NCBI GenBank assembly: GCA_949358305.1
Contig: OX442314.1
Span: 12,710,001 to 12,774,000, forward strand
Length of the DNA: 64,000 bases
Source: Strigamia acuminata
Lineage: Eukaryota
Reading direction: 5' to 3'
In this document: piece by piece, positions 1 to 64,000 of the stretch
How the letters are laid out: every line of letters begins with the position of its first letter
How positions within the stretch are numbered: the stretch's first letter is position 1
Notes under the pieces: model-generated
Database searches by the model: none
Seen by the model: only the letters and a program-made list of their open reading frames with translations
Told to the model about the DNA's origin: nothing
Translations under genes and position numbers: made by a program

Positions 1-297
1 TGCGGTGATATTTTAAAATATTTTGAAAAGTATCCATTTTGTTTGGTGACTACGTCATAACACTGGAATCTGTCAAGATTACGGTTCCACGAACTTGATG
101 ATTTCCACCAATCTCGGACGAGATTGGACTCTCGCGAGACTAGCGTTGATACTTGACCAATCAGAGAGGTGTATCGAAGTACCCATACTTCCTTTCGAAC
201 TAGTGTGACCACTGCTTCGTTTGCGATCCTCCTGAACGTTTGCAACTTCATCGTTATCTCTCAGACTTAGGAAATTTTCTTAGTTTTAAGTTTAGTT

Positions 298-2547
298 ATG
301 ACTAATAACCAGCATCACATGAACACCCGTGGTAAGGAAAGAACTTGTTTGACCGGTGGAATGAATCTATCCGGGTTTGTACCTGTTCCTAATGGAATTG
401 AAGAAGTGGGAAACCACGCGGTCCATAATGGCGTTTCAAATGAAACAGCCGGACCATCTGGAGAGAATAGGGCTCCACGAGAACCTACTCCGCCTGGAGA
501 AGAGGAATGCATTCCTGAAGGTTCTCATTTAGGCCGAGGCGGTCTATTATTTTGTCAGGATCACGGTTTGAACCCAAACCAATTTAGATCTTTGACTGAA
601 GTGTTAGATTTTGTACACGCGCAACGTGCTACGTCGGAGCAACCTAATTCCCCAGCCAGCCAAAGATTAAATAATTTTAGTCCCACTCCTTCGACGCCTA
701 TTTCTAGATATAGAAATAAAAATGCACAACCTCCTCGTCAAGATCAGTCGAATTTGACACCAGGAGATTTTAATCGTGCTTTCCAACAACGATTACGAGC
801 GAATAACTTCGCTCGCAACCAACAAAGAGGATTTACAAATCCAGAGAACTTTGAGAATACGTTCAACAGAGCGAATTTGGGTCCGCCTAATATGGCCAAC
901 CCTAATCCAAGTTTTCCAAACGGATCAAATAGTTGTCCGAATCTCGCTGGAAATTTGAACCCAAATTCAGGTGCGACAAGAGGTCCAAACCGCCGTTTTG
1001 ACCCAAATTCCAGATTTGCAAACAATTCTAGTCCAGCACCTAACATGCAAAGGGGTTATCCAGTTCCTCCGAACTCGAATAACCTAAATAATCCGAACGA
1101 TTTAAATAATCCTTCTACTGGAACTCCAGGAAATTCAAATAACTATTTGAATCGGGGTACGCCAGGTAATTCGAACTATCGTCCAAATTTTGGTAATCAA
1201 GAAAGTTCGCACAACCGTCCGAATTTTAACAATCGAGATAATTCTAATAGTCATTCGAATTATGGGAACCAAGGTAATTCGAATAACCATTCGAATTTTG
1301 GTAACCACAGCAGGTCAAATCAAGGAGGGTCGAATAATTTCAACCCTAATAGTGGTGGCTCAAGTCAAAATAACTCGAGTCAACCAAAAAATAATGGCGG
1401 GTCGTCAAACGACAACTCGCGCCCCCCTAGTAGTTTTGGAATGACGGCTGATGACCTCGCGTCAATTGCCACAACCATGCACAAATTAATGCAGGCTGGA
1501 AAAAGTTCCGCCACTGTCCCTCAAACTAACAGTTTGAAACCCCCAGATATCCCTGTATTCTCAGGAAAAGCAGAAGAAAGCGAACGCTTTCTCAATATTG
1601 TAAAAAATGTCGCTTTTCTGCGAAACATGTCACTCGATGACATGCTTGTTAAAGGCGTTGCTGGTTATCTAACCGAGCAAGCGCATGGTTGGTTTCATGA
1701 ACGAAGAGAAGATTTTATATCTTGGGAAGTATTTGAACAGGCGTTCAAAGAACGATTTGTAGCCACTCGACAAGAGCGGACGAACCAACTAACTAAGTTG
1801 AAACAACTGGAAACAGAAAGTCTTTACGACTTTATGCACAAATATTACCAGTTATGGATATTACAAGACAGTCTTGATGCAAAAGGGGCTGGTTGTCTTT
1901 TTATCGGGAGTGTAACTCCTGCTAATGATTTGCTTTTACATACGCAAGGCATAGCGGATTTACCTCTGACAGAGATTTATTCCGTTATAACGAAAAATAA
2001 AGGCTTGTACAGTCGTACAGCTAATGGAGCAAGGGAAAATATCTCCAATCCAGTTGTTTTCCCACCTCGGAAAACTGACACTCGTCCTCAGCCGAAGACA
2101 AATGCTAAATCTTTAACTTTGGATTCACAAGAACAACTTAATATTTGTGAAGAAGAGTTACCAGAGGAATGCGAGGCCGTCTATTTAATAAATGGAGTAG
2201 TAGATCAGACCAGACGTGGTCAATTAGTTTGTTACCACTGTAAGAAACCAGGACACATGCGTCGAGAATGTCCAGATTTAAAACCACGTGCAAAGTTCAA
2301 CTCTGAAGAGTTGCCAAAACGAAGTACGCCAGATTCCCCGACTGTGGATCCTACTTCTAAACGTCCTAATAACAGATGGATAACTCAAGAAGTGTTGGAT
2401 GCAACACTGGATGCTAAACTTGATGCGAAATTAAATACTTTTGAAAATAAGTTACAAACTTCGCTGACTAACTCATTGGCAGAAATGGTCAAGACTTTGA
2501 TCAAGCCCGAATCTGCTGATTCAAGTGCGACTAGTTCAAAAAACTAG
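298..2547 (+). CDS. gag: Gag of gypsy element A (long Asn/Pro/Gly-rich N-terminal region, capsid-like core, zinc knuckle)
   Basis: 749-aa ORF; retrotransposon-gag-like core (FSGKAEE...LTEQAHGWF...SWEVFEQAFKERF...LKQLETES) and CCHC knuckle CYHCKKPGHMRREC. Confidence 0.92.
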   Translation: MTNNQHHMNTRGKERTCLTGGMNLSGFVPVPNGIEEVGNHAVHNGVSNETAGPSGENRAPREPTPPGEEECIPEGSHLGRGGLLFCQDHGLNPNQFRSLTEVLDFVHAQRATSEQPNSPASQRLNNFSPTPSTPISRYRNKNAQPPRQDQSNLTPGDFNRAFQQRLRANNFARNQQRGFTNPENFENTFNRANLGPPNMANPNPSFPNGSNSCPNLAGNLNPNSGATRGPNRRFDPNSRFANNSSPAPNMQRGYPVPPNSNNLNNPNDLNNPSTGTPGNSNNYLNRGTPGNSNYRPNFGNQESSHNRPNFNNRDNSNSHSNYGNQGNSNNHSNFGNHSRSNQGGSNNFNPNSGGSSQNNSSQPKNNGGSSNDNSRPPSSFGMTADDLASIATTMHKLMQAGKSSATVPQTNSLKPPDIPVFSGKAEESERFLNIVKNVAFLRNMSLDDMLVKGVAGYLTEQAHGWFHERREDFISWEVFEQAFKERFVATRQERTNQLTKLKQLETESLYDFMHKYYQLWILQDSLDAKGAGCLFIGSVTPANDLLLHTQGIADLPLTEIYSVITKNKGLYSRTANGARENISNPVVFPPRKTDTRPQPKTNAKSLTLDSQEQLNICEEELPEECEAVYLINGVVDQTRRGQLVCYHCKKPGHMRRECPDLKPRAKFNSEELPKRSTPDSPTVDPTSKRPNNRWITQEVLDATLDAKLDAKLNTFENKLQTSLTNSLAEMVKTLIKPESADSSATSSKN

Positions 2548-2578
2548 ATCCGGGGGACGAAGGTTTATTCCATCCCCC
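2538..2578 (+). promoter_or_regulatory. -1 programmed ribosomal frameshift signal (gag-pol, element A)
   Basis: A AAA AAC heptamer at 2538-2544 in gag frame, 7-nt spacer, then stem GGGGGA (2552-2557) / TCCCCC (2573-2578). Pol is in the -1 frame, which is open from the heptamer onward. Confidence 0.85.
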
Positions 2579-2582
2579 AGAA

Positions 2583-5500
2583 GTGGCTAATGCTACGTCG
2601 GAATCTTTGTTTATGGATGTAGACACAACTTGTCTTGAAGTAGCCACTAGTCATAGTGGCGGAGTAGAGGAAAATCTGCAAGAAATGACAGAACAATTAA
2701 AAAATCTGACATTGTTTCCACACAAGTGCTACACGAAGAAATTCTGTAGACTCCGCCGACTCAACAGAGTCATAGGTGGTAATAATTTGCACAATATTAC
2801 TTTGGGTAATAATAAAGATGATCCTCGAATGAAGATCACAATTGGTGGGCTCACCTACAACGCGCTCATGGATACAGGAGCATCTCAATGTTACATTGGG
2901 GAACAACTCTTGTCTGAAACTCAGGCTTTGCCAGAATTTTTGCAAGAAGCCCCTAGAAATATGTTGGTTAACGCTGTAGGCGTAGCACACAAGCCTGTCG
3001 GACAAATAACTTTGTGCGTGCAATGGGCTGATGAATTTACACCAATGAATTTCATCGTTTTAGCAAAACGAGTTTGTGGCTTGATACTTGGTCACAATTT
3101 CATGCGCAGACAGAAAATTAGTCCGCATCCACATTTACAAGAGTTCTCTTGTGCAGATAAACCTAATTGGTCCGCTCCTTATGAATCGGAAGAAGCCAAT
3201 TTGGCCCTCGCCCCGTTGAATCGAATTACTTTCGATTATTTAGGACTGTCGTCCACTCTCAACTCAATTGAGTTAACAGACACTCCTGTGTTGACTTGGG
3301 ATGAAAAATTAGTTGAGGAGAGCGACTGCACTCCGGAGCAAAGATTAGCACTTCGCGAAGTGGTTAAATCGATATCGAATGTATTTCGTGATCAAGTTGG
3401 GTGCACTAACGTGACCCAGCATCGTATTAAGTTCAAAGAAGGGCATTCATTGCCCAAAATGCAGTATAGAATGTATAACCCGGCCAAGAGAGCCATTATG
3501 ACCAAACTAGCTGCAGAATTGGAACAGGATGGACTCATTGAAAAGGCCAAGGGGCCCTTCATAAGTCATCCCGTCATTGTTGCGAAGCCTGACGGCTCGT
3601 ATAGGATGTGCATTGACTACCGGTGGCTAAATGCCATCACCGAAGTCGAAGTAATACAAATGCCAAGTATTGACCTTTTATTGCATAATACTGGTCCTGC
3701 TAGGTATTTTACGTCAATTGACCTTGTCAAAGGTTACTACCAAGTCGAGATGTGTAAAGAAGATCGACCAAAGACGGCATTTTACACGCCAAATGGTCCA
3801 TATCAGTTTGTGCGAATGCCGTTTGGCCTTTGCAATGCGCCTTGTACTTTCCAGCGTCTGATGGAAGGCATTTTAGGCTCAGCTTTGCAAGACTACGCGT
3901 TAGTTTATTTGGATGACGTAATTGTGTATTCAGATAATTGGGATGATCATCTCAAACACGTTCGAGATGTTCTAGAAAGGCTTAACCAAGCCAACATGAC
4001 AATAAATAAAGCGAAATCTCGTTTTGGGCGTACAGAATTAAAATTCTTGGGCCACTGGATTAAACCCGAAGGTCTCTTCGGTGATCCCGATAAAATATCG
4101 GCGATTATGAAATTTCCCACCCCCACGTGTGCTAAAGACATTCAGCGCTTTCACGGCATGACTAACTTCTTCAGGAAGTTTGTTCCAAATCACGGAACTA
4201 TTGCCGCACCATACACACGTATGATGAATGAGAAAACTCCATTTGAATGGGGAGATGAGCAGACAGAAGCTTTTAATAAAATTAAAGAGCTACTTTGTGG
4301 TGACAATTGTCTACACAAACCAGATATGACTTTACCATTTGTTGTCATGACTGACGCTTCACATGAAGGCTTAGGAGCTGTCCTTTGCCAAGACGTCGAT
4401 ATATTCGATGAAAAGAAGCAGAAAAACATTTCTGTACCCAAACCTGTAGCTTATGCAAGCAGAGTTTTACGTGGAGCGGAGAAGCGTTATACAACGCCGG
4501 AACTCGAATGTCTCGCAGTTGTGTGGGCTATTGATCGATTTAAACCATATCTCGAATATGGTACATTCACTTTAGAGTCAGATGCAGAAGCACTGAAATG
4601 GTTGATGCGAACGCCTGAACCATCTGGGAAATTTGGCCGATGGGCCTTAAGAATCCAATGTGGAAATTTTAAAATTGTTTTTCGAAAAGGTGCTGCTAAC
4701 CAAGTTGCAGATGCACTTTCTAGAGCCCCACTAACAGAGGAAGACATTCCTCTTCGAGATCATGTGGAACCTGTCGAAATTAAACAATACTGGCCTGAGT
4801 GGGACGGAAATCCTTCTGTTTCATTAAATCGTGCCCCAGAAAAACGAGAATATTTGGCTAGTGTGCGTTCCTATTTTTCTGAAAATTCTAAAGAATGTTC
4901 TGAAGAAAAGGAGGGGGAGGAAGTACAAGAAACCTTGTACAGTGCGTTGACTGAAGTACTTAAAGAAGTCCCTCCTACAAGGAGAGAAATAATAAATGCT
5001 CAATTACTAGATAATGAATGCAAACGCATTCGAGAATATTTATTGAATAACAAGGTTGTTGGGATACCACAATCTGAAATAAAAGAATGGAAAAACAAAG
5101 TCAAAAATTATTGTTTAGACAAAAAAGAAGTTGATGGTGATCAAATGATCATCTATTTTAACCCTTCATTCGAAGAGGAATTAAACGATTCGGGAAATGG
5201 CTTTAAAGCCGTTGTACCCAGTGCACTTGTAAAGCGAGTACTCTTCGCTTGTCATGGCCACCCCCTAAGCGGTCACGCTGGGATGAGTAAGACGCTTGAG
5301 AAAACGCGTTTAATATATTTCTGGCCTGGTATGAGTAGAAGTGTCAGGAACTACGTCAAAAGCTGCACGCACTGTGCTCAGTACAAGCCTATTCAACAGA
5401 AAAGGCACGCAGCTCCTTACACGCCACACAACATGACCAATCCTTGGGAATGTATTAATATGGACTTGATGGGCCCAAAACCCGCGGGAAGGTCCCAAAA

Positions 5501-6809
5501 CCAGTATATTTTTGTCATTATTGACAATTGTACCAAGTTCGTTGAAATTAAGGCTTTGACAAAAGCCACGAGCGCTAACTGCGTTCAAGAATTAAGATCT
5601 GTTACAAACAGATGGGGACACCCCAAAAAGATTGTGAGCGATAACGGAAAACAATTTGTTTCCGATATTTACAATGAGTATTGCGAAATGTACAACATTC
5701 GCCCGTCTCATACGAGCACGTATCATGCTCAGGCGAACCCGACAGAGCGAGCCAATAGAGATATAAAGACGATGCTGGCCCTGTACACAGATGTGCACAC
5801 GCAATGGCCGCGTTATTTAGACGAATTTGCATTCGCAATGCGAAATAATGTTTCGGCAGCAACGGGCTCAAGCCCGATGTTACTGAACACCGGACGAATC
5901 GTAACATTACCTTTCGACCCAAGGATTATTAAACATGCCAATCCATTTGACAAAGAAAATCCAGAAAAATATGTCAGAGTATTATTAGATATATTACGCA
6001 GATCGCATCAAGAGATGCATCGCAGAATTCAATTGAATTTTGAACGACATAGAAAAATACACGAACAAAAGTTCGTAATTACGGAGTTCGAAGTTGGAGA
6101 TTTAGTTTGGAAACAAACTCACATTCTCTCGTGCGCAGATAAAAATATCTCCGCTGGATTTGCCGAGAAGAGAGATGGTCCGTGGGAAATTACTAAAGTA
6201 CTTCCTGGCGGAGCGTATAAATTACGCAAATTAGCTGATGGTTCAATTGAAAAATCAGTGAATATTAAAGCGTTGTACCCCTATACTCCGTCGTACCCGA
6301 TCGAGACTTGGAAAGTAGGACAAAAGTCCGCCTCCTACTCGCCTCAAGAAAATCCTAAATGGATGGACGAAAGTAATCAACTTCCGGATGCTGAAGAAAT
6401 GGAATTAATTCCTGAAACTTCTTCAGAAATTCCAATGGAATTATCCGACTCAACTTCGGTGCAAATTGACAAATCTGCGCCCATTAAGTCTAAACATAGA
6501 CATAGACAACGATTAACTGCTATGGAAAGGAAAGCGGCGTTAAAAAGAGGCGAAGTTCCAAAGAAACCGCCTCGAAAACCCCGCAAACCCCAACCGATAG
6601 TTCCACGAACTAGCACTCGTCCACGACGAGAACGAAAACCAAATCCTAAATATGCAGATGAAAATTTCGTGCGAAACATCACTGTAGTATTTAAAAAAAC
6701 CATACCAACAACGAGGAAAAGCCTCAAAGTTCTGTTGGAATTGATAAGTTTTATTCAAAACTTGAAGACTGTAATTATTTACATGTCAGACAGGTGTAGT
6801 GATTTATAA
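2583..6809 (+). CDS. pol: Pol polyprotein of element A (protease, RT, RNase H, integrase); real entry probably by frameshift at ~2544
   Basis: ALMDTGAS protease, YLDD RT, VMTDAS...ELECLAVVWA RNase H, H-H-CTHC zinc finger, MDLMGP / SDNGKQF / TERANR integrase core; no internal stops. Confidence 0.96.
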   Translation: MANATSESLFMDVDTTCLEVATSHSGGVEENLQEMTEQLKNLTLFPHKCYTKKFCRLRRLNRVIGGNNLHNITLGNNKDDPRMKITIGGLTYNALMDTGASQCYIGEQLLSETQALPEFLQEAPRNMLVNAVGVAHKPVGQITLCVQWADEFTPMNFIVLAKRVCGLILGHNFMRRQKISPHPHLQEFSCADKPNWSAPYESEEANLALAPLNRITFDYLGLSSTLNSIELTDTPVLTWDEKLVEESDCTPEQRLALREVVKSISNVFRDQVGCTNVTQHRIKFKEGHSLPKMQYRMYNPAKRAIMTKLAAELEQDGLIEKAKGPFISHPVIVAKPDGSYRMCIDYRWLNAITEVEVIQMPSIDLLLHNTGPARYFTSIDLVKGYYQVEMCKEDRPKTAFYTPNGPYQFVRMPFGLCNAPCTFQRLMEGILGSALQDYALVYLDDVIVYSDNWDDHLKHVRDVLERLNQANMTINKAKSRFGRTELKFLGHWIKPEGLFGDPDKISAIMKFPTPTCAKDIQRFHGMTNFFRKFVPNHGTIAAPYTRMMNEKTPFEWGDEQTEAFNKIKELLCGDNCLHKPDMTLPFVVMTDASHEGLGAVLCQDVDIFDEKKQKNISVPKPVAYASRVLRGAEKRYTTPELECLAVVWAIDRFKPYLEYGTFTLESDAEALKWLMRTPEPSGKFGRWALRIQCGNFKIVFRKGAANQVADALSRAPLTEEDIPLRDHVEPVEIKQYWPEWDGNPSVSLNRAPEKREYLASVRSYFSENSKECSEEKEGEEVQETLYSALTEVLKEVPPTRREIINAQLLDNECKRIREYLLNNKVVGIPQSEIKEWKNKVKNYCLDKKEVDGDQMIIYFNPSFEEELNDSGNGFKAVVPSALVKRVLFACHGHPLSGHAGMSKTLEKTRLIYFWPGMSRSVRNYVKSCTHCAQYKPIQQKRHAAPYTPHNMTNPWECINMDLMGPKPAGRSQNQYIFVIIDNCTKFVEIKALTKATSANCVQELRSVTNRWGHPKKIVSDNGKQFVSDIYNEYCEMYNIRPSHTSTYHAQANPTERANRDIKTMLALYTDVHTQWPRYLDEFAFAMRNNVSAATGSSPMLLNTGRIVTLPFDPRIIKHANPFDKENPEKYVRVLLDILRRSHQEMHRRIQLNFERHRKIHEQKFVITEFEVGDLVWKQTHILSCADKNISAGFAEKRDGPWEITKVLPGGAYKLRKLADGSIEKSVNIKALYPYTPSYPIETWKVGQKSASYSPQENPKWMDESNQLPDAEEMELIPETSSEIPMELSDSTSVQIDKSAPIKSKHRHRQRLTAMERKAALKRGEVPKKPPRKPRKPQPIVPRTSTRPRRERKPNPKYADENFVRNITVVFKKTIPTTRKSLKVLLELISFIQNLKTVIIYMSDRCSDL

Positions 6810-7795
6810 TCTCAACACCGGGGGACAAGATATTACGATATTTATCGAAATTTGTATTAAAATATGAATTTGTTGCGATAAGTCAAAATATTCGATAGAA
6901 TATTTTATTATGTGGTCAGATTTATATGTATTTTAATTAAAATACAGAGAATTACTTTGAAAAGTGATAATCTCGCGTAATTACGAAGGTACGAGACTTA
7001 CGAGGTGTGATTAAACCTCGAACCCGACAATTAATAGGGAATAAAATTCCCAGGGTTCATTGCACACAAACACTTCGTAAAAAAACACGGATACTAGTGA
7101 CTTCGTCCCTTCGACCCGTCTTCATTTTTCGACTCGAGATTTCCACGCTAATTCAATTAGCGACTTCAGCAAGGAAAACAAGCTTCAACAGTAAGTAGTT
7201 TTCAAATATATTCTTTGACCAAAGAATTGAAAAAATTGTTTGCAACAATTGAAAATATCGGCGTCCCGATAAAAGTTAAAAAATTCACGTGTATTATAAG
7301 CGTGAATCGGCATTAAATCACTCTGGAAGTTTAGCTATTCAGTCGAATAGTTGGGTTAAATTTAATAATTATTTATTAAGTTTAAGTACGTGGGCACTAA
7401 TTATTTAAATCAAGTCGCGGTCGAGGCTTGCATAAATTATTTAGCGGTGAATTTTCGATTTGAGATATTCATTAGACTAAGTGTTAATTAATTAATACGA
7501 AAAGTTATCTTTGATACTCGGAAGTTGGATTAAATAGTTTAAAGAAACTAAGGGGATTTTTCTTTTGAAAATTCAACAAGTTGCGATTTTCGATGAAAAA
7601 TCGCTGTCAGGCGAGTCCATTCTCGTGTCATAAACACAAGGGGAATGTGACTCATTAGTGTCACGTGTTAGGGGTTATAAATAACTCGAGCTGTGTATTT
7701 TTCGTTGCGAACAATACGTTTTAATTCTTTGGACTCAAGGAATGATTATTTAGAGTGGAATTATTTTTAATAAAATAATTTATTTGCGTCTGCAG

Positions 7796-9316
7796 ATGGG
7801 AGGTGGTAAACACCGCTCAAAACGGAGTCATCGACGACACCGTCATGAAAGCTCGTCCAGCTCGTCCACCTCGTCTAGTGACGAACAACGCCGTTCAGCG
7901 GAACGTGCTTACATGAGGGCCCAACCGATACCGACGGCGCCCGCCTCGATGTACGCCCTGACGCCGCTGCAACTCGCGACGCTAAATTGGCTCAGTGTCC
8001 ATCCAGACGGATTTCCGCTCGATTTGAATACGATGATGCAGGCCCCGTCCACTTCTGCTCAGCCAACCGTTTATGAGTCGGCGCAAATGGCCCCGTTGGC
8101 CCAGGTGGCGTATCCGCCCGCGAACGTTATCAACGTCCCGTTGGCCCCGCATTCGCCAGAATTTCGGCCGCCAACTGCAAGCGTGGCGCCCACCGTCGCC
8201 AACACGTCGAATGCGACTGCACCGACTGTGACGGGACAATCAGTGTCGGTTACGCATCTTCCTGCTGGTGCTGAGTCTTCTGCATCAGAATATGGATGGA
8301 ACGAGCCGCCACCGGGCGCTCTGCGTTATTCGGAGCCTGTTTCTCGCAACCGCGAGTACAGAGCGGCCAATAAAGCGAAAAAGAAGGATGAGAAGGCCCG
8401 CCTGCGCAAGGAGCAGTGCGAACGAGACATGGCAGCCGGAATACCTCACGATAACATCGTGACGGACCAAGCCACGGAGACGATATGCCCATTTTGCGTC
8501 GGCTGTGGGTGGTGCTGCGGTGCATCCGCAGGTTCTTCGCTTATGCGTTGTCCAAACTGCCGTGGAAGGAAAACGCGCCCGCGTTCGGAGCCGTGGCGCA
8601 AGGAGGTTCAGCCCCACGTGGTGAAAGGCATTAAGCCTAACGAGAAGCGATGTTGGGCTCACTGCCCCAAGTGCCGATTGTTTTTGAACAGCCGTGGCGA
8701 AGCGGTTTACATCGACCCGCGCTTCCTCACCTGGGCCCGCGCTGAAGCCAACGCCGGCGTAAGAGTCGAACTCCTTCGACAATCACCGCCGCCGTCCGAG
8801 GACTCCGAAGTTTCGACTGAAACTGTCCAAGCCGTCGAGAGCGCCGGAAGCGAGGTCATGGAAGAATTCGTTCGACCCAGAACGATGTCGCGTGGACGAG
8901 GCTGTCTGACGCTCGACCGAGCAAGAGAAATCGCCAAGGTTCAACGAACCAATATCTTGGCACGAGGGCGAGCTCGTAAGCTTCAACAGGCCGTAGAAGC
9001 ACCGTCTAAACCCGTGGAGGATCCTCCAGCGGTCATAACTGACGTGTCGAGCGCTCCTATCGCGTCTAAGTCCGAGACTTCGGACGACGCTCAGTTTGAA
9101 GACGCCGAAGAGCTGCTTTCCGTCGTCGATTTCGTGGCAGAGTTGCTCGAGGATCTGCCGTTCCCACCTCCGAGCCCAGAGGAGATTGAAGCGCCGGAGG
9201 AAGCCGTGTTTTCCGCCGTCTCGACAGAGGCGACTGAAGAGTCGGATTTCCTGACTTCTGCCGAAGTCGAGAAACCAGAAGTGAAGGAACCGACTGAAGT
9301 CGAAAAGAAGGATTAA
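7796..9316 (+). CDS. ORF3 of element A: 506-aa protein of unknown function (basic/Ser-rich N-terminus, Cys-rich putative zinc-binding centre, acidic C-terminus); not env-like
   Basis: Long intact GC-rich ORF between pol and the PPT with AT-rich flanks. ATG at 7796 directly follows TTTGCGTCTGCAG. Motifs CPFCVGCGWCC, CPNC, HCPKC. No signal peptide or TM segment visible. Confidence 0.8.
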   Translation: MGGGKHRSKRSHRRHRHESSSSSSTSSSDEQRRSAERAYMRAQPIPTAPASMYALTPLQLATLNWLSVHPDGFPLDLNTMMQAPSTSAQPTVYESAQMAPLAQVAYPPANVINVPLAPHSPEFRPPTASVAPTVANTSNATAPTVTGQSVSVTHLPAGAESSASEYGWNEPPPGALRYSEPVSRNREYRAANKAKKKDEKARLRKEQCERDMAAGIPHDNIVTDQATETICPFCVGCGWCCGASAGSSLMRCPNCRGRKTRPRSEPWRKEVQPHVVKGIKPNEKRCWAHCPKCRLFLNSRGEAVYIDPRFLTWARAEANAGVRVELLRQSPPPSEDSEVSTETVQAVESAGSEVMEEFVRPRTMSRGRGCLTLDRAREIAKVQRTNILARGRARKLQQAVEAPSKPVEDPPAVITDVSSAPIASKSETSDDAQFEDAEELLSVVDFVAELLEDLPFPPPSPEEIEAPEEAVFSAVSTEATEESDFLTSAEVEKPEVKEPTEVEKKD

Positions 9317-10058
9317 AAGGGACAAATTAACATTCGTTATTTTTCCGAGTGGATATTTTTGACTAAAATAATCCAAGTGTTTTGTTGCGTTTTTTGCAAT
9401 TACGAAATATTCTCATGAGTGTTGTGTTTGTTTGGTTTCAAGATTTTGAACTAATCATTAAATACTCGAACGAGTATAGTTTAATTTTAAAATTGGATTC
9501 AATTTAATTTGTTTTGTTTTTCGAATTCAATTTGGATGTTTATTTGAATTAATCATATTAATATCTGTGTGATTGTTTAGTTTATTTTTCATAATTATTT
9601 GTGAAAATTGTGTTTGTTTTTGCTTTGATCAAAGCGTTGAAAAATTTCAAGTTGAAATTCGTTAATTTTTTATGACAATCGTAATAAAAAATTAGTAGTT
9701 TAGATTTTCGATAAATAAAGTTTGCATAAATTTATTTTTATTGATTATCTTGTTGATTAATAAGCTATGAATAAGTTTATTTGACGAAGAAATAAAATTT
9801 CTATCGAAATTTGTATTTTCTCGAACATGTATCCATGTTCGGACGAGTCCATTTCCGTCGCTTAGCAACCGGGAGTTGCGCCGTGCAGAGAAGCCGATTA
9901 GTCTAATCGGGTGACGAAGTTTCTGAAAGAAATAACATGATTAAGTTAATAAAAAATACTTACCAAGTGGATTAATTCGATAGAATTAGGTGAACATTCT
10001 TATCCATTAAGAATGACAATCGAGAGTTAGTAAACTCTATGTTTGTCACCGGGGGATG

Positions 10059-11645
10059 TGTGATGATTACAAATCAATAGTTGTCAATGTTCACCATAGA
10101 TGGCGCTGTTTAACCAACGCGCGTATTTCAAACTCGGTTAAAAACTAAAAAGTGTGATAAATAATTATTTAGACACGGTGAATAAAATATAACTATTTTA
10201 TTCGATATAAATTAAGTATTAATTACTTGATGATGTTGATTCTATCGAATCAATGTCCACTTTACTTACCTGTCGAAGGGAACCAATCGGACCCTTCCGG
10301 ACCCCAACTGGGCCCATCTGGACATAGTCACATATTAGGTCCGGACTAGTGACCCACGAATCCGCCGATTCGTACGCTGATTGGCTGTCGCCAATCTAGT
10401 AGTTCTACAGAACTATATAAGCATCAGTTTTCCACTTCCCCAAGGCTTGGCTTGATAACTGTAAATGTCTGTAATTGAATTGTTGTTATCGTTTGATTTC
10501 ACTTTCTTATCGACACATCAGGCCTCCTCAGCTCTCAATGGATATGTAGACTTACTATCTCGTTATTGCTTGTTGTAAGGCCCATCTGGGAAGGCTAACC
10601 TTGTAGACATGTTAACAACATGAAATGGCCCCGTAGTGTTAGCCAGCTGTTCTAAGGGACAGTAGGATTTCATACGGTGGCATAGTGTAGTGCTCATGCA
10701 CGGGATTGACTAACCCGTTAAATAAATGTCAAACTATATGATCGGTGATAGTCGCATCTATCTGAGCGATTCCTCGGACGAGGGTCAGACGCTCTGCCAA
10801 GGGCATGTGTGCGGGAGGTCCCACCCGAGCACGAAACAAACACGGACAAATGCTATTCCAGGGCGAATTGCGTATCATAGGTCCTTCCGTACTTTAGTGG
10901 TCGGTGAATGGCATATTTAAAGGCACACTACGCCGGGTTGGTAGCCCGTGAGAATTGTCCGTGAAGACATTTCGTTAAACAATTACTCAGGTATTGGTAA
11001 TCCTGGAATTGGTAAATCCATAGGAATGTTCACCCGGTGGTTGGTACCACCGATAGCGATGTAAAGCGTACAAACAAATACTCGGCGCCTGATCACGAGA
11101 TCTTGTCGTCGTAAGGCGTGCTGGCGGATGGAGTCTCAACAACTCCCGCGACGTTCTCTCAATTGTCGTGACGGTCCCCGCCCAATCATTATTTATATAA
11201 CAATTCATTTGTTATATTACTTTAATCACTTTACTTTTATTCATTTGGAACATGGAATATTCTGCCGAATATTCCGATTAATGCGAAGGACTCTTCGCAT
11301 ATTTAGATATTCGAGCTGCGGACCAAATACGTCTCCGTAGCGATATTTGTGACGATGCCGCAAGTCAGCCGTATCCCTCTGGCTTCGCCCGGATCCTCAA
11401 CCAGTTGATGCCGCCCGTTTACACGCGTCAAGAACCCATTTACTGTTATCATTAATATTTAGTAATAAATATGTTAAGTCACACTAAAACTGTAAGTTAT
11501 TTCTATTCGATCACATATTCATGTTTGTAAGGGCTTCCGTAGCTTATCTCGGTTAGGTTGTTGCTAAACTTAGCAACGTCTTGTATAAACCGAATTATCT
11601 ATCTTAAAAGGACTAATAAATTGGCCCAAAAGTAGAATCGTCACA
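10059..11645 (+). repeat. 3' LTR of element A (~1587 bp)
   Basis: Starts TGTGATGATT after PPT GGGGGA and ends AATCGTCACA (9/10 terminal inverted match); TATATAA near 10410. The partner LTR is not in the window, so the ends are unconfirmed by comparison. Confidence 0.78.
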
Positions 11646-12239
11646 ATGTGACAAAAATAAACAATGTAAACATATGTTAAATAAAGAAAAGGTGATTACA
11701 AAATTGGTGTTTTAAAATGGATTTGTTTACTTGGTGGCTCCGTGTTTCAAGGAGTTCGAGAAAGCCGTTTGGTTTTTATCTTCAACTGCAAATATGGATG
11801 CGCATATCGTCTTTGTTGGTCGAATGGTTGCGACCGATCGGTCTCAGTCTAGCGGTCCATCTGCCGACGAAATTCAACTTTGCATCAACAAACAAAGACA
11901 AATCAAACACAACGGCGCGAGTTCAGCGCGTGAGATTTCAAATTCATTTCATCGAGCAATGCGAGTTTCGCCTTTCATTTTCGAATGTCGGACGAAAAGG
12001 GCTAAGAGCCTTTCGGCTTCTTTTCAAAAAGAACACGAAATTAAATCAATTTGGTAAAATAATTTGGTAGCAGCAAATTGATTCAGGTATTTGCCGTCAT
12101 TTATTCTGAATTTAAAATAAAAGTGAGAAGTGAAATAGAATTTCTGTTTCTGTACACAACGACCAATCAATCAATCCATCGATTTCAAAGAACAAACAAT
12201 GGAGAAAGTTTGTGTTCACAACGTCCTTGGATGACAAAG

Positions 12240-13400
12240 AGAAAAACGACTTACGACGACGACGAGTTGCCTCGCTTATTCCGGTTCTTGTTGCCTGTCA
12301 AATTGAATTGTTGTCACGCATTTGCCCATCGTGCTGCCAAATGTTTTACCGCCCAACGTGTTCTCCAACGTGGTGCGCAAGATTCAGGAGGAGGCGCGCC
12401 GACATCCCTGTCGGCACTGCTCCTTCTGTACCATCATTCTGGACGCTAACCTCAAGATCTTCGGTGTCTCAATCAGGAATGTCTCAAAGTGACGTACAGG
12501 TGACGAAAAAAGAAAAAGGAATAAATAAAATGCTAATTTCGTTTGTAAATGAAGGTTTTGCTTGGAACTGAACCACCTCCCGCTGCGCGGCGACGCGATC
12601 GAGCCGAAACCTGAAGTGTATTTCCGCACGTACGTCGAGGACCAGATGACGGACGCGTTGGTGCGCACGTGTCCTCGGTGCAAGCGGCGCATCATCAAAA
12701 AACACGGCTGCAACTGGATGACGTGCACGTGCGGCCAAGTGTGTCGCGAGGCCATCAAGAACTATAAGCATTTCGAGAACGAAAAGTGAGTTAATGATTG
12801 ATGAGTCACAAAAGTTAATGAATCTCATTTCAACTCACTTGTCAGTTGTCCTCAATTCTCCAACGATGCGTCTGGAGGTGCAGGAGGCAAGAAGGAGCAG
12901 TGCGGACATGACTCGAGGTCCGGGATGTCGGCATGCTGGATCTCCTCCTGCTGAATCTGGCGCATCGATCTCATCGCAACTTAGCGGAAGGTGATTCGGT
13001 TCTATTTTTTTTTCACCTGCACGTCACTTTGAGACATTCCGGGTTCAGACAGCGAAAGATCTTGACGTTGGCGTCTGGCATGGTGGTCCAGGAGGAGCTG
13101 TGCGGACACCATTCGAGGTCCGGGATGTCGGCACGCTGGATCTCCCCCTGAATCTTGCGCATGACGTTGAAGAATAACTTGGGCGGAAAAACGTTCTGAA
13201 GCACGATCGGCGGGAACTCGCTCTCGCAGTACGGGTCGAGGCATGGGAACTCGTACTTGTCCTGGCCGATGCGCACCTCGGCATGGCGCCAAATGCAGGT
13301 TGTGCAGAACAAGTGGCCGAATGTAGCGACGAGCAAAGTTGGTGTCGCTCGGACGACAATGTTTCGTACGCCTCGTGCCGCGTCGACGTCTTCTACTCCG
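12240..13400. pseudogene. Scrambled fragments of an RNF216/TRIAD3-like RBR E3 ligase gene on both strands
   Basis: Minus ~13016-13336: GHLFCTTCIWRHAE...FPCLDPYC...LEWCPH...IFRCLNPECLKVTCR (RING1-IBR). Plus 12562-12786: NHLPLR...RTYVEDQMTDALVRTCPRCKRRIIKKHGCNWMTCTCG (RING2/Rcat). Degenerate duplicates at ~12240-12500 (+) and ~12860-12985 (-). A RING1 start lies separately at ~14880-14960 (-). Confidence 0.75.
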
Positions 13401-13863
13401 ACAACGTCTTTGTTATCAAATCAAATAAAGTCAAATGTTAAACGATATATGGATGGACTGCTTAGTTTACTAGACCTTTACTAACAAAACTGCTGCAAAA
13501 TTTAAAAGAGAGAAGAAATTGTGGATCTTTACATTACATCATCAGACGTGTGACAACCATAACACGTTGGGTGAAAATAAAACCGTTTGTCAACAGAAAT
13601 TGAAGAATTCAGATAAAATATCTCAATTTACAAATAAATATTCTAAACTAATGAGAAAAAAAAATATAGCTTATTTAACAAATGAAATAATAATAATAAT
13701 AAATAATAATACAATTTAAAAAAAAAATATTTTTAAACATAAGCATCGTCTTTTTAATCTGAATAAGAAAAAAATAAATAATAAAAAAGAATAAAAATTA
13801 ATACAATTTTTGCAATTTTCTTCTTTTTCAGCCTTCGTTTCAACGTTTCCTCCGCTTTTCTCT

Positions 13864-14283
13864 TCAGCTGGTTTCACGCTGCACGCGCTTCAACTCCTTT
13901 TCCAATCTCTCGTTTTCCTTCTTCATTTTATCGCCGCCAGATGGGCCTCTATCTCTCTCTCCGCTCCCGTTACTTTTAAACGTGAAAAACAATTCCCGGT
14001 TCGCTGTTTTCTCGCCTAAACAGACCGTGTCGCCATTTTTCAGTCCCGTGGCTCCGCGTGCCATCAATTTCACCTCATTAACATAAATTCCAGTCCTACT
14101 CTGTCGATTGTTCAAAAAAAAATCATGAAATGATCAATAACACGCATTCTATCGTACGACTACATTATTATCCGCCACGTGCCACGCATCCTTACGTCTG
14201 GTAAATATCGCGTGAATCCGTGACACACATGGCGAATAGATGGTGAAATCGGCGTCGACGGCCCAACCAATGGTAAACTGAGA
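13864..14283 (-). pseudogene. Two-exon FHA-domain fragment followed by a short coiled coil
   Basis: Manual translation: QFTIGWAVDADFTIYSPCVSRIHAIFTRRKDAWHVADNN | GT..AG intron 14163-14101 | SRTGIYVNEVKL...LKNGDTVCLG. This matches the FHA pattern (IGR, SRxHA, NGxxVN, LxxGDxIxLG); early stop at 13864. Confidence 0.72.
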
Positions 14284-17203
14284 TGCAAACAACTCGATTA
14301 AATTCATTAAAACTCAATAAACAACTAATTTATTTACCAAATCCTTATTTAGGGCGATTATTCTATCGACTACGTGTGTGGAAGCATCTGGGCGAGTGCT
14401 TTTCTTGTACGAAACTAAAAGTGCTCCCAATTCTATTTCCGGATTCATTTTCTAATTCAGCTGTACCTTTATTAACGTGTGGTAAAACCACCCGTGTAGG
14501 GACTTCGACGTCGTTTCGTATCATGCGCCTTTTACAGAAGACAGAAGAAACTATAGCAATCGCACAACCAATCACAACCGAGCAAACAATAAACACAAAC
14601 TTGCCACTTTGAAATTTCAAACGACCTGAATAACTGAATCAATTTGCTGCTATCAAATTAAATCAATAAAACCGCCGGTTTTCTTGATTTAATTTCGTGT
14701 TCTGAAGCCGAAAAGGGCCTTTTCGTCCGACATTCGAAAATGAAAGCCGAAACTTGCATGGCTCGATGAGATGAATTTGAAATTTCACGCGCTGAACTCG
14801 CGCTGTTGTGTTTGATTTGTCTTTGTTTATTGATACAAAGCTGAATTTCGTCGGCAGATGGACCGCTAGACGGAGATCGGAGCACTGGTGCATGTCTTGG
14901 ATGAGCAGTTCGTCCTCGGAGAAGCAATTGCACGTCATCAGTTCGTTCTTTTTTCCCGTCGTTGCAATTTTTATCTGGCGCTCTGTTTTTTTGTCCTTTT
15001 TTTTTAATTCTACAAAAGGAATTAAATGCTTTTCTTTAATTCGAGTAAATTGTGATTGTTAGCTAATCATTTATTAATTCATTTTAATATCGACCGTAAA
15101 AAATTTCTTTAGCATCCCAAGCCGAAACAAACATACACCAAACAATAAAAACAAACGGCCAATTAAGCTTAGTCCGCTCCAAACTTGGCCCGCCTTAAAC
15201 TAAATATCTCATTTCACTTACAACACAAGTCTATGACAAAACATAATACTATTATGTTTTATATAAAGTTTTTAAAAATGTTCCATAATTACTTCTATTA
15301 TGATAATAGAAGTAATTACGGAACATTTTTAAAAACTGTATATACGCAATGGCCTTATCACGAAGGCGTGGACTTGATTTATTTTTTGTCTTAAAAACTG
15401 CTGGTCATCGAATAGGATGAGCGGGCTGGCTAGTAGAGAAAATACAAAAATTTTAACTAAGTTTATATGATGATAGTTTTCCAGATGAGTGAAAATTTAG
15501 ATTTTATTTCCTGTCTAGAAAACTGTGTGAGTTTACACGGCGTTAGTTTACTTACGGTAATTACCCCTAATGCATTAACACAAAAACCAAAATGGCTGTC
15601 GATCTACTTCAATTCAAGCCTTAAACCAACCAAATTTAGCACGTGTAACTTGATCCAAAAGGAAGAAGTATTTGTAAAAACTCGAGTTCTTAGTAATAGC
15701 AGGGACGTGCGTGTTCGAGGGAAATGAGACGTTGAAGTGCGGAGAAGCCAACTTTCAGCAGGAGTTTTTGAGCGAATAACCCGCAACAGGAAGTCGGCGA
15801 TAAGTGTCATAAATTATGCTAAATTATCTTTTGTTCCCGGGAATATTGAAATGTAAATCCCAAGAAATTACAATAAACTTGTTCTCAACCTAAAAAAACA
15901 TGTTTTTATTGCTCGAATCCAGAAAGCTAGAAAATCAGTAATTATACAAAGTTTTAATCAAAATTAATGAAAATCGACTTTGCGAATCTTCATAGTATTA
16001 ACCTTTTTACACCCTGTGGTATCAGACTTACCCAGAACTATAACATTGGAACTTGAATTGATGTATAACGTGTGTAATGTTTGAGGGGCACTCAGGACCC
16101 ACTTGCTATTGGGCAAGCTGGCCCTATTGCCAGTCCGCCACTGCTTTGCGCTCATACTGGATGGATAGTTTCAGAAGGTTTAATATCACCGCAAATCCTC
16201 CAATAGAATGCGGGTGTGTGATCTAATTTCAAAATCCAGATTGTTTCTTCCTCCTATCATAAGAGAGACCCGCGCATTCTGAAAGGATCTTGCATGATTT
16301 CTGCGCAAAATCCCGCATTTTATTATTCCGTGTGCGATGCACAGAAGATTCAAGGGGATGTTTTAATTTTGTCCTCCGAATTGATACGAAAGAAAACGTT
16401 GAATTTCAAGCACCACAAAAATGAAGGAATTCTCCCACAATTCTTGAACCAATTTTGTAAATTTTATAAAGATAGAAAAACAAATAAAAACATAATAAAA
16501 AACACAAGAATACACGAAGACCATTCAATTTCCAAGAACAATAAAAAATAATACTCCGTAGTTAATTATTGCTTTTTGTTAAATTCCCTACACCCATACA
16601 GTAAATGGAATGCCGGTTTACAATACCAACTCTATTATGACCAGAGCTCTCTTTTAGTTTGACCCAGAGGTGACCACGAGGAGGTAGAGAGTTGGATTTT
16701 ACACCCCCTACTCAAATAACATAATATAACCAGCACACAAAAACCCGATATAAACACCATTTTGAGGCAAAACTTTAAAAATTCAAATGAAACATTAATT
16801 ATCCCTGGGATTTCCTAGATTTTGGAGGAGAATTAAATCGAATTGATCTTGATCACAAAAACAAAAAACACCACTGACTAGAGAAGAAAAAAAAATACAC
16901 AAGCTACAAAAAATATTCAAATTCAAACGAAAGTCCCTACAAAATGACAAAGAAACTTTGAAAAAGACAAAAACGTACAAGCAAAAAGTCATTTCCTAAG
17001 CCCATTGTAAACATTTTTTCAGAGTTGGATTAAGCCTAAAATGGAATGGAAACAAGAAATATTTACTATAATCAAACCATCGACTGAAAATACAATCCTA
17101 ATCCAGTTCCACAATATAATTCTCAATATAGCTTAATTCTGCTTAAACAACGGACGAAAACGAGTGAAATAGAATGAACAACGCAAACCCGCGACCGCTG
17201 CTA

Positions 17204-17540
17204 CGCTGACGCCACCTTCTTACTATTCCCAATAATCTCCAGCAACTCCTCGTCGCTCACGAAATAAAACCTCGGAAACGACGACCGCTGGCGCTCCAAA
17301 TAATCACCGAGCGCCTTCTGAATCTTCCCCAACAAGTCCGCCAAGCGCTCCAACGAGCGCTGCACGGCCGGGATGTTGAGCACGTCCATCACCATCGGCG
17401 ACTTGTCCACTTCCTTCATCAGAGTCAAGAACTCCGAGCTGATGCTCTGAAAGCGCGTCGATCCAGACGTCAAACAGCGCGTTGATGCGTTTCAGCGTCT
17501 CCTCCCAGGTGAGCGCCTCCTTCTCGAAGTCCTTGTAGTC
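17204..17540 (-). pseudogene. DYNC1H1: Isolated fragment of cytoplasmic dynein heavy chain with an internal deletion
   Basis: [27 protein letters not shown] is joined out of frame at ~17458 to [15 protein letters not shown]...[46 protein letters not shown], a recognisable dynein-1 linker-region sequence. GC-rich island; no further exons seen nearby. Confidence 0.85.
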
Positions 17541-17559
17541 CTTGTAGTCCTAGCATAGG

Positions 17560-17710
17560 GCTAATGGGGCTTGGACCCAGGGCCCCCAAATTTTAAGAAG
17601 CCCCCAAGACACACGGCAATGTACTAAAAAAAAAAAAAGGTTGCTATTAAAAATTGTGATAAAGGGGCCCCGAAAAAACCTCAAACCCCGAAAAGCTAGA
17701 TCCGCCCCTG
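17560..17710. mobile_element. Truncated DNA-transposon (hAT-like MITE) end
   Basis: GGGCCCC subterminal motifs and terminus GATCCGCCCCTG. Similarity to the 3' flank of the 26970 paralogue stops exactly here. Only one end seen. Confidence 0.4.
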
Positions 17711-17718
17711 CATGTACC

Positions 17719-19008
17719 CTATGTCATGTATTCAAGATCAAGTTGAAGATGCAAATTTTGAACTTGAACATAATTTCTAATCTCATCACAAGCTGGTTTG
17801 TCCATACTATGGCAGTTAGAAATTAACAAATCATTTAGCAGATTCTTCATTGATACCAATTTAAAAACTGTTGCTGAACTTATTAAGTGACATTGATAAA
17901 TGCCCAAGATCGTGAGATTTTGCAATAAATTCATATCAATGAGCTTTGTGATCAAGTTATCGGAAAAAGATTGACATCTCAAAACGTGTAGACTATCTAA
18001 ATTAACGGAATTTCCAAGTAACATTTGCAAATCTTGTTCGGATATTGTGTTTTGTTGTTCACTCGGTCCTTCACAAATGTATAGTGTACGTAGATTTCTG
18101 AATGGAACCTGATTGGATACGGTTTTAAAATTGTAAGAACAAGTTGTTTTAACACAGATTGAACAACGGCTCAATTTTAAACTTTTTAACATTGGACAGA
18201 AAAAGCCGATTTGCTGAATATTGACTGGACCAATCTGATACAGTTCCAAGTTAGTTAGTCGTCCCATTGTTTTGGATAGTACTGATACAACTATTTCATT
18301 AAAGCAGTTTGTGAATGTAGGTAGCCAAAATTCAATCGTATATAAATTTGGAAATATTTGTGTGACCATGCTGAGATCGTCATCTGTCCACTCACGCAGA
18401 CTTATACTTTCGAGGGAATATGGGTTTAGCATTTTGTTGGATTTAAAATCTTGTTTTAGGAGTGGAAATAATTTGACATCACAATCTAATTTTCTTAGCA
18501 AATGCAGATTTTTTACAAGTTGTAAACATAAATTTGCCGTAACATTCGTTTCGCAAATGTTTAAATATTCAAGTTTCATATTGCTAGTAATCAGCTTGGC
18601 TAAAATCAAATCTGAGATCTCATCGTTTCTGTTCAAGTAAAGACGTTGTAGGTTGGGCAAATGTTTCACCAATCGTATTAAGCAGTCAGATGAAATTCCA
18701 AGGTATGCTAAATCTAGTTCTGCCAGGTTTTTACACACTTCGATAATTTTATCTACAACTTCGTGTATGTGCAGAGCGGAAAACCGGGCCAAATGACACA
18801 ATGATCGCGTGTCAGGACGAATAAATTCATCGGCATGCAAACGATGTTGAAATGCCGTTTTATCGTTCCGAACATAACGAACAACGCGTGGATATATCTT
18901 ATTAACCAATTGAGGTGGAAAGTTAATAAGGCGTATTTTGTCATAATGTGCGGCGATTGTGTTCAAACACAATTCTTCCAAACCCGATGCTGATTTTCTA
19001 CTTGGCAT
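17719..19008 (-). CDS. BC-box/LRR family paralogue 1 (429 aa), putative CRL2-type substrate receptor
   Basis: Intronless ORF; SGLEELCLNTI...FPPQLVNKIY, then ~9-10 LxxLxL repeats with Cys (FBXL/AMN1-like). Confidence 0.85.
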   Translation of the reverse strand: MPSRKSASGLEELCLNTIAAHYDKIRLINFPPQLVNKIYPRVVRYVRNDKTAFQHRLHADEFIRPDTRSLCHLARFSALHIHEVVDKIIEVCKNLAELDLAYLGISSDCLIRLVKHLPNLQRLYLNRNDEISDLILAKLITSNMKLEYLNICETNVTANLCLQLVKNLHLLRKLDCDVKLFPLLKQDFKSNKMLNPYSLESISLREWTDDDLSMVTQIFPNLYTIEFWLPTFTNCFNEIVVSVLSKTMGRLTNLELYQIGPVNIQQIGFFCPMLKSLKLSRCSICVKTTCSYNFKTVSNQVPFRNLRTLYICEGPSEQQNTISEQDLQMLLGNSVNLDSLHVLRCQSFSDNLITKLIDMNLLQNLTILGIYQCHLISSATVFKLVSMKNLLNDLLISNCHSMDKPACDEIRNYVQVQNLHLQLDLEYMT

Positions 19009-19522
19009 ATTAGATGGTCAGCCTTCAACGGAATGATTACTGATCCGTTAAGCATCGCTTAAATAGAACTTGTAAACGTACTGTGAAGTATTGCATATCA
19101 CATTACACTTGGGATAACGAAATGATCCGTGAAGCATCGCTTAAATAGAACTTGTAAACACACTATTGACGTTCAGTGACAATTGATTTCGTTCACCAAA
19201 CGCACACACCGTAATTAATTTAAATTTTATTTTGACCTTTTACTTTCAGATTAGTTAAAGATACAGACTGAAGCAAAAAATAATTTAGGCTGGGAATAAA
19301 AGTAATTTATTAAAATTGACAGTATTCTTTAACCAATTAAGTCAATAATAAAATCTACAATCACAAAAGGAAAGTTAACGAACCAGTAATCAATTAATTT
19401 AAACTAATGATTTTTATTTAAAAACAAAACAAAACAACGGGACCTATAGATCTAGACTAGATCATGATTGAACACTATTCGGTCAACCCAAGAACAGTTG
19501 ATTAGGTTTGGGTGACTTAAAG

Positions 19523-20980
19523 TTATGGATATGTATCGGAATGATGAAGCTCAAGATGCAAATTCTCACCTTGAATGTAATTTTCAATTGTAACCCAAGC
19601 TGCATCGTCGATACTTGGACAACTAGCAATGTACACTTCATTTAGTGAATTTTTCATTGCTAGCAATTTGAAAACTGATGCGGAACTAATCGAAAAACAC
19701 ATAATAATAGTAAGCTTTCTGAGATTTTGCAGTAAATTCAAGTTGATGAGCTCAATGATCAAGCTATCCGAAAAGGATTCACAACTTAAAAGAGACAGGC
19801 TTTGTAAATTAATAGAATTTAGCAATAACATGCGCAAATCTTGTTCGCCTATCAATGTAAGCTCCGTCAATGTAACTGGGTCGTACGGTACTTGATGAAT
19901 TTTCAGTTTACGTAGTCTTCGGAATGGCAGCCGATTGGACGCAGTTTTTGAATTATGCGATGTTTCAACGTTGATTGAACAATAGCTCAATTGTAAACTC
20001 TCCAACACTGGGCAGAAAATGTCAATTTGCTCAATATTGACTAGACCAATCCTGAACAGTTTTAAGCTGGTTAGTCTTCCCATTGTTTTGCATAGTAATG
20101 GTGCAACTTTATCATTAAAACAGTTCCAGTATTCAACTTTCCGTAGCGGATCAAAGACAATTTTACGTAAATTCGGAAACATTTGTGCGACGATGCTGGG
20201 ATCATCAATTGTCCATTCTCGCAGCGTTACATTTTCGAGAGAGTATGTGCGACACATTTAATTGCGATTAAAGTTTTGTTTTAGGAGTCTCGATAAGTCT
20301 CTCCACATGTCGCGATCAGAATCTAATTTCTTTAGAAGCGGTAGATTTTCTACAAGTTGTAAACATCCATTAACCGTAACATTCGTTTTGCAAATGTTTA
20401 AATATTCAAGTTTCAGGTTGCTCGTAACGATCTCGGCTAAAACCCAATCTGTGATTCCACTAGCTGCATTCAAAAACTAACATATTTTGTGTTTTACTTC
20501 AATTTTAAACCAAAAATGACATCATTTCCTGTTTAAACCCATGTTAAAACTTAAAATACACTTAAACTAAAATTGTTATTTCAATTTTTGAATGCAGCTA
20601 CTGTTTTCTTCGAAGTTAAGACGCCGAATGTTGGGCAAATGTTTCGCCAATGTGATTACACATTCCGATGGAACTTGCGTGCATGACAAAGCTAGGTCTA
20701 TCAGGTTCTTACAAACGCGGATTATTTTATCTACAACTTCGTGCGTGGACACGTAGGAAAACCAGTGCGTAAGATCTAAAGATCTTGTGCCAGGACGAAT
20801 AAAATCATCCGGATCCGGATGAAAACGATCACAAAAATCGGAATCAACAGAGTGTAGATATATATTATTAATCAGTGTGTCAGGAAAACGGATAAGTTGA
20901 TGGCGTATGTTGTCGTAATGTGTTTCGATTGTGTTCAAACACAATTCTTCCAAGCTGAACGCGGATTTTTTAAACGGCAT
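19523..20980 (-). pseudogene. BC-box/LRR paralogue 2, disrupted
   Basis: Three collinear ORF pieces. A 138-bp MITE sits at 20462-20599, and an in-frame TAA at 20258-20260 stands where paralogue 4 has GAA. A LINE separates the ATG from its promoter motif. Confidence 0.88.
20462..20599. mobile_element. 138-bp MITE with 3-bp TSD
   Basis: 15-bp TIR AGCTGCATTCAAAAA...TTTTTGAATGCAGCT with ACT on both sides. Removing it plus one TSD restores E-N-S-G-I-T-D in the host ORF. Confidence 0.85.
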
Positions 20981-20983
20981 GTC

Positions 20984-23774
20984 TCGACCCTAGATACAAG
21001 ATGATTACATTCAATAGCCGCATGACCACAAGGTCATGCAACAAATCGTTTTCCCTTGTTTATCTGAATGCCCGCTCGCTCCTCCCCAAAATCGATGATC
21101 TTGCAGGTTTAGCTAATATCCACTCCCCCGATTTAATAACCATCACTGAGACGTGGCTATCCTCAGACTGCCCGAATGACATCATTGACATTCCCGGCTA
21201 CTCCATCGTCCGCTCCGACCGCCCGTCCACCGGCGGTGGTGTGGCTGCTTACATAAAAAATAGTCATAGTCCTTCTTCCATTGTAACAGTGCAGTCCGAG
21301 GGCATCGAACTTCTCTCATGTACTTTGACTAACACCAACATCGCCCTCCAAATCATCGTCCTCTATCGCCCGAGCACAAAACCTATTTCTCATGCACTAG
21401 AGCTAATCTCCGACCTAATTGCCCCTAATACCTACATTATTTTAGCAGGAGATTTCAACTATAACTTCCTCCCTCAAAACCCGACTAACATAATAAACAA
21501 TTTCATGTCTAGTTTTGGCCTCCACCCGGTCATTCACGCACCAACCCGTATAACAGACACTACTTCGACTTTAATTGACCAAATATTTGTGACCAAGAGC
21601 ATAACCTTCTCCCCCTGCCATCTTACAGACCTTGATAGACTCGACCACAAAGTCGCCTCTATTTCCTTCTCGATACCCAAACCTACAGTTCCTCGCCCCC
21701 CCAGTCGCACCAACCACTACTCATTCAAGAACTGCAACTGGGATGAAGTCAACAAGGCCATTACTCTCATTGACTGGTCTCCCATGCTCGCCACGCTGGA
21801 CCCTAATGCTAAACTCATTATTTTCTACCATGAGATAACCAACATCCTTGCTAAATTCGCCCCTCCCAAGGCCAAGTCTCGTACCAAACCTAAGCAATGG
21901 TGGACCACCGAACTCACCACCCTGCAAAAGAGGAAAACGCACGCATATCGTTACCGCTCCACACATCCCCTGAATTATAAAATTGCTCGCCGCCACTTTA
22001 AAGCCATGGTCAAGCGCAACAAGCGTAGGGCCGTCATGGCACCGAGAAACTTTTGGCGCCTAATCAGCACCCGAACTGCTGCGGTCGAACTCCCCAATTC
22101 ACCGACCGCTCTAACTGATTATGCCCACTTTTGTGACAACCCTCGTAATGTCACTACCAGCAATTACACTGAAACCGCCACACCCTCCCCACCCAATTTT
22201 CTTGATTTCAATTATGTTACCCCCGCCGACGTGTATCTGGCCGCCCTTAGGATAAATCTCTCGTCCAGGCACTCCCATGATCGCGTTCCGGGTATTGCCA
22301 TCAAGAAAATACTTCCTGCCATTGTACTCCCGCTTACAAATATACTCAACTCAATCATCGACACCTCCATATATCCCACTACCTGGAAGCATGCCGTTGT
22401 CACTCCAATCTATAAAGGCGGCGACAAAAATTCAATTAAGAACTTTAGGCCCATCTCGTCCCTCTCCCCACTGTGCAAGATTGCTGACAACACCATCCTT
22501 ATGCAAATTCGTCCAACCCTCTCGCGCCACTCCCCTTCTACCCAATACGGTACCCGTCCCGGATCAAGCGCCCAGCTGCTAATCGCTTCGCTGTACCTTG
22601 ATATCATCCACTGCTGTGACGAGTCTAAAGCCCTTCACCTTGCTAAAACAGATGTGTTAAAGGCATTTGACACCCCTCCCCAACACTACGTCCTCGATTG
22701 CCTCCGAAACCACGGCATTGGCCCTAGACCTATTAAACTCTTCGCCTCCTACTTCTCGGACAGAACCTTCCACATAGCTAATGACTTATCCCAGACCGAC
22801 TACCCCATCACTCGTGGAGTAGTCCAAGGCACCACCACTGGTCCCCTACTGTATAACTCAGCAGCGGCACCCGTCCTGTCACTCCCCCTTCAGTCACGTA
22901 TCCGGTCCTACGTAGACGACAACTTCCTGACCCAGGTTGCCGCGGCAAATCAAGAGCTCACTGCCCTGCCCCGTTTTGCACCAGACTTGACCCTCCTTGC
23001 CGACTGGTACTCAAAACACGACATGGGTCTCAATCAGGAAAAAACATCAACCCTGAGCTTCAAGCGACCCTCGAGAGGCGTCGTACCTTACCCCACCGAA
23101 CAGATTACAGTCCTGGGACTCATCCTCGACCCACATCTCACCTTTGGCCCTCATATCCGCCATTTAACTTTATTCCTTACCCGGTCAGCCTACATTGTAA
23201 AACACCTGCGCCGTGTCCTGTCCCGTACAGAAATGATCAGTTATATTAAGTCCAAGATTTACCCCGTCATCACCTATGCCTCGTCGATTTGGAACTCGAC
23301 GGCCCGCCGGTTCAAGTTCCCTCTTGCTAAGGCGTACAATGCGGTCATTCGCAACGCTTTCAACCGTTACGGTCATAACCGCATCACTCCGGTGTGCAAT
23401 GAGTTCGGTATCCTGACTTTGGACAACCTCCTCCTGCTTCATGATCTCTCCGCCATAGCAGACGTCCTCCGAAATGCTGATCATCCTGCTGATGCCATTA
23501 CGGAATTCTACCACTCTGACGTGAATACCCGGACGTCTCGGCGCCATAAGTTCGAGATCACGGTAGAGCGAACGACCTACCTACGCAAGACATTCCCACA
23601 TAGATGCACGACACTCTGGAATGATCTTCCCATCGACCTCCGCACTACGGTCTTTGACTGTGCTGCCTCAAAGTGTCGTTTCCACTGCTGCCACCTTCAT
23701 AAGCGCATAAGCAAACACCTATTAGACCAACAAGCTCTTTCATAAACCTGTATCCTACTCCACTGGAGTGTCTC

Positions 23775-23814
<40 letters not shown>
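20984..23814 (+). mobile_element. Non-LTR retrotransposon (APE+RT; L2/CR1-like), no ORF1 seen, (TAAA)n tail
   Basis: Intact ORF, ~30-bp 3' UTR and (TAAA)n tail at ~23777-23814; second partial copy at ~52096-52476. The 5' boundary is approximate and no TSD was recognised. Confidence 0.9.
21001..23745 (+). CDS. LINE ORF2: apurinic-type endonuclease + reverse transcriptase (914 aa)
   Basis: YLNARSL, ITETWL, GDFN, LIDQIF, LDH (APE); FRPISSL, KAFD, GVVQG...GPLLY, YVDD (RT). Confidence 0.93.
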   Translation: MITFNSRMTTRSCNKSFSLVYLNARSLLPKIDDLAGLANIHSPDLITITETWLSSDCPNDIIDIPGYSIVRSDRPSTGGGVAAYIKNSHSPSSIVTVQSEGIELLSCTLTNTNIALQIIVLYRPSTKPISHALELISDLIAPNTYIILAGDFNYNFLPQNPTNIINNFMSSFGLHPVIHAPTRITDTTSTLIDQIFVTKSITFSPCHLTDLDRLDHKVASISFSIPKPTVPRPPSRTNHYSFKNCNWDEVNKAITLIDWSPMLATLDPNAKLIIFYHEITNILAKFAPPKAKSRTKPKQWWTTELTTLQKRKTHAYRYRSTHPLNYKIARRHFKAMVKRNKRRAVMAPRNFWRLISTRTAAVELPNSPTALTDYAHFCDNPRNVTTSNYTETATPSPPNFLDFNYVTPADVYLAALRINLSSRHSHDRVPGIAIKKILPAIVLPLTNILNSIIDTSIYPTTWKHAVVTPIYKGGDKNSIKNFRPISSLSPLCKIADNTILMQIRPTLSRHSPSTQYGTRPGSSAQLLIASLYLDIIHCCDESKALHLAKTDVLKAFDTPPQHYVLDCLRNHGIGPRPIKLFASYFSDRTFHIANDLSQTDYPITRGVVQGTTTGPLLYNSAAAPVLSLPLQSRIRSYVDDNFLTQVAAANQELTALPRFAPDLTLLADWYSKHDMGLNQEKTSTLSFKRPSRGVVPYPTEQITVLGLILDPHLTFGPHIRHLTLFLTRSAYIVKHLRRVLSRTEMISYIKSKIYPVITYASSIWNSTARRFKFPLAKAYNAVIRNAFNRYGHNRITPVCNEFGILTLDNLLLLHDLSAIADVLRNADHPADAITEFYHSDVNTRTSRRHKFEITVERTTYLRKTFPHRCTTLWNDLPIDLRTTVFDCAASKCRFHCCHLHKRISKHLLDQQALS

Positions 23815-24022
23815 GTGAAGTGAACCATCGCTTAAATTGAACCTTATAAACGAACTAGTGACGTCTGTAACAATTGATAATCACCACCAAACGGTTTCTA
23901 ACCCTAACTAATCTGAGTCCTTCTCTAAAGTCCGCACTACCTCCGTGTTTACTATCGAAATTATCACTTTGAACATAGAACATCCAAAAACCCACACCCT
24001 TTGACAATTTGCTATTTATGTA

Positions 24023-26218
24023 TGTTGGGATGTCCTATGATGTCATTATTAATAAGCGCCACCTAGCGCCTTGTGTATAAATACGTAATAAACTTTAAGG
24101 GAAACACTTCCGATTTTACCACGTTAACGTTAACACCTTGTCCGTTATTTTTCTACAACCTCAATCACGTTACATCCAACAGGTTATGGGCCTAGGAACG
24201 CTGTAACTGCACAGGGAAGTAGCTGCAACATTGTATTTGGCATTAATCGTGCCAGAATCTAACTTTTTTGGAAAAATTGTGTTTTTGAGAGACGAGGACG
24301 ACGGTGCAGTAGCAGATGAACCCGAGCAACAGCAATTGCGACGCAACCCACCACGCAACTGCGGACCTCCGAAGCGTTTGGCGGACCACTACGCTCTCTA
24401 CACGACAATGGAACAGTGTGGGGACGATCCCAATTCGTACAGTGAGGCCATGCAACGCCCTGATGCAGACGAATGGAAACAGGCCGTTTTGCAGGAACTG
24501 GACGCACTCGAAAAGTGTAAAACTTGGGAACTCGCTGATTTGCCACCTGGGCGCAAGCCCATTACTTGTCGCTGGGTTTTCTGCATTAAACGAACAGCAG
24601 ATGGGAACCTTGAGCGATACAAAGCGCGTTTGGTAGCGCGTGGATGCTCACAAGTAGGCGGAATTGACTACGACGAGACGTTTTCGCCGGTGGTCAAGTA
24701 CACGACTTTACGGCTCCTTTTGGCGATGGCTGCTGCTAATGGATGGGAAATCTACCAGATGGACGCTGTGACTGCCTTTTTGCACGGTGAATTGAAGGAG
24801 GAAATTTATATGACGCTGCCTGAAGGACTTGAAAAATTACTTGGCAAGGCGAAATATTGTCGATTAAAAAAGGCGTTGTATGGACTTAGACAGGCCGGGC
24901 GGGCATGGTATGAGCTCCTTGACAAGGGCTTAATTGAAATTGGCTTGACACGCTCGGATTTTGACAATTGTGTTTATTTTTTACAAGATAAATGTGGAAT
25001 TATAATTGTTGCTGTTTATGTCAATGACTTTCTTATTTTCTCTAGCAGTTCGGAATTGAAACGGAGGACAAAAGGACAACTTTCATCAAAGTTTGAGATG
25101 AAAGATTTTGGCGAAGCTCATTACTGTCTTGGCATAAGATTTACCAGAGACCGGAAGCTTGGGACAATCAGTTTGGACCAGTCGGAATACATCAAGCGGC
25201 TGCTGAAACGATTTGATATGCCGGATTGCAAGCCGACCCCAACACCAACGGACCCAAGCCTGAAGCTCACCAACTTAATGGCGCCGAAGACTGCTACAGA
25301 AAGGGCGGAGATCAGCAAAGTACCTTATCAAGAGGCAGTCGGAAGTTTACTTTATGCAGCACAAGCAACAAGACCGGACATTGCACAAGCTGTGGGAGTG
25401 GTCAGTAAATTCAATTCTAATTTTGGACCTCTCCATTGGATTGCAGTGAAGCGGATCATGCGATATTTGCAAGGAACAATCAACATGAAACTGGTGTACG
25501 GAACTTCGAAAAGTTCAACGGTTGTTGGTTATGCAGACGCCGATCACGCTGGATGTCTTGATACGAGGAGGTCGACTACTGGATACCTTTTCATGGCAGC
25601 TGGTGGGGCAATCAGCTGGTCCAGTAAGAAACAACCAACTGTTGCTGAGTCAACTACAGAAGCAGAATACATGTCTGTATCGATGGCGTCTAAAGAAGCT
25701 ATTTGGTTGCGACGAGCTATTCAAGAATTGAAACCCAACGAATGCAAAGTGCCAATTGTTGTTCATTCGGATAACCAGAGCGCACTCAGATTGTCAAAGA
25801 ATGCTGTGTACCACTCCAGAACCAAGCATATTGATATCAAGCATCATTTCATCCGGGAAGTCATAAAAAATGGACATATTATCGTCAAGTTTATTGGGAC
25901 TGAGGAGATGATCGCTGATATTCTAACCAAGGGACTAACAAAAGAAAAACATCAATGGTGTACAAGGATAATGGGATTGTTAAATTAATTTTGTTTTTGT
26001 ATACCATATTTGAAACTGTTTGTTGTTGTATTTTGCATTATGTCATCAAAGTGTGGGAGTGTTGGGATGTCCTATGATGTCATTATTAATAAGCGCCACC
26101 TAGCGCCTTGTGTATAAATACGTAATAAACTTTAAGGGAAACACTTCCGGTTTTACCACGTTAACGTTAACACCTTGTCCGTTATTTCTCTACAACCTCA
26201 ATCACGTTACATCCAACA
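24023..26218 (+). mobile_element. Internally deleted Ty1/copia element with both LTRs
   Basis: 159-bp LTRs at 24023-24181 and 26060-26218 (TGTTGG...CCAACA; 2 differences seen), 5-bp TSD ATGTA, copia-type PBS GGTTATGGGCC at 24182. gag, protease and integrase are missing. Confidence 0.93.
24231..25988 (+). pseudogene. Copia RT-RNase H remnant, open frame but YVDD changed to YVND
   Basis: RYKARLVARG, QMDAVTAFLHG, LYGLRQ, AVYVNDF, GYADADHA, RTKHIDIKHHF, ADILTK. Confidence 0.88.
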
Positions 26219-26407
26219 ATGTATCGAAATGTTAAGCATATTTTCGAGAGCATGACAACGGATTAATCGTGAAATGAATACAAGAAATTTTTTTCTTTTT
26301 AATTTCAATTTTATTATTCGTAATTTAATTATTAAGCGAATAAACATTCGGTGATTTCGATGATTTTTGTTGATTTTTGTTGCATTCAATGTTATGGTCG
26401 TAGTAGT

Positions 26408-26508
26408 GAACGTACCAGGTCGAATAAAATCATCCGGGTGCAAACGATCACAATATTTGCCGAATTAAACATCATCATCAACAATCTGTCGATATACATT
26501 ATTAACCA
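26408..26508 (-). pseudogene. Small N-terminal remnant of a BC-box/LRR paralogue
   Basis: Encodes family-like VNNVYRQIVDD and RLHPDDFIRPGT. Confidence 0.7.
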
Positions 26509-26969
26509 CAAACGCGGCCGATTTTGTTTAAATGTCCCGCATAGCCAACCGGAAGTTGATCCAACGGTTCACATTGCGCATGTGCAGCAGTTGGATTTTG
26601 GGAAATTTTAAGGCCGTTCAAAGTTGAAATCCGATTTACTTGATTTCTGAAAATCCAGAAAATCAGGATTTCGGAAAGCCATTTAAGAATGAACTCACCG
26701 ACAGAATTTAAAAGTAGCGAGAAACCAAAGCAAGTTTGTAAAAAAAAAAAAATTTGCGATTTTTAAACCTATTATTTTTTTTTTATTGTTTGTTACGATG
26801 TTAATTGAAAATAAATAAAATTTCAGAATGAAAATCCTGATAGTTTCGAGAAAACGAATAAAAACACTTTTGGAGGTCAAAATTGACCCTGCTGGGGTGG
26901 GTTAATAAGAGAATTGAAAATAAATGATTGCCATTGAGCACATTGGATTTGCTTATTTGATCATGTACC

Positions 26970-28271
26970 CTATGTTATGTATTCAAGATCAAGTTCAAGA
27001 TCCAAATGTGAAACTTGAGCATAATTTGTAATCACATCACAAGCTGGTTTGTCCATACATTGGCAATTAGAAATTAATAAATCATTTAGAAGATTCTTCA
27101 TTGATACATATTTTAAAACTGTTGCTGAACTTATCGAGTGACAATGAAAAATCCTCAACTTCATGAGATTTTGCAGTAAATTCATTTCAGTGAGCTTTGT
27201 GAAGAAGTTATCGGAAAAAGATTGACAACCCCAAACGTCTAGTGTCTCTAAATTAACGGAATTTACAAATAACATCTGCAAATGTTGTTCGGATAGTGTA
27301 TTTCGTTGTTCATCAGGTGCTTCAAAAATATTTAGTATACGTAGATTTCTGAATGGAACCTGATTGGATACGATTTTTAAATTGTAAGAATTAGTTGTTT
27401 TAACACACATTGAACAATCGACCAAATATAAACTTTTTAACATTGGACAGAAAAATCCGATTTGCTGAATACTGACTGAACCAATCCTAAACAGTTCTAA
27501 GCTAGTTAGTCTCCCCATTGTTTTGGATAGTATTGATGCAACAATAGCATTAAAGCAGTTTGTGAATGTAAGTGGCCAAAATCCAATCTTACATAAATTT
27601 GGAAACATTTGGGTAACAATGCTGAGATCGTCATCTGTGCATTCACTCAGACTTAAACGTTCGAGGGAATATGGGTTTATCGTTTTGTTGGATTTAAAAT
27701 CTTGTTTTAGGAGTGGAAATAATGCGAAATCACAATCTAATTGTTTTAGAAAAGGCAGACCTTTTGCGAGTTCAAAACATCCATTAGCTGTAACTTCGGT
27801 ATATCGAACGTCTAAGTATTCAATTTTAGCGTTTTTCATACCCAGAATCATCTTGGCTAAAATCAAATCTGAGATCGCATCGTTTCCGTACAAGTGAAGA
27901 CGTTTTAGGTTGGGCAAATGTTTCACCAATCGTATTAAGCAGTCAGATGAAATTTCAAGAAATGATAAATCTAGTTCTGCCAGGTTTTTACACACTTCGA
28001 TAATTTTATCTACAATTTCGTGTATGTGCAGAGCGGAAAACCGGGCCAAATGACACAATGATCGCGTGTCAGGACGAATAAATTCATCCGTATGCAAACG
28101 ATAGTGACACGCCGTTTTTTCATCGTACCGACTATTATAAGTAACGAGGCGTCGATATATCTTATTAACCAAAGCGGGTGGAAAATTAATAAGGCGTATC
28201 TTGTCGTAATATGCAACGATTGTTTCTAAACATGATTCTTCCAAACTCGACGCTGATTTTTTAAAAGGCAT
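26970..28271 (-). CDS. BC-box/LRR family paralogue 3 (433 aa), closest to paralogue 1
   Basis: Intronless ORF; SSLEESCLETI...FPPALVNKIY + LRRs. Confidence 0.85.
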   Translation of the reverse strand: MPFKKSASSLEESCLETIVAYYDKIRLINFPPALVNKIYRRLVTYNSRYDEKTACHYRLHTDEFIRPDTRSLCHLARFSALHIHEIVDKIIEVCKNLAELDLSFLEISSDCLIRLVKHLPNLKRLHLYGNDAISDLILAKMILGMKNAKIEYLDVRYTEVTANGCFELAKGLPFLKQLDCDFALFPLLKQDFKSNKTINPYSLERLSLSECTDDDLSIVTQMFPNLCKIGFWPLTFTNCFNAIVASILSKTMGRLTSLELFRIGSVSIQQIGFFCPMLKSLYLVDCSMCVKTTNSYNLKIVSNQVPFRNLRILNIFEAPDEQRNTLSEQHLQMLFVNSVNLETLDVWGCQSFSDNFFTKLTEMNLLQNLMKLRIFHCHSISSATVLKYVSMKNLLNDLLISNCQCMDKPACDVITNYAQVSHLDLELDLEYIT

Positions 28272-29079
28272 GACGTGATGTAATAGATTCTGGCGTAAGA
28301 TGGTCAGCCTTCAAACAAATGATTACTGATCCGTGAAGCATCGCTTAAATTGAATTGAACTTGTAAACGTACTATTAACGTTCAGTGACAATTGATATCG
28401 TTTCACCAAACGGTTACCGCACATATCGTAACTAATTTTATTTTATTTTACTTTCAAATTAGTTAAAGATAAAGAATGAGGCCAAAAATATGTTACGTTG
28501 GGAATAAAAGTAATTTATTGAATTTGACAGTATAAAATGTAGTTACGGTAGTTAACTTTTTATTTACCGCATTTTAGAGTAGGTGCATTCAATAAGTCTA
28601 AAACCTATGCAAAACTCGTTTCGTGTTTGCACGTGACGTCATTCCCATTGAATAACATGTTATTCAATGGGAATGGGAACAGTACTAGTACAGTACTAGT
28701 AATAATAAAAACTACAACTACAAAAGGAAAGTTAAGGTACCATCAATTAACTAATATTGCAAATCAAACTATTAAATACTATTCGGCCAGCATTGGGTGA
28801 CAAAGCACCTACTGTATTCAAAAGTAAACAAAGCAATTTTGTAAAAAAAATAAAAAAAAATGCGATTTTTAAATCAATTATTTTTTTTTATTGTTTATTA
28901 TGATGTTAAATGAAAATAAATGAAATTTCAGAATGGATACCTTGATAGTTTTCGAGAAAAAAATAAAAACACTTTTGTAGGTCAAAATTGACCCTAGGTT
29001 GGGGTGGGGAGGGTTAATAAAAGAATTGAAAATAAATGCTTGCCTTGATCACATTGGATATGCTTATTTGATCATGTAT

Positions 29080-29795
29080 CCTAAATCATGTGTTCAAGAA
29101 CAAGTTGAACACGCAAATTAACTTGCGCATAATTTGTAATCACATCACAAGCTGGTTTGTCCATACTTTGGCAACATTTATCATGTTCTAATATTTTCTG
29201 GACAAACGGTTTGACCCGTTTATTTGAATTTTTGGCCACAAACTATCAATACATTAAGAAATAAAGTGTATATTCTGAATTGTCTATATTGTCTCTTTTT
29301 TAAGAGTAAAACATGTCCAAACCCAAAGTTAAATAAATCGCGGTTTGTCCATACTTTGGCCATACTTTGGCAGTTAGAAATTAACAAATCATTAAGAGGA
29401 TTCTTCATTGATACCAATTTTAAAACTGTTGCTGAACCTATCGAGTGACAATGACTAATGCTCAACATTTTAAGATTTTGCAGTAAATTCATTTCGACGA
29501 GCTTTGTCATCAAGTTATCGAAAAAAGATTGACAACCCAAAACGTGAGGTTCTCTAAATTAACGGAATTTACAAGTTAACATTTGCAAATGTTGTTCGGA
29601 TATTGTGTTTTGTTGTTCACCCGGTTCTTCAAAAATGAATAGTGTATGCATATTTCTGAATGGAACCTGATTGGATACTGTTTTTAAATTGTACCGTAAT
29701 AATAAGTTGTTTTAACACAGATTGGAAAATCGCTCAATAATAACAGTTGGACAGAAAAAGCCGGTCCAAACAACGCAATGATCTCGTGTCAGGAC
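29080..29795 (-). pseudogene. Degraded, internally deleted BC-box/LRR paralogue
   Basis: GCQSFFDNLMTKLVEMNLLQNL...DLLISNCQSM with frameshifts, an insertion and a large deletion. Its 3' flank (~28830-29080) duplicates that of paralogue 3 (~26730-26970). Confidence 0.8.
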
Positions 29796-30082
29796 AAAGT
29801 GAAAAGGCTCAGCCAATGGAAAATAGACCCAACTTTTAGTGAGCCAGAGTATGGTATAAAAAATGCTCGTAATAAAACATCCACTAAATGATTTATACAT
29901 TTCTTGTAGTCAAAATAAGGACTAAAACTAAATACTGCTTAAAAGTCAGAATTTCAATCTTAAAGCTAAACTGTCGACTTATAATCTAAAAGTAAAACTA
30001 AATAATTTATTCCTATCATAAGCTAAACGTTAATCAAACGTTACAAACTGTAACGTTTGATTAACGTTATCAAACAGTATAT

Positions 30083-30100
30083 TATTTAAGCGATGGTTCA
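30083..30100 (+). promoter_or_regulatory. Conserved TATA-like core-promoter motif of the LRR family (TATTTAAGCGATGGTTCA)
   Basis: Variants recur ~40-80 bp upstream of family ATGs: ~19052-19069 (-), ~28338-28352 (-), ~32590, ~34696, ~61185, ~63299, plus a displaced copy at ~23821-23840 (-). Confidence 0.6.
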
Positions 30101-30136
30101 ATGATGATCATTCCACCGAATAATGACCATCTCGTC

Positions 30137-31441
30137 ATGCCTCACAAGAAATCAGTCTTAAGTTTAGAAAAAGCGTGCTTGAAAACAATCTCTGCACATT
30201 ACAACGAAATAAGCCACGATATTATTAATTTTCCAGTCGTATTGATTAATAATATCTATCAACACATTGTAGATGAAAGCGATAATCATTACCATTGTTT
30301 ACATTCGGATGACTTTATTCGTCCTGGCACGAGATCTTTACGCTGCTTGAACCGGTTTTGCGATCTATCGGCAGACGAACTTGTGGATAAAATAATCCAC
30401 GTTTGTAAAAATCTAGTAGAGCTAGACTTGTCACACGAGGAGGTAACATCGGAAAGCGTACTAACATTGGCGAAATATTTACGAAACATCCAACGTCTCG
30501 ACCTCGAAGGAAACACCGAGATCACAGATTCCATTTTAGCCCAGATGATTTCGAGGAGCGTAAAAGTGGAATATTTAAACATTTGTTTTACCGAAGCTTC
30601 AGTAAATGGGTGTTTACAACTCGTAAAAGATCTGCCTCGTCTCAAAGAATTAGATTGTGATCCCTGGAAGTGGCGGGACTTATTTACACTCCTAAAAGAA
30701 AACTTTACTCGCAACGAAATGCGCCGCTCGTATTCTCTCGAAAGTATTAGACTGCGTAATTGGGCAGAAAAGGATCTCAGCATTGTTACACAAATGTTTC
30801 CGAATTTGCGTAAGATTGTCTTGATCGCAACTTCACCGAGGAACTGTTTTAATGCTATAGTTGCATCGATACTAAGCAAAACAGAGGAACGACTAACTAG
30901 TATAACTCTGAGCAGGATTAGTGCAGTCAATATTCGGCAAATCAGCACGTTCTGTCCAATGTTAAACAGTTTAGAATTGAGCGTTTGTTCAATCTGTGTA
31001 GAAACAACTTATTCTGATAATAATAACCCCCTTCCATTCAGAAATCTACGTTCGCTGACAATTATGGAAAAACCGATTTTGCAACTAAACGTGATGGCCG
31101 AACAAGATTTGCGCGTGTTATTGGTAAATTCCGTCAATTTAACGAGCCTAAGTGTTTGGAATTGTCAAGCTTTTTCTAACACCTTGATTACAGAGCTCAT
31201 CAAATTGAATTTACTGCAAAATCTGACAGATTTAAGCATTCTCTTGTGTCACTCGATTAGTTCTTCAACAATTTTAAAATTACTAGCAATGAAAAATCCA
31301 TTAAATGATCTGGCAATCCATGAGTGCCAAAAAATCGACAAATCTGCTTGTGATATAATTGAAAATTATGTTCACAGTCAGAATTTGGATCTTGTTCTTC
31401 ATCTTGAAGAAGACGAGGACCTTGAAGAAGACGATAATTAA
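30137..31441 (+). CDS. BC-box/LRR family paralogue 4 (434 aa from the family-consensus MP start)
   Basis: MPHKKSVLSLEKACLKTI...FPVVLINNIY + LRRs + short acidic tail. The upstream in-frame ATG at 30101 abuts the promoter motif. Confidence 0.85.
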   Translation: MPHKKSVLSLEKACLKTISAHYNEISHDIINFPVVLINNIYQHIVDESDNHYHCLHSDDFIRPGTRSLRCLNRFCDLSADELVDKIIHVCKNLVELDLSHEEVTSESVLTLAKYLRNIQRLDLEGNTEITDSILAQMISRSVKVEYLNICFTEASVNGCLQLVKDLPRLKELDCDPWKWRDLFTLLKENFTRNEMRRSYSLESIRLRNWAEKDLSIVTQMFPNLRKIVLIATSPRNCFNAIVASILSKTEERLTSITLSRISAVNIRQISTFCPMLNSLELSVCSICVETTYSDNNNPLPFRNLRSLTIMEKPILQLNVMAEQDLRVLLVNSVNLTSLSVWNCQAFSNTLITELIKLNLLQNLTDLSILLCHSISSSTILKLLAMKNPLNDLAIHECQKIDKSACDIIENYVHSQNLDLVLHLEEDEDLEEDDN

Positions 31442-31485
31442 AGAATCCACATAAATTCTAAGCAAACAACTACTTTATATCACTA

Positions 31486-31918
31486 CCGTATATACTCGCG
31501 TATAGTGCGAAATATTTATTGCAAATTTTGGACCTCGAATTGGGGGGTTGCGCATAATAAAAAAAAAAAAAAAAAAAAATTGACGTATACGTAACGTTTG
31601 GACTACGCGCGTAATTCGTACGTATATAACTTTGTTTATCCCGTTTACAACACACAATACGACCAACCGTCAATCTAAATAATGCAAATAACGCAACAAT
31701 CTAGCAATCCATCATCGAAATATAAGCAAAGAGGAAAACTTTTTTGATTTTAAAGTTTCCTTTTAAATAAATAAACTTTTCTAACCACATTTTGCAGTGT
31801 TGTGGTACACAAATGTTAATTCGCATTATATGTGCATACATCACTTATTAGCAAAAATGGCGCCTAAAATTGGGGGGTTGCATTATACGCGTGTCGCATT
31901 ATACGCAAGTATATACGG
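31486..31918. mobile_element. pogo/Tigger-like MITE
   Basis: TA|CCGTATATACTCGCGTATA ... TATACGCAAGTATATACGG|TA: terminal inverted repeats with TA TSD. Confidence 0.8.
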
Positions 31919-32642
31919 TAATTCAGTGAACTACCTACATTCCGATATTTAGTTCTGCGACAATGGAAAGAATAAATATACAGTACAGTAATTTATTGAT
32001 GTCTTTTGGGATTCTCATTGCTAGCAATATAAAATCCACTAAATGGTTTGTAGGTAGATTTTTAAGTGCCTAAACATCGACAATTATTTACTAATTACAA
32101 ATGCCAGAATTTGGATTTTAATCTTGTTTGTCGAAATACCGCACACGAGTACTCAAAAACCAAAGATACATTTATATTGTCCATTAAATTATTTCCATAA
32201 AACCTAGCCAAACTAAAAATTGGCGTGAAGACGTCTTTAAAGGACCATAACATTTAAAAATTTTAAGGGCCAAATTAATATATTTTAACGACCAAGAATT
32301 TATGTTATCAAATGATTAAAATATTTTTTTTTTTAATTAAAATATTTATATTGTCTGCTAGTTAAATTAACTTTTTCACTCTAACCTAAACCATTTTTAT
32401 GCCTTCATCATCTAAATAACCCAAAAGTATAACTGAATAATTTATCCCCAATCCCAACCCACAATTGCTTGGGGATTACAGGAAACTTTCAAACCTCTAT
32501 TCAAATTTCAAATTGTCATATCATATTACATTACAAATTACAACGTTTGGTAAACGTTATGTCACTAGCGTCAACACCACGTTTATGGATATAAGGAATG
32601 ATTCATTGAAGTATACAATTACTAATCATCTAATCCGCCAAC

Positions 32643-34178
32643 ATGCCTAACAGGAAATCAGCATCGAGTTTGGAAGAATCGTGTTTGAAAACCATCTTTG
32701 CCAATTACGACAAAATACGCCATGATCTTATTCATTTTCCTATTGGATTGGTTAATGCGATATATCAGCACTTTGTTGAATTTAGAGATAAATCCAAGAT
32801 GTTAGGTGAGTGTAGAAGGAAGAAGTTTCGTTTGCATTCGGATGATTTTATTCGTCCTGGCACTAGTTCGTTATGCTGTTTGGACAGATTTTACGATCTC
32901 TCTACCCACGAACTCGTAGATAAAATAATCCGCATTTGTACAAACCTGTCTGATCTAGACTTATCACTATCGGGTAATGCGATTCCACCCGAATTAGTAA
33001 TTACATTGGTACAACATTTACCAAACCTTCAACGTCTTGACTTGGTAGCAACCAGTGCGATCACAGATTTGATTTTACCCAAGATGATTTCGAAGAACGC
33101 GAAAATTGAACATTTAGACATTTGCATAACCCAAGTTACTTCAAATGGAGGTTTGTTTCTACTACAAAATCTACCTTTCCTAAAAAAATTAGATTGCGAG
33201 AAGAGAGTGTGGAATGACTTATTCAAACTACTCAAACAAGATTTTAACGAAATGCGGGACACTTATTCTCTCGAAAACCTGACACTGTGCGAATGGACAG
33301 ACGACGATCTCAGCATTGTCACAAAAATGTTTCCGAATTTACGTACGATTGAATTTGCGCCAAACGTCCCCAGGAATTGTTTTAATGCTATAGTTGAATC
33401 GATACTGTGCAAAACAATGGGAAAACTTACTAGCTTAACGCTGTGCAAGATCGGTCCAGTCGATATTAAGCAAATCGGCATTTTCTGCCCTGTGTTGGAA
33501 AGTTTAAGTTTGAATATTTGTTCAATTAACGATGACATATCTAATTGTAATGATTTAAAAAACGTGAACGATCAGCCGCTATTCAGGCATCTACGTAAAC
33601 TGGACATTGATGAAGCACTAAACGGACCACTGAACGAACCACTAACCGAACAACAGCTGCAAATGTTATTGGTCAATCCCATTAATTTACAAAACCTATT
33701 CGTGTTTCGTTGTCAATCTTTTTCCGACAGCTTGATCACAGAGCTCATCGAATTAAATTTATTGCAAAATCTAAAAGCGTTATGGATTAGCGAGTGTCAC
33801 GGGATTAGTTTAGAAACAGTTTTAAAATTTCTAGAAATGAAAAGTATACTGAATGAGTTGAGCATTACCGATTGCGAAAATATCGACAAACCAGCTTGTG
33901 ATATTATTAAAAATTATGTTCAAAGTGAGAACTTGGATCTTGATCTTGTTCTTGATCAAGATTCTGATGTCGATTTAGATCAATTTCCTGATATCGATTC
34001 AGATCAAGATCTTGACGTCGATTCAGATCAATTTCCTGATATCGATTCAGATCAAGATCCTGACGTCGATTCAGATCAAGATCCTGATGTCGATTCAGAT
34101 CAAAATTCTGATGTCGATTCAGATCAAGATCCTGATGTCGATCAAGATCAAATTTCTTACATTGAAGTTAATTTATAA
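32643..34178 (+). CDS. BC-box/LRR family paralogue 5 (511 aa) with expanded acidic repeat tail
   Basis: SSLEESCLKTI...FPIGLVNAIY + LRRs; C-terminal 8-aa repeats of the DQDPDVDS type. Confidence 0.85.
   Translation: MPNRKSASSLEESCLKTIFANYDKIRHDLIHFPIGLVNAIYQHFVEFRDKSKMLGECRRKKFRLHSDDFIRPGTSSLCCLDRFYDLSTHELVDKIIRICTNLSDLDLSLSGNAIPPELVITLVQHLPNLQRLDLVATSAITDLILPKMISKNAKIEHLDICITQVTSNGGLFLLQNLPFLKKLDCEKRVWNDLFKLLKQDFNEMRDTYSLENLTLCEWTDDDLSIVTKMFPNLRTIEFAPNVPRNCFNAIVESILCKTMGKLTSLTLCKIGPVDIKQIGIFCPVLESLSLNICSINDDISNCNDLKNVNDQPLFRHLRKLDIDEALNGPLNEPLTEQQLQMLLVNPINLQNLFVFRCQSFSDSLITELIELNLLQNLKALWISECHGISLETVLKFLEMKSILNELSITDCENIDKPACDIIKNYVQSENLDLDLVLDQDSDVDLDQFPDIDSDQDLDVDSDQFPDIDSDQDPDVDSDQDPDVDSDQNSDVDSDQDPDVDQDQISYIEVNL
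33953..34152 (+). repeat. In-frame 24-bp minisatellite (~8 units) encoding D-Q-D-P-D-V-D-S variants
   Basis: Tandem GATCAAGATCCTGATGTCGATTCA-like units. Confidence 0.9.
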
Positions 34179-34763
34179 TCAAATGACTAAATTTTTAAAA
34201 TATTCAAAAAAAAATTAATAAAACGTTTTTACATTGTCCATTACATTACATTACATTTTCTTATGTATTTATTTACAAGTATATAACTATAATACTTTAT
34301 TGCCAAGCTCTATTGGCGCTACAGATGAAAAGTTAGCATAATCCTAAGTTCTCTTACGAGCTCAATCGCCAAAATATGGTGACCTAAGGTTGGTGTCATC
34401 CAGAGCGTAACTCATGGTGTCAGATGGAAAGTTTTGAAACCAGAGACGAGAAAATTGTAATTCTAATAACAAGATAGTTGTATTGAGAGTCCCACAGGAC
34501 GTAGAAAACACTGATGACGTTCTGCAGTTTGCCATGGAGAGAGATATGGATTGTGCGGGCTCCTGGTTAAGAATTCCTGATTTAGAAAATTAAAGAATTT
34601 GCTTTCGGACCATTCAATGTAATTTTTAATTAATTACTATACCGTTTAGTGTACGTTATCAATGGCCACGACGTCGTACGTTCGTAAGTTCTATTCATTT
34701 AAGAAATAGTTCACTGAACTAAAATCATTTCATTCAGGACTGATGGTCATCTAATATCACGAC

Positions 34764-36089
34764 ATGCCTCATAAGAAATCAGCTTCAAGTTTAGAAGAAT
34801 CGTGTTTGAAAACAATTACTGCACGTTACGAAGAGATTCGCCCCGGTCTTATTTCTTTTCCTAATACATTAATTAATACGATATATCAAAAGTTTATTGA
34901 TGATGAAGATAGGTATCCCGAGTTACATCATCGTTTGCATTCGGATGATTTTATTCGTCCTGGTACGAGATCGTTACGCGCATTGTATATGTTTCGCGAT
35001 CTGCCTGTTCGGAGACTTGTGGATAAAATAGTCCAAGTGTGTAAAAACCTGACAGATCTAGACTTTTCATTTGAAAAGATTGAACCCGAATTTATAATTA
35101 CATTGGTACAACATTTACCAAGCATTCAACGTCTTAACTTGAGTGGAAATATTGCGATCACAGATTTGATTTTAGCCAAGGTAATTATGAGGAACGATAA
35201 AATTGAATATTTAAACATCCTCTCGACAGATGTTACAGCAAATGGATGTTTACAACTTGTAAAAAATTTACCCGTGCTAAAAACATTAATATGCGAAACC
35301 AGCATGTGGGGTGAATTATTTCAACTGCTAAAACTAGATTTTTATTTCAGCAAAATGTTAAACACATATTCTCTCGAAAGTCTAATTCTGGAGGAGTGTA
35401 CGGAGGACGATCTTAGCATTGTCACACAAATGTTTCCAAAATTACGTAAGATTCGCATTACGCAACGAACATTCAGCAACTGTTTTGATGCTATAGTTGC
35501 ATCAGTACTATGCAAAACAATGGAACGATTGTCTAGTTTAACACTGTACGGCGTTAGGGGGATCAATGTACGGAAAATCGACATTTTCTGTCCATTGTTA
35601 GAAACTTTGCAATTAGGCGGTTGTTCAATCATCGATGAATTTGAACCTTCTAATTGTGATAATTTAAAAAACGTATACAATCAGCTTCCATTCAGAAATC
35701 TACGTACACTGTCTATTGGAATAACACCGATCTTTCAGCATCATTGGCAAATGTTATTGGTAAATTCCATTAATTTACAAAGTCTACAGGTTTTTAGTTG
35801 TCGATCTTTTTCCGATGGCTTGATCACTAAGTTCATCGAATTGAATTTACTGCAAAATCTGAAAATTTTACGCATTGCTTGGTGTCACTCGATTAGTCCT
35901 GCAACAGTTTTAAAATTGTTAGCAATGAAAAATCCAATGAAGGAATTGAGCATTACCGATTGCCAAAATATCGACAAACCAGCTTGTGATATTATTGAAA
36001 ATTATGTTCAAAGTCATAATTTGGATCTCGATCTCGATATTGGTGTTGTTCCTTTAGAAGGCGAAACCCTTGAAGAAGACTTAGATTAA
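34764..36089 (+). CDS. BC-box/LRR family paralogue 6 (441 aa)
   Basis: SSLEESCLKTI...FPNTLINTIY + LRRs + acidic tail; AATAAA downstream at ~36143. Confidence 0.85.
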   Translation: MPHKKSASSLEESCLKTITARYEEIRPGLISFPNTLINTIYQKFIDDEDRYPELHHRLHSDDFIRPGTRSLRALYMFRDLPVRRLVDKIVQVCKNLTDLDFSFEKIEPEFIITLVQHLPSIQRLNLSGNIAITDLILAKVIMRNDKIEYLNILSTDVTANGCLQLVKNLPVLKTLICETSMWGELFQLLKLDFYFSKMLNTYSLESLILEECTEDDLSIVTQMFPKLRKIRITQRTFSNCFDAIVASVLCKTMERLSSLTLYGVRGINVRKIDIFCPLLETLQLGGCSIIDEFEPSNCDNLKNVYNQLPFRNLRTLSIGITPIFQHHWQMLLVNSINLQSLQVFSCRSFSDGLITKFIELNLLQNLKILRIAWCHSISPATVLKLLAMKNPMKELSITDCQNIDKPACDIIENYVQSHNLDLDLDIGVVPLEGETLEEDLD

Positions 36090-37009
36090 AGAGTTCACAT
36101 AGGTTGTAATGATAATGACTAAACTAAACTATTAAAAAAGTAAATAAAATTGATTTACATTGTCCATTCAATTAATTTAACATATTCATGCTGCATATAA
36201 TGTAAAAAAAATATATCTACATAACCTTAAGTAGCCCAATCATAATCAACAATTCCTGTGTAGACTAACTAATATAATTTAGGAAGGAGTTTGAAAGAAT
36301 CGTGATTAACCAAACTAAACAAAAGCCTCTACAAATGTATGTTGTACATACGTGTTAGTATGAACTAAAATTGCAGAATAAGTGTTCTTTATGCAATGTA
36401 ACAAATTTCAATATACCGGTAAATGTACTCATTTGCTGTTCAGATAGAAAGAAATTCTTACGTATAAGCTTAGGTGAACAAATACTTTCTGGTTGTTGCT
36501 GTTGTCCTTCCAATTTACAAACGAGATGCTATTATTTTACTCCAAAACTATTCAGTAGTTGTGTGCTTGCAATGAACTCAGTGAGCCCGCTAGTATTTAA
36601 GATTGAGCTTACTCCAAACATAATTAAGACATTTTAGCTAGACACCGCTTGATCTAAAAAAATCTTTTCTACTGGTGCCAGGGCCCTGCGTTCAGGTGTT
36701 ACTTTAGCCGTGTTGTGATACCAGATGGTCAGTGGAATTATTACAGTTCAGTGAATCTTTGCTAAAACGTACAGAGCCTACGCAATAGCAAGATTTGAAC
36801 AGAAATTACTGATTGGGCTTGGCAATAAATTTTTACTTTTATAATGTTAGGTAATATAATTGACAATAACTTATTTATAATATTTAATTCAGAACCAAAT
36901 CTTGAGTTGGATACAGATAAAAAAAACTGCTCAAGATCTTGATTCTTTATCATCCTTATTCTTGATTATCCTGATTATCTTGATTTTATTCATCTTCGCT
37001 CAGATCATC

Positions 37010-38005
37010 TGTGGTGACCCGACTGGGGTGGGGCACGAAGAGTTTCTCTCGTGGCCTACATACGGGTAAAGAAGGGGAGTCGCACGCGCGCCTCCCTTCC
37101 CTCAGAGCATTGACATCCAGTCAATGGACGGGCGTCTGCCCTGGGGGAGTGGGGGAGATTCGTCTTCTCCACTATTGGGTGGCTTTAGTCACCTGTCACC
37201 CCCCGCTTTGTGCAAAGGAATTCGCCTTGCACTGAGCGGGCAGAACCAACACAAAAATCAACCAAGATACACGTAAAAGCCAAACGTCCTAAAACGATCA
37301 AGCCTAAGTACAAAGACTTCAGGAGTGACCTAGGACAAGGGACTTTCAACGTGAGTACGATTGATTTGTGTTAACCTCCGCAGAGTAACCTGCGAAACAA
37401 GATTACCACACTATTTTAGCAAGCCAGCTAGAAATAGTAAACCTACTCCAATTTAGCGAGTTGTGCAGACAAACGGTCGCACAAGCCTAAATTGCAGTAA
37501 CCACGACGAGCGTTCCCGCCGCTGTGTGTATCGCCGGGAACCACCAAGCGTCCGCCGCTGTGTGATCGCCGGACACCTACAAAAAACCCTAAACCTAGAC
37601 AACAGACCAGAAGTAAGACCTTTCAGGCATTCACTCGCGCCCGACCAGCGTGAGCCCGAAGGACCGAACGAGAAACGTGAGACGAGGACGCCATTCATTG
37701 CCACGCCGGCCCAAGACGACACCACGTTGCCACGCGGACGCCATCTTGGATCCACAGCGACAAAGGACGACCTCGACCAGTTTCTCGCCAACTTCACACC
37801 CCTTTCCTTTTACCTTTTTATTCCCTTACATATTTTATTCCCTTTTAACTGTATATTCCCGTATAATAAATACATTTATTATATTTACCTTTTACATTGT
37901 CTTGCCGTGTTACATTATTTGGGTAACCGCTTGAGTAAAGCGGTATTGCGAGATCAGAGAGTGACTCATACCACGTATCAGCGACAGACCGAGTTGAGCG
38001 CGACA
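37010..38005 (+). repeat. 5' LTR of element B
   Basis: TGTGGTG...CGCGACA; direct repeat of 49530-50525. Confidence 0.95.
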
Positions 38006-38007
38006 CG

Positions 38008-38025
38008 TGGGGGCCTGTCCGGGAT
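38008..38025 (+). promoter_or_regulatory. Primer-binding site, tRNA-Pro-like
   Basis: TGGGGGCCTGTCCGGGAT, 2 nt after the LTR; 16/18 match to the canonical tRNA-Pro PBS TGGGGGCTCGTCCGGGAT. Confidence 0.85.
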
Positions 38026-38073
38026 CGATTTAAACGACTCGAATAGAACTTGAGATCATTTTCATACCCAAAA

Positions 38074-41000
38074 ATGGCAGACAATATCCGAGTAACGGAT
38101 TCCGACTCCGACGCGAACAAGAGAGCCGGCAGTCGTAAAGGCGCCGACTATCACTTGCGATCTGGAGGTCCCTTACCCAAAGCCTCAGCGCACGAAGCGA
38201 GGCAAAAACGGCGCAAGCCTAAACCCGATCGCAGAAGCGCATCAGAGGCATCGCACCCGTCTCGTTCCGAGACGAGGCAGCGATTGGACGAGACAGAGCG
38301 GGGTGAAGAGCAATCTCACTCCAAACTGCCGCGTTCTAACCGTGACGGCGAGACGAGCGGAAACGAGGTTTTATCCCGTAACCCATCGCCTCGTCTAACG
38401 CACGACACCGAGGTGGGCAGTCCGAAAGCGGCGTCTCCGATACAAAAGACGGCCTCAAACACGACAGCTAATTCGGCACTAAACACGCCAATTACGCAAA
38501 GCCGCCCAGCTTCGGTCAGGTCCGAAGGACACAAGTCCAATGCGTCAAAAACTGAGCGTGTTCCGAGCCAGCCTTACAGCGTCTCGGCCACATTGGTTGA
38601 CACGATGCAGTTGGCACAGGCAGAAGGTGTACGATACACTCTGCCAACGGGAAAAATAACTGTGTACGAAACATTACAAATCGTACGTGCAGCTTTAAGA
38701 GCGCACAGGTTATCCCCAGAAATCACCGTTGTTGAAGACGCATACGCTCAACAAATGGTAGACTCCGCTCAATTCGAAGCGGATGCCGAGAATGAGGCCC
38801 GACAAGCCATCCGCGAGAGAAAGCGGAAGCTGGCGGAAAGAGAAGCGCGAGCTCTCGAGTACGGCAAATCCCAGCGCGTTCCGACTACTCCAGAAGAAGT
38901 CGAAATAGTTGATCGAGCCTTACATGCACATCGTTATGCATTCCGTTCTCAACAAGAAGCTGAACAAGCTTTCATGACTAGGCTGCAACGAGACAAACCA
39001 AAATCCGTTCGCAAGCCAGAAGTTAGCTCGTCCGAATTGTCCGACGAGAGCGTAGAAGGCGACCCGAAGCGCACGCCGAAGGTCAGCCCCAAACCCGAGC
39101 GAAAAAAGGAAGTGCCAGTCACTCCACGCAAACGGGAAGTCTCGACCGAACAACGCGTTCGACCTCGCATGATGGCGTTAGACGATAACACTAACAACGC
39201 TATCAACCGATTAATAAATGCGAACAACGCGCGTCGTAACGAAGAACAGACTCACACGAGCCGACAACGCGACGACCCGCGGGGTAACGACTGGCAACAG
39301 CCGGTACCCATCCTCAAAGACGACGGACCTTCGAGAAAACCTTCCGAAGACCGCACATCGTCACGAGAGGAACGTCAACGCGAAAGAGGACAGCAACAGT
39401 ATCACTACGGAAACAGTGATTCGTCGTCGGATGAACTGGAGTCGAATGCACCCAGTCATCACGATTCGGAGAGAGGTTCCGGAGAAAGACGAAGGGAAAG
39501 AGAACGCGATGAACGCAGGGAAAGGGAACGTGACGACCGTCGTAGGGGCCGGAAAGAGTCAAACTCTTCACGGCGCAACCCGCCACGCCGCTCACCGTCT
39601 CCCGACCCCAGCTCCGACCCCTCGTCCAACGACGACAGACGAAATGATAAGTCAAGTAATCGCCGGAAGAGATCCAACTCTCCGCGCGATAGAGAGAAAC
39701 GACGTCGATCGGAAAATAGCGACCACCGACGGGAGGAGTTTCAGGACCTTCCCCGACAAAGCGCGTTTACCGATTCGACGGGTCGGCAGTATACGATGGG
39801 AGAGCTTGGAAGAGCCCTGCTTGGCTCGTTAAAAGCCGAAGGAATCGATCTGAGCAAACGAAATGATCGTAATCGTAACACTGGTGACCGCGTAAAGAAA
39901 AAATACGCTGTCTCCCGACGTGACACCATGAGTGTTACCGGGAATATTAGGTGGCAATTTTATATTCAGAACCGTTTCGACGGGTCATGGAAAGCGGGAG
40001 ATCGCTTCCTTGACGAAGTAATTCGGATTAAGACTGCCACTAAAGCCACCGTAGGAGACATGCTCACCCACGGTATTGTCGAGCTAATGACAGGCTCGGC
40101 ACGTGAGTGGTACCAAGGATTGAAAGGCGTCAATTGGGACGACTTTTTAATGAGATTCGACCTGCGCTACGGCGAGACACCCGAAGAGGTGAGCCGAAAG
40201 ATGCGAGGTCTTCGCCAGATGCCTGGTGAAACCATAATGGATTACGACATTCGCGCCAGATTGTTGTTCGAAAAGGCCCCGATGGAATTTCATGCCACGG
40301 GATTCAACCTTTTCTTTCTCGGCGGTTTGTCGGAATACTCGCAACGGGTGCTACTTGAAGAAAGGGCACCGACAGGAGGCAGCTACGAAGAAATGAGCGC
40401 CTTCCTGTTCGAGAACACGATAGATATCGAGAAGAGATATTATTCCGCTTTACCAGAAGCGGAGAAAGCAGCAACCGCTAAACGTCTCAAGTTGAGTGCG
40501 GAAAGATATGGGGCGACAGACAAAATCATGCGCCCTACTGAATATCTTAGCGGTATAATGGAGCTGGCAGAAGCTAGCGTTGGTTTACAAATAAAAAATA
40601 AACTGACATCCACGCTGCCTTCCAACCCATTGGCCGCCCCTAAAAAGGCACCGACAGCGTCAGCCATGCAAGCGACACTGGAGGAGGTCAAGGAGGGGGA
40701 GGAAGCCGAACAAAATGTCGGAAAATCAGACGAAAAAGAAGAAAAAGACGATTATTCGACGGACGAAGAAATACGAAGCTATCGCGATACCTTATCAACG
40801 GGTTGCGATGAGGAAGGACCGCTAGTACATCTCATCCATCGAGATAGAGCGGTAGAAGAATTTCGCGCCAGGTTAAAACCAAATGCCGGCCGAATTCCGA
40901 AGTATTTTCGAAAAAATTACACGCCACCGTCGAAAGTAGACCCTGAAAAAAAGAAATCGATTGAAGCCCCAAGAGACAAATCAAATATTCGTTGTTTTAA

Positions 41001-41154
41001 GTGTAACCAACCGGGTCACTATTCCAATGAGTGCCCAAGAACAGCGAAAGAAGACGCTAAGTTTGACGCGATAATGAAGCAGATGGCAGAGATTAAACTC
41101 GCCATGGCAAAAAACGAGTCAAAAAACGAGTCAGCGCAGGCGGCGAAGAAATAA
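38074..41154 (+). CDS. gag: Gag of element B (~1026 aa; long charged RS/RE-rich N-terminal region, capsid-like core, CCHC)
   Basis: LMTGSAREWY...WDDFLMRFDLRY...LRQMPGETIMDY core; CFKCNQPGHYSNEC knuckle; first ATG at 38074. Confidence 0.92.
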   Translation: MADNIRVTDSDSDANKRAGSRKGADYHLRSGGPLPKASAHEARQKRRKPKPDRRSASEASHPSRSETRQRLDETERGEEQSHSKLPRSNRDGETSGNEVLSRNPSPRLTHDTEVGSPKAASPIQKTASNTTANSALNTPITQSRPASVRSEGHKSNASKTERVPSQPYSVSATLVDTMQLAQAEGVRYTLPTGKITVYETLQIVRAALRAHRLSPEITVVEDAYAQQMVDSAQFEADAENEARQAIRERKRKLAEREARALEYGKSQRVPTTPEEVEIVDRALHAHRYAFRSQQEAEQAFMTRLQRDKPKSVRKPEVSSSELSDESVEGDPKRTPKVSPKPERKKEVPVTPRKREVSTEQRVRPRMMALDDNTNNAINRLINANNARRNEEQTHTSRQRDDPRGNDWQQPVPILKDDGPSRKPSEDRTSSREERQRERGQQQYHYGNSDSSSDELESNAPSHHDSERGSGERRRERERDERRERERDDRRRGRKESNSSRRNPPRRSPSPDPSSDPSSNDDRRNDKSSNRRKRSNSPRDREKRRRSENSDHRREEFQDLPRQSAFTDSTGRQYTMGELGRALLGSLKAEGIDLSKRNDRNRNTGDRVKKKYAVSRRDTMSVTGNIRWQFYIQNRFDGSWKAGDRFLDEVIRIKTATKATVGDMLTHGIVELMTGSAREWYQGLKGVNWDDFLMRFDLRYGETPEEVSRKMRGLRQMPGETIMDYDIRARLLFEKAPMEFHATGFNLFFLGGLSEYSQRVLLEERAPTGGSYEEMSAFLFENTIDIEKRYYSALPEAEKAATAKRLKLSAERYGATDKIMRPTEYLSGIMELAEASVGLQIKNKLTSTLPSNPLAAPKKAPTASAMQATLEEVKEGEEAEQNVGKSDEKEEKDDYSTDEEIRSYRDTLSTGCDEEGPLVHLIHRDRAVEEFRARLKPNAGRIPKYFRKNYTPPSKVDPEKKKSIEAPRDKSNIRCFKCNQPGHYSNECPRTAKEDAKFDAIMKQMAEIKLAMAKNESKNESAQAAKK

Positions 41155-41172
41155 CTTCTCGACCGTCTGCGC
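41109..41172 (+). promoter_or_regulatory. -1 frameshift signal of element B with two tandem slippery heptamers
   Basis: A AAA AAC at 41109-41115 and 41121-41127, both in gag frame; hairpin GCGCAGGCGG (41134-41143) / CCGTCTGCGC (41163-41172); -1 frame open into pol. Confidence 0.85.
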
Positions 41173-41177
41173 CATTC

Positions 41178-44100
41178 ATGAAGAAGAAGGGGTTTAACAA
41201 AGGGTTCGATAAACCGCCACCAGTCAAAGAAATGGGTAGTGACATAGCTAACGCCCAGATCCAAGACAGGGCCAACAACGCTTTGCAGGTAATTACCGCA
41301 AACGCTGAGGCTGAGGCGGAAGAACCAAACCTACTGCTTGAAGAATTACCTCAAGTAGTCGAAGACACAGAAGAATTTCGTGTTTTCATGTGCAACGTGG
41401 CGGTCGAATATACCAGCCGCCTATGTATGCTGCCCATGACAATAGAACGCGAAAAAATTATGGGACTGCTAGACTCGGGAGCAGATCGCTCGTTCGTTTC
41501 CGAAGACATAGTAGCATCATTGGGTCTCACCGATAAGATAAAAGGCGTTAATAAAAATGTACGTCTAAAAACCGCCAACGGAATGGCGCGTCCAAAAGGA
41601 GTTATATTATTGACCATGGAGTGGCTCGGAGGGGTAGAACAGCACCCTTTCCTGGTCCTGCCCACGTGCGACAGAATTTTTCTGTTGGGCTTAGACCTCA
41701 TGGCGTCAATGGAAATACAACCAAATCCAATAACGAAATCTTGGAATTATATCAGAAATGATAGAGAAAGACCCGCAATTGTCGTGCCACCAGCTCTTAT
41801 CAAAGAAGCGGCCGACAAGACACAGTGGGAGAAAGGCCTAAAGAAATTCGTTCAAGACTACAATTTTAAAGCATTCGTAGCAGAATTGCAACGGGACAAT
41901 GTAGTGGAAACGCTTGTCGCCGACGCCGCTTTAGAATTAAACGAAGCGGCAGCCCTACGAAGGGTCCTACTTAAATATGAGGGGATCCTGTCGAAAAAAC
42001 CGGGCCGAACGAATAGGGCTATTCACGAGATTAAATTGACGGATAATAAACCTATACGAGTTGCGTATAAGGGAATGAATCCGCAAAAACGTGAAATAGT
42101 GCAAAAAATGTGCCAAGAAATGCTAGACAGTGGCATTGTCTCCGAGGCCCAGGGAGAATACGCGACGCGAGTTGTGCTCGTGATGCGCCCGGGCTCGGAC
42201 CCACGCCTATGCATTGATTACCGCCCATTAAACGCGGTGACAGAGATAGATCCCATACAGATGCCGTCTATCGAATCCATTTTGAGAGAGCTTAGCCCCT
42301 TTTCTTGGGTTACGACGATGGATCTGTCGAAGGGATACTGGCAAGTTGAGATGAGGCCAGAGGATAAGCTAAAAACAGCATTTTACTCGCCAATTGGACG
42401 GTTGATGTTCAACGTCATGCCGTTTGGTTTAGTGAATGCTCCCAGTACCTTTCAGAGACTAATCGAAAGCGTATTGGGTGATATCCTGCATCAGTTCGTG
42501 TGGGCATACCTAGATGACATAGTTATTGCCTCTAAAACATTCGAAGAGCACATTGAGCACATCGACCAAGTGCTCACCCGGCTGGCGAAAGCTGGGTTAC
42601 ACGTTCATCCGGGCAAGAGCAAGTTCTGCCGAAAGGAGCTTGCCTTCCTGGGTTATCGCATTGGAGTCAACGGTTTAGCTATTGGCCCCGAAAAAATCGA
42701 TGCGATTAATCGTTTCCCACCACCCGAGGACGTTAAAGGTGTCCAACGGTTTATGGGAATGATAAACTTCTTCGGCAGGTTGCTACCGGGTCTAGCTGAA
42801 GTGGCAGCCCCAGTTACCGACCTCCTGAAGAATGAAAACGAATTTGTATGGTCAAATGAGTGCACCATCGCATTTAATGCGATAAAGAGGATGCTGACGG
42901 AAGTCGGCGTAATGCCTCTACCCGACTTAAACCGGCCGTTCATATTACATACGGACGCCAGCAGAGTTGGGTTAGGAGCGGCGTTGCTCCAAACACACGT
43001 GCGCGACGGAGTCGAACAAGACCTGCCGTGCATGTTTATAAGTCGCAAACTCCAAGGCGCTGAAAAAAATTACAACGCCACAGAGTTGGAGTGTTTGGCA
43101 GTTGTGTGGGCTATAAGGAAATTCAGAGATTATCTCGAATATACCAAATTTGTAGTCCACACAGATCATCAAGCGTTACAATGGCTGATGAAATTAAAGG
43201 AGCCAGCCGGTCGACTAGCCAGATGGCAGTTAGAACTGATGGCATGTGACTTGACCATTCAATACAAGCCCGGCAAATATAACGTCGTGGCTGACGCTCT
43301 ATCAAGGGCACCAGTGTCAGATCCTATCGACGCTGACGATGATGGCGAGGATGATTCCCGCATCATTTACTGCCCGACGAGTTGTCACCGTTGGGATTTA
43401 AGGAAGATAAATGAAATTCCCACCGCGTCTCCAGCAGATGTAAAATTCTGTGGATTCTGGACGCGGTTATACCAACCAGCTGCTGACAATCACCCAAATG
43501 CAAAGAAGGAATTTAAGCTAGAGCGGAGAATAAATGACCCGCTTCTAAGCGCCTTCCACGCTCATGTCGGCAGGCAAATGCGAAGCAATCCCCCGACAAG
43601 GGAGGAAATAATTGTGCAACAAAAATTAGACAAAAAATGTCAGGACAGAGCTAGATTCGTACTGACAGGAAAATATCCGCCCAACTTAACCAGAAGGCAG
43701 AAGCGTCGTTATGCACACGAATCCATAGATTACCTATTGGATGACGGCCTTTTGGTGAAACATCACCCAAATCACCAAGATGACTTGAGTGAATCGGACA
43801 CCGCAGTAAAGGTAGTAATACCTGCTTCCTTAATCGGTCGCGTGCTGTGGTTGTTACACGGGCACCCGCTTGCAAGCCATGCGGGAGTAAGCAGAACACT
43901 CTATCGTGCTACACAGCTTTTTCACTGGACAGGGATGAAAAAAGATATTGCTCTTTTTGTCCACCAATGTCAGCGATGTCAAGCGTGCAAGCCGAGGAGT
44001 AAATCACCATTCGAAACTATTTTCTTAGGGCCTTACGCGCCTTTTGATTGTTTAAGTGTCGATGTGATGGGCCCAAAACCCGTTACGGGAAATAAAAATG

Positions 44101-45248
44101 CGTACATTATCGTTATAATGGACGTGGCGACTCGTTGGCCCGAGTTGTACGCCGTCGCTAGACCTTCAGCAGAAAAAATCGTTGAATGTATCTACGACGT
44201 AGCGTTACGTTACGGATTTCCACGTAAAATGATATCCGACAACGGACCCCAATTTATCTCGAAAATTTGGGGTAAGTTTTGTGAGAAATTCGGGATTGTG
44301 GCGTCACATACTTCGACCTACAATCCCAGAACAAATCCCGTTGAGCGACTCAACAGGGACATTAAATATGCACTAAGTATATTCACTGACATCCACAATA
44401 GGTGGGATGAATACTTGAGGGAGATCGCGTTCAGCATACGAACAACAGTCTCGAGGACGAGAGATTTTTCTCCGGCCTACCTCAACTTCGCCCGGGAGCT
44501 ACGAGTGCCTTGGGACCCACGAGTGGCAGAGTCAGTAAATGTCGTGGACCCTGAGAAACTACATGAGTACGTGTATAAATTGGAGCAAACCATCTCCAAC
44601 ACGTACAAGCACATGATGGCGCACATTTTTAATATGCGCGACCGCATTTTACAAGATAAAAGCGGTAGAAAATTTGTGAATTTCGAGATCAATGATTTGG
44701 TGTGGAAAGACACACACATCCTCTCAAATGCAGCGAGAGGAATCACCGCCAGCTTGGCCGACAAGAGAGATGGTCCGTATGTGATCATCGGCAAGCATGG
44801 CGGTAACGCGTATAAACTACGTAAGCTCGAGGACAATACCGAGCATAAGTCGATCCAGGTACGAGAGTTAACTCCGTACATTCCGGAATTCCCGCAAGAA
44901 ATGTGGGCAAAAGGCCAAGTCAAGTCTAAAACTGACGGCCAAATCGTCGATATGTTCGCTGGCGAGTCGGAAAAAGCACCGCCAAGTGACAACGAGGAGT
45001 ATTTCGACGCCCCTTCACCACCGGTAAACGAGATAGTTGAATCCGTTCCGGATCCAATTTTGGTCGGGGGGGAAACAGGAGAAACTCCTGAAACAAACAC
45101 AAAAAACACGGATAAAAAAGAAAACAGTAATGAGGAGGTACAGACACAAAAAACAACAAAAAATATCGTACCTGTCTCGACTCATCACCTGCGGCCCCGT
45201 GGAAGTAATCCGTTTATAAAAGACGGAAAGGTCGTAGGAAAGGAGTAG
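41178..45248 (+). CDS. pol: Pol polyprotein of element B (PR, RT, RNase H, IN)
   Basis: GLLDSGAD, YLDD, LHTDAS, HGHPLASH..CQRC, VDVMGP / SDNGPQF / VERLNR; visibly related to pol of element A. Confidence 0.96.
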   Translation: MKKKGFNKGFDKPPPVKEMGSDIANAQIQDRANNALQVITANAEAEAEEPNLLLEELPQVVEDTEEFRVFMCNVAVEYTSRLCMLPMTIEREKIMGLLDSGADRSFVSEDIVASLGLTDKIKGVNKNVRLKTANGMARPKGVILLTMEWLGGVEQHPFLVLPTCDRIFLLGLDLMASMEIQPNPITKSWNYIRNDRERPAIVVPPALIKEAADKTQWEKGLKKFVQDYNFKAFVAELQRDNVVETLVADAALELNEAAALRRVLLKYEGILSKKPGRTNRAIHEIKLTDNKPIRVAYKGMNPQKREIVQKMCQEMLDSGIVSEAQGEYATRVVLVMRPGSDPRLCIDYRPLNAVTEIDPIQMPSIESILRELSPFSWVTTMDLSKGYWQVEMRPEDKLKTAFYSPIGRLMFNVMPFGLVNAPSTFQRLIESVLGDILHQFVWAYLDDIVIASKTFEEHIEHIDQVLTRLAKAGLHVHPGKSKFCRKELAFLGYRIGVNGLAIGPEKIDAINRFPPPEDVKGVQRFMGMINFFGRLLPGLAEVAAPVTDLLKNENEFVWSNECTIAFNAIKRMLTEVGVMPLPDLNRPFILHTDASRVGLGAALLQTHVRDGVEQDLPCMFISRKLQGAEKNYNATELECLAVVWAIRKFRDYLEYTKFVVHTDHQALQWLMKLKEPAGRLARWQLELMACDLTIQYKPGKYNVVADALSRAPVSDPIDADDDGEDDSRIIYCPTSCHRWDLRKINEIPTASPADVKFCGFWTRLYQPAADNHPNAKKEFKLERRINDPLLSAFHAHVGRQMRSNPPTREEIIVQQKLDKKCQDRARFVLTGKYPPNLTRRQKRRYAHESIDYLLDDGLLVKHHPNHQDDLSESDTAVKVVIPASLIGRVLWLLHGHPLASHAGVSRTLYRATQLFHWTGMKKDIALFVHQCQRCQACKPRSKSPFETIFLGPYAPFDCLSVDVMGPKPVTGNKNAYIIVIMDVATRWPELYAVARPSAEKIVECIYDVALRYGFPRKMISDNGPQFISKIWGKFCEKFGIVASHTSTYNPRTNPVERLNRDIKYALSIFTDIHNRWDEYLREIAFSIRTTVSRTRDFSPAYLNFARELRVPWDPRVAESVNVVDPEKLHEYVYKLEQTISNTYKHMMAHIFNMRDRILQDKSGRKFVNFEINDLVWKDTHILSNAARGITASLADKRDGPYVIIGKHGGNAYKLRKLEDNTEHKSIQVRELTPYIPEFPQEMWAKGQVKSKTDGQIVDMFAGESEKAPPSDNEEYFDAPSPPVNEIVESVPDPILVGGETGETPETNTKNTDKKENSNEEVQTQKTTKNIVPVSTHHLRPRGSNPFIKDGKVVGKE

Positions 45249-46622
45249 AAAACGTTACGAGTCGATGGCGACGCTGAAAAACAAAAAAATTGACCGATCG
45301 ACAGCGCTAGCCATCAAAATCCGAGACTCTGAAAATTTCGCTAAGTCCAACAAAGCGGATATCGGTCGAATTCGCGTCACGAGATGGCGTGGAAACGCGG
45401 GACCCGTAGCAAAATTATCGGCACGGGTCGGATACCGCGTGCAAAAGACCCCGTAGCAGCGATCGCGCACGGGCGTAGAAACAAAGGAGCCCCGTAGCGT
45501 AACATGCGCACGGGCTGTTGCGCACAGTCATAAGCACCTGGTTCTGGAGTAAAATTACCCAGAACCCACCACGATTGCCTCGTTTTCACCCGGACTTCCG
45601 CTAAAATCAGCTGATCGTCGTCCGCACGTGATACACAGCGAGTGCATTTTTAACCAAGTTTTTGATCCATTTTACGAGAAGTTTTCAAGTTTTTTAATCG
45701 TGGTCTGACTGAACGCGCAATCCTCACGATGGATGAGGAAGGAGGGGACGAGGAAATGCTTGAAATACAGCATCATGACGAGAATTGGGACCCGGACATA
45801 AACGTAGTTCCACCCGATCAGGTAGTAGTCGGCATCGCCGCACGAGATTTAGCTCCGTGCGGTCGAATTAAAGATACACTTGACTAATACTTGACATGAA
45901 CGCTCTGCGTTCGAAATCGTGTATAATTATTATACTAATATCCACGATCGCGAGAGCGATTGTATTTTCTCCTATTATTTGTCTTCAAGGACGCGATAGC
46001 AGACAAACTGTCGCCTCGCTCCTTGAAGATGACTCACGACAATTGACACGAACGAGACAAAGGAAACGAGCTTTCTTTTTATATTCCAGAAATGGGAATA
46101 ATTTATTGGATGGATTTTGAAAGAATTTATAGAACGTTGTTTCTATTTTTATTTGCTATTTTATTTGCGAATTTTTTCCCGATGACACTAATTTATTATA
46201 GATTCGTTTTTTAACTCGACTTTAACTCCGAATTTTTGGAGTTATTATTAGACAAATTTATTTCTTTACAAGTTAATTCACGACAAGAACATTTGTTTAC
46301 ATGTTCTAAAATTGTTATTGGAGATTTTCACGAACGATTTCGCGAATTTATTGGTTTAAATACAAATTTACAGTTTAATTTTAAATTAAGCAATCCGAAG
46401 AAAAATTTCCGGATTAATACGCTCGATTCCGTCTCGTGGTTATCATTGGACGTGAACCAGATGTGCCAAGAAGACTCTTTTCTTCCTGACAAGGACGAAT
46501 CAATGAACAGGAATAGGACTCGACGAGCGGTCGCACGTTTCAGCGACGTTCCTCGAGCCCACCCCCTATTTATCTCCGTGTTATTGGCGATTTCATTAAT
46601 TATTTTGTTTCCATCATTGCAG

Positions 46623-49490
46623 ATGGAGCTCCGAGACACATGGGGAGCGCTCAGCCCCGCATGCATAGTGCGAGCGGGCATATATCGAGGCGTACTGCCC
46701 GATTTTCTGCGCCGCTGCTTTGGCGAAGATGCGAAGCCATACCGCCTGCGCGTATTATTTTCGCGCGCCCTCGCCAAGCGTTGGGTTAACGATTGTACAC
46801 TCCTGGACGCGTTCCCGGAGTCGGTGCGAAACGTCGTCGCTGCAGAGCTCGCTCGCATCGATGACCCGAAGTCACCAATCTTCCACCCGGCCCTGTCGAG
46901 CCAATACTCCGGCAGGCCGGCGGAGGAGCATGTGTTGTTCGCGTGGCAAGCGGCCGAGACCGAGGAGGCCCGCGAAGAAGTGTATCAACACTACCGCCAG
47001 CAGCTAATCGACACTGCGCCGGCGGTTGCAGAGCGGATTTTGCAAGACGACGGAATGAGCACCGCCGATATACATCTGTGGTGCGAGCAGATTCGGCAGG
47101 GAGAAGTTACGCCACAGTGGCGACCGAGAATGGGGATTCTCACGTCACAAGCTGAAATGTGGCAACTCCACTATTTGGGAATTCTCGGCCCCAAATATAA
47201 TTTCCCAAGGAAGCGCAAGCGCTCCAAGGGAACCGGGGGCAGCGAATCGCGCTCCCCGGGACGGTCGAAGAAACAGTGCGTCGAACAGCACTCGACCGTC
47301 AACGATGGAGCGGGAACGTCAGCGCAGCCACCGCGCGACCCCGCGAATTACACCAGACCAAGGGTGTTCGTCAACCGTCAGATGAAAGACGGTAAAGAGA
47401 CTCGAGAAGTCTGGATTTCGGGTGACGAAGAGCGAGTCTCTCGTCCCCGTGTCGGCAGACATCCGCTAACTCATCGTGAGCAGCGGAAACGAGACCGCAA
47501 AGAGCGGTATTTCGCTCGCTGCGAGGCGCGAGGAATTCCCCTTCCCGAACACGCTCTCAAAGCAATCGAAGCGAAGGAAGCGAGAGAGGCACGATCGAAG
47601 TCGAGTGGCCGATCTTCCGGGGAGCGTCGCGTCCTAGCGCCAGACACGCGGGACCTTCGCGAGATCATCACCCAGATGAAACGCAAGAAATTGTCTCGTT
47701 TCGACCCCGCGATGCAGTTCGCTCGCAAGATGGGCGTCGTCGAGCATGGTACCGTGATTCCACACGAAGTGGCACGGTGGTTAAGCGAATATGTCAATTC
47801 GCGACCGCGTGTAGAAAACGCGCCTACGGCCGTCGTTCCACCGACGAGTACTGTAAGCCAGCTCCCGGCACTCCAAGTCACGCCGACTGGAGTGCAAGCG
47901 ACGCTGCCACCGCCAACACAACAGTCTTTGACGTTGCTGTTGCCGACGCAGTCATCAACGTCGCAACCGTTGCCAGCACAGCAGTCCCTGACGCTGCCGC
48001 CGCCGACACAGCCGCTGCCGCCGCCGACGCAGCCCCCGCCGCCGCCGCCGCCGATGCCGGGTTCGAGCACTACGCCGAACTTGGCCGTCGACGACTCGGT
48101 GATGTTGCCCGTTCACCAGAGCATTGCGCGGGAATGCCATAACGCCCGATTCGGAGAATATTACCCGAGCAAGGCAAGACACGACCGCACCGCGATGTGG
48201 TATGAACAGCGTGACGAAAACGCACGGCTGGCTCGAGAAGCAGCCAATCCATCGATCGAAGAGCTCTTGGCCTTCGCATTTGTGATGGAGGACCCGAGGG
48301 CCGCCGCCGCTGCTCTGCAGGGCGCCGACGTCACTCAGCGCCATTTCATCGAGTGGGGGATTTCGATGATGCGGCACCACTCGCGCGCGTTCGCTGCAGA
48401 TCCTGATCGCAGCAACCCTGTAAATCGGCGCAGTCTACAGCTGGCTTTGACGAAAATCATGGTCCAGTTATTGACCCCCTCGCTCTTTGGGGTCGGACGA
48501 CAGGCGATGGCCTGTTGGTCCGTAGTAGACAGAGAGGGTGTGCAGATACCTCGCGCACTCGTTGGAGAATGGAGCGCCATTCTCCCCAACCCGGCGATGA
48601 CTCGCTTCGAGCTGACCCGGGACGTGGTGAACCCCGAATGGGAGGGGTATAAGTTGCGGAGCATGGCCTTCCGCCACGCCGTTACCACGTGGGAGCCAAC
48701 ACCGTCAGCGCAGTCACACGCAATGATGGTCACGAGTGAAGAGCCGATGGAGAGCGACGCCGCCTCTTCGACTGCTTCACGTGGAGCCCCAACTCCACCT
48801 CCGCCGCCGCCACCGATGCCACCAGCGGCGACGCCACAGACACCCGTCCTATCAAATGCGGCGGGTAAGCCTAGACGCCTGCTATGCCGGACGCCGCCAA
48901 CGATGTCCGCCGCTCGCCAGAGCCTGACGCCTCCCGCAGCCCAAGAAGCGCAGGAAGAGACTGTCCAGCAGGCAGTGGTTTCGAAGAGCGCCAAGCCAGC
49001 GAAAGCGGCGAAGCCTCCGACAAACTACTATGAGAAGTTGTGTGACGAGTTCTCTCAGCTGTCGATGACGACGGCGACGCGCAAATTCATCCTCGCGCAG
49101 AGAGACAAGGGGAAATCGGTATTCGTTTGGCTACACAACCAGGTGCGCCAGACCACCGATTTGATCCTCCATCAGCGTTTGCTGAGGGCCCACCGTGCGC
49201 CTCGAACGGCCGCGGAGGCGAACGCGATCCGGCACACCAATTCCGGGTTTTCGGCGTTCATTCCGCGGGTTTGGCTGCATGAGAGGAGACGTGCCCCGTA
49301 CGAGCCAGCCGGCGGCCACGCATTGTGCTTCATTTCCGAGCACGAGGACCCCCGCGACCAGTCTTCAGCCTTGGTTGGAGATCTGGTTTTGCCGCCCGGC
49401 GTTGTGCCGCCCGGCGCTGAGCCGCCCGTCCCTGGAGTGAGTTTCGCCCAGGCGATGGATCCAGCGTCGGGTCCCAGCAAGAAGGATTGA
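46623..49490 (+). CDS. ORF3 of element B: ~955-aa protein of unknown function (helical blocks, NLS-like basic motifs, poly-Pro linkers); not env-like. Start uncertain (frame open from 46236; upstream ATG at 46461)
   Basis: Long intact GC-rich ORF between pol and the PPT; ATG at 46623 follows TTTTGTTTCCATCATTGCAG; PRKRKRSK; PPPPPPP tracts. Confidence 0.82.
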   Translation: MELRDTWGALSPACIVRAGIYRGVLPDFLRRCFGEDAKPYRLRVLFSRALAKRWVNDCTLLDAFPESVRNVVAAELARIDDPKSPIFHPALSSQYSGRPAEEHVLFAWQAAETEEAREEVYQHYRQQLIDTAPAVAERILQDDGMSTADIHLWCEQIRQGEVTPQWRPRMGILTSQAEMWQLHYLGILGPKYNFPRKRKRSKGTGGSESRSPGRSKKQCVEQHSTVNDGAGTSAQPPRDPANYTRPRVFVNRQMKDGKETREVWISGDEERVSRPRVGRHPLTHREQRKRDRKERYFARCEARGIPLPEHALKAIEAKEAREARSKSSGRSSGERRVLAPDTRDLREIITQMKRKKLSRFDPAMQFARKMGVVEHGTVIPHEVARWLSEYVNSRPRVENAPTAVVPPTSTVSQLPALQVTPTGVQATLPPPTQQSLTLLLPTQSSTSQPLPAQQSLTLPPPTQPLPPPTQPPPPPPPMPGSSTTPNLAVDDSVMLPVHQSIARECHNARFGEYYPSKARHDRTAMWYEQRDENARLAREAANPSIEELLAFAFVMEDPRAAAAALQGADVTQRHFIEWGISMMRHHSRAFAADPDRSNPVNRRSLQLALTKIMVQLLTPSLFGVGRQAMACWSVVDREGVQIPRALVGEWSAILPNPAMTRFELTRDVVNPEWEGYKLRSMAFRHAVTTWEPTPSAQSHAMMVTSEEPMESDAASSTASRGAPTPPPPPPPMPPAATPQTPVLSNAAGKPRRLLCRTPPTMSAARQSLTPPAAQEAQEETVQQAVVSKSAKPAKAAKPPTNYYEKLCDEFSQLSMTTATRKFILAQRDKGKSVFVWLHNQVRQTTDLILHQRLLRAHRAPRTAAEANAIRHTNSGFSAFIPRVWLHERRRAPYEPAGGHALCFISEHEDPRDQSSALVGDLVLPPGVVPPGAEPPVPGVSFAQAMDPASGPSKKD

Positions 49491-49529
49491 TCGCTCCGAA
49501 CACCGGCGGTCAGAGCTGGGAGGGGGACG

Positions 49530-50525
49530 TGTGGTGACCCGACTGGGGTGGGGCACGAAGAGTTTCTCTCGTGGCCTACATACGGGTAAAGAAGGGGAGT
49601 CGCACGCGCGCCTCCCTTCCCTCAGAGCATTGACATCCAGTCAATGGACGGGCGTCTGCCCTGGGGGAGTGGGGGAGATTCGTCTTCTCCACTATTGGGT
49701 GGCTTTAGTCACCTGTCACCCCCCGCTTTGTGCAAAGGAATTCGCCTTGCACTGAGCGGGCAGAACCAACACAAAAATCAACCAAGATACACGTAAAAGC
49801 CAAACGTCCTAAAACGATCAAGCCTAAGTACAAAGACTTCAGGAGTGACCTAGGACAAGGGACTTTCAACGTGAGTACGATTGATTTGTGTTAACCTCCG
49901 CAGAGTAACCTGCGAAACAAGATTACCACACTATTTTAGCAAGCCAGCTAGAAATAGTAAACCTACTCCAATTTAGCGAGTTGTGCAGACAAACGGTCGC
50001 ACAAGCCTAAATTGCAGTAACCACGACGAGCGTTCCCGCCGCTGTGTGTATCGCCGGGAACCACCAAGCGTCCGCCGCTGTGTGATCGCCGGACACCTAC
50101 AAAAAACCCTAAACCTAGACAACAGACCAGAAGTAAGACCTTTCAGGCATTCACTCGCGCCCGACCAGCGTGAGCCCGAAGGACCGAACGAGAAACGTGA
50201 GACGAGGACGCCATTCATTGCCACGCCGGCCCAAGACGACACCACGTTGCCACGCGGACGCCATCTTGGATCCACAGCGACAAAGGACGACCTCGACCAG
50301 TTTCTCGCCAACTTCACACCCCTTTCCTTTTACCTTTTTATTCCCTTACATATTTTATTCCCTTTTAACTGTATATTCCCGTATAATAAATACATTTATT
50401 ATATTTACCTTTTACATTGTCTTGCCGTGTTACATTATTTGGGTAACCGCTTGAGTAAAGCGGTATTGCGAGATCAGAGAGTGACTCATACCACGTATCA
50501 GCGACAGACCGAGTTGAGCGCGACA
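49530..50525 (+). repeat. 3' LTR of element B
   Basis: Direct repeat of 37010-38005, preceded by the PPT. Confidence 0.95.
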
Positions 50526-51022
50526 CATCTTCATCTAGATCATCTACATGCAGATCATCTTCATCTAGATCATCTTCGCTCAGATCAAGATTTAGATGAA
50601 AAAAATCAAGATCAAAATCTTGATTCAGATCCATAGCTTGATTCAGATCAAGATCAAGATCCAACTTCTGACTTTGGACGTAACTCGTAATCACATCACA
50701 AGCTAGTTTGTCAATTTTTTTACAGTCGTAAATATGCAAATGATTCATTGGATTGTTCATTGCTAGCAATCTTAGAACTGTTGCAGAACTAATCCAATGA
50801 CAATTCTTCATGTTCGCCTTCTGGAGATTTTGAAGTAAATTCAATTTGATAAGCTCCGTGATCAAGTTGTCGGAAAAAGATTGACAACCCCAAACGAACA
50901 GGCTCTCTAAATTAACGGAATTTACAAATAACATTTGCAAAAGTTGTTCGCTTATTAAAACTAGTTGATCCATCGGTTGTTCACGAATTTTTAGTGTACG
51001 TAGCTTTCTGAATGGCTGATGA
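50526..51022 (-). pseudogene. 3' part of a BC-box/LRR paralogue; last codons lie at 36986-37009, beyond element B
   Basis: HQPFRKLRTLKIRE...LNLLQNL...acidic tail. Removing element B and one CATC gives ...DLDEDDLSEDE-stop. The 5' half is missing. Confidence 0.85.
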
Positions 51023-51906
51023 CTTTCAACTCCTAAAACAAGATTTTCATCGCAGCAAAATGCTAAACCCATATTCTCTCGAAAGTGTAAGTTTAGATGA
51101 GTGTACAGATGACGATTTCAGCGTAGTCCCACAAATGTTTCCGAATTTACGTAAGATTGATATTACGATAATTGAAATTGAAGACGAAAACCGTTTTGAT
51201 GTTATAGTTGCATCTATAATATGCAAAACGATGGAAAGACTGACTAGCTTAAAACTGTACAAGATCGCTACAGTCGATATTACGCAAATCGACCGTTTCT
51301 GCCCAATGTTGGAAAGTTTAACATTGTTTGCTTGTGCAATCAGTATTGGACCATCTAATTCTGATAATTCTGATAATGTAAGAGAAGTGACGTTCAGAAA
51401 TCTGCATTCACTTACGATCCACAAAGGACCGCATGAACAACTAAACGAAGGACTGGATGATTGGAATGAACTACTAATCGAAGGACCGGATGAACAACTA
51501 AACCAAGGACTGAATGAACAACTAAACCAAGGACTGAATGTACTACTAAACGTAGGACCAGATGAACAACTAAACACAATAACCGAACAACATTTTCGAA
51601 TGTTATTGTTAAAGTCAATTAATTTAAAAACACTATCGTTTTATAATTGTCAACGTTTTTCCGATAGTTTGATCACTGAGCTCATCGAATTGAATTTACT
51701 GCTAAATCTCAGAGAGTTTTGTATTACCAACTGTCACTCGATTAGTTCTGCAATAGTTTTAAAATTGCTAGCAATGAAAAAGTCCACTAAATAATTTGTA
51801 TATTCGTAAGTGCCAAAATATTGACCAACCTGCTTGTGATATAATTACTGATTATGTTCGAAGTGAGAATTTGGATCTTAATCTTGATCTTCGACGTCAC
51901 CATTAA
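51023..51906 (+). pseudogene. 5'-truncated BC-box/LRR paralogue with internal repeats and a late frameshift
   Basis: Begins at FQLLKQDF; internal GPDEQLNQ/GLNEQLNQ 24-bp repeats. One extra A in the run at ~51777-51781 shifts frame, and the family C-terminus continues to ~51906. The extra A could be a sequencing error. Confidence 0.82.
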
Positions 51907-52080
51907 ATTACTGCTCTTTCGTAAGTTATTTATCCTTTAAACAATTTCATTAAAACTGAAGGATTAAATTATTTCCATAACTTCGAGTCACTAAGGTCAA
52001 ACAACAATTCCTGTTCATAACTCAGATTAAGAAAAAATTATTAAATTATTAAAAATTATTCTTAAAATAAATGAAATATA

Positions 52081-52443
52081 CAGGGTGGTCAGAAACCTCC
52101 TCCTGCTTCATGATCTCTCCGCCATAGCAGACGTCCTCCGAAATGCTGATCATCCTGCTCATGCTATTACGGAATACTACCACTCTGACGTGAATACCCG
52201 GACGTCTCGGCGCCATAAGTTCGAGATCACGGTAAAGCGAACGACCTACCTACGCAAGACATTCCCTCATAGATGCACGACACTCTGGAATGATCTTCTC
52301 ATCGACCTCCGCACTACGATCTTTGACTGTGCTGCCTCAAAGTGTCGCTTCCACTGCTGCCACCTTCATAAGCATATAAGCAAACACCTATTAAACCAAC
52401 AAGCTCTTTCATAAACCTGTAACCTACTCCACTGGAGTGTCTC

Positions 52444-52475
<32 letters not shown>

Positions 52476-53225
52476 AGTCTGGTTCTATGTAAATAATTCC
52501 CAAACTGTTCTAGATGTTGATTCAGCAAAATTATTGTAAGGGTAGTATGTTGGGGGAAATCCAATTATGACATCCAATTTGACCTCTGAGGTCATCTTCA
52601 AGGTTATCCATATTGTAACTCGAGAACCGTGACAGATAAAGCAAAAAGATGAATTAGAAAGTTGTAGAGCATCATCCAATTGGTCTGGAACCATTCTTAA
52701 AAAAATTATTTCTTACTAAAAGGTTTTGAGAAAAAAGGTCTGAAACATTAGTCTACTCAGCATTGTAACTCAGCTTTGTAACCTAAAACTATTGAGGCAA
52801 CCAAGCTAATCCTCAATTAGGACACTTTATTTGGTATACTTGTAAGTGGAAGAGAGGAAACACAAAAGAAAAGAAATAATTTATTTTGGAAATACATTCC
52901 AACATGATTGTTTTAGGTTACAAAGCTGAGTAGACTAACATTTCAAACCTTTTTTTCTCAAAACTTTTCGGTAAGAGATAATTTTTTTAAGAACAGTTCT
53001 AGACTAATTAGGTGGTCCTCTACAACTTTCTAATTCACTTTTTCTCTCTATCTGTCACGGTTCTCGAGTTACAATATGGATGACCTTGAAAATGACCTCT
53101 GAGGTCAAGTTAGATGTCATAATTGGATTTCCCCCGACATACTACTCTTACAATAAGTTTGCTGAATCAACATCTAGAACAGTTTGGGAATTATTTACGT
53201 AGAACCAGACTTTCTGACCACCCTG
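52081..53225. mobile_element. Tc1/mariner-type foldback MITE with long inverted arms, interrupted by a LINE fragment
   Basis: TA|CAGGGTGGTCAGAAA ... TTTCTGACCACCCTG|TA; arms ~52477-52790 and ~52910-53210 are imperfect reverse complements. Confidence 0.85.
52096..52476 (+). mobile_element. 5'-truncated 3' fragment of the same LINE family as 20984-23814
   Basis: Near-identical to ~23427-23810 including the (TAAA)n tail; inserted within the MITE left TIR. Confidence 0.92.
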
Positions 53226-53369
53226 TATTTTTAGTTTCATTACTTTTTTTGCTTTAACCCAAAGTAGTCGCAGCTCTTATTCAAAAAGGGCATCCTGAGC
53301 TGCGGCTCTTATTACAATTGTTTATCATATTTTGATTAAAATTTCACTTTTTTTCCGTCGAAATTTCAC

Positions 53370-54048
53370 TTTTAGACTTCTAAACCTGATGTTTAGAAAG
53401 TCTAATGAAACGGTCATGTCCGCCTGTCTATCTGTCCATCCGTCGTCATCGATTCCGCAAAAACTATAGCAGCTAGAGCCAAACGGACAACTGCAATAAA
53501 CTCAGCATACCTATATTAGTATCCTAAGGTCTTTTCGTACTTCTCCGACCTCCGGTTGAATTAAAAAACCGGTTTTAGTACACTTTTAGCCGTCTATTCC
53601 GTGAAAATTACAGAAATGACGTCATATGACGTCTTTTCCGTAATTTTGTTGTTCCGGTGTATTTTGAACGCAAAAATCGGGACATTTCGGCCGCCATTGG
53701 GTAATAGAATGCGGCCGACTGTATAAAAATGTTCCGGCATATACAGTATAATTGCGAATTTAGGGATTTCATGTCGTAAATTATTATTTTTTTAATTTCA
53801 AATTAATTTCTTTATTTTTTGTGTGATACCAGACCTGACTTTAAAGAGTGCGCCAAGCTGTTACTTTTGAATTAGCTTGACGAAGACGATTGACCTTGAC
53901 GCCATTTCGAAAATATAACAAAATCAACAAATTTCCGAAAAATTGATTACAATTTAATTTTTTTTTTGGTGTTTTATTTAGGGGCAGAGGGACAGGGTTT
54001 AGAAGTCTAATATGTAATGCTTCCCTGCATTACAGATGTTTACTTGTT
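53370..54048 (+). mobile_element. DINE-1/HINE-like non-autonomous Helentron-associated element
   Basis: 5' subTIR TTAGACTTCTAAAC with adjacent inverted copy, GTCY-type microsatellite (~53418-53445), 3' subTIR GTTTAGAAGTCTAA, stem-loop TGTAATGC-TTCCCT-GCATTACA, end CTTGTT in T-rich context. Confidence 0.75.
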
Positions 54049-54362
54049 TTCCATTGATATTTCCATTTTTTTTATTGAAGTTTCACTGTCATTAAATTTT
54101 TATTTTTCTGAGTAAAATTTTAATTTTTTCCATTGAAATTTCACTTTATTTTTAAATTTTCTATCTAAATAACTATCAATATCGACGAATGTTACATTAA
54201 CAGTTTCCTGTTCGGCTACTATTCGAGGGCGGCTCTTATTTCAAACCACCTCTCTGAGGCGCGGCTACTATTCGAGGGCGACTCTTAATCGAGAACATAT
54301 GGTATTTGTATTTTTAGATCTTCATCTAAAAGTAACTGAATAATTTAATTCCAACCAATAAC

Positions 54363-54450
54363 AAATTATGTTCAAAGTCAGAATATGGATCTTGTCCTTA
54401 AACAGAACGTGACCTTACAGAAGACCTTGAAGAAGACGACGCAGGTTAAA
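54363..54450 (+). pseudogene. Tiny C-terminal remnant of a BC-box/LRR paralogue
   Basis: NYVQSQNMDLVL...EDLEEDD-like sequence resembling the end of paralogue 4. Confidence 0.6.
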
Positions 54451-54674
54451 AAATCCACGTAAATCACAATTCAAAAAATAAAATTGATGTGCATCGTTCA
54501 TTAAATTACTTTTTCTTATCTATTTATTCTCTATATTATCTCAATACAACCGAAGGAATAAATTATTTCCATAACATCCGAGTCATTCAAACCTAATCAA
54601 CTAACGATTTCCCCAGTTTGACTCCTTTTTTCAGCAAGTGTAAATATTACACCTTACACGTGTCACGATACACC

Positions 54675-57600
54675 TGTGAAGTATTGCATATCACATTACA
54701 CTTGGGATTTAAGTATAACATTCTAACTTGTGGCTTAATGAAGCCCAAGCGGAAACAAGGTTACTCGAACGAATTTTGAGTCAAGACTGATTTATTGTGT
54801 CTAGAATATGTGTCGTCAAGTTTGTGTTGCTAGGTTGAACCCTAGCAACTCAAGAATCAAAGTATTGTTTTAATTAGAGTAACAATTGGTATACTAAATA
54901 ATTGAGATTCAAAATCGAGACATAACTGAATACATAACACCCTTCCCCCCTCATTTTGGAACATAATCCTTGAGATGTTTCGGTTGGTTCTTGAGCCTGT
55001 CTGATCTGCGAACGGGCGTGGCCGCTGGTGGAAGGCGGGCCTGAGCAACAGGAGTCTGAGAGCTTCGTTGGAGCTCAACCAAGCGCTGGGTTAGCACGGC
55101 CGGGTCGAGCTGATAAGCTGGTCTAGGAGTCTGGCGATCGGCAACGTGAGCTGATACAGTGGCCGTGCGATATACTGGCTCCATAGATGCTGACGGTTGA
55201 TTTCCGGTCATAGGTGGTGACCTAATAGCAGATGACGATGATGGCTGCAATGGTAATGGTGATAACAATGGTTGATGAGGCGAATTGAGTGAAGTTGTAT
55301 TGGGAGAAGGGTCGAACATAGCCGGTGAATACATAGGCGCGCTGCCCTCCGACGTATGAGGTGATGTGAACGCGGATGATGATGATGAAGAAGAAGAACC
55401 CGAGTCAGTTCCCCATTCTGCAAGCAAGTTTGCTCGCGCTGCGAAATCCAAAATTGGATTAAAATGGGGTGGTGAAGGTTGAACCAGGGCCGATGCCGCT
55501 GGGGATGTCTGTGGGATAAGGGGCACGGCAGCTGCCGGGGCAAGACTGGCCGGAGGGCCTGGTGTTTCCCCCCGAAATTTTCGTAGATGATTCAAATGCC
55601 GGACGATTAGATTACCGGCATCTGTACGAATTTCGTAAACCAGTGTGCCACGCACGGCGACAACCGAGCCCCTGGCCCATTTAGGGGCTTGCGCGAGAAA
55701 TACGCGATACCAAACTGGTTCACCTAAACGCAAACGCAAAGCAGAAGGCAGAGCGACGCCAACTGGGTCGGGCTCTCTGGGAAAAACCCAGGTTTGGACC
55801 AATTGGTGCCAAACGTCAGCTATTTGACGGTTAAAAAGGCGGACGGATGGGGAAATTCCATCGACACCAGAAGGCGTGGCGTGCTGCGTAAGCAAGATGC
55901 GGGGAATGACTAGGTCCCATGCTGTAGATGAAGCTCGTGCTAGCTGCTCCTTGGTCCATCTAACAGCTTTTTCAGCTCGGCCGTTAGACTGTGGGCTGTA
56001 AGGAGGTGAAAACAGGTGTGTGATGTGATTAGCTCGAGTAAATTCGCCCATCTCGCTGGAGCTGAATTGAGGGCCATTGTCGGTGACCAGGACCCGGGGC
56101 AGACCATGCGTGGCAAAAAGACGCCTAAATACTGTAATGATTGCCGCGGATATAGTAGTCCGCATGGCTGCAACCTCAATCCACGCAGAAAACGCGTCGA
56201 CAACTACTAAAAACATGGTGCTGTGGAGAGGTCCGGCCAGGTCTGCATGGATTCGGACCCAAGGGCCGTCGGGAACTGGCCAGGGCACTAAGGGAGCCCG
56301 TGGAGACAAGGGGCGCGTTTGCTGACAAGGATTACATTGCGCCACAAACTGCTCAATGTCACGGGACATCCCTGGCCACCAGACAAATGGTCTGGCCCGG
56401 CGCTTCATTGCGACAATTCCAACATGATGGAAATGCAAAGATTGCAGCAAATCCGGGACCAGAGACTGAGGCAATACCACACGATCATGCACCAACAAAA
56501 GCCGGTGTGCAGAAGACATCACACGCCTGCGCTGCCAGTAAGATGATGGAACAGCTACAGGGCGTAACGCGGGCCACGATGCAGCTATGTATGCTGCTAA
56601 GACCTGAAGGAGGGGGTCGGCTAACGTTGCCTGAACCAAGCGCTCCCTGGAAATGAATGTAGAATGAGACGTGGACAGGCTTCGAATGTCCGCCGGGTAT
56701 GCAGCGTCTGACTCAACCCCGAGCGCATCCGGATCAGAAAGAGGCAAACGGCTCAGGGCATCCGCCTCCCTCAAGTGAGTGCCGGGCCTGTGAAATAAGT
56801 CATAATGGTAAGTGCTTAACAACAAGGCCCACCTCAACAGTCTAGGGCTGATGATGTTTGGGATGGGCTTGTTTGGTCCCAGTATCCCGAGGAGGGGTTT
56901 GTGGTCGGTATAAATAGAAACAAAAGTGCCAGCCAAATGGCTATGGAACTTCTTCAAACCGAACACAATGGCCGCTGCCTCCTTGTCCAGCTGAGCATAG
57001 TTCTGCTCAGCCGACGACAAGGTACGTGAGGCATAGGCAACAGGACGCTCGGAGCCATCACTCATTTTGTGTGCCAACACAGCACCTAAGCCATATGGCG
57101 AAGCATCGCAGATTAGCAACAAAGGCTTCTGTAAATCATAATACGTGAGGACTTCCGGCGACGCCAAGATCTTTTTTAGTTGTTGAAAGGCGGCCTGCTG
57201 CGTGGGACCCCACACCCACTCCGCTTCCCTCTGCAGAAGAGCGTAGAGGGGAGCGGATAGGTGCGCCATCCTCGGGACATATGAAGCATAATATACCACC
57301 ATGCCAAGAAAGGACTTGAGTGTCGTGACGGTCGTTGGGGCTGGACAGTCCAAGACTGCCTGCACCTTAGACATTGCAGGAGCTATGCCATGTTGTGTTA
57401 ATGAATGGCCCAGGTACTGAACACTAGTCCTAACCAACTGACACTTGTCACGTGAGACCCTCAAGCCCTTGTTGGCAAGTCGATCGAAAACTAAAACCAT
57501 GGTGTAAAAATGTGATTCAAGGGTCGGGGTTGCAATTAATATGTCGTCCTGATATACTAGAACACCGGGCAGACCACGAAATATGCCGTCCACGATGCGT

Positions 57601-60600
57601 TGGAAAATGCCGGAGGAGGGCGCAGTGCCAAATGGCAAACGTGTAACGGCCATGAGACCCCTATGAGTATTGACCGCCACTAATAAAGATGATCGGGCGG
57701 TCAAAGGGATCTGCTGATACGCCTGCCTCAGGTCCAAGAGCGTGAAGTACATCGCATTGGCCAGCCCGGCAAGGAGGTCGGCAACCAATGGTAGAGGGTA
57801 GGGGTCAGGGAGAATGAACCGATTGACAGTTGCTCTGTAATCTCCACACAACCGCAAACCCCCATTGGCCTTGGTGACAACGACCAATGGGGTGGCCCAC
57901 TCAGAATATTGGATGGGCCGAAAAACCCCCTGGCTAATCAACTGGTCAATAGCCACATCTACCAAGGGTCGCTTCGCATGCGGAATGGGTCGTGGGCGAA
58001 AGAACACTGGGCGCGTGCCCGGTTGAACATGCAAATCAACGGGAGGCCCCGTGTAAGTCCCAATGCCGGGCTGGAAAACAATTGCATAGTTCTTATGAAT
58101 GTACCTCACAATTGACTCGGGGGATTGAGGCGGCGGAGGCAAATCCAAGTTGGATGTTTGAAAAATGTTGGCATGATCAAAGTGCGGTGAAGTGCTGAAA
58201 CTGTGATTCGAAGGCGAGGTTAAATGAAGTGAGGTTGACAATGAAACCTCGCCCTCGTTATGAATTAGTGAATTAATGCACAATGCCTCGTCCACGGCAT
58301 ACGCCAAACCCGGGATTAACCCAAAACGTGCGATAGAGTCGCGTCCCATAATTGGTGGACCAGGGCTCCGAGTGACCACCACGGGCATCCGGTGAGTGGT
58401 GGCATGGACGGTGACCGAAACCAAAACTACACCCAATAACTCAATCAACGCATGAGGGTAGGCAAATAAATTAATGGCGGCAGGGTACCGCCTTACCACC
58501 TGACCAGACTGTTGTTCAATGGCGGTCAAGACATCGGATCCCACGACGGTGTACTCGGAGCCTGTGTCCAACTGAAAATGAACAAAAACATGGTTAATAT
58601 GAGCCTCAACCATGATGGGTGGGAGCAGACACTTATCGCTCTTGAGATAGTATAGTGGGTAATCCATGCTTAAATTCGATTCATTAACAAACCCTTGATT
58701 GGCATTGGCATTATTCATGTGAGATGAAGGTGAAAGGTTTAATGGCTGCATATTGGGTTGTTGACCGCCAAGAATGCCAGAGACTGGTGTAGGCACAGCA
58801 GCTTGACCACCGGGTGGATGATAAGAGTCGGGTGGAACGTTGGCTGTCCATTGGTAATCCGACATTGGCTGTGTGGCCACAAAGTTCATCGGAGAGGTCG
58901 ACTGACGAAAACGAGGAGAGGGTCGCTGAGAAAAGGTCCCCGCTGGTTGGGGAGAGGATGACCCCGGGCCAAATTGGGTGGCTCGAAGAACATTCTGAGG
59001 CGAAGGTTGACCGTTCCTACATACAGCGGCGATGTGTCCTGTGCGACCACATGTGCGACAGACAGCAGCCTGGAAAGGGCAGACTGCTCGGGAGTGGGCT
59101 TGGCCGCAACCGTTGCACATAAACCTTGAACCCGAAGATGAGCCAACGTTAAACCTCTGGAAAGATTGACCAGACTGTCCAAGTCTCCCCGGTGGTCTTG
59201 CTACTTGCGCGGTCAGAGTGGCGCCTGGCATACGAGCGCCGTCCCATGGTCCCCGCTGTTGGGATCTGCCAGCAGATTTGGCAAAAGGCAACCTGGGCTT
59301 AGGGGAGAATCGGTTAGAAGATGTACCGCTCTGCAGCTGGAAAAGAGCCGCTTGGGGGGCTTGGATGGTGGAAATCTGCTGCATGGGCATTACGGTGGAG
59401 GACCTATAGATGGCGTTGCCCTGGGTGGCGGCTTGAAAGCCGATGGCCATAGATGAGGCTTTGTCTAGAGTAAGATTCTCCTCCCCAAGCAACTTCTGCC
59501 GCAGTGGTTCAATTCCAACTCCCCTGATGAGTTGGTCAAGCACAAGTTGCTCTATTTGCTCGGTCGTGGTCGCTCCCGTCCGTTCTGCGAGACCCCGGAG
59601 AGCAGCGATGTAGTTGGACATGGTCTCCTCCGGGGCACGCAGACGTGAGCCCAACAAATGCCGCTGGACAACCGGGCGAGGTGCGGGGGTGAAGTGCTCC
59701 TCAAGTTTCGTAGTGATGTCCACAAAGGTTTGTTTATTCAACTTCTTGGGGGCAAACAGATTGTGGGCCAGTTGATACGTGGCAGGGCCCACGACAGACA
59801 AGAGAAACGCACGCTTTTTGTCGGCTGGAATGGCATTCAGAGTCACCAACTCCTCAAAGTGCTCGAGATATAACGACCAGTCCTCAGCAGTGGAACCCAA
59901 AAAAGGGACTGGAGTGCCTAAGAGCGCAGGTGGAATGGCAGATGCAGGTGGATCGGCCATTGGTGGTAATAAGACTGGAAGAATTAATTCTTTGTTGTCC
60001 ACTAAATCTGCAAGCATACGTTATTGTATTTCACACTGCATGAATGCAGGATAACGGTGGGTGCGACACGCCGAGCAAAAGGTTGGCCTAACCGACGCAC
60101 GCTGGAACGACGCACGCGTAGTCAACGCACACTTGATCAATGCACTGTTGATCGACGCACCTGGCATCGCAAATCGTGTCGGCATGCAACATTGTGTTGA
60201 TTTGACACACACGTGGTAGGCGCTTATCGTTCGTGTCATGTCCAAACCAACCATATGAAGGAAAAGTTCACAAAAACTGTACTTAAATTGCTAAGCAAAA
60301 TGTCTTATCTGGATTTAGAAGAACGAGAATGTCCAAGGAGTAGTCTGGATCAAGCAAAGCCTTGCGAAACATTTGCCCTCATGTGGCATGAGTTCTGCAC
60401 TCGAATCCGTATGTCTGCCGTTCGTCCAACGTTCGAAAACGCACAGTCGACGTCCGTCCGGGGCTCGAAAACGTCTGGCCGACGCTCGTTCGGCATTCGA
60501 AAATGTATGGTCGATGCTCCACACGAACACGGCTGTGCACTCGTAAAAATTTCGCAATTACTTGTTCCAGTGATGTGTCCTTGTTATCCATTTGATGCGG

Positions 60601-61061
60601 CTTGTTGCATGTCATTACTTGTTAATCCAGTTGATGAAGTGATTCAGAAGATGTAACCACAGTCGAACACATATTAAAAGATTCAAACATAAACTTGAAA
60701 TTCGATTTAAGACAACGCGGAAATTTCTTATCTGTAAGTTTTGTCCGTTTCAAAACATTGTAAAATGAAGATCTAAATCACTGTTCACGACGCCAATGTG
60801 AAGTATTGCATATCACATTACACTTGGGATTTAAGTATAACATTCTAACTTGTGGCTTAATGAAGCCCAAGCGGAAACAAGGTTACTCGAACGAATTTTG
60901 AGTCAAGACTGATTTATTGTGTCTAGAATATGTGTCGTCAAGTTTGTGTTGCTAGGTTGAACCCTAGCAACTCAAGAATCAAAGTATTGTTTTAATTAGA
61001 GTAACAATTGGTATACTAAATAATTGAGATTCAAAATCGAGACATAACTGAATACATAACA
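54675..61061 (-). mobile_element. Full-length Mag-like Ty3/gypsy retrotransposon C
   Basis: 265-bp LTRs at 54675-54939 and 60797-61061 with no differences spotted, 5-bp TSD ACACC, PBS TGGCGTCGTGAACAG (minus, 60795-60781), PPT GGGGGGAAGGG (54950-54940), single intact ORF. Confidence 0.96.
54951..60017 (-). CDS. Single-ORF Gag-Pol polyprotein of element C (1688 aa)
   Basis: Gag with two Cys/His knuckles (CNGCGQAHSRAVC; CRTCGRTGHIAAVC), QLDTGS protease, YQDD RT, CDASPYG RNase H, HADLAGP / TDNGPQF / SNGRAE integrase. Confidence 0.95.
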   Translation of the reverse strand: MLADLVDNKELILPVLLPPMADPPASAIPPALLGTPVPFLGSTAEDWSLYLEHFEELVTLNAIPADKKRAFLLSVVGPATYQLAHNLFAPKKLNKQTFVDITTKLEEHFTPAPRPVVQRHLLGSRLRAPEETMSNYIAALRGLAERTGATTTEQIEQLVLDQLIRGVGIEPLRQKLLGEENLTLDKASSMAIGFQAATQGNAIYRSSTVMPMQQISTIQAPQAALFQLQSGTSSNRFSPKPRLPFAKSAGRSQQRGPWDGARMPGATLTAQVARPPGRLGQSGQSFQRFNVGSSSGSRFMCNGCGQAHSRAVCPFQAAVCRTCGRTGHIAAVCRNGQPSPQNVLRATQFGPGSSSPQPAGTFSQRPSPRFRQSTSPMNFVATQPMSDYQWTANVPPDSYHPPGGQAAVPTPVSGILGGQQPNMQPLNLSPSSHMNNANANQGFVNESNLSMDYPLYYLKSDKCLLPPIMVEAHINHVFVHFQLDTGSEYTVVGSDVLTAIEQQSGQVVRRYPAAINLFAYPHALIELLGVVLVSVTVHATTHRMPVVVTRSPGPPIMGRDSIARFGLIPGLAYAVDEALCINSLIHNEGEVSLSTSLHLTSPSNHSFSTSPHFDHANIFQTSNLDLPPPPQSPESIVRYIHKNYAIVFQPGIGTYTGPPVDLHVQPGTRPVFFRPRPIPHAKRPLVDVAIDQLISQGVFRPIQYSEWATPLVVVTKANGGLRLCGDYRATVNRFILPDPYPLPLVADLLAGLANAMYFTLLDLRQAYQQIPLTARSSLLVAVNTHRGLMAVTRLPFGTAPSSGIFQRIVDGIFRGLPGVLVYQDDILIATPTLESHFYTMVLVFDRLANKGLRVSRDKCQLVRTSVQYLGHSLTQHGIAPAMSKVQAVLDCPAPTTVTTLKSFLGMVVYYASYVPRMAHLSAPLYALLQREAEWVWGPTQQAAFQQLKKILASPEVLTYYDLQKPLLLICDASPYGLGAVLAHKMSDGSERPVAYASRTLSSAEQNYAQLDKEAAAIVFGLKKFHSHLAGTFVSIYTDHKPLLGILGPNKPIPNIISPRLLRWALLLSTYHYDLFHRPGTHLREADALSRLPLSDPDALGVESDAAYPADIRSLSTSHSTFISRERLVQATLADPLLQVLAAYIAASWPALRPVAVPSSYWQRRRVMSSAHRLLLVHDRVVLPQSLVPDLLQSLHFHHVGIVAMKRRARPFVWWPGMSRDIEQFVAQCNPCQQTRPLSPRAPLVPWPVPDGPWVRIHADLAGPLHSTMFLVVVDAFSAWIEVAAMRTTISAAIITVFRRLFATHGLPRVLVTDNGPQFSSSEMGEFTRANHITHLFSPPYSPQSNGRAEKAVRWTKEQLARASSTAWDLVIPRILLTQHATPSGVDGISPSVRLFNRQIADVWHQLVQTWVFPREPDPVGVALPSALRLRLGEPVWYRVFLAQAPKWARGSVVAVRGTLVYEIRTDAGNLIVRHLNHLRKFRGETPGPPASLAPAAAVPLIPQTSPAASALVQPSPPHFNPILDFAARANLLAEWGTDSGSSSSSSSSAFTSPHTSEGSAPMYSPAMFDPSPNTTSLNSPHQPLLSPLPLQPSSSSAIRSPPMTGNQPSASMEPVYRTATVSAHVADRQTPRPAYQLDPAVLTQRLVELQRSSQTPVAQARLPPAATPVRRSDRLKNQPKHLKDYVPK

Positions 61062-61251
61062 ACACCTTTGAGTGTAAACTTACTCATAAAGGCGTAAATT
61101 TGAAAGAATGTAAGTTTTTTTGTCCACAACTGTACTACAACGTTTGGCAAACGTTTATCAATTTTCACGTCTACTGGTTCTATTTATATAAGCGATGGTT
61201 CAGTTTCAATTTCACTAAACTGTAGCTGTTCTACTGACCTGATATCACGAC

Positions 61252-62574
61252 ATGCCTAATAAGAAATCGGCATCGAGTTTGAAAGAATTGTGTTTGCAAT
61301 CAATCTTTGCACATTACCACGAGATACGACATCATCTTATTCATTTTCCCATCGTATTGGTTAATAAGATATATCAACACTTTGTTGAATTTCAGGTTCA
61401 AAGATTCGGAATGTTTGCTATACTTCATAAAAGAAAACAGTTTCGTTTGCATTCGGATGATTTTATTCGCCCAGGCACGAGATTGTTACGCTGTTTGGAC
61501 CGGTTTTACGATCTGCCTACGAACAAACTAGTAGATAAAATAATCCTCGTTTGTAAAAACCTGGCTGATCTAGACTTATCAGGCTACCCGATTCCACCCG
61601 AATTTGTAATTACATTGGTACAACATTTACCCAGCATTCGACGTCTTAACTTGGAAAGAGTCAATGGCATCACGGACTTGATTTTAGCCAAGATGTATAC
61701 GAGAAACGTGCAAATTGAATATTTAAACATTCGCGCTACCAAAGTTACAGTAAATGGATGTTTACAACTCGTAAAAAATCTGCCACTTCTAAAAGAATTA
61801 AATGTTGATCACCAGATGTGGGGAGAATTATTTCAACTCCTAAAACAAGATTTTTATCGCAGCAAACATACATATTCTCTCGAAAGTGTAGGTTTAGATG
61901 AGTGGACAGTTGACGATCCCAGCGTAGTCCCACAAATGTTTCCAAATTTACGTAAAATTGATATTGCGATAATTCAACCCGGGAAGCATTTCGATGTTAT
62001 AGTTGCATCGATACTATGCAAAACAATGGGAAAAATAACTATGCTAAGATTGTACAATATTAGTCAAATCAATATTTGGCAAATTGGCTTTTACTGCCCA
62101 ATGTTGGAAAGTTTACAATTGAATAATTGTTCCATCAGCGCCGATACAACTAATTGTGACAATTTAGAACACGTCAACAATCATCAGCCATTCAGAAATC
62201 TACGTACACTACAAATTCTTGAACGACAGATGAATCAACCAGATGTACTAACCATAACCAAACATATTTTGCAAATGTTGTTGGTAAATTCCATCAATTT
62301 AAAGAGCCTACGTGTTAGTAGAATTCAACCTTTTTCGGATAGCTTCATTACAGAGCTCATCGAATTAAATTTACTGCAAAATCTCAGTGAGCTTTTCATT
62401 ACCGAGTGTCACTCGATTAGTTCTGAAACAGTTTTAAAATTGCTTGCTACGAAAAATCCCCTAAATGTTTTCTATATTATTCATTGCCGTAATATCGACA
62501 AACCAGCTTGTGACATAATTAGAAATTATGTTCAAAGTCAGAATTTGGATCTTGAGCTTACGATGGGTGTGTGA
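61252..62574 (+). CDS. BC-box/LRR family paralogue 7 (440 aa)
   Basis: SSLKELCLQSI...FPIVLVNKIY + LRRs; intronless. Confidence 0.85.
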   Translation: MPNKKSASSLKELCLQSIFAHYHEIRHHLIHFPIVLVNKIYQHFVEFQVQRFGMFAILHKRKQFRLHSDDFIRPGTRLLRCLDRFYDLPTNKLVDKIILVCKNLADLDLSGYPIPPEFVITLVQHLPSIRRLNLERVNGITDLILAKMYTRNVQIEYLNIRATKVTVNGCLQLVKNLPLLKELNVDHQMWGELFQLLKQDFYRSKHTYSLESVGLDEWTVDDPSVVPQMFPNLRKIDIAIIQPGKHFDVIVASILCKTMGKITMLRLYNISQINIWQIGFYCPMLESLQLNNCSISADTTNCDNLEHVNNHQPFRNLRTLQILERQMNQPDVLTITKHILQMLLVNSINLKSLRVSRIQPFSDSFITELIELNLLQNLSELFITECHSISSETVLKLLATKNPLNVFYIIHCRNIDKPACDIIRNYVQSQNLDLELTMGV

Positions 62575-62859
62575 ATTACCTCTTAAAGCAATTACCGGTA
62601 CTATAATATCCAAAAGAATAAATAAAGTAAATTTATCTCGTTTAGATCAATTAAGCAAACTTTAAGAATTTATTTCATTTTTCACAAGTGTTACTAATTC
62701 TGCATTGTTTTATCACATCTTCTTTCAAACAATTGAACAGGGGTCCATAAAATCTCTCGATAATTTGAAAACTTTATTAAAATTACTAAAAAATAATCAG
62801 ATATTTTTGAAACTTGTACATAACATAACATAACGTAACGTATTTACCGCTTTCATCTG

Positions 62860-63200
62860 TGTAACCTACGTCAACAATGTGTTGATAGATATTATTAACC
62901 AATACGATTGGAAAATTAGTAAGATCGCGGCTTATTTCGTTGTAATGGTTGATCTGAGTAAAGATGATTAAAATCAAGACAGTCAAGATGGTCAAGAATA
63001 AAAATATAAAGAATCAAGATCTTGATCTGTATTTTTATCTGTATCCAACTCGCGTAGGCTCGATACATTTAAGCACAGATTCACTGAACTGTAATCATTC
63101 CACTGACCATCTGGTATCACAACACGCCCAAAGTAACACCTACACGCAAGGTCCTGGCACCAGTAGAAGAGATTTTTTAGATCAAGGGGCATCCAACTAA
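62860..63200. pseudogene. Rearranged remnants of LRR paralogues
   Basis: Minus ~62860-62950 encodes HYNEISRDLTNFPIVLVNNIYQHIVD; ~62960-63190 is an inverted homologue of ~36650-36990. Confidence 0.65.
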
Positions 63201-63340
63201 AATTCGAACACTCCAATCAAATTTTTTAAATTTATTACGGTACATTACAACGTTTGCTAAACGTTACAAATTGTCACGTATATACGGTAGTTTGCCTTCA
63301 TTTAAACTATGGTTCACTGAGCTGTAACCATTCCCACGAC

Positions 63341-64000
63341 ATGCCGTTTAAGAAATCCGCATCGAGTTTGGAAGAATTGTGTTTGAAATCAATCTTAGCA
63401 CATTACCACGAGATACGCCATGATCTTATTCATTTTCCTATCGTATTGGTTAACAATATACACCAACACTTTGTTGAAAGTACGGTAGAAAGAAGCGGAG
63501 CGTGGGATACATCTCATAAAGGAAAAAATTATCGTTTGCATTCGGATGATTTTATTCGTCCAGGCACAAGATCGTTAAGCTGTTTGTACTGGTTTTACGA
63601 TCTGCCTGCGCACAAACTTGTAGATAAAATAACCCGCGTTTGTAAAAACCTGTCAGATGTAGACTTATCAGGTAATGCGATTCCACCCAAATTTGTAATT
63701 ACATTAGTACAACATTTACCCAGCATTCGACGTCTTCACTTGGGTCCAACCACTGGGATCACAGATTTGATTTCAGCCAAGATGTTTACGAGAAACGTGA
63801 AAATTGAATATTTAAACATTTGCGCTACCGACGTTACAGTAAATGGATGTTTACAACTCGTAAAAAATCTGCCACTTCTAAAAAAAATAATTGTTGATCA
63901 CCAGATGTGGGGAAAATTATTTCGACTCCTAAAACAAGATTTTTATCGCAGCAAAAAGTTGAATACATATTCTCTCGAAAGTTTAAGTTTCGATGATTGG
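63341..64000 (+). CDS. BC-box/LRR family paralogue 8, partial (runs off the window end; absent from the ORF track)
   Basis: Manual translation from ATG 63341: MPFKKSASSLEELCLKSILAHYHEIRHDLIHFPIVLVNNIHQHF...RLHSDDFIRPGT...; appears open to 64000. Confidence 0.82.
   Translation, partial: MPFKKSASSLEELCLKSILAHYHEIRHDLIHFPIVLVNNIHQHFVESTVERSGAWDTSHKGKNYRLHSDDFIRPGTRSLSCLYWFYDLPAHKLVDKITRVCKNLSDVDLSGNAIPPKFVITLVQHLPSIRRLHLGPTTGITDLISAKMFTRNVKIEYLNICATDVTVNGCLQLVKNLPLLKKIIVDHQMWGKLFRLLKQDFYRSKKLNTYSLESLSFDDW

What the first reader, a model, noticed from the sequence alone, without database searches (positions are those of the whole stretch)
7191..7798. Both ORF3s start at a splice-acceptor-like CAG|ATG, with candidate donors just downstream of pol
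Seen: element A has a consensus donor CA|GTAAGT at 7191 and TATTTGCGTCTGCAG|ATG at 7796, giving an AT-rich 605-nt candidate intron. Element B has TTTTGTTTCCATCATTGCAG|ATG at 46623. GC content rises abruptly at the A junction. Known: env of gypsy-type errantiviruses is made from a spliced subgenomic RNA. Inference: ORF3 is expressed from a spliced transcript, either from the LTR or from an internal promoter after pol. An intron retained in a retroelement genome would imply regulated splicing.
Basis: partly seen in the sequence, partly recalled or inferred. Interest (0 to 1): 0.72.

Follow-up and report, generated by a model that had tools for sequence, protein, structure and literature searches.

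The report
Retrotransposon accessory genes with splice acceptors
Two jumping genes in an animal genome each carry an extra, non-envelope gene whose start codon sits directly behind a splice-acceptor-like sequence, so it is likely made from its own spliced RNA, and in one of them that RNA likely starts at an internal promoter; this is a new variant of a known way such elements express a third gene.

Summary
The coordinates are right, but the story needs correcting. Elements A and B are Ty3/gypsy LTR retrotransposons. Their ORF3s are not env and are unrelated to each other; A's has a Cys-rich domain conserved in Strigamia gene models. The acceptor at the ATG is more than chance: 3 of 2023 window ATGs score as well, two being these ORF3s; the nearest relative with downstream DNA (L003) also has CAG|ATG; two Strigamia gene models join onto the homologous ORF3 about 6 nt before its ATG. 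The donor claim holds only for A: GTAAGT at 7191 is alone unremarkable (P about 0.26), and B's spacer has no GTRAG. New here: A's spacer holds a 666-nt ATG-free stretch (1 of 4000 shuffles) like a scanned leader, running 402 nt into the 'intron', and E-box/TATA modules lie inside it. In B the ATG-free region is the LTR, which carries a GTGAGT donor. No intronless DNA copy was seen; no RNA data exist here. Best reading: A uses an internal promoter with a facultative leader intron, B a long splice from the LTR. Splicing itself is not shown.

The parts
298..2547 (+). Element A gag (first ATG 298; zinc knuckle, capsid)
329..337 (+). Top-scoring sense donor of element A (GTG|GTAAGG, GT at 332), 34 nt into gag; out of frame with ORF3; rival distal donor
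2535..6809 (+). Element A pol (PR-RT-RH-IN)
6927..7592 (+). 666-nt ATG-free stretch, third longest on the + strand after the two copies of B's LTR/leader; inferred scanned 5' leader
   Evidence: 1 of 4000 shuffles of the spacer reaches it
6991..7190 (+). GC-richer block (0.42 between 0.27 and 0.285); inferred non-coding first exon; its end would give A at -3 of the ORF3 ATG
7188..7196 (+). Candidate donor ACA|GTAAGT
   Evidence: no variant of 8% or more at 7163-7229
7191..7795 (+). 605-nt candidate facultative intron; three short upstream ORFs (21, 1, 3 codons) at its 3' end
   Evidence: no DNA joint across it
7286..7300 (+). E-box CACGTG plus TATAAG; promoter-like module 1 (motif names recalled)
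7648..7683 (+). TGACTCA, CACGTG and TATAAATA in 36 nt; promoter-like module 2, the only such triple in the window (motif names AP-1, E-box, TATA recalled)
   Evidence: 0 of 3000 shuffles, pattern chosen after seeing it
7767..7795 (+). Acceptor of A: TTAAT branch-like site at -26, T-rich tract, CAG
7796..9316 (+). ORF3 of A, 506 aa, non-env, basic/Ser-rich N-terminus, low complexity
   Evidence: 8 of 9 listed family variants synonymous
8330..8740 (+). Conserved helical plus Cys-rich domain of ORF3-A (44-48% identity to Strigamia models)
10059..11699 (+). 3' LTR of A (ends inferred; 5' LTR lies outside the window); GTAAGT at 11492
37010..38005 (+). 5' LTR of B, identical to the 3' LTR, target duplication CATC; one ATG where 9.4 are expected
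37348..37356 (+). LTR donor AAC|GTGAGT (GT at 37351); joined to 46623 it would give CAAC before the ATG
38074..41154 (+). Element B gag
41097..45248 (+). Element B pol
45729..45827 (+). Possible 31-codon coding exon and weak donor CAG|GTAGTA (GT at 45822), in frame with ORF3-B; rival proximal donor
46065..46089 (+). Strongest sense acceptor of B, followed by an ATG at 46092 (40-codon hydrophobic ORF)
46596..46622 (+). Acceptor of B: TTAAT at -24, T-rich tract, CAG
46623..49490 (+). ORF3 of B, 955 aa, non-env, no relatives found
49530..50525 (+). 3' LTR of B

Best explanation
Each element carries a non-envelope third gene whose ATG directly follows a splice-acceptor-like CAG, and this gene is likely translated from its own spliced mRNA: in A likely from an internal promoter behind pol, with 7191-7795 as a leader intron that would be removed only in part of the RNA, and in B likely by a long splice from the LTR donor at 37351. 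Shown: the motifs, the reading frames, conservation of ORF3-A, the ATG-free leaders, no intronless DNA copy among the contigs laid. Inferred: transcription starts, use of any junction, retention of the intron in packaged genomic RNA, and a nuclear RNA-binding or regulatory role for ORF3-A (basic/Ser-rich end plus Cys-rich domain, by analogy with CERV).
For: Acceptor: 3 of 2023 ATGs score as well; L003, the closest relative with downstream DNA in the integrase tree, has TTTTACCAG|ATG 70 nt behind pol, 1 of 17 downstream ORFs in 25 loci; Strigamia models P0018 and P0003 both join pol to the ORF3 homolog about two codons before its Met, in different frames (13 of 17 positions compatible, 0 of 20000 shuffles). 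Start codons: homology with P0018 begins right after the Met (6 of 2000 shuffles); 7 of 9 family variants at third positions, P=0.008; codon-position GC switches at 46623. Internal leader in A: 666-nt ATG-free gap, 1 of 4000 shuffles, antisense control 986 of 4000; B's gag leader is the positive control. Pattern is reciprocal: A spacer ATG z=-3.0, A LTR -0.8; B LTR -3.4, B spacer -0.9, and each GTRAGT donor lies in the depleted region with A at -3 while the unspliced context has C. GC steps down at 7191. A diverged subfamily aligns from 7186 on while differing just upstream (tables 7, 8).
Against: No transcript was seen, so no junction is shown. GTAAGT at 7191 is expected by chance in about a quarter of shuffles; better-scoring donors exist at 332, 6989 and 7005. 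ATG depletion continues 402 nt into the candidate intron and promoter-like modules lie inside it, which constitutive splicing would not need. Invariance of donor and acceptor among copies is weak evidence (P=0.25). In element A five other sense AGs score higher than 7795, antisense AGs higher still. B's LTR depletion is already explained by the gag leader, and B has other donors (40189, 44272, 44859, 45822). The Strigamia junctions are gene predictions read from protein only. The splice matrices are rough recalled frequencies, not trained on this host.
Confidence: 0.45

Rival explanations
1. Classic subgenomic splicing in both elements: the acceptor at the ATG is joined to a donor in the LTR, leader or gag, as for errantivirus env, Tor3a env and Cer1 CERV; GTAAGT at 7191 is chance or only a U1-binding site.
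For: Top donor of A lies 34 nt into gag (332), as in Tor3a (PMC4402516 section 18); the only other sense GTAAGT of A is in the LTR (11492); L003 has only 70 nt between pol and ORF3; B has no proximal consensus donor.
Against: Does not explain the 666-nt ATG-free stretch or the promoter-like modules. Donor 332 leaves gag ATGs upstream and out of frame, and eight ATGs lie in 11000-11491 before the LTR donor.
Confidence: 0.25
2. A's ORF3 comes from an unspliced RNA starting at an internal promoter inside the '605-nt intron' (TATA-like sites at 7295 or 7676), as in Tor4b; neither the donor nor the acceptor is used much.
For: TGACTCA-CACGTG-TATAAATA cluster 113 nt before the ATG, two E-box+TATAA pairs in the spacer (2 of 3000 shuffles); ATG is the most depleted of 64 trinucleotides in 7191-7795; remaining upstream ORFs are 21, 1 and 3 codons; no intronless DNA joint.
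Against: Motifs were picked after seeing them; the ATG-free stretch begins 264 nt upstream of the donor, before both modules; the acceptor position is shared with Strigamia models, B and L003; the unspliced start context has C at -3; B has no such module.
Confidence: 0.2
3. The splice-like motifs are chance matches in AT-rich spacers or relics of captured host genes; ORF3 is read by another route or not at all.
Against: Three unrelated ORF3s all open at CAG|ATG (background 55 of 2023); ORF3-A is conserved and its variants are mostly synonymous.
Confidence: 0.1

Closest known systems
Oikopleura Tor elements (PMC4402516; passages and section 18 read)
   Same: Gypsy-like elements in which the third gene is made either by a splice from near the gag start (Tor3a) or from an internal promoter in pol or in the space behind pol (Tor3b, Tor4b).
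   Different: Tor's ORF3 is a membrane glycoprotein and its internal-promoter RNAs lacked splicing; here ORF3 is non-env and an internal promoter would be combined with a leader intron.
C. elegans Cer1 CERV (PMC10309623; passages read)
   Same: Non-env ORF between pol and 3' LTR, spliced mRNA, Cys-rich domain; CERV exports unspliced genomic RNA.
   Different: CERV shares exons with gag; ORF3-A has its own ATG at the acceptor. No sequence similarity to CERV was found or directly tested; function here is untested.
Drosophila errantivirus env (gypsy, ZAM, Idefix; PMC12992720 passages)
   Same: Third ORF behind pol reached through an acceptor.
   Different: Donors lie upstream of or within gag; Env has signal peptide, furin site and transmembrane domain, absent here.
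Bdelloid rotifer Vesta/Juno non-env ORF3s (PMC5408684; passages read)
   Same: Diverse, unrelated non-env ORF3s, including DEDDy exonucleases like ORF4 of L003; stated to be typically expressed from spliced messages.
   Different: No junction mapping in the passages seen; ORF3-A and ORF3-B match none of those types by Pfam.
Foamy virus internal promoter (PMC7828637 figure legend seen; splicing of tas/bet RNAs recalled)
   Same: Internal promoter near the 3' end serving accessory genes.
   Different: A retrovirus; promoter lies in env; no homology implied.
Strigamia maritima gypsy elements (gene models P0001, P0003, P0006, P0018)
   Same: 57-59% integrase identity to A, same clade (support 99), homologous ORF3 domain.
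   Different: Only predicted proteins were available, no DNA.

Membership tests
Ty3/gypsy LTR retrotransposons (Metaviridae) | gag, then PR-RT-RH-IN order in pol | tested here: met
   both elements
Ty3/gypsy LTR retrotransposons (Metaviridae) | Two LTRs with TG..CA ends, target duplication, PBS, PPT | tested here: met
   B: identical 996-nt LTRs, CATC duplication, purine tract before the 3' LTR. A: only the 3' LTR is in the window.
Errantivirus (env-bearing gypsy) | ORF3 is an F-type envelope glycoprotein (signal peptide, furin site, TM) | tested here: not met
   No env Pfam match; max 19-residue hydropathy 1.1 and 1.4; 2 and 1 N-glycosylation sequons
Errantivirus (env-bearing gypsy) | ORF3 mRNA spliced from a donor upstream of or within gag | not testable with these tools
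   No RNA holder listed; candidate donors at 332 and 37351/40189
Tor3b/4b-type internal-promoter ORF3 | Capped 5' end in pol or in the spacer, no splicing | tested here: inconclusive
   Leader-like ATG depletion and promoter-like motifs in A; no 5' end data
CERV/Rev-like export factor | Non-env ORF behind pol with conserved Cys-rich domain | tested here: met
   (ORF3-A only)
CERV/Rev-like export factor | Nuclear protein required for export of unspliced RNA | not testable with these tools
   No functional data; model too poor to compare (pLDDT 49.8)
Osvaldo lineage | Long LTRs and tRNA-Lys PBS (PMC3286476 passages) | tested here: inconclusive
   LTRs are 996 and about 1640 nt, but B's PBS looks like tRNA-Pro (recalled, not tested); no named reference elements were in the tree
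Spliceosomal GT-AG intron 7191-7795 | GT..AG ends, branch-like site, T-rich tract | tested here: met
Spliceosomal GT-AG intron 7191-7795 | Removed in RNA | not testable with these tools
   Only DNA-type contigs could be laid; no joint

The most novel reading that the evidence does not exclude
A clade of arthropod gypsy elements behaves like complex retroviruses: a slot behind pol holds exchangeable accessory genes behind a splice acceptor, and element A drives a Cys-rich regulator from an internal promoter through a leader intron that is spliced in the subgenomic RNA yet kept in the genomic RNA, with the protein itself acting Rev- or Tas-like on that choice.
Probability: 0.2. Interest if true: 0.72.

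Novelty: new variant of a known kind. Interest (0 to 1): 0.45.

Why it matters
Third ORFs of gypsy elements are often filed as env by position. Here they are unrelated non-env proteins that share only an entry point, an acceptor at the start codon. If A's internal promoter and facultative intron are real, it is a compact, testable case of how a retrotransposon keeps an intron in its packaged genome while splicing it in another RNA, and ORF3-A is an unnamed protein family kept between this host's elements and Strigamia's. If only the classic long splice is used, the finding is an ordinary instance of known biology with a new accessory protein.

Tried and rejected
No whole genome is held, so copies could not be aligned directly. 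No RNA holder listed; this says nothing on expression. Single-sequence search with ORF3-A found nothing among 278-886 aa proteins; the homologs were longer fused gene models. ORF3-B: 0 hits in 1.84 billion representatives; Atlas blank for ORF3-A and for residues 1-200 of ORF3-B; no similarity between the two ORF3s (best E 0.24). Pfam on the Cys domain gave only sub-threshold zinc-ribbon/anti-TRAP hits, PDB sequences none better than E 0.18; the AlphaFold model was too poor to search. No relative of the ORF3 domain in metagenomes (217 candidates); viral contigs gave no useful locus; genome contigs gave one distant element and 78 weak, mostly prokaryotic integrase matches. No shared sequence between LTRs and spacers or between the two spacers beyond short AT-rich matches. 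Rejected: env identity; a signal anchor from ATG 46461 (hydropathy 2.46 there is likely the T-rich tract read in frame; codon-position GC is flat); a gag-ORF3 fusion in A (the donor at 331/332 is phase 1). Earlier scan notes: none. The tree is the quick one; the careful search did not finish. Nine paper searches listed no description of this myriapod-linked ORF3; most subscription papers and Repbase were not searchable, and no supplements were read.

Full report
Setting. The window is animal DNA with tandem LRR genes and several retroelements. Element A has gag 298-2547, pol 2535-6809, ORF3 7796-9316 and a 3' LTR at about 10059-11699; its 5' LTR is outside the window. Element B is complete: identical 996-nt LTRs (37010-38005, 49530-50525), a CATC target duplication, gag, pol and ORF3 46623-49490. 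The two pol proteins are 35% identical. The best integrase relatives are Strigamia maritima gene models (59% and 52% by BLASTP); A, B, these and P0002 form one clade with support 99 in a quick tree of 41 rows, with L003 and an Orchesella protein next, in an open fork of support 82. The host itself was not identified.

The observation. All quoted coordinates are exact. CAG precedes 55 of 2023 ATGs in the window. With a rough matrix of recalled frequencies, 3 of 2023 ATGs follow an AG scoring at least as well as these, and two are the ORF3 starts (threshold set afterwards). Both sites have TTAAT 24-26 nt upstream. The donor is weaker: one GTAAGT in the spacer is reached in 25.9% of 2000 shuffles, it ranks 9th of 645 sense GT in A, and B's spacer has no GTRAG. 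In B the chosen ATG is the third in frame, but GC by codon position is flat at 46461-46622 (0.48/0.41/0.48) and coding-like from 46623 (0.67/0.54/0.63).

The proteins are not env. Neither has an env family match or a transmembrane stretch, and they are unrelated. ORF3-B has no relative. ORF3-A has three, all Strigamia gene models in which it is fused to pol fragments (E 3e-39 pairwise with P0003), sharing a helical and Cys-rich domain. Of 9 family variants listed inside ORF3-A are at third positions and 8 synonymous; one search showed only 40 of 1115 rows, so this is a subset.

Comparative support for the acceptor. L003 has pol, then after 70 nt a 383-aa ORF opening at TTTTACCAG|ATG, then a DEDD exonuclease-HRDC ORF 40 nt behind another acceptor-like site. 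It is the only one of 17 sense ORFs of 150 aa or more behind the match in 25 loci to have YAG|ATG (the 25 are those of 88 loci that I scanned and that had enough downstream DNA, and most of the other ORFs are host genes or pol pieces). Gene models P0018 and P0003 leave pol at different places yet both enter the ORF3 homolog about two codons before its Met, one in frame and one in another frame (13 of 17 positions compatible, null mean 3.3, 0 of 20000 shuffles). That implies a host-like acceptor at nearly the same place in Strigamia; it is inferred from predicted proteins, without DNA.

Copies. Two DNA-type contig sets of one study hold the family in many copies (15054 and 4985 contigs laid on 1-12600). 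On 7090-7900 (875 and 400 contigs) all 34 substitution rows of 8% or more were shown; none falls in 7163-7229 or 7747-7801, but at this density both sites would be free by chance with P=0.25; 4 indel rows and 86 loose ends were hidden. One diverged contig aligns from 7186 onward with a loose upstream end. No joint was listed, so no intronless DNA copy was seen; contigs drop rare variants. If full-length RNA lost these 605 nt it would keep gag, pol and the replication signals, so such copies would be expected (inference). B copies were not examined.

A's spacer has no ATG for 666 nt (6927-7592; 1 of 4000 shuffles; antisense control 986 of 4000). The only longer gaps on the + strand are B's LTR/gag leader and its 3' copy, where scanning is expected. 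The pattern is reciprocal: ATG is the most depleted of 64 trinucleotides in A's spacer and in B's LTR, not in A's LTR or B's spacer (A's 3' UTR is mildly depleted, z=-1.8). Each depleted region holds a GTRAGT donor (7191; 37351) whose exon end would put A at -3 of the ORF3 ATG, while the unspliced context has C (the purine rule is recalled; donors 332 and 11492 also give a purine). GC is 0.42 in 6991-7190 between 0.27 and 0.285. Against a simple intron: the ATG-free stretch runs 402 nt past the donor, and two CACGTG+TATAA modules lie inside the candidate intron, one with TGACTCA (2 and 0 of 3000 shuffles, patterns chosen after seeing them).

Mechanism. I commit to a separate ORF3 mRNA entering at AG|ATG (about 0.7 taken alone); for A an internal promoter behind pol with a leader intron that is only partly removed and is kept in genomic RNA; for B a long splice from the LTR (0.45 for the whole). 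Rivals are the classic distal splice in both (0.25), an unspliced internal-promoter RNA in A (0.2) and chance (0.1). No start site or junction is shown.

Known systems. Tor3a env is spliced from near the gag start, Tor3b/4b env comes unspliced from internal promoters (PMC4402516, passages and section 18). Errantivirus env donors lie upstream of or in gag (PMC12992720 passages). CERV is a spliced, Cys-rich non-env ORF needed for genomic RNA export (PMC10309623 passages). Rotifer elements carry varied non-env ORF3s including DEDDy exonucleases (PMC5408684 passages). Foamy viruses have an internal promoter (PMC7828637 legend). Passages of PMC3286476, PMC13524379 and PMC6673714 did not describe this arrangement. 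So a spliced third ORF is known; the unnamed Cys-rich protein and the possible promoter-plus-retained-intron arrangement are the new parts.

Verdict. Observation partly confirmed, interpretation partly supported, new variant of a known kind, interest 0.45.

Noticed in passing
L003:12615-13937: A gypsy element with a fourth ORF, an RRP6-like DEDD 3'-5' exonuclease with HRDC domain, 40 nt behind an acceptor-like site; its terminal direct repeats seem only about 55 nt long (7331 and 14383) and gag is missing.
   Followed up: partly
window 240-264: The top-scoring sense acceptor of element A lies 34 nt before the gag ATG, and the LTR's 3' part is ATG-rich, so gag of A may also be reached by splicing.
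   Followed up: no
window 45400-45520: Three spaced copies of CCCGTAGC...GCACGGG in B's spacer behind pol, with CACGTG at 45625 and TGACTCA at 46030; enhancer-like or hairpin-forming.
   Followed up: no
window 46089-46214: Strongest acceptor of B is followed by a 40-codon hydrophobic ORF; may be a small membrane peptide or only T-rich DNA.
   Followed up: no
window 37351-37383: A donor and a good acceptor only 33 nt apart inside B's LTR.
   Followed up: no
window 9963 and 10269 (minus strand): Two strong antisense donors (TTG|GTAAGT, CAG|GTAAGT) at the 3' UTR/LTR of A; the second is the best-scoring donor on that strand.
   Followed up: no
window 11464-11497: GTAAGT 28 nt behind an AATAAA in A's LTR, the layout that suppresses 5' LTR polyadenylation in some retroviruses (recalled).
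   Followed up: no
window 17719-36089, 50365-51794, 61243-64000: A cluster of single-exon LRR genes of about 440 aa on both strands; element B is inserted among them.
   Followed up: no
window 20974-23745, 24023-26218, 54675-61061: A LINE (endonuclease-RT), a short copia-type element with 159-nt repeats, and a third gypsy element with identical 265-nt LTRs and one 1689-aa ORF on the minus strand.
   Followed up: no
P0005, P0010: Gypsy pol proteins annotated with an extra peptidase C48 domain (PF02902) and a PF02023 domain.
   Followed up: no
L089:7210-10233: A eukaryote-type gypsy element with a 1007-aa antisense ORF behind pol lies in a bacterial genome bin, likely contamination.
   Followed up: no

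What the first reader, a model, noticed from the sequence alone, without database searches (positions are those of the whole stretch)
7796..9316. Gypsy element A carries an intact non-env third ORF with a Cys-rich putative zinc-binding core
Seen: in the position where errantiviruses carry env there is a 506-aa uninterrupted GC-rich ORF within AT-rich flanks. It has no signal peptide or TM anchor. It has a basic/Ser-rich N-terminus (MGGGKHRSKRSHRRHRH), a Cys cluster (CPFCVGCGWCC..CPNC..C..HCPKC) and an acidic tail. Known: additional non-env ORFs in animal LTR elements are poorly characterised, while some plant transposons encode anti-silencing proteins. Inference: an accessory nuclear or nucleic-acid-binding factor (trans-activator, RNA-export factor or anti-silencing protein), or captured cargo under selection.
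Basis: partly seen in the sequence, partly recalled or inferred. Interest (0 to 1): 0.8.

Follow-up and report, generated by a model that had tools for sequence, protein, structure and literature searches.

The report
Zinc-finger accessory gene in gypsy retrotransposon
A multi-copy family of jumping genes carries, where retroviruses keep their envelope gene, an extra gene kept intact by selection; its protein has no membrane anchor and a predicted zinc finger, and likely acts in the nucleus to switch on the element itself, as helper genes of complex retroviruses do.

Summary
Confirmed. [quoted passage not shown] It is a real family gene, not cargo of one copy. Of 40 listed differences (of 147) among other copies, 29 are synonymous, 11 change a residue and none makes a stop; about 29% synonymous is expected under neutrality. 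The only relatives found are four Strigamia maritima (centipede) gene models. Three of them join pol pieces to the same ORF, and the core (residues 183-312) is about as conserved (45-48% in two) as pol (39-50%). It is not env: no membrane segment, no env family hit. Weak leads point to a DnaJ/anti-TRAP-type zinc finger. The ATG directly follows a splice-acceptor-like TGCAG, as does the unrelated ORF3 of a second element in the window. Function is untested. Best guess is a trans-activator of the element (0.35), then a CERV/Rev-like RNA exporter (0.27) or a counter-defence factor (0.23). Non-env ORF3s are a known kind; I found no description of this protein family.

The parts
298..2547 (+). gag of element A (capsid-like domain, one CCHC knuckle)
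2538..2544 (+). A AAA AAC slippery heptamer before the gag stop, followed by a hairpin; likely -1 frameshift into pol (inferred)
2535..6809 (+). pol of element A (PR-RT-RH-IN), open
6816..6825 (+). first PPT-like word CACCGGGGGA, 6 nt after the pol stop; identical to the word before the 3' LTR
   Evidence: 2 matches in the window, 0.03 expected, 0 of 100 shuffles with 2
6826..7795 (+). AT-rich spacer; candidate internal promoter and intron; shares 11-16-nt words with the 3' UTR and LTR
7191..7196 (+). candidate splice donor GTAAGT (not above chance: present in 37% of spacer shuffles)
7791..7795 (+). splice-acceptor-like TGCAG after a T-rich tract, directly before the ORF3 ATG
7796..9316 (+). 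ORF3, 506 aa, non-env accessory gene
8342..8731 (+). conserved basic core, residues 183-312: predicted long helix, C208/H218, CxxC...CxxC (231-255) resembling DnaJ/anti-TRAP zinc fingers, CxxC (290-293)
9071..9313 (+). acidic tail, residues 426-506, with one hydrophobic stretch (about 439-456); 10 synonymous and 1 replacement among listed differences
10047..10058 (+). PPT before the 3' LTR
10059..11645 (+). 3' LTR of element A (ends inferred from PPT and inverted termini; TATA-like box near 10414)

Best explanation
ORF3 is a conserved non-envelope accessory gene of this gypsy family, kept by purifying selection, whose protein is predicted to bind zinc and likely works in the nucleus as a trans-activator of the element's own transcription. 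Shown: position inside the element, open frame, selection among copies, co-inheritance with pol, lack of env features. Inferred: a spliced or internally promoted message uses the acceptor just before the ATG; the basic, Ser-rich N-terminus brings the protein into the nucleus; the basic Cys/His core binds the element's DNA or nascent RNA; the acidic, hydrophobic tail recruits host coactivators. The element would then behave like a complex retrovirus (foamy-virus Tas logic).
For: Selection: 29 synonymous, 11 replacement, 0 stop among the 40 listed of 147 differences in run X3; expected synonymous share 0.25-0.30, pN/pS 0.12-0.16, p about 1e-8 or less. It is strongest in the core (9:1) and the acidic tail (10:1), weak in the linkers (6:4, 4:5). 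All 8 contig pieces shown (of 499) lie on ORF3 without gaps, some with 39-46 differences in about 230-245 nt. Of 12 indels shown (of 125), the one in ORF3 is 3 nt and the 11 outside are 1-2 nt. Co-inheritance: three S. maritima models hold pol pieces followed by an ORF3 relative, core identity 48%, 45% and 37% (the last over a longer stretch) against 39-50% for pol. Layout: basic N-terminus, Pro/Ala/Thr-rich linker, core with 28 K/R against 14 D/E, acidic tail. The word TATCGAA occurs 8 times in 3.6 kb of the element's non-coding parts, once in 8.0 kb of its coding parts and 8 times in the other 52 kb; spacer and 3' region share a 16-nt and a 12-nt word holding it. Tas binds response elements in both the internal and LTR promoters (PMC517496, abstract start).
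Against: No call tests location, zinc binding, DNA binding or activation. The motif was picked after looking, and a host factor could bind it (it resembles the insect DRE/BEAF word, recalled). DnaJ- and anti-TRAP-type fingers mostly bind proteins, not nucleic acids (own knowledge). The fold is unresolved: AlphaFold mean pLDDT 44 and 48. The zinc-finger leads are all below their cut-offs. The acidic hydrophobic tail is not aligned in the Strigamia models. No RNA run was available. Not every copy keeps the gene: one contig shows a 2-nt loss at 7854 and one low-depth contig in each of two runs of one study joins 7444 to 9706, skipping ORF3. The 40 rows were chosen by the tool for support, not at random.
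Confidence: 0.35

Rival explanations
1. ORF3 is a CERV/Rev-like factor: made from the spliced RNA, it would bind and export the unspliced genomic RNA so that Gag and Pol are made.
For: An acceptor inside the genome makes the full-length RNA intron-containing. Cer1 CERV is a 517-aa nuclear protein from a spliced mRNA, coded partly in the env position, with a Cys-rich loop needed for export (PMC10309623, passages and section 15). Gag and pol are AT-richer and fold more stably than shuffles (mean z -1.8) whereas ORF3 does not (-0.5). An NES-spaced motif lies at 447-456 in the selected tail.
Against: That NES spacing appears in 50% of shuffled ORF3 proteins and was not found at a matching place in the three Strigamia models. 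No CERV-like protein came up in the whole-library search. No Rfam match in 1-11700 and no single stand-out response element.
Confidence: 0.27
2. ORF3 is a counter-defence protein whose DnaJ/anti-TRAP-like finger would bind and block a host silencing or restriction factor (piRNA pathway, DNA methylation reader), as VANC, Bet or Vif do in other elements.
For: All 5 aligned members match Pfam Anti-TRAP weakly (best E 0.0066, 16.9 bits, cut-off 32); T1IU31 gives DnaJ E 0.052 and Atlas hits of 0.87 to anti-TRAP/DnaJ-named clusters. S. maritima methylates its transposons, Gypsy included (PMC6673714, passages). VANC acts through a short motif repeated in its own element (PMC6719617, passages).
Against: The core shows strong purifying selection rather than the fast change often seen in direct arms races (expectation from own knowledge). 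The host of the window is not known, so the Strigamia methylation data may not apply. CpG is not depleted in the element (o/e 1.0-1.3 in coding parts).
Confidence: 0.23
3. ORF3 is a captured host or transposon fragment that rides along without benefit.
For: Its GC content differs sharply from gag and pol, and the cassette is bracketed by two identical PPT-like words, as if added behind an older pol-PPT end; element C in the window has its PPT right after pol and no ORF3.
Against: Purifying selection among copies, conservation on a par with pol, and no host donor gene among 1.84 billion representatives. A captured origin is possible; neutrality now is not supported.
Confidence: 0.04
4. ORF3 is a highly diverged envelope or small fusogen.
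For: Env position and a splice acceptor before the ATG.
Against: No hydrophobic segment above 1.12, charged N-terminus, no env or fusion family in Pfam, no PDB sequence match at E up to 10. Errantivirus Env ectodomains are flanked by a signal peptide and a transmembrane segment (PMC13524379, passages). An unseen upstream exon could add a signal peptide but not an anchor.
Confidence: 0.02

Closest known systems
CERV of C. elegans Cer1 (PMC10309623; passages and section 15 read)
   Same: Gypsy element; non-env ORF between pol and 3' LTR; about 510 aa; Cys-rich candidate C4 finger with basic residues; lineage-restricted.
   Different: No detectable sequence relation. CERV shares 5' exons with gag and has three predicted folded domains; here there is one ~130-aa core in long low-complexity arms, and the two donor-like sites seen in gag (332, 2240) are out of phase with the ORF3 ATG. 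CERV's role is shown; this one's is not.
Foamy-virus Tas/Bel1 and other complex-retrovirus trans-activators (PMC517496, abstract start only; rest recalled)
   Same: Accessory gene 3' of pol; possible internal promoter; second PPT-like site; words shared between internal region and LTR side; basic and acidic segments.
   Different: No homology; host element is a Ty3/gypsy retrotransposon without env; internal promoter and binding are untested.
Non-env ORF3s of bdelloid rotifer LTR elements (PMC5408684, passages) and sense aORFs of plant elements (PMC7264820, passages)
   Same: Family-specific third ORF in the env position.
   Different: Those described are enzymes (DEDDy, GDSL), coiled-coil or membrane proteins; none in the passages read is a DnaJ-type zinc-finger protein.
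Anti-TRAP / DnaJ CxxCxGxG zinc finger (PF15777, PF00684)
   Same: Two CxxC pairs with following glycines 18 residues apart, preceded by a helix.
   Different: All scores are below family cut-offs; the glycine pattern is partial; extra conserved C208, H218, C290 and C293 could form a second site (inferred); no J-domain.

Membership tests
Ty3/gypsy (Metaviridae) LTR retrotransposon | gag with CCHC, pol in the order PR-RT-RH-IN | tested here: met
Ty3/gypsy (Metaviridae) LTR retrotransposon | PPT and LTR 3' of the coding region; paired LTRs and target duplication | tested here: inconclusive
   PPT and TG...CA unit found; 5' LTR is outside the window and no genome is held
Errantivirus env (F-type or gB-type) | signal peptide and transmembrane anchor around an ectodomain | tested here: not met
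   hydropathy maximum 1.12, charged N-terminus; dedicated predictors not available
Errantivirus env (F-type or gB-type) | sequence similarity to fusion glycoprotein families | tested here: not met
Non-env accessory ORF3 of LTR retrotransposons | present across the family and under purifying selection | tested here: met
Non-env accessory ORF3 of LTR retrotransposons | own spliced or subgenomic transcript | tested here: inconclusive
   TGCAG|ATG at both ORF3 starts in the window; 4 of 1029 plus-strand ATGs have it; no RNA data
Cer1 CERV family | sequence homology to CERV H, M and G domains | tested here: not met
   no nematode hit at E up to 0.001 among 1.84 billion representatives; no direct pairwise comparison made
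Cer1 CERV family | needed for export of unspliced genomic RNA | not testable with these tools
   bench test
Anti-TRAP / DnaJ CxxCxGxG zinc finger | Pfam gathering score | tested here: not met
   16.9 bits against 32 for PF15777; PF00684 E 4.7 in 1 of 5 members
Anti-TRAP / DnaJ CxxCxGxG zinc finger | same fold, one Zn held by four Cys | tested here: inconclusive
   four Cys invariant in 5 of 5; low-confidence model, anti-TRAP only at Foldseek E about 4; Atlas leads under 0.9
Retroviral trans-activator (Tas/Tat/Tax-like, by function) | binds the element's promoter or leader RNA and raises transcription | not testable with these tools
   bench test

The most novel reading that the evidence does not exclude
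An arthropod gypsy lineage without env has become a 'complex' retroelement: it encodes its own zinc-finger regulator from a separate transcription unit bracketed by two polypurine tracts, acting on short words shared by the internal spacer and the LTR side. A second, distant element in the same window has reached the same layout with an unrelated protein, suggesting that self-encoded regulators are a repeated solution in this host.
Probability: 0.3. Interest if true: 0.75.

Novelty: new variant of a known kind. Interest (0 to 1): 0.52.

Why it matters
Few non-env third genes of animal LTR retrotransposons have a known job; CERV was the only functionally tested one in the papers I read. This is a separate protein family with a small, well-delimited conserved core, a mapped set of candidate metal ligands and candidate target words, so regulator, exporter and counter-defence roles can be told apart with simple reporter and binding assays. 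If it is a trans-activator, complex-retrovirus-style self-regulation arose independently among invertebrate gypsy elements.

Tried and rejected
No genome is held for the window, so copies were seen only as contig pieces of public runs. No RNA holder was listed; this says nothing on expression. Word-indexed search with full ORF3 found nothing among 7994 candidates; profile searches returned only S. maritima models (3 of 7994 and 1 of 1783 candidates). The fourth hit (sparrow trichohyalin-like, E 2e-5, coiled-coil repeat) was dropped as compositional. Viral contigs gave no locus. The one metagenome locus, L001, is a bacterial DnaC/IstB-like ATPase gene (label recalled) sharing only a CxxC word and was rejected. 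ESM Atlas on the core gave no usable hit. PDB sequence search gave only a TMEM106B Cys fragment at E 1.1 and nothing for full ORF3. Foldseek gave nothing at E up to 0.001; VIA-align gave no Z of 5 or more and matched only the long helix. The viral-structure search and a homodimer model were not obtained, so oligomer state is open. PHROGs and NCBIfam gave nothing for ORF3. Rfam gave nothing. ORF3 of element A and of element B are unrelated by BLASTP (best E 0.28). The donor at 7191 and the NES-like motif are not above chance. Summed contig depth is of similar order over pol end, spacer and ORF3 but was not used as copy number. Assignment to the Osvaldo/Ulysses clade (long LTR, CCHC, frameshift; recalled) could not be checked. 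Paper searches found no description of this protein; subscription journals and Repbase are not covered, and no supplements were read (the repeat table of PMC4244043 may list the family).

Full report
Observation. The ORF is there as described: ATG at 7796, 506 codons, stop at 9314-9316. Chance does not give it; 2000 shuffles of its bases never reached more than 300 codons in any frame. It is GC-rich (0.58; third positions 0.60) between AT-rich flanks (0.33 and 0.29), while gag and pol are at 0.42. The best 19-residue hydropathy mean is 1.12 and sits on the Cys cluster, so there is no sign of a signal peptide or anchor (dedicated predictors were not available).

Setting. Upstream lie an open gag (capsid-like domain, CCHC) and, after an A AAA AAC heptamer and hairpin, an open pol with protease, RT, RNase H and integrase in gypsy order. 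Downstream lie a 0.7-kb AT-rich stretch, a PPT and a 1587-nt unit starting TGTGATGATT and ending AATCGTCACA, read as the 3' LTR. The 5' LTR is outside the window and no genome is held. The word CACCGGGGGA occurs twice in 64 kb, 6 nt after the pol stop and before the LTR (0.03 expected), so the ORF3 cassette is bracketed by two PPT-like sites. Element C in the same window has its PPT right after pol and no third gene. The ORF3 ATG follows a T-rich tract and TGCAG. Only 4 of 1029 plus-strand ATGs in the window follow TGCAG; two are inside pol with 7- and 9-codon frames, and two are the starts of ORF3 in element A and of the unrelated ORF3 in element B. This was noticed after the fact but makes a spliced message likely. 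The donor is unknown, so the true N-terminus could be longer.

Is it a family gene? Three public runs of one coded organism (two studies; one may be the source of the window) hold the region. Laid on 6400-11400, 7330, 2576 and 1284 contigs matched, spread from over 99% to under 90% identity, which points to a multi-copy family with diverged subfamilies. On ORF3 alone, run X3 showed 147 differences at 10% or more; of the 40 listed, 29 are synonymous, 11 replacements and none a stop, 26 at third positions, none on a conserved Cys or His codon. Neutral expectation is 25-30% synonymous, giving pN/pS 0.12-0.16. The core (9:1) and acidic tail (10:1) carry the signal; the linkers do not clearly (6:4, 4:5). 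All 8 pieces shown lie ungapped. The four indel rows are a 3-nt loss, a 2-nt loss in one contig, and a +1/-1 pair; one contig skips 189 nt in frame. One low-depth contig in each of two runs skips the whole gene. These are contig tables ranked by support, not a codon model on assembled copies.

Relatives. A full HMMER pass over 1.84 billion representatives gave 4 hits at E up to 0.001; three are S. maritima gene models (T1IMA5, T1IH97, T1IU31) and one a coiled-coil repeat protein that I dropped. Profile searches added only T1IRW1. T1IMA5, T1IH97 and T1IRW1 are automatic models that string pol pieces together with an ORF3 relative behind them. They show linkage, not real fusion. Their pol pieces are 39-50% identical to pol of A and 23-39% to pol of B; their ORF3 cores are 48% (120 aa), 45% (134 aa) and 37% (219 aa including linker) identical to ORF3. 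T1IH97 also has a basic, Ser-rich segment like the N-terminus. The gene has therefore travelled with this pol lineage over a long time. The host of the window is not known; a related arthropod is an inference.

The core. C208, H218, C231, C234, C252 and C255 are invariant in 5 of 5 aligned sequences, C290 and C293 in the 4 that reach them, C240 in 4 of 5; C237, C241, C286 and H289 are private to this family. The two central CxxC pairs resemble DnaJ/anti-TRAP fingers: Pfam Anti-TRAP weakly in 5 of 5 members (best E 0.0066, under cut-off), DnaJ at E 0.052 for T1IU31, Atlas neighbours at 0.87, anti-TRAP chains at Foldseek E about 4. These leads are weak and not independent. A second site from C208, H218, C290 and C293 is possible but only inferred. 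AlphaFold resolved little beyond a long helix at about residues 182-213, and fold searches were uninformative.

Mechanism. The layout (basic Ser-rich start, low-complexity linker, basic Cys/His core, selected acidic-hydrophobic tail) reads most simply as a nuclear regulator. A trans-activator is my first choice (0.35) because the acidic tail is under selection and because TATCGAA-containing words recur in the leader, the post-pol spacer, the 3' UTR and the LTR (8 in 3.6 kb against 8 in the other 52 kb), as response elements of foamy-virus Tas do in two promoters (PMC517496, abstract start). The motif was chosen after looking and may serve a host factor. A CERV/Rev-like exporter is close behind (0.27): CERV is the best-studied parallel (PMC10309623, passages and section 15), but the NES-like motif here is not above chance. 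A protein-binding counter-defence role (0.23) fits the finger type and the methylated transposons of S. maritima (PMC6673714, passages; VANC in PMC6719617, passages). Neutral cargo (0.04) and env (0.02) are largely excluded; the remainder covers other roles.

Known kinds and novelty. Non-env third ORFs are known in nematode Cer1, bdelloid elements (PMC5408684, passages) and plants (PMC7264820, passages). Four earlier unchecked notes of this scan describe other such genes in other genomes; none was returned by sequence for this protein, and I used them only as context. Errantivirus env is defined by signal peptide, ectodomain and anchor (PMC13524379, passages), which are not met. I also read passages of PMC11952523, PMC12440569, PMC4244043, PMC2774666 and PMC1142308 without finding this family; nine paper searches found no description, within a library that lacks most subscription journals and Repbase, and no supplements were read.

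Verdict. A real, selected, lineage-restricted accessory gene with an undescribed Cys/His core; new variant of a known kind; function open but directly testable. Interest 0.52.

Noticed in passing
window 37009-50530 (ORF3 at 46623-49490, +): A second gypsy element (pol 35% identical to A; LTRs identical over the 300 nt shown; 4-nt target duplication CATC) has its own unrelated 955-aa, GC-rich third ORF with no Pfam or NCBIfam hit. It also starts at TGCAG|ATG, and a 31-codon acidic ORF at 45729 ends at an in-phase donor-like site (45822). It may deserve its own study.
   Followed up: partly
window 54663-61061 (-): A third gypsy element has a single gag-pol frame, a PPT right after the pol stop and no third ORF; a useful simple-element control.
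   Followed up: partly
window 298-6809: Plus-strand RNA of gag and pol folds more stably than dinucleotide shuffles throughout (mean z about -1.8 over 109 windows), ORF3 does not (-0.5 over 26); strongest window in the LTR at 10141 (z -5.6).
   Followed up: partly
P0004 (UniRef T1IU31, S. maritima): A 132-aa protein with only the first half of the ORF3 core (39% over 80 aa) and no pol piece: a more distant family or a detached copy; context unknown.
   Followed up: partly
window 17719-36089, 50365-51794, 61243-64000: Cluster of at least eight paralogous leucine-rich-repeat genes on both strands, interleaved with retroelements.
   Followed up: no
window 12063-15058: Cys-rich fragments that look like RING-between-RING E3 ligase pieces (recalled resemblance, not tested).
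   Followed up: no
window 20974-23745 and 24207-25988: A LINE ORF2 (endonuclease, RT) and a copia-type RT frame.
   Followed up: no

What the first reader, a model, noticed from the sequence alone, without database searches (positions are those of the whole stretch)
17719..64000. Birth-and-death cluster of intronless BC-box/Cul2-box-LRR genes: a candidate diversified ubiquitin-ligase receptor repertoire
Seen: at least 14 copies or remnants in ~46 kb, in both orientations, sharing MPxKKSASSLEExCLxxI followed ~15 aa later by FPxxLVNxIY and then LRRs. Known: [STP]LxxxCxxx(hydrophobic) is the Elongin-BC box and hydrophobic-Pxx-hydrophobic-xxx-hydrophobic resembles the Cul2 box. BC-box+LRR is the PRAME/LRRC14/ZYG11-type CRL2 receptor layout, and expanded ligase-adaptor families (e.g. 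nematode F-box genes) have been linked to host-pathogen conflict. Inference: a lineage-specific arsenal for recognising and degrading variable, perhaps viral or TE-encoded, proteins. No function is demonstrated by the sequence.
Basis: partly seen in the sequence, partly recalled or inferred. Interest (0 to 1): 0.85.

Follow-up and report, generated by a model that had tools for sequence, protein, structure and literature searches.

The report
Fast-evolving ubiquitin-ligase receptor gene cluster
This stretch, likely from a centipede, holds a cluster of duplicated, partly decaying genes whose proteins are predicted to plug into the Elongin C ubiquitin-ligase machinery with one conserved end while their predicted target-gripping surface changes unusually fast, so they likely mark shifting targets, perhaps from parasites or selfish elements, for destruction.

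Summary
Confirmed and strengthened. Between 17.7 and 64 kb lie 16 family segments on both strands: 6 intact intronless ORFs (429-511 aa, 52-73% identical), 1 cut by the window edge, 1 full-length pseudogene and 8 fragments. Five transposons fill 54% of the span. The N-terminus fits the published BC-box (7 of 8 copies) and Cul2-box (8 of 8). The family profile aligns from its N-terminus with yeast Rad7, solved with Elongin C. A model with Elongin C scores 0.83 against 0.00 for controls. No F-box is found in 43 members, though databases label relatives F-box. New here: positive selection (omega about 4-5 on 11-12% of codons) concentrates on the LRR beta-strands (18 of 23 sites). The copies form one clade nested among Strigamia (centipede) paralogues, offshoots of an apparently undescribed ~500-aa bilaterian family that is neither PRAME nor ZYG11 as far as tested. 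It likely works as a diversifying Elongin-BC/Cul2 substrate-receptor repertoire, paralleling mammalian PRAME and nematode zyg-11 expansions. Targets, expression and cullin choice are untested.

The parts
17719..19008 (-). Copy a, intact, 429 aa; BC-box starts with G instead of S/T/P
19523..20980 (-). Copy x, full-length pseudogene: ~147-bp MITE-like insert at 20458-20604 with stops, plus one further stop; promoter cut off by a LINE
20985..23814 (+). LINE (endonuclease + RT, TAAA tail) inserted between copy x's ATG and its promoter-like motif (about 23,815-23,900)
24023..26218 (+). Short Copia-type element, 159-bp LTRs, 5-bp target duplication; contigs joining across it in 3 of 4 runs
26411..26508 (-). 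Fragment (post-Cul2-box region, with stop)
26970..28271 (-). Copy b, intact, 433 aa; closest pair with a (73%)
29087..29797 (-). Decayed 3' part of an a/b-like copy, split by a ~180-bp insert and a deletion
29859..29924 (+). Weak 3' remnant (E 0.007)
30137..31441 (+). Copy c, intact, 434 aa from the conserved Met-Pro
32017..32128 (+). 3' remnant
32643..34178 (+). Copy d, intact, 511 aa, with acidic tail from a 24-bp tandem repeat
34764..36089 (+). Copy e, intact, 441 aa; used for folding and the Elongin C model (BC-box 9-18, Cul2-box 32-40, 12-13 LRR strands)
37010..50525 (+). Gypsy-type LTR element (identical ~997-bp LTRs, 4-bp target duplication, gag, pol, third ORF) inserted in the acidic tail of remnant h
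50526..51030 (-). Remnant h, 3' third of a copy; 5' part deleted
51024..51894 (+). Remnant i, 3' 60% of a copy with frameshift; back to back with h at a shared deletion junction
54363..54464 (+). 3'-end remnant
54675..61061 (-). Gypsy-type LTR element (identical 265-bp LTRs, 5-bp target duplication), 190 bp upstream of copy f
61252..62574 (+). Copy f, intact, 440 aa
62864..62947 (-). N-terminal remnant with the Cul2-box
63341..64000 (+). Copy g, open to the window edge (220 aa seen)
34690..34763 (+). Example of the conserved TATA-like + Initiator-like core motif found just upstream of the ATG of most copies
   Evidence: Initiator consensus recalled

Best explanation
These duplicated intronless genes encode proteins predicted to be substrate receptors of Elongin B/C-Cullin-2 ubiquitin ligases, whose LRR strands have diversified under positive selection, likely to track changing targets from parasites or selfish genetic elements. 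Steps: (1) shown in sequence: an N-terminal BC-box and Cul2-type box followed by a cysteine-type LRR solenoid; (2) modelled: Leu10, Cys14 and Ile18 dock on Elongin C; (3) inferred from the motif: Cul2-Rbx1 is recruited rather than Cul5; (4) inferred from LRR ligases in general: the concave strands grip the substrate, which is ubiquitylated and degraded; (5) shown by codon models: those strands change faster than neutral; (6) shown: copies are born by local duplication together with their upstream motif and die by transposon insertion and deletion; (7) inferred only: the driver is conflict with foreign or selfish proteins. My odds by step: binds Elongin C 0.85; uses Cul2 0.7; targets are non-self or selfish 0.5.
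For: BC-box consensus 7 of 8 copies, Cul2-box 8 of 8, Cul5-type LPxP 0 of 8; both by chance 0.2% (consensus from PMC4878042). Family profile aligns with yeast Rad7 (5zb2, solved with Elc1) from profile position 5, i-E 2.8e-18, while the four F-box proteins shown align only from position 60 on; hhalign repeats this contrast. Complex model with Elongin C: score 0.83, best of 3 controls 0.00; mark reached by 51 of 78 solved complexes and 2 of 108 mismatched pairs (eukaryotes: 39 of 65 and 2 of 126); runs agree in at least 95% of contacts, partner pLDDT at least 73. N-terminal model's best match among 48,161 chains is the N-terminus of ZYG11B with EloB/C (Z 5.2, rmsd 3.3, 110 aligned). Selection: M2a vs M1a 2dL 83-86, omega 4.7-4.9 on 12% of 407 codons; 44.6 with multi-nucleotide changes allowed; 47-75 leaving out each copy; 18 of 23 top sites in a strand zone holding 107 of 407 codons, p 1e-7. 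Nine window rows form one clade (SH-aLRT 100).
Against: The complex pass may come from memory of solved BC-box complexes; it used a stand-in Elongin C from a metagenome contig, without Elongin B or a cullin, and no Skp1 comparison was run. The ZYG11B match is weak (Z under 8). For the whole chain the best fold match is the F-box protein FBXL2 (Z 25.4, rmsd 3.9, 347 aligned), Rad7 second (Z 22.9, rmsd 4.2, 333 aligned). With a separate synonymous rate for the 60 exposed codons, omega falls from 1.73 to 1.09-1.16, not different from 1. Overall constraint is weak (pairwise omega 0.48-0.90; 42-46% of codons near neutral), and the N-terminus is no more constrained than the LRR bulk in the fixed-sites model (0.52 vs 0.54). 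One possible conversion tract lies between a and b (p 0.002 uncorrected, 1 of 15 pairs). Only six sequences entered the codon models, which I coded myself. Rad7 uses Cul3 (PMC10454142), so the cullin is not settled. No target is identified.
Confidence: 0.6

Rival explanations
1. Same Elongin-C ligase receptors, but driven by germline or early-embryo biology as proposed for PRAME: the targets are fast-evolving host reproductive or chromatin proteins.
For: The human PRAME cluster shows the same pattern (32 copies, 10 pseudogenes, selected sites on one face) and was read as germ-cell competition (PMC1262708). PRAME carries a VHL box (PMC4878042).
Against: Nothing here bears on tissue; the family is not shown to be PRAME-derived.
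Confidence: 0.22
2. Atypical F-box/LRR proteins that bind Skp1-Cul1, as the database names of the relatives suggest.
For: 6 of 9 Strigamia relatives are named 'F-box domain-containing'; FBXL2 is the best whole-chain fold match; the Cul2-box helix gives faint hits to F-box-like segments (i-E 0.12 or worse).
Against: Pfam F-box in 0 of 43 members at E 0.1; the region that would hold the later F-box helices is indel-rich; the upstream BC helix is conserved (21 of 28 outside relatives) and docks on Elongin C.
Confidence: 0.06
3. Redundant duplicates drifting under relaxed selection in a transposon-rich region; exposed LRR residues vary because they are unconstrained.
For: Half of the segments are dead; 54% of the span is transposon; the free-synonymous-rate test gives omega near 1 at exposed sites.
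Against: Site models reject omega at most 1 under every variant tried; synonymous differences between same-residue codons are not raised at exposed sites (49 of 278 vs 640 of 2872); in the a-b pair 37 of 60 exposed codons changed residue against 58 of 306 others; six long ORFs stay open at dS about 0.5.
Confidence: 0.07
4. Elongin-C-binding LRR proteins that act as decoys, sensors or inhibitors (binding targets or sequestering Elongin B/C) without productive ubiquitylation.
For: Only Elongin C contact was modelled; in the nematode zeel-1 antidote the zyg-11-like domain alone gave no rescue (PMC3144186).
Against: The Cul2-box is kept in 8 of 8 copies.
Confidence: 0.05

Closest known systems
Yeast Rad7 (Rad7-Rad16-Elc1-Cul3 ligase; PDB 5zb2)
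   Same: Profile match starting at the BC helix and running through cullin-box region into the LRRs; second-best fold match.
   Different: Rad7/Rhp7 is a conserved repair factor with a long N-terminal extension and, in the fungal relative checked, a treble-clef finger; these proteins start 8 residues before the BC-box, are multicopy and fast-evolving. Orthology was not tested.
Mammalian PRAME cluster
   Same: VHL box + LRR; tandem birth-and-death cluster with pseudogenes; selected sites on one face (PMC1262708, PMC4878042).
   Different: PRAME genes have three coding exons and are eutherian expansions; no PRAME-named protein was among the 30 relatives looked up.
ZYG-11/ZER1 family and its Caenorhabditis expansion (19-37 genes, source of zeel-1)
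   Same: N-terminal VHL box before LRRs; best N-terminal fold match is ZYG11B (Z 5.2); lineage-specific tandem arrays (PMC3144186).
   Different: ZYG11B is about 720 aa in the solved chains and ends in an ARM domain (recalled); these are 430-510 aa and LRR only. Pfam LRR_Zer-1 hits 6 of 43 members weakly.
Unnamed ~500-aa bilaterian LRR family (Strigamia T1IP17, Tachypleus, Patella, Lingula, Branchiostoma, Patiria, Ptychodera, Homalodisca; look-alike zebrafish si:ch211-214j8.12)
   Same: Parent family: same N-terminal boxes, hits E 1e-23 to 1e-11.
   Different: Window copies have a shorter linker between the boxes, lack a central segment and one LRR, and sit in a centipede-expanded clade.
Nematode and plant F-box expansions (SCF adaptors)
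   Same: Conserved adaptor end with a diversifying substrate end (recalled).
   Different: Different adaptor (Skp1/Cul1); no F-box here.

Membership tests
VHL-box (CRL2) substrate receptors | BC-box consensus (S/T/P)LxxxC/S/Axxx-hydrophobic | tested here: met
   7 of 8 copies; copy a has Gly at the first position (consensus)
VHL-box (CRL2) substrate receptors | Cul2-box hydrophobic-Pxx-hydrophobic-xxx-hydrophobic downstream of the BC-box, no Cul5-type LPxP | tested here: met
   8 of 8 and 0 of 8; the motif alone arises in 7.7% of shuffles
VHL-box (CRL2) substrate receptors | Docks on Elongin C through the BC helix (model) | tested here: met
   score 0.83 vs best control 0.00; 51 of 78 solved and 2 of 108 mismatched pairs reach the mark; may reflect likeness to solved complexes
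VHL-box (CRL2) substrate receptors | Binds Elongin B/C and Cul2 in cells and ubiquitylates a substrate | not testable with these tools
   needs co-IP and ubiquitylation assays
F-box/LRR (FBXL) proteins | F-box domain at the N-terminus | tested here: not met
   Pfam F-box families in 0 of 43 members at E 0.1; profile aligns to FBXL proteins only in the LRRs
F-box/LRR (FBXL) proteins | Binds Skp1 | not tested
   the single complex job went to Elongin C
Rad7 family | Elc1-binding N-terminal segment continuous with LRRs | tested here: met
   i-E 2.8e-18 from profile position 5; hhalign 97.9%
Rad7 family | N-terminal extension with Rhp7 treble-clef finger; partner Rad16; repair role | tested here: not met
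   finger found in the fungal relative, absent from the window proteins; partner and role untested
PRAME/LRRC14 family | Sequence kinship to PRAME | tested here: inconclusive
   no PRAME name among 30 of 150 relatives looked up; no direct comparison was possible
ZYG-11/ZER1 family | C-terminal ARM domain after the LRRs (recalled) | tested here: not met
   model is LRR to the end, followed by a short or acidic tail
Birth-and-death family under diversifying selection | Lineage-specific clade, pseudogenes, omega above 1 at binding-surface codons | tested here: met
   one stricter partition test was not significant

The most novel reading that the evidence does not exclude
An undescribed animal family descended from, or sister to, fungal Rad7 has been turned in centipedes into a large, repeatedly re-expanded repertoire of Elongin-C ligase receptors that works as an intracellular immune system: variable LRR faces recognise viral, parasite or transposon proteins and send them to the proteasome. 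It would be a third independent animal case after PRAME and nematode zyg-11, hidden under 'F-box' labels.
Probability: 0.35. Interest if true: 0.8.

Novelty: new variant of a known kind. Interest (0 to 1): 0.6.

Why it matters
If right, arthropods outside insects run a diversifying ubiquitin-ligase receptor repertoire on the Elongin-C platform, built from a family that databases mislabel as F-box. It shows that the VHL-box + LRR design is repeatedly recruited for rapid diversification, gives a mapped set of selected surface residues for finding the targets, and points to an unstudied bilaterian family with Rad7 likeness. The general principle (expanded, positively selected ligase adaptors) is already known, which caps the score.

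Tried and rejected
No whole genome is held, so no genome-wide count. Word-indexed search with the six copies found only distant F-box/LRR proteins (6 hits); the full HMMER scan was needed. The 60-residue N-terminal profile of window copies alone found 0 PDB sequences at E 10; the Rad7 match needs the wider family profile. Sequencing runs: no RNA holder listed. Viral origin: 87 pattern matches in viral contigs, none confirmed. Rfam: 0 matches in the window. IQ-TREE partitions with free branch lengths did not separate exposed-site omega from 1, consistent with the free-rate test. The careful tree did not finish; the quick tree is reported. Retrocopy origin of each copy rejected: upstream motifs are shared between copies; a single ancestral intron loss remains possible. 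Earlier scan findings: none in 3 look-ups. A second Atlas search did not complete. The Rad7-Elc1 structure paper is not held. A likeness to human AMN1 is recalled and untested.
Full report
Observation. ORF listing and self-searches show 16 segments of one gene family between 17,719 and 64,000, on both strands. Six are intact ORFs (a 17719-19008 -, b 26970-28271 -, c 30137-31441 +, d 32643-34178 +, e 34764-36089 +, f 61252-62574 +), 52-73% identical. One (g) runs off the window, one (x) is full length but broken, and eight are fragments, one of them weak (E 0.007). The N-terminal motif is present in eight segments.

Birth and death. Five transposons occupy 25,076 of 46,282 bp, and several hit the family directly. 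A ~147-bp element with terminal inverted repeats sits in the CDS of x, and a LINE separates x from its upstream motif. A 13.5-kb Gypsy element with identical LTRs sits in the tail of remnant h, and a second one lies 190 bp before f. Remnants h and i stand back to back at a deletion that removed both 5' parts. Most copies keep a shared TATA-like motif 40-80 bp before the ATG, with an Initiator-like TCATT about 27-31 bp further on in five of seven (Initiator consensus recalled). So copies were duplicated as DNA with their flanks.

Relatives. A scan of 1.84 billion representatives gave 5 proteins at E up to 1e-30 and 173 up to 1e-10. I looked up 30 of the 150 listed: all five best and four more are from the centipede Strigamia maritima, 11 are from other bilaterians (hemichordate, lancelets, sea star, molluscs, brachiopod, nemertean, horseshoe crab, leafhopper), 1 is from an amoeba and 9 are unnamed. 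The Atlas gave arthropod LRR clusters of 480-510 aa at 0.96-0.97 and a chordate cluster at 0.95. In a quick tree of 44 rows, the nine window rows form one clade (SH-aLRT 100) inside a group with seven Strigamia proteins and one unnamed protein (96); the eighth Strigamia protein sits with the conserved ~500-aa family (midpoint root, no bootstrap). Window copies share the loss of one LRR relative to Strigamia. The host is therefore likely a myriapod (inference, limited by sampling), with two rounds of expansion from an old family.

The N-terminus. Against the consensus in PMC4878042 (passages read), the BC-box fits 7 of 8 copies and the Cul2-box 8 of 8; the Cul5-type LPxP is in none; both boxes together occur in 0.2% of 20,000 shuffles. 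Among 28 of 36 outside relatives (8 dropped for lacking the N-terminus) 21 fit the BC-box and 15 the Cul2-box. The 43-sequence profile matches yeast Rad7, solved with Elongin C, from profile position 5 (i-E 2.8e-18), whereas the four F-box proteins shown match from position 60 or later. hhalign gives the same contrast for a fungal Rhp7 and an F-box/LRR protein. Pfam finds no F-box or SOCS box in 43 members, although 6 of 9 Strigamia relatives are named F-box. AlphaFold2 gives a confident model (pLDDT 92): three N-terminal helices and an LRR solenoid; its best whole-chain matches are FBXL2 (Z 25.4) and Rad7 (Z 22.9). A model of residues 1-126 (pLDDT 75) ranks the N-terminus of ZYG11B bound to Elongin B/C first of 48,161 chains, weakly (Z 5.2, rmsd 3.3, 110 aligned). 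Residues 1-80 of copy e with an Elongin C from metagenome locus L032 (identity checked) scored 0.83 in three runs against 0.00 for the best of three controls, with Leu10, Cys14 and Ile18 at the best-resolved contacts. The mark was reached by 51 of 78 solved and 2 of 108 mismatched pairs; runs agreed in at least 95% of contacts; partner pLDDT was at least 73. Like complexes are solved, so the pass shows likeness, not binding. Skp1 was not modelled.

Selection. Pairwise omega is 0.48-0.90 at dS 0.17-0.63. Identity at LRR positions 5, 7 and 8 is 0.18-0.22 against 0.65 elsewhere (12 repeats picked by hand from 20 pattern hits, later matching the modelled strands). Site models that I coded (six sequences, 407 ungapped codons) give M2a vs M1a 2dL 83 and M8 vs M8a 81, with omega 4.1-4.7 on 12-15% of codons. 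The signal survives other codon frequencies (86), multi-nucleotide changes (44.6) and leaving out each copy (47-75); 18 of 23 top sites fall in the strand zone, 107 of 407 codons (p 1e-7). Against this: with its own synonymous rate the exposed class has omega 1.09-1.16, not significant, versus 1.73 with a shared rate; and a and b may share a conversion tract.

Mechanism. The anatomy fits a substrate receptor: BC-box on Elongin C, cullin box on Cul2 (inferred; Rad7 uses Cul3, PMC10454142 passages), concave LRR face on the target. A fixed adaptor end with a fast-changing binding face, plus gene turnover, is what a chase after changing targets predicts. I favour parasites or selfish elements, but nothing here names a target, and a germline role is the main rival.

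Comparison and novelty. PRAME shows the same layout and evolution (PMC1262708, passages), and zyg-11 expanded to 19-37 genes in Caenorhabditis and gave rise to zeel-1 (PMC3144186, passages). A human survey notes that CUL2 receptors have no common signature domain and that LRRs dominate (bioRxiv 10.64898/2026.03.13.711689, passages), which explains the mislabelling. I found no paper describing this family in ten searches (listings only unless named above). The main text of the Strigamia genome paper has no occurrence of F-box, LRR, leucine, ubiquitin or cullin (PMC4244043); its supplements were not read and may list the expansion. Subscription journals are not covered. Verdict: a real, well-supported new variant of a known kind; interest 0.6.

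Noticed in passing
window 17210-17540 (-): An orphan, GC-rich ~330-bp piece of cytoplasmic dynein heavy chain (Pfam DHC_N2, E 6e-29) with an internal deletion, 180 bp downstream of copy a, in a high-depth region; perhaps a gene fragment carried by a repeat.
   Followed up: partly
window 46461-49490 (+) and 7796-9316 (+): Both large Gypsy elements carry a long third ORF after pol (1009 and 506 aa) with no Pfam match of note and no likeness to each other; the 1009-aa one lies inside an element with identical LTRs.
   Followed up: partly
window 37010-50525 and 54675-61061: Two LTR elements with 100% identical LTR pairs and open gag/pol frames, so very recent insertions.
   Followed up: partly
window 19041-19159: A 34-bp piece identical to the start of the 265-bp LTR sits between two copies of a 37-bp promoter segment upstream of copy a: captured filler DNA.
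   Followed up: no
window 20458-20604: MITE-like element with 16-bp terminal inverted repeats and by far the highest contig depth in the laid region.
   Followed up: partly
window 62950-63203 (+) and 36631-37007 (-): Duplicated block holding a gene tail and an orphan copy of the promoter-like motif without a following ORF.
   Followed up: partly
window 33954-34151, 50526-50587, 51464-51587: Short tandem repeats have independently lengthened acidic tails or loops in three copies.
   Followed up: no
protein P0017 (unnamed contig): A relative carries an in-frame intron-like insert at a position where window copies are continuous, hinting at intron loss in the ancestor of the cluster.
   Followed up: no
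window 11839-14879: Nested inverted repeats (266 bp at 82%, 218 bp at 75%) suggest decayed DNA transposons.
   Followed up: no

What the first reader, a model, noticed from the sequence alone, without database searches (positions are those of the whole stretch)
26970..28271. Hypervariability concentrated at the exposed LRR beta-strand positions
Seen: close paralogues 1 and 3 are nearly identical in the helices but differ at the x positions around LxxLxLxx: LDLAYLG/LDLSFLE, LYLNRND/LHLYGND, LNICETN/LDVRYTE, LKLSRC/LYLVDC, LYICEG/LNIFEA, LHVLRC/LDVWGC, LGIYQC/LRIFHC. Across the family one repeat reads LYLNRN, LHLYGN, LDLEGN, LDLVAT, LNLSGN, LNLERV, LHLGPT. Known: this is the concave ligand-binding face, where plant NLRs and lamprey VLRs show positive selection. 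Inference: diversifying selection on substrate specificity.
Basis: partly seen in the sequence, partly recalled or inferred. Interest (0 to 1): 0.8.

Follow-up and report, generated by a model that had tools for sequence, protein, structure and literature searches.

The report
Fast-evolving Elongin-C LRR adaptor family
A cluster of duplicated genes, likely from a centipede, encodes curved repeat proteins whose predicted inner binding face changes far faster than the rest; they are predicted to be target-picking parts of a protein-destroying ubiquitin ligase, possibly in an arms race with parasites.

Summary
The pattern is real, though 'nearly identical helices' is overstated. Paralogues 1 and 3 share 11 of 36 residues at strand positions x5/x7/x8, 88 of 113 in helices and 33 of 36 buried leucines. 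My own codon models on 7 copies support positive selection (M8a vs M8 2dlnL 81.8; M1a vs M2a 44.9 with doublet mutations allowed). Selected sites fall on 18 of 36 concave positions but 1 of 52 polar helix positions. Concave omega is 3.0 with gene-wide dS, but only 1.6 (1.0-2.7) if the class has its own rate. The proteins are neither NLRs nor VLRs. They carry an N-terminal BC box plus Cul2-box motif, and an N-terminal profile hits yeast Rad7 in its Elongin C complex (E 1.9e-6). So they are likely Elongin BC-Cul2 substrate receptors in a birth-and-death tandem array with gene conversion. The closest relatives are in the centipede Strigamia. In three distant relative pairs the concave face is instead the more conserved part. 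This works like nematode F-box and mammalian PRAME expansions: a new member of a known kind. Binding, expression and targets are untested.

The parts
26970..28271 (-). Paralogue 3 (g3): intact single-exon gene, 433 aa; BC box, Cul2-box motif, 12 LRRs and a C-terminal capping strand
28218..28247 (-). BC-box motif, residues 9-18; predicted Elongin C binding helix
   Evidence: consensus in PMC4878042; match; helix 7-20; Rad7 profile hit
28158..28184 (-). Cul2-box motif, residues 30-38, 11 residues after the BC box
   Evidence: consensus and 8-23 residue spacing in PMC3355856; match
28098..28139 (-). Second hypervariable zone, residues 45-58: loop with indels, low pLDDT, alignment uncertain
   Evidence: 5 of 8 gap-free codons with posterior above 0.9
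27066..27983 (-). LRR repeats R1-R12; x5, x7 and x8 of each LxxLxLxx are the hypervariable concave-face codons
27849..28088 (-). Likely gene-conversion tract shared with g1 (codons 62-141): 10 codons differ, all change the residue, 8 of them in the R1/R2 motifs
   Evidence: tract chosen after seeing the data
17719..19008 (-). Paralogue 1 (g1): intact, 73% identical to g3; glycine at the first BC-box position
19523..20980 (-). Paralogue 2 (g2): pseudogene with a 140-bp inverted-repeat insert (about 20461-20600) and an in-frame stop
29087..29763 (-). Broken 3' fragment close to g1/g3 (83-85% DNA identity)
30137..31441 (+). Paralogue 4: intact, short acidic tail
32643..34178 (+). Paralogue 5: intact, long acidic tail of 24-bp tandem repeats (33954-34151)
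34764..36089 (+). Paralogue 6: intact
50605..51030 (-). 3' fragment of a paralogue; its acidic tail is cut by the LTR element at 37010-50526
51024..51891 (+). Frameshifted 3' half of a paralogue with a 24-bp repeat expansion in the loop after R9
61252..62574 (+). Paralogue 8: intact
63341..64000 (+). Paralogue 9: open frame cut by the window end, 76% identical to paralogue 8

Best explanation
This is one gene of a tandem family of BC-box/LRR proteins whose strand positions x5, x7 and x8 are hypervariable and test positive for diversifying selection; the proteins are predicted to be Elongin BC-Cullin 2 ubiquitin-ligase substrate receptors that likely pick targets with this concave face. Shown: the array, the motifs, the codon-level signal, and signs of gene conversion and pseudogene formation. 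Inferred: the N-terminal helix docks on Elongin C and the Cul2 box selects Cul2; the LRR horseshoe binds a substrate for ubiquitylation; duplication frees copies and selection fixes new residues on the binding face. The driver is likely a fast-changing foreign or selfish target (virus, intracellular parasite or transposon protein; my odds about 55%), otherwise a germline or conflict target as proposed for PRAME.
For: Selection: M1a/M2a 2dlnL 81.5 (omega 3.8, 16% of sites), M7/M8 108.2, M8a/M8 81.8 on 409 codons of 7 copies. With doublet hits 44.9; on 351 gap-distant columns 61.5 (32.8 with doublets); 25 null simulations with doublets gave at most 25.6. Segment-specific trees 76.5; without g1 and g3 37.5. 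Location: posterior above 0.9 at 18/36 concave positions, 16/373 others, 1/52 polar helix positions; strands confirmed in the AlphaFold2 model, pLDDT 82. No mutation hotspot: fourfold third positions differ in 27/78 concave, 529/1577 other and 54/220 interleaved leucine codons (pairs not independent). Not a generic LRR trait: in three distant relative pairs the concave face tends to be more conserved than polar helix positions (13/30 vs 10/47, 14/34 vs 11/53, 13/34 vs 11/53; p 0.05-0.09), while window pairs show the reverse (11/36 vs 47/54, 8/36 vs 37/53, 5/36 vs 26/54). Adaptor: BC box in 7 of 8 copies with an N-terminus, Cul2 box in 8 of 8, both in 20 of 20000 shuffles. The N-terminal profile's best PDB hit is Rad7 from the Rad7-Elc1 complex, E 1.9e-6, next hit 0.092. 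Top fold matches are FBXL2 (Z 23.9, rmsd 4.1, 346 aligned) and Rad7 (Z 22.2, rmsd 3.9, 332 aligned).
Against: With its own rate the concave class has omega 1.58 (1.02-2.65), LRT 3.4 against omega 1, and rate 1.85. Single-hit simulations did not reproduce that rate (0/120); doublet simulations did in 8%. Recombination is present (PHI-type test, 0 of 1000 permutations as low) and can inflate site tests. The scaffold is only weakly constrained (omega 0.48), and the array holds several dead copies. Among the 40 of 99 listed differences in public contigs laid on g3, only 4 fall in concave codons, no more than their share; that list is filtered at 90% identity and 23 of the 40 equal the g1 letter. 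Three of the eight distant pairs compared showed no clear contrast (P0050/P0071, P0007/P0027, P0002/P0003). Posteriors are naive empirical Bayes from 7 sequences. Exposure of helix positions was proxied by polarity, not by coordinates. The Rad7 hit needed a profile that includes 15 distant relatives; Pfam found no SOCS or VHL family in any of the 22 N-termini. No target is known.
Confidence: 0.7

Rival explanations
1. Relaxed constraint: exposed strand residues drift neutrally in redundant, partly dying copies, and doublet mutations plus gene conversion inflate the apparent omega.
For: Free-rate omega only 1.6 with lower bound near 1; doublet term improves fit and halves the LRT; recombination signal; scaffold omega 0.48 and several pseudogenes.
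Against: LRT stays 33-45 with doublets and 76.5 with segment trees. Polar helix positions have omega 0.58. In g1/g3, concave dN 0.47 exceeds gene dS 0.17 and aligned upstream divergence 0.11. In codons 62-141 there are 10 amino-acid changes and 1 silent change.
Confidence: 0.12
2. Selection is real but the proteins are not Cul2 adaptors: they use another cullin (yeast Rad7 works with Elc1 and Cul3), or act as decoys or inhibitors that bind targets without ubiquitylating them.
For: The best N-terminal hit is Rad7, whose complex uses Cul3 and Elc1 (10.1101/050807, passages). The motifs are short. g1 has a non-consensus first BC-box residue. Ribonuclease inhibitor and NLR LRRs also match the fold at Z 17-18.
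Against: A Cul2-box motif at the published spacing is kept in 8 of 8 copies, and hydrophobic N-box helix positions are under purifying selection (omega 0.38).
Confidence: 0.15
3. A directed diversifier (targeted hypermutation, or VLR-like copying from the neighbouring fragments) writes variation into the strand codons.
For: Several gene fragments lie in the array; a conversion-like tract joins g1 and g3; the fitted rate at concave codons is raised.
Against: Silent third positions are not raised at concave codons and are lower at the interleaved leucine codons. Variation alternates codon by codon, which tracts cannot produce. The genes are complete in the assembly, not empty cassettes.
Confidence: 0.03

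Closest known systems
PRAME family (mammalian VHL-box LRR proteins, CRL2)
   Same: N-terminal VHL box with LRRs, lineage-specific expansion and positive selection; 8 of 12 selected sites lie on the concave face in artiodactyls (PMC3037382, passages; PMC3355856, passages).
   Different: No PRAME hit appeared in my Pfam, PDB or Atlas searches. These genes are single-exon and arthropod. Primate and rodent PRAME sites map to the outer surface per PMC3037382. Expression here is unknown.
Yeast Rad7 (Elc1-binding LRR protein, PDB 5zb2)
   Same: N-terminal profile match (E 1.9e-6, chain residues 3-79) and whole-fold match (Z 22.2); box followed by LRRs.
   Different: Rad7 acts in global-genome excision repair with Rad16, Elc1 and Cul3 (10.1101/050807). 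No orthology was tested, and nothing here points to DNA repair.
Expanded F-box families of Caenorhabditis and plants
   Same: Tandem duplication, purifying selection on the ligase-binding box, positive selection on the substrate domain, immune role proposed (PMC8120010, passages, citing Thomas 2006).
   Different: These use Skp1-Cul1 through an F-box. No F-box was found here, although UniProt labels the Strigamia relatives 'F-box domain-containing'.
Uncharacterised invertebrate BC-box/LRR family (Strigamia T1JEY3, T1J0A9, T1IR93, T1IX89, T1JAF0, T1IP17; relatives in octopus, limpet, oyster, crab, krill, acorn worm, amphioxus)
   Same: Best profile hits E 7e-55 to 1e-22 (names). The six window genes form one clade (100) inside a 12-row group with five Strigamia proteins and one unnamed protein (97; quick tree). 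One Strigamia paralogue pair also has a variable concave face (1/27 vs 12/37).
   Different: The window clade is a separate, younger radiation. A crab/krill pair keeps the concave face relatively conserved.
Plant NLRs and lamprey VLRs
   Same: Variation on the concave LRR strands (recalled, no call).
   Different: No NB-ARC or NACHT domain, no signal-peptide-like N-terminus by inspection, helical RI/FBXL-type repeats, complete genes in the assembly.

Membership tests
VHL-box (CRL2) substrate receptor | BC box (S,T,P)LXXX(C,S,A)XXX-hydrophobic | tested here: met
   7 of 8 copies with an N-terminus, g1 has G at position 1; consensus from PMC4878042
VHL-box (CRL2) substrate receptor | Cul2 box, hydrophobic-PXX-hydrophobic-XXX-hydrophobic, 8-23 residues after the BC box | tested here: met
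   8 of 8 copies, 11-13 residues after the BC box; both motifs in 20 of 20000 shuffles
VHL-box (CRL2) substrate receptor | Homology of the box to a solved Elongin C binder | tested here: met
   22-sequence N-terminal profile hits Rad7 of the Rad7-Elc1 structure, E 1.9e-6; that this stretch is the Elc1-binding part is inferred
VHL-box (CRL2) substrate receptor | Physical binding to Elongin B/C and Cul2, and ubiquitylation of a substrate | not testable with these tools
F-box/LRR (FBXL, SCF) | F-box motif before the LRRs | tested here: not met
   No F-box Pfam family in window copies (E 0.01), 18 relatives (E 0.5) or 22 N-termini (E 10)
F-box/LRR (FBXL, SCF) | FBXL-type LRR fold | tested here: met
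   FBXL17 and FBXL2 top the sequence and fold searches
PRAME / ZYG11 / ZER1 / LRR1 | Family-level sequence homology | tested here: inconclusive
   Not listed among PDB or Pfam hits for window copies; one relative has a sub-threshold LRR_Zer-1 hit and one Atlas row is Zer-1-like at 0.92
NLR | NB-ARC or NACHT NTPase domain | tested here: not met
   Complete ORFs of about 430-510 aa with LRR hits only
Lamprey VLR | Secreted or surface LRR protein | tested here: not met
   By inspection the N-terminus is basic and polar, followed by the box helix; no predictor was run
Lamprey VLR | Somatic assembly from cassettes | not testable with these tools
   Only contigs were available; the genes are complete in the assembly

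The most novel reading that the evidence does not exclude
Myriapods have turned a conserved, uncharacterised Elongin C-LRR adaptor into a large germline-encoded intracellular immune repertoire: many copies, reshuffled by gene conversion and selected on the concave face, each marking a different virus, parasite or transposon protein for destruction through Cullin 2.
Probability: 0.3. Interest if true: 0.7.

Novelty: new member of a known kind. Interest (0 to 1): 0.42.

Why it matters
Concave-face selection in duplicated LRR genes is a familiar pattern, so the signal alone is not surprising. The family is the useful part. It is widespread in invertebrates, labelled F-box in databases although it carries a BC box, and I found no paper on it in eight literature searches. 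In this lineage its binding face appears to have switched from conserved to hypervariable. If the copies target foreign proteins, this is an arthropod counterpart of the nematode F-box and mammalian PRAME expansions, and it names candidate intracellular restriction factors in a group whose immunity is poorly known.

Tried and rejected
Whole-genome copy count: no genome is held for this window. Word-based homologue search with g3: 0 of 3508 candidates passed; the profile search found relatives instead. Expression: no RNA holder listed, which says nothing either way. Public contigs: 256 and 181 contigs of two studies lie on g3 at 90% or more, most with differences; this suggests further close copies or alleles but gives no copy number, and the listed variants were too filtered for a polymorphism test. 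The first rate simulation did not converge and was redone. Atlas search of residues 1-75 gave only unnamed hits under 0.9. PRAME, ZYG11, ZER1 and LRR1 were not among the listed fold matches, which does not exclude them. Branch-specific relaxation in g3 was not supported (free-ratio LRT 6.7, 10 df). Complex prediction was not run for lack of an Elongin C sequence. Earlier scan findings: none by sequence or words. Literature searches listed no paper on this family; passages of PMC4833078 on arthropod immune genes did not mention it. Subscription papers and supplements were not seen. Thomas 2006, Birtle 2005 and Mahrour 2008 are cited only through the papers I read.

Full report
Setting. The window is eukaryotic and transposon-rich. 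Between the elements lies a tandem family of single-exon LRR genes: six intact copies (g1, g3, g4, g5, g6, g8), one cut by the window end (g9), one pseudogene with an inverted-repeat insert and a stop (g2), and several fragments. The finding is g3, 26970-28271 on the minus strand, 433 aa. Copies are 52-60% identical, except g1/g3 (73%) and g8/g9 (76%). The best profile hits are proteins of the centipede Strigamia maritima, so the source is likely a myriapod (inference).

Observation. The AlphaFold2 model (8-sequence alignment, pLDDT 82, pTM 0.78) puts a strand on each of the 12 LxxLxLxx motifs, with helices between. Paralogues 1 and 3 are identical at 11 of 36 x5/x7/x8 positions, 33 of 36 buried leucines, 47 of 54 polar helix positions and 88 of 113 helix positions (Fisher p 4e-7). 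The contrast is real, but the helices are not nearly identical.

Selection. PAML and HyPhy were not available, so I wrote Goldman-Yang codon models and fitted 409 gap-free codons of 7 copies. M0 omega is 0.68. M1a vs M2a gives 2dlnL 81.5 with 16% of sites at omega 3.8. M7 vs M8 gives 108.2 and M8a vs M8 81.8. The M1a/M2a test survives doublet mutations (44.9), F61 frequencies (81.1), 351 columns away from gaps (61.5; 32.8 with doublets), three other topologies on six copies (85-87), each half (21.3, 59.6), removal of g1 and g3 (37.5), and five segment-specific trees (76.5). Twenty-five null data sets simulated with doublets gave at most 25.6. Sites with M8 posterior above 0.9 are 18 of 36 concave positions, 16 of 373 others and 1 of 52 polar helix positions; with segment trees, 12 of 36, 6 of 373 and 0 of 52. 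With classes fixed from the motif and a shared synonymous rate, omega is 3.03 (2.52-3.54) for x5/x7/x8, 0.26 for buried leucines and 0.58 for polar helix positions.

Results against. If the concave class has its own rate, omega falls to 1.58 (1.02-2.65) and the test against 1 is marginal (LRT 3.4). The raised rate is not reproduced by single-hit simulation (0 of 120) but is by doublet simulation in 8%. Fourfold third positions show no excess at these codons (27 of 78 against 529 of 1577), so I read the raised rate as multi-base codon change, not a hotspot. Recombination is present, the scaffold is loosely constrained (omega 0.48), and the 40 of 99 listed contig variants on g3 are not enriched on the concave face (4 of 40), though that list is biased. 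Posteriors are naive empirical Bayes.

Two further controls. First, in codons 62-141 g1 and g3 are almost identical in DNA, likely by gene conversion (run test p 0.0025). Ten codons differ, all change the residue, and eight lie in the R1/R2 motifs. The tract was chosen after seeing the data. Second, of eight pairs of distant relatives, three show the opposite trend, with the concave face more conserved than polar helix positions (13/30 vs 10/47 for a crab/krill pair; 14/34 vs 11/53; 13/34 vs 11/53; p 0.05-0.09). Two show the window's pattern (one Strigamia pair, one unnamed pair) and three are unclear. Concave variability is therefore not automatic for this fold.

What the protein is. Residues 9-18 match the BC-box consensus and residues 30-38 the Cul2-box consensus at the published spacing (PMC4878042 and PMC3355856, passages). 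They are present in 7 of 8 and 8 of 8 copies, and both occur in 20 of 20000 shuffles. A profile of 22 N-termini (7 window copies, 15 relatives) hits one solved structure clearly: yeast Rad7 from the Rad7-Elc1 complex, E 1.9e-6, next hit 0.092. Rad7 has LRRs and a SOCS-box and works with Elc1 and Cul3 (10.1101/050807, passages). Fold searches rank FBXL2, Rad7 and FBXL17 first. No F-box, NB-ARC or NACHT family was found. Of 83 top hits of 380-660 aa, 33 have a BC-like motif in the first 30 residues; named members come from octopus, limpet, oyster, crab, krill, acorn worm and amphioxus. In a quick tree of 42 rows the six window genes form one clade (100) within a group of five Strigamia proteins and one unnamed protein (97).

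Mechanism. Shown: array, motifs, selection signal and its location, conversion and gene death. Inferred: the box recruits Elongin B/C and Cul2, the concave LRR face binds the substrate, and new copies gain new specificities under selection. The driver is unknown; a foreign or selfish target is most likely by analogy with nematode F-box genes (PMC8120010, passages), a germline role as for PRAME is the alternative (PMC3037382, passages). Binding and targets were not tested.

Novelty. The pattern is known from F-box and PRAME families, including concave-face selection in artiodactyl PRAME. The family itself appears undescribed: eight searches listed no paper on it, with subscription papers and supplements unseen. 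Verdict: a real, well-supported case of diversifying selection in a new arthropod family of likely CRL2 adaptors; new member of a known kind; interest 0.42.

Noticed in passing
window 37010-50526: 13.5-kb Ty3/gypsy-type element with identical 997-bp LTRs, open gag and pol frames and an extra 1091-aa frame (46215-49490) without a Pfam hit; it sits in the acidic tail of an LRR paralogue fragment.
   Followed up: partly
window 271-9316: Another Ty3/gypsy-type gag-pol pair followed by a 520-aa frame (7754-9316) without a Pfam hit.
   Followed up: no
window 54675-61061: LTR element with identical 265-bp LTRs, 5-bp target duplication and one 1689-aa frame on the minus strand.
   Followed up: no
window 24023-26218: Short 2.2-kb copia-type element with 159-bp LTRs and a 5-bp target duplication that keeps only an RT-containing frame of 593 aa.
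   Followed up: no
window 20974-23745: LINE-type endonuclease-RT frame starting head to head with the start of pseudogene g2; its 3' end recurs at 52094-52476 (97%).
   Followed up: no
window 20461-20600: 140-bp insert with 16-bp terminal inverted repeats (MITE-like) breaking g2.
   Followed up: partly
window 33954-34151, and tails of g4, g6 and the 50605 fragment: Acidic C-terminal tails of variable length; in g5 built from 8 copies of a 24-bp repeat. g1, g3 and g8 lack them.
   Followed up: no
window 28098-28139: Loop between the Cul2 box and the LRRs is as variable as the concave face, also in the g8/g9 pair (5 of 12 identical), but the alignment there is uncertain.
   Followed up: partly
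window about 17100-17400, minus strand: A short frame downstream of g1 reads like part of a dynein heavy chain (resemblance recalled, not tested).
   Followed up: no
UniProt T1JEY3, T1J0A9, T1IR93, T1J9N4, T1IP17: Strigamia relatives are named 'F-box domain-containing', but Pfam found no F-box in the four scanned and several have a BC-box-like start.
   Followed up: partly

What the first reader, a model, noticed from the sequence alone, without database searches (positions are those of the whole stretch)
46623..49490. Gypsy element B carries a different ~955-aa non-env ORF3 in the same slot
Seen: a very young element (LTRs apparently identical, clean TSD) has a ~2.9-kb intact ORF ending 28 bp before the PPT. 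It contains helical-looking blocks separated by poly-Pro linkers and NLS-like motifs (PRKRKRSK, MKRKK). I see no alignable similarity to ORF3 of element A, although the two pol proteins are clearly related. Inference: this lineage has a swappable or fast-evolving accessory-gene slot downstream of pol, analogous to accessory genes of complex retroviruses. Caveat: an upstream in-frame ATG (46461) would add a basic-then-hydrophobic segment (LFISVLLAISLIILFPSL) that could be a membrane anchor or just the translated polypyrimidine tract.
Basis: partly seen in the sequence, partly recalled or inferred. Interest (0 to 1): 0.82.

Follow-up and report, generated by a model that had tools for sequence, protein, structure and literature searches.

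The report
Orphan third gene in Gypsy retrotransposon
A young, multi-copy Gypsy jumping gene carries, where retroviruses have their envelope gene, a 955-amino-acid gene that is kept by selection and matched no protein in our searches; it is likely made from a spliced RNA and is predicted to be a nuclear helper protein, most likely one that gets the element's full-length RNA out of the nucleus.

Summary
Observation confirmed. Element B (37010-50525) has identical 996-bp LTRs, a 4-bp TSD and an empty-site allele in two public runs. ORF3 (46623-49490, 955 aa) has no membrane segment and no homolog among 1.84 billion representatives. It is a real gene: 27 of 37 listed differences between copies are synonymous (10.9 expected), none is a stop. 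The upstream 'membrane' extension is frame-shifted in other copies, and the ATG sits directly behind the best acceptor-like AG, exactly as in element A, so ORF3 is likely the last exon of a spliced RNA. Three NLS-like clusters, an Arg-rich helix and folded blocks on flexible linkers resemble CERV, the RNA-export factor of C. elegans Cer1; I put that function at about 0.35. 'Swappable slot' is not shown: the Gag proteins of A and B also align only over capsid and knuckle, and the two ORF3s share start, end and codon bias. Non-env ORF3s are already described (Cer1, bdelloid rotifers, plants), and this scan noted orphan Gypsy ORF3s in four other genomes. New protein family, known kind of gene.

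The parts
37006..37009 (+). target-site duplication CATC, left copy (right copy 50526-50529)
   Evidence: joint skipping 13520 bases = 13516 element + 4 TSD in runs X1 and X2
37010..38005 (+). 5' LTR, 996 bp, TG...CA; AATAAA at 37865; best donor-like GT sites at 37351 and 37613
38008..38025 (+). primer binding site; resembles tRNA-Pro primer sites (recalled, not tested)
38074..41154 (+). gag, 1026 aa, long charged N-terminal part, capsid-like domain and CCHC knuckle
   Evidence: Pfam Retrotrans_gag E 2.2e-5, zf-CCHC E 4.4e-6
41097..45248 (+). pol frame: protease, RT, RNase H, integrase; overlaps the end of gag
45249..46622 (+). 1374-base pol-ORF3 spacer, AT-rich from 46100 to 46400; likely part of the intron of the ORF3 message
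   Evidence: 15 ATGs lie in it
45729..45887 (+). small acidic ORF (52 aa); the best donor-like GT of the spacer (45822) would join its first 31 codons in frame to ORF3 (hypothetical exon)
   Evidence: 3 synonymous and 2 non-synonymous of 5 listed differences, too few to judge
46461..46622 (+). in-frame upstream extension with hydrophobic stretch; not conserved, most likely the translated branch point and pyrimidine tract
   Evidence: one-base losses at 46478 and 46562 in all three runs, at 46589 in one; GC 0.37 over 46215-46622 against 0.61 in ORF3
46596..46622 (+). branch-point-like TTAAT, pyrimidine tract and TGCAG acceptor directly before the ATG
   Evidence: rank 1 of 80 AG sites by an ad hoc score
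46623..49490 (+). ORF3, 955 aa, pI 9.6, orphan, under purifying selection
46623..47192 (+). N-terminal helical block (aa 1-190)
   Evidence: low confidence; diverged copies align here
47205..47228 (+). NLS-like PRKRKRSK (aa 195-202)
47355..47807 (+). basic middle block (aa 245-395): beta-hairpin, Arg-rich helix aa 284-304 (7 R and 2 K in 20 residues; best-predicted part), KRKK at aa 353
47820..48104 (+). Pro/Gln/Ser/Thr linker with PPPPPPPMP (aa 471-479)
48105..48722 (+). central helical block (aa 495-700); 4 of 4 listed differences synonymous
   Evidence: 82%-identical copies align here
48720..49004 (+). second Pro-rich linker with PPPPPPPMP (aa 725-733)
49005..49367 (+). C-terminal block (aa 795-915)
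49518..49527 (+). polypurine tract
49530..50525 (+). 3' LTR, identical to the 5' LTR

Best explanation
ORF3 is a family-wide accessory gene of an active Ty3/Gypsy retrotransposon, kept by purifying selection, likely expressed from a spliced RNA and predicted to encode a soluble nuclear protein that most likely licenses export of the element's unspliced genomic RNA, as CERV does for Cer1. Steps: (1) shown: intact ORF in many copies, selected at the protein level, no membrane segment; (2) inferred: RNA from the LTR is spliced to the acceptor at 46622, so the ATG at 46623, or an in-frame upstream exon, starts the protein; (3) inferred: NLS-like clusters take it into the nucleus; (4) inferred by analogy: an element with a strong acceptor in its genomic RNA must get the unspliced RNA out, and the Arg-rich helix (aa 284-304) would bind that RNA while the helical blocks and Pro-rich linkers recruit host export or chromatin factors.
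For: Selection: 27 synonymous, 10 non-synonymous, 0 stop among the 37 ORF3 differences listed; 10.9 synonymous expected from the same base changes; omega about 0.16; the other five frames give 3 to 19 synonymous. Multi-copy: single ORF3 contigs have depth 5143 and 5790 against 127 for a flank contig in X2, and 1835-2494 against 35 in X3 (rough). Mobile: identical LTRs and an empty site in X1 and X2. Splice start: TGCAG directly before the ATG in both B and A; only 4 of 1029 plus-strand ATGs of the window have it; top acceptor-like site of 80 in B and tied top of 59 in A; 15 ATGs in the spacer argue against scanning from pol. Soluble and basic: highest 19-residue hydropathy 1.39, pI 9.6, four K-[KR]-x-[KR] matches in three clusters, P 0.002 in 2000 shuffles. 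Precedent: CERV is a non-env ORF between pol and 3' LTR, spliced, with a KRKK NLS, three folded domains on flexible linkers, no homolog outside its host genus, required for gRNA export (PMC10309623).
Against: Splicing, nuclear location and function are inferred from sequence and analogy; none was observed. The acceptor score was written by me after seeing the site. No sequence similarity to CERV was found and B's ORF3 has no CxxC, whereas CERV's essential loop is Cys-rich. No canonical leucine-rich export signal (seven matches to a relaxed pattern are uninformative). Pro/Gln/Ser/Thr tracts and basic clusters fit a transcriptional regulator equally well. Drosophila errantiviruses splice env without any described third export protein in the passages read, so a spliced ORF3 does not demand one. 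The 37 differences are the best-supported 40 of 251 rows (3 lay outside the ORF), which favours old, common differences. No donor downstream of the primer site and upstream of gag was found, so the first exon is unknown.
Confidence: 0.35

Rival explanations
1. Same gene and splicing, but the protein is a nuclear trans-activator or anti-silencing factor that raises transcription from the LTR or shields the element from host silencing.
For: NLS-like clusters, basic helix and long Pro/Gln/Ser/Thr tracts; one PxVxL-type motif at aa 881 (an HP1-binding motif as recalled). Nuclear accessory proteins are reported for Drosophila 412 (sORF1, PMC11952523) and maize Grande (PMC7264820). Fast divergence between families fits conflict with the host.
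Against: One PxVxL arises in 38% of shuffles. No DNA-binding or chromatin domain in Pfam. Omega about 0.16 within the family shows constraint, not an arms race at that depth.
Confidence: 0.25
2. A cytoplasmic or particle-associated factor whose poly-Pro tracts recruit profilin or SH3/WW proteins to move particles inside or between cells, replacing Env functionally.
For: Two tracts with the same PPPPPPPMP motif; sits in the env position; env-free cell-to-cell spread linked to actin is reported for MDG1-group elements (PMC11952523).
Against: No membrane segment, no late-domain motifs PPxY, P[TS]AP or YPxL, no WH2 or formin family hit at E up to 10 on four blocks; three NLS-like clusters.
Confidence: 0.12
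3. A host or viral gene captured by the family, kept for its own (possibly enzymatic) activity, as GDSL and DEDDy ORF3s were in bdelloid elements.
For: GC 0.61 against 0.47 in pol and 0.35 in flanking host DNA; codon use unlike own pol. Near-single-copy contigs at about 82% identity exist in all three runs.
Against: No homolog among 1.84 billion representatives, nor in Pfam, PHROGs or PDB sequences. A's unrelated ORF3 shows the same GC bias, so the bias may belong to the slot, not to a donor. The low-depth contigs vary from about 0.3 to 1 times flank depth among runs, as polymorphic elements would.
Confidence: 0.13
4. Translation starts at ATG 46461 and gives a membrane-anchored, Env-like or FAST-like protein of 1009 aa.
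For: Open frame, basic then hydrophobic segment (hydropathy 2.46) and one furin-like motif in the extension of this copy.
Against: One-base losses at 46478 and 46562 in all three runs and further gaps in one X3 contig; 10 of 12 listed indel rows lie in 243 bases upstream (about four independent events) against one self-compensating pair in 2868 bases of ORF3; diverged copies stop aligning at 46590. The hydrophobic stretch is the pyrimidine tract of the acceptor.
Confidence: 0.04

Closest known systems
CERV of C. elegans Cer1 (PMC10309623; seen: abstract, passages, sections 9 and 15)
   Same: Large non-env ORF between pol and 3' LTR of an animal Gypsy element; last exon of a spliced message (inferred here); KRKK-type NLS; folded domains on flexible linkers; no homologs outside the lineage.
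   Different: CERV is 517 aa with upstream exons from gag, a Cys-rich loop and a G-protein-like domain; B's ORF3 is 955 aa, has its own ATG at the acceptor, no CxxC and two poly-Pro tracts; no sequence similarity found; function untested here.
Variable non-env ORF3s of bdelloid rotifer Vesta/Juno/TelKA elements (PMC5408684; seen: parts 1-2 of 5 of the text)
   Same: Family-specific, sense ORF3 that differs between related elements.
   Different: Those are recognisable GDSL esterases, DEDDy exonucleases, coiled-coil or membrane proteins; this one matches none in Pfam.
Additional ORFs of plant LTR retrotransposons, e.g. Grande GENE23 (PMC7264820; seen: parts 1-2 of 3)
   Same: Orphan ORF between pol and 3' LTR, present in most copies, some nuclear.
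   Different: The orphan plant cases reviewed are mostly antisense with their own promoter; this one is sense with an acceptor.
env-F of insect errantiviruses (PMC12992720; seen: passages)
   Same: Third ORF in the same place, from a spliced sub-genomic RNA.
   Different: No transmembrane segment, furin site or fusion-protein family hit.
sORF1 and sORF2 of Drosophila MDG1-group elements (PMC11952523; seen: passages, section 7)
   Same: Non-env accessory ORFs under purifying selection; sORF1 is nuclear.
   Different: About 110 and 70 aa, mostly upstream of gag, unspliced; sORF2 is a membrane protein.

Membership tests
Ty3/Gypsy LTR retrotransposon (Metaviridae) | LTRs with TG...CA, PBS, PPT, TSD | tested here: met
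Ty3/Gypsy LTR retrotransposon (Metaviridae) | gag, then pol in the order protease-RT-RNase H-integrase | tested here: met
Named Gypsy clade (Osvaldo, errantivirus, other) | placement among reference RT sequences | not tested
   trees hold no reference elements; the only named neighbours in the 16-row group are tick proteins
Env (env-F or other fusion glycoprotein) | transmembrane anchor | tested here: not met
   highest 19-residue hydropathy 1.39
Env (env-F or other fusion glycoprotein) | furin site, several glycosylation sites, Env family profile | tested here: not met
   no R-x-[KR]-R, one sequon; no Pfam family at E up to 0.1
Env (env-F or other fusion glycoprotein) | fusion-protein fold | tested here: inconclusive
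   models too poor (pLDDT 41 and 53)
sORF2/FAST-like fusogen | short (63-107 aa) with one membrane segment | tested here: not met
   955 aa, no membrane segment; sizes from PMC11952523
CERV-like export factor | sense non-env ORF between pol and 3' LTR with a K-[KR]-x-[KR] NLS | tested here: met
CERV-like export factor | made from a spliced mRNA | tested here: inconclusive
   acceptor signal strong in two elements; no junction seen
CERV-like export factor | Cys-rich loop; sequence homology to CERV | tested here: not met
   no CxxC; no hit (whether CERV is in those libraries was not checked)
CERV-like export factor | required for export of unspliced genomic RNA | not testable with these tools
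   needs knock-down and RNA localisation
Rotifer-type enzymatic ORF3 (GDSL, DEDDy) | Pfam-detectable GDSL or DEDDy domain | tested here: not met
Swappable ORF3 slot | different ORF3 types on closely related pol backbones | tested here: inconclusive
   only A and B have known 3' ends; RT-RNase H 45% identical; group A+B+P0003 has support 92/97; Gag nearly as divergent as ORF3 outside capsid and knuckle

The most novel reading that the evidence does not exclude
A lineage of arthropod-type Gypsy elements with a fixed expression cassette (spacer, branch point, CAG directly on an ATG) into which unrelated nuclear regulators have been recruited more than once, so that elements A and B are 'complex' retrotransposons with independently invented Rev-like or anti-silencing proteins of new fold, the 955-aa ORF3 being a second, non-nematode example of a retrotransposon-encoded RNA-export factor.
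Probability: 0.2. Interest if true: 0.75.

Novelty: new member of a known kind. Interest (0 to 1): 0.47.

Why it matters
How LTR retrotransposons that splice part of their RNA still export the unspliced genome, and how they evade silencing, is open for most animal elements; among the papers my searches returned, CERV was the one tested export factor of this kind. A young family with tens of copies and a large selected orphan ORF3 gives a tractable second case. It also warns annotators that an ORF after pol is not an env by default. If ORF3 proves to be neither export factor nor regulator, it is still a new protein family under constraint.

Tried and rejected
Homolog searches for ORF3 were blank: 7990 candidates of the 5.8-billion set at near length, all 1.84 billion representatives, Pfam whole and on four blocks (one hit at E 0.21), PHROGs (best E 0.01 on one block, unknown function), PDB sequences (best E 0.3), ESM Atlas on the whole protein (no usable hit, recognition low; the part search did not complete). 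A's ORF3 core also blank among 2269 candidates. Folding without an alignment gave pLDDT 41 (whole) and 53 (aa 1-195); Foldseek on viral models gave TM under 0.1 for the whole model and no match at E 0.001 for the N-terminal model; VIA-align gave no Z of 5 or more among 48161 chains: no verdict on fold. Internal repeats among the blocks: none. No RNA holder listed; the four runs laid are contigs and show no joint at the acceptor among the joints displayed (24 joints not shown). No genome held. Related loci: none in viral contigs; 8 metagenome loci at 28-40% identity, none with an ORF3 match. A structured response element in the spacer: 3 of 17 windows at z -2.5 or lower, against 0 of 9 and 5 of 17 in two control stretches, inconclusive. 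A shared basic-helix motif between A and B ORF3s was not above chance. PxVxL not above chance. No complex prediction was sent, as no binding is claimed. Paper searches answered; none returned a description of this element or protein. No supplements were read; element lists in them might hold relatives.

Full report
The element. Element B spans 37010-50525. Its LTRs are 996 bp, identical, end TG and CA, and are flanked by CATC on both sides. [quoted passage not shown] In runs X1 and X2 a contig joins 37005 to 50526, a skip of 13520 bases, which is the element plus one TSD, at a depth close to that of the flank (274 against 280; 92 against 127). The insertion is therefore polymorphic and recent. 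The host is not given. The named proteins nearest in the RT-RNase H tree are from ticks, which suggests an arthropod; this is an inference.

The ORF is real. 46623-49490 encodes 955 aa; shuffles reach at most 401 codons. Contigs of three runs cover it end to end (30 of 30 bins each). Single ORF3 contigs have depths of 5143 and 5790 in X2 (flank 127) and 1835 to 2494 in X3 (flank 35), near the gag contigs of the same runs (6843; 2821 and 5249), so tens of copies carry it; contig depth is only a rough guide. Of the 40 best-supported differences shown, out of 251, 37 lie in the ORF (3 outside were dropped): 27 synonymous, 10 non-synonymous, none a stop, where 10.9 synonymous were expected; omega is about 0.16. 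Four predicted blocks hold 4 non-synonymous and 16 synonymous, the linkers 6 and 11. Copies at 82 to 88% identity align over the blocks and break off in the linkers.

Where it starts. The ATG at 46623 follows a branch-point-like TTAAT, a pyrimidine tract and TGCAG with no base between. By a simple score of my own this AG ranks 1 of 80 in the spacer; element A's ORF3 has the same arrangement at 7795/7796 and ties for first of 59. Only 4 of 1029 plus-strand ATGs in the window follow TGCAG. The upstream extension from 46461 is not kept: one-base losses at 46478 and 46562 occur in all three runs, while the ORF shows only one self-compensating pair in one contig; 12 of 14 indel rows were displayed and 7 of the 10 upstream rows come from one contig. 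Diverged contigs of 538 and 548 bases align from 46784 back to 46590 and no further; I read their direction from the empty-site contig. The hydrophobic segment is thus most likely the translated pyrimidine tract. The donor is unknown: there is no GT between primer site and gag ATG among the top sites; candidates lie in the LTR (37351, 37613), in gag in phase 0, or at 45822, which would add 31 acidic residues in frame.

What the protein looks like. No membrane segment (hydropathy at most 1.39), no furin motif, one sequon; pI 9.6; three clusters of NLS-like motifs; an Arg-rich helix at aa 284-304 that is the best-predicted part of a poor model; two Pro-rich linkers, each with PPPPPPPMP. No sequence homolog was found.

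A against B. A, B and one unnamed protein form a group with support 97 among 122 rows (FastTree) and 92/97 among 32 rows chosen by me from those (IQ-TREE), but they are distant: pol 35%, RT-RNase H 45%. The ORF3s do not align, differ in length (955, 506), pI (9.6, 5.9) and cysteines (0 and 5 CxxC). That fits replacement. But the Gag proteins align only over 128 capsid residues at 23% and the knuckle, and the ORF3s share the acceptor-ATG start, the final KKD and a GC-rich codon bias (r 0.67). That fits one ancestral gene that diverged past recognition, or one expression regime acting on two genes. The data do not decide.

Mechanism. The closest tested case is CERV of C. elegans Cer1 (PMC10309623; abstract, passages, sections 9 and 15 read): a non-env ORF between pol and 3' LTR that forms the last exon of a spliced message, carries a KRKK NLS, has folded domains on flexible linkers, no outside homologs, and is required to export unspliced genomic RNA. 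B's ORF3 matches this layout but not its sequence or Cys loop, so it is not filed as a CERV; it may work like one. I give about 0.95 to a functional accessory gene, 0.8 to splicing at 46622, 0.7 to a nuclear role, and 0.35 to RNA export as that role; a trans-activator or anti-silencing factor is close behind at 0.25.

Novelty. Variable non-env ORF3s were described in bdelloid rotifers (PMC5408684, parts 1-2 of 5 read), orphan extra ORFs in plants (PMC7264820, parts 1-2 of 3), nuclear sORF1 in Drosophila (PMC11952523, passages and section 7). PMC12992720 (passages) gave the env-F features; PMC13524379 (three passages) led to the rotifer paper. Seven paper searches returned nothing on this element. 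Four earlier notes of this scan report orphan Gypsy ORF3s in other genomes (unchecked); none resembles this protein by shared words. The kind of gene is known; this protein family, its size and the shared acceptor-on-ATG design in two distant relatives are new. Interest 0.47.

Noticed in passing
window 7796-9316: Element A's ORF3 (506 aa) is also an orphan, starts directly behind TGCAG, has five CxxC motifs at aa 231-293 and basic stretches, and is followed by about 740 bases before the presumed LTR at about 10058; its Cys cluster is more CERV-like than anything in B.
   Followed up: partly
window 49479-49490 and 9305-9316: Both ORF3s end in Lys-Lys-Asp, with 11 of the last 12 bases identical, though nothing else aligns.
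   Followed up: partly
window 45729-45887: Small acidic ORF in the spacer with a phase-0 donor-like site at 45822 that could be a first exon of ORF3.
   Followed up: partly
window 38074-41154: Gag of element B is very long (1026 aa) with an Arg/Glu/Ser-rich stretch before the capsid domain.
   Followed up: no
window 17700-36100 and 50600-64000: Cluster of at least eight related, apparently intron-free ORFs or fragments of about 430-510 aa with weak LRR hits, 68-85% alike; element B sits inside the cluster.
   Followed up: no
window 54663-61061 (minus strand): A third LTR element with a single 1689-aa gag-pol frame and 277-base repeats 98% alike; long branch in the tree; 'Mag-like' is a recalled label, not tested.
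   Followed up: no
window 20974-23745 and 24207-25988: A non-LTR endonuclease-RT frame and a copia-type RT fragment with 159-base flanking repeats.
   Followed up: no
window 30000-50525: CpG observed/expected is 1.0 to 1.7 in both elements and in host DNA: no sign of CpG depletion.
   Followed up: no
window 45925-46074: One spacer window folds with z -4.3 against dinucleotide shuffles, but a control stretch reached similar values.
   Followed up: partly
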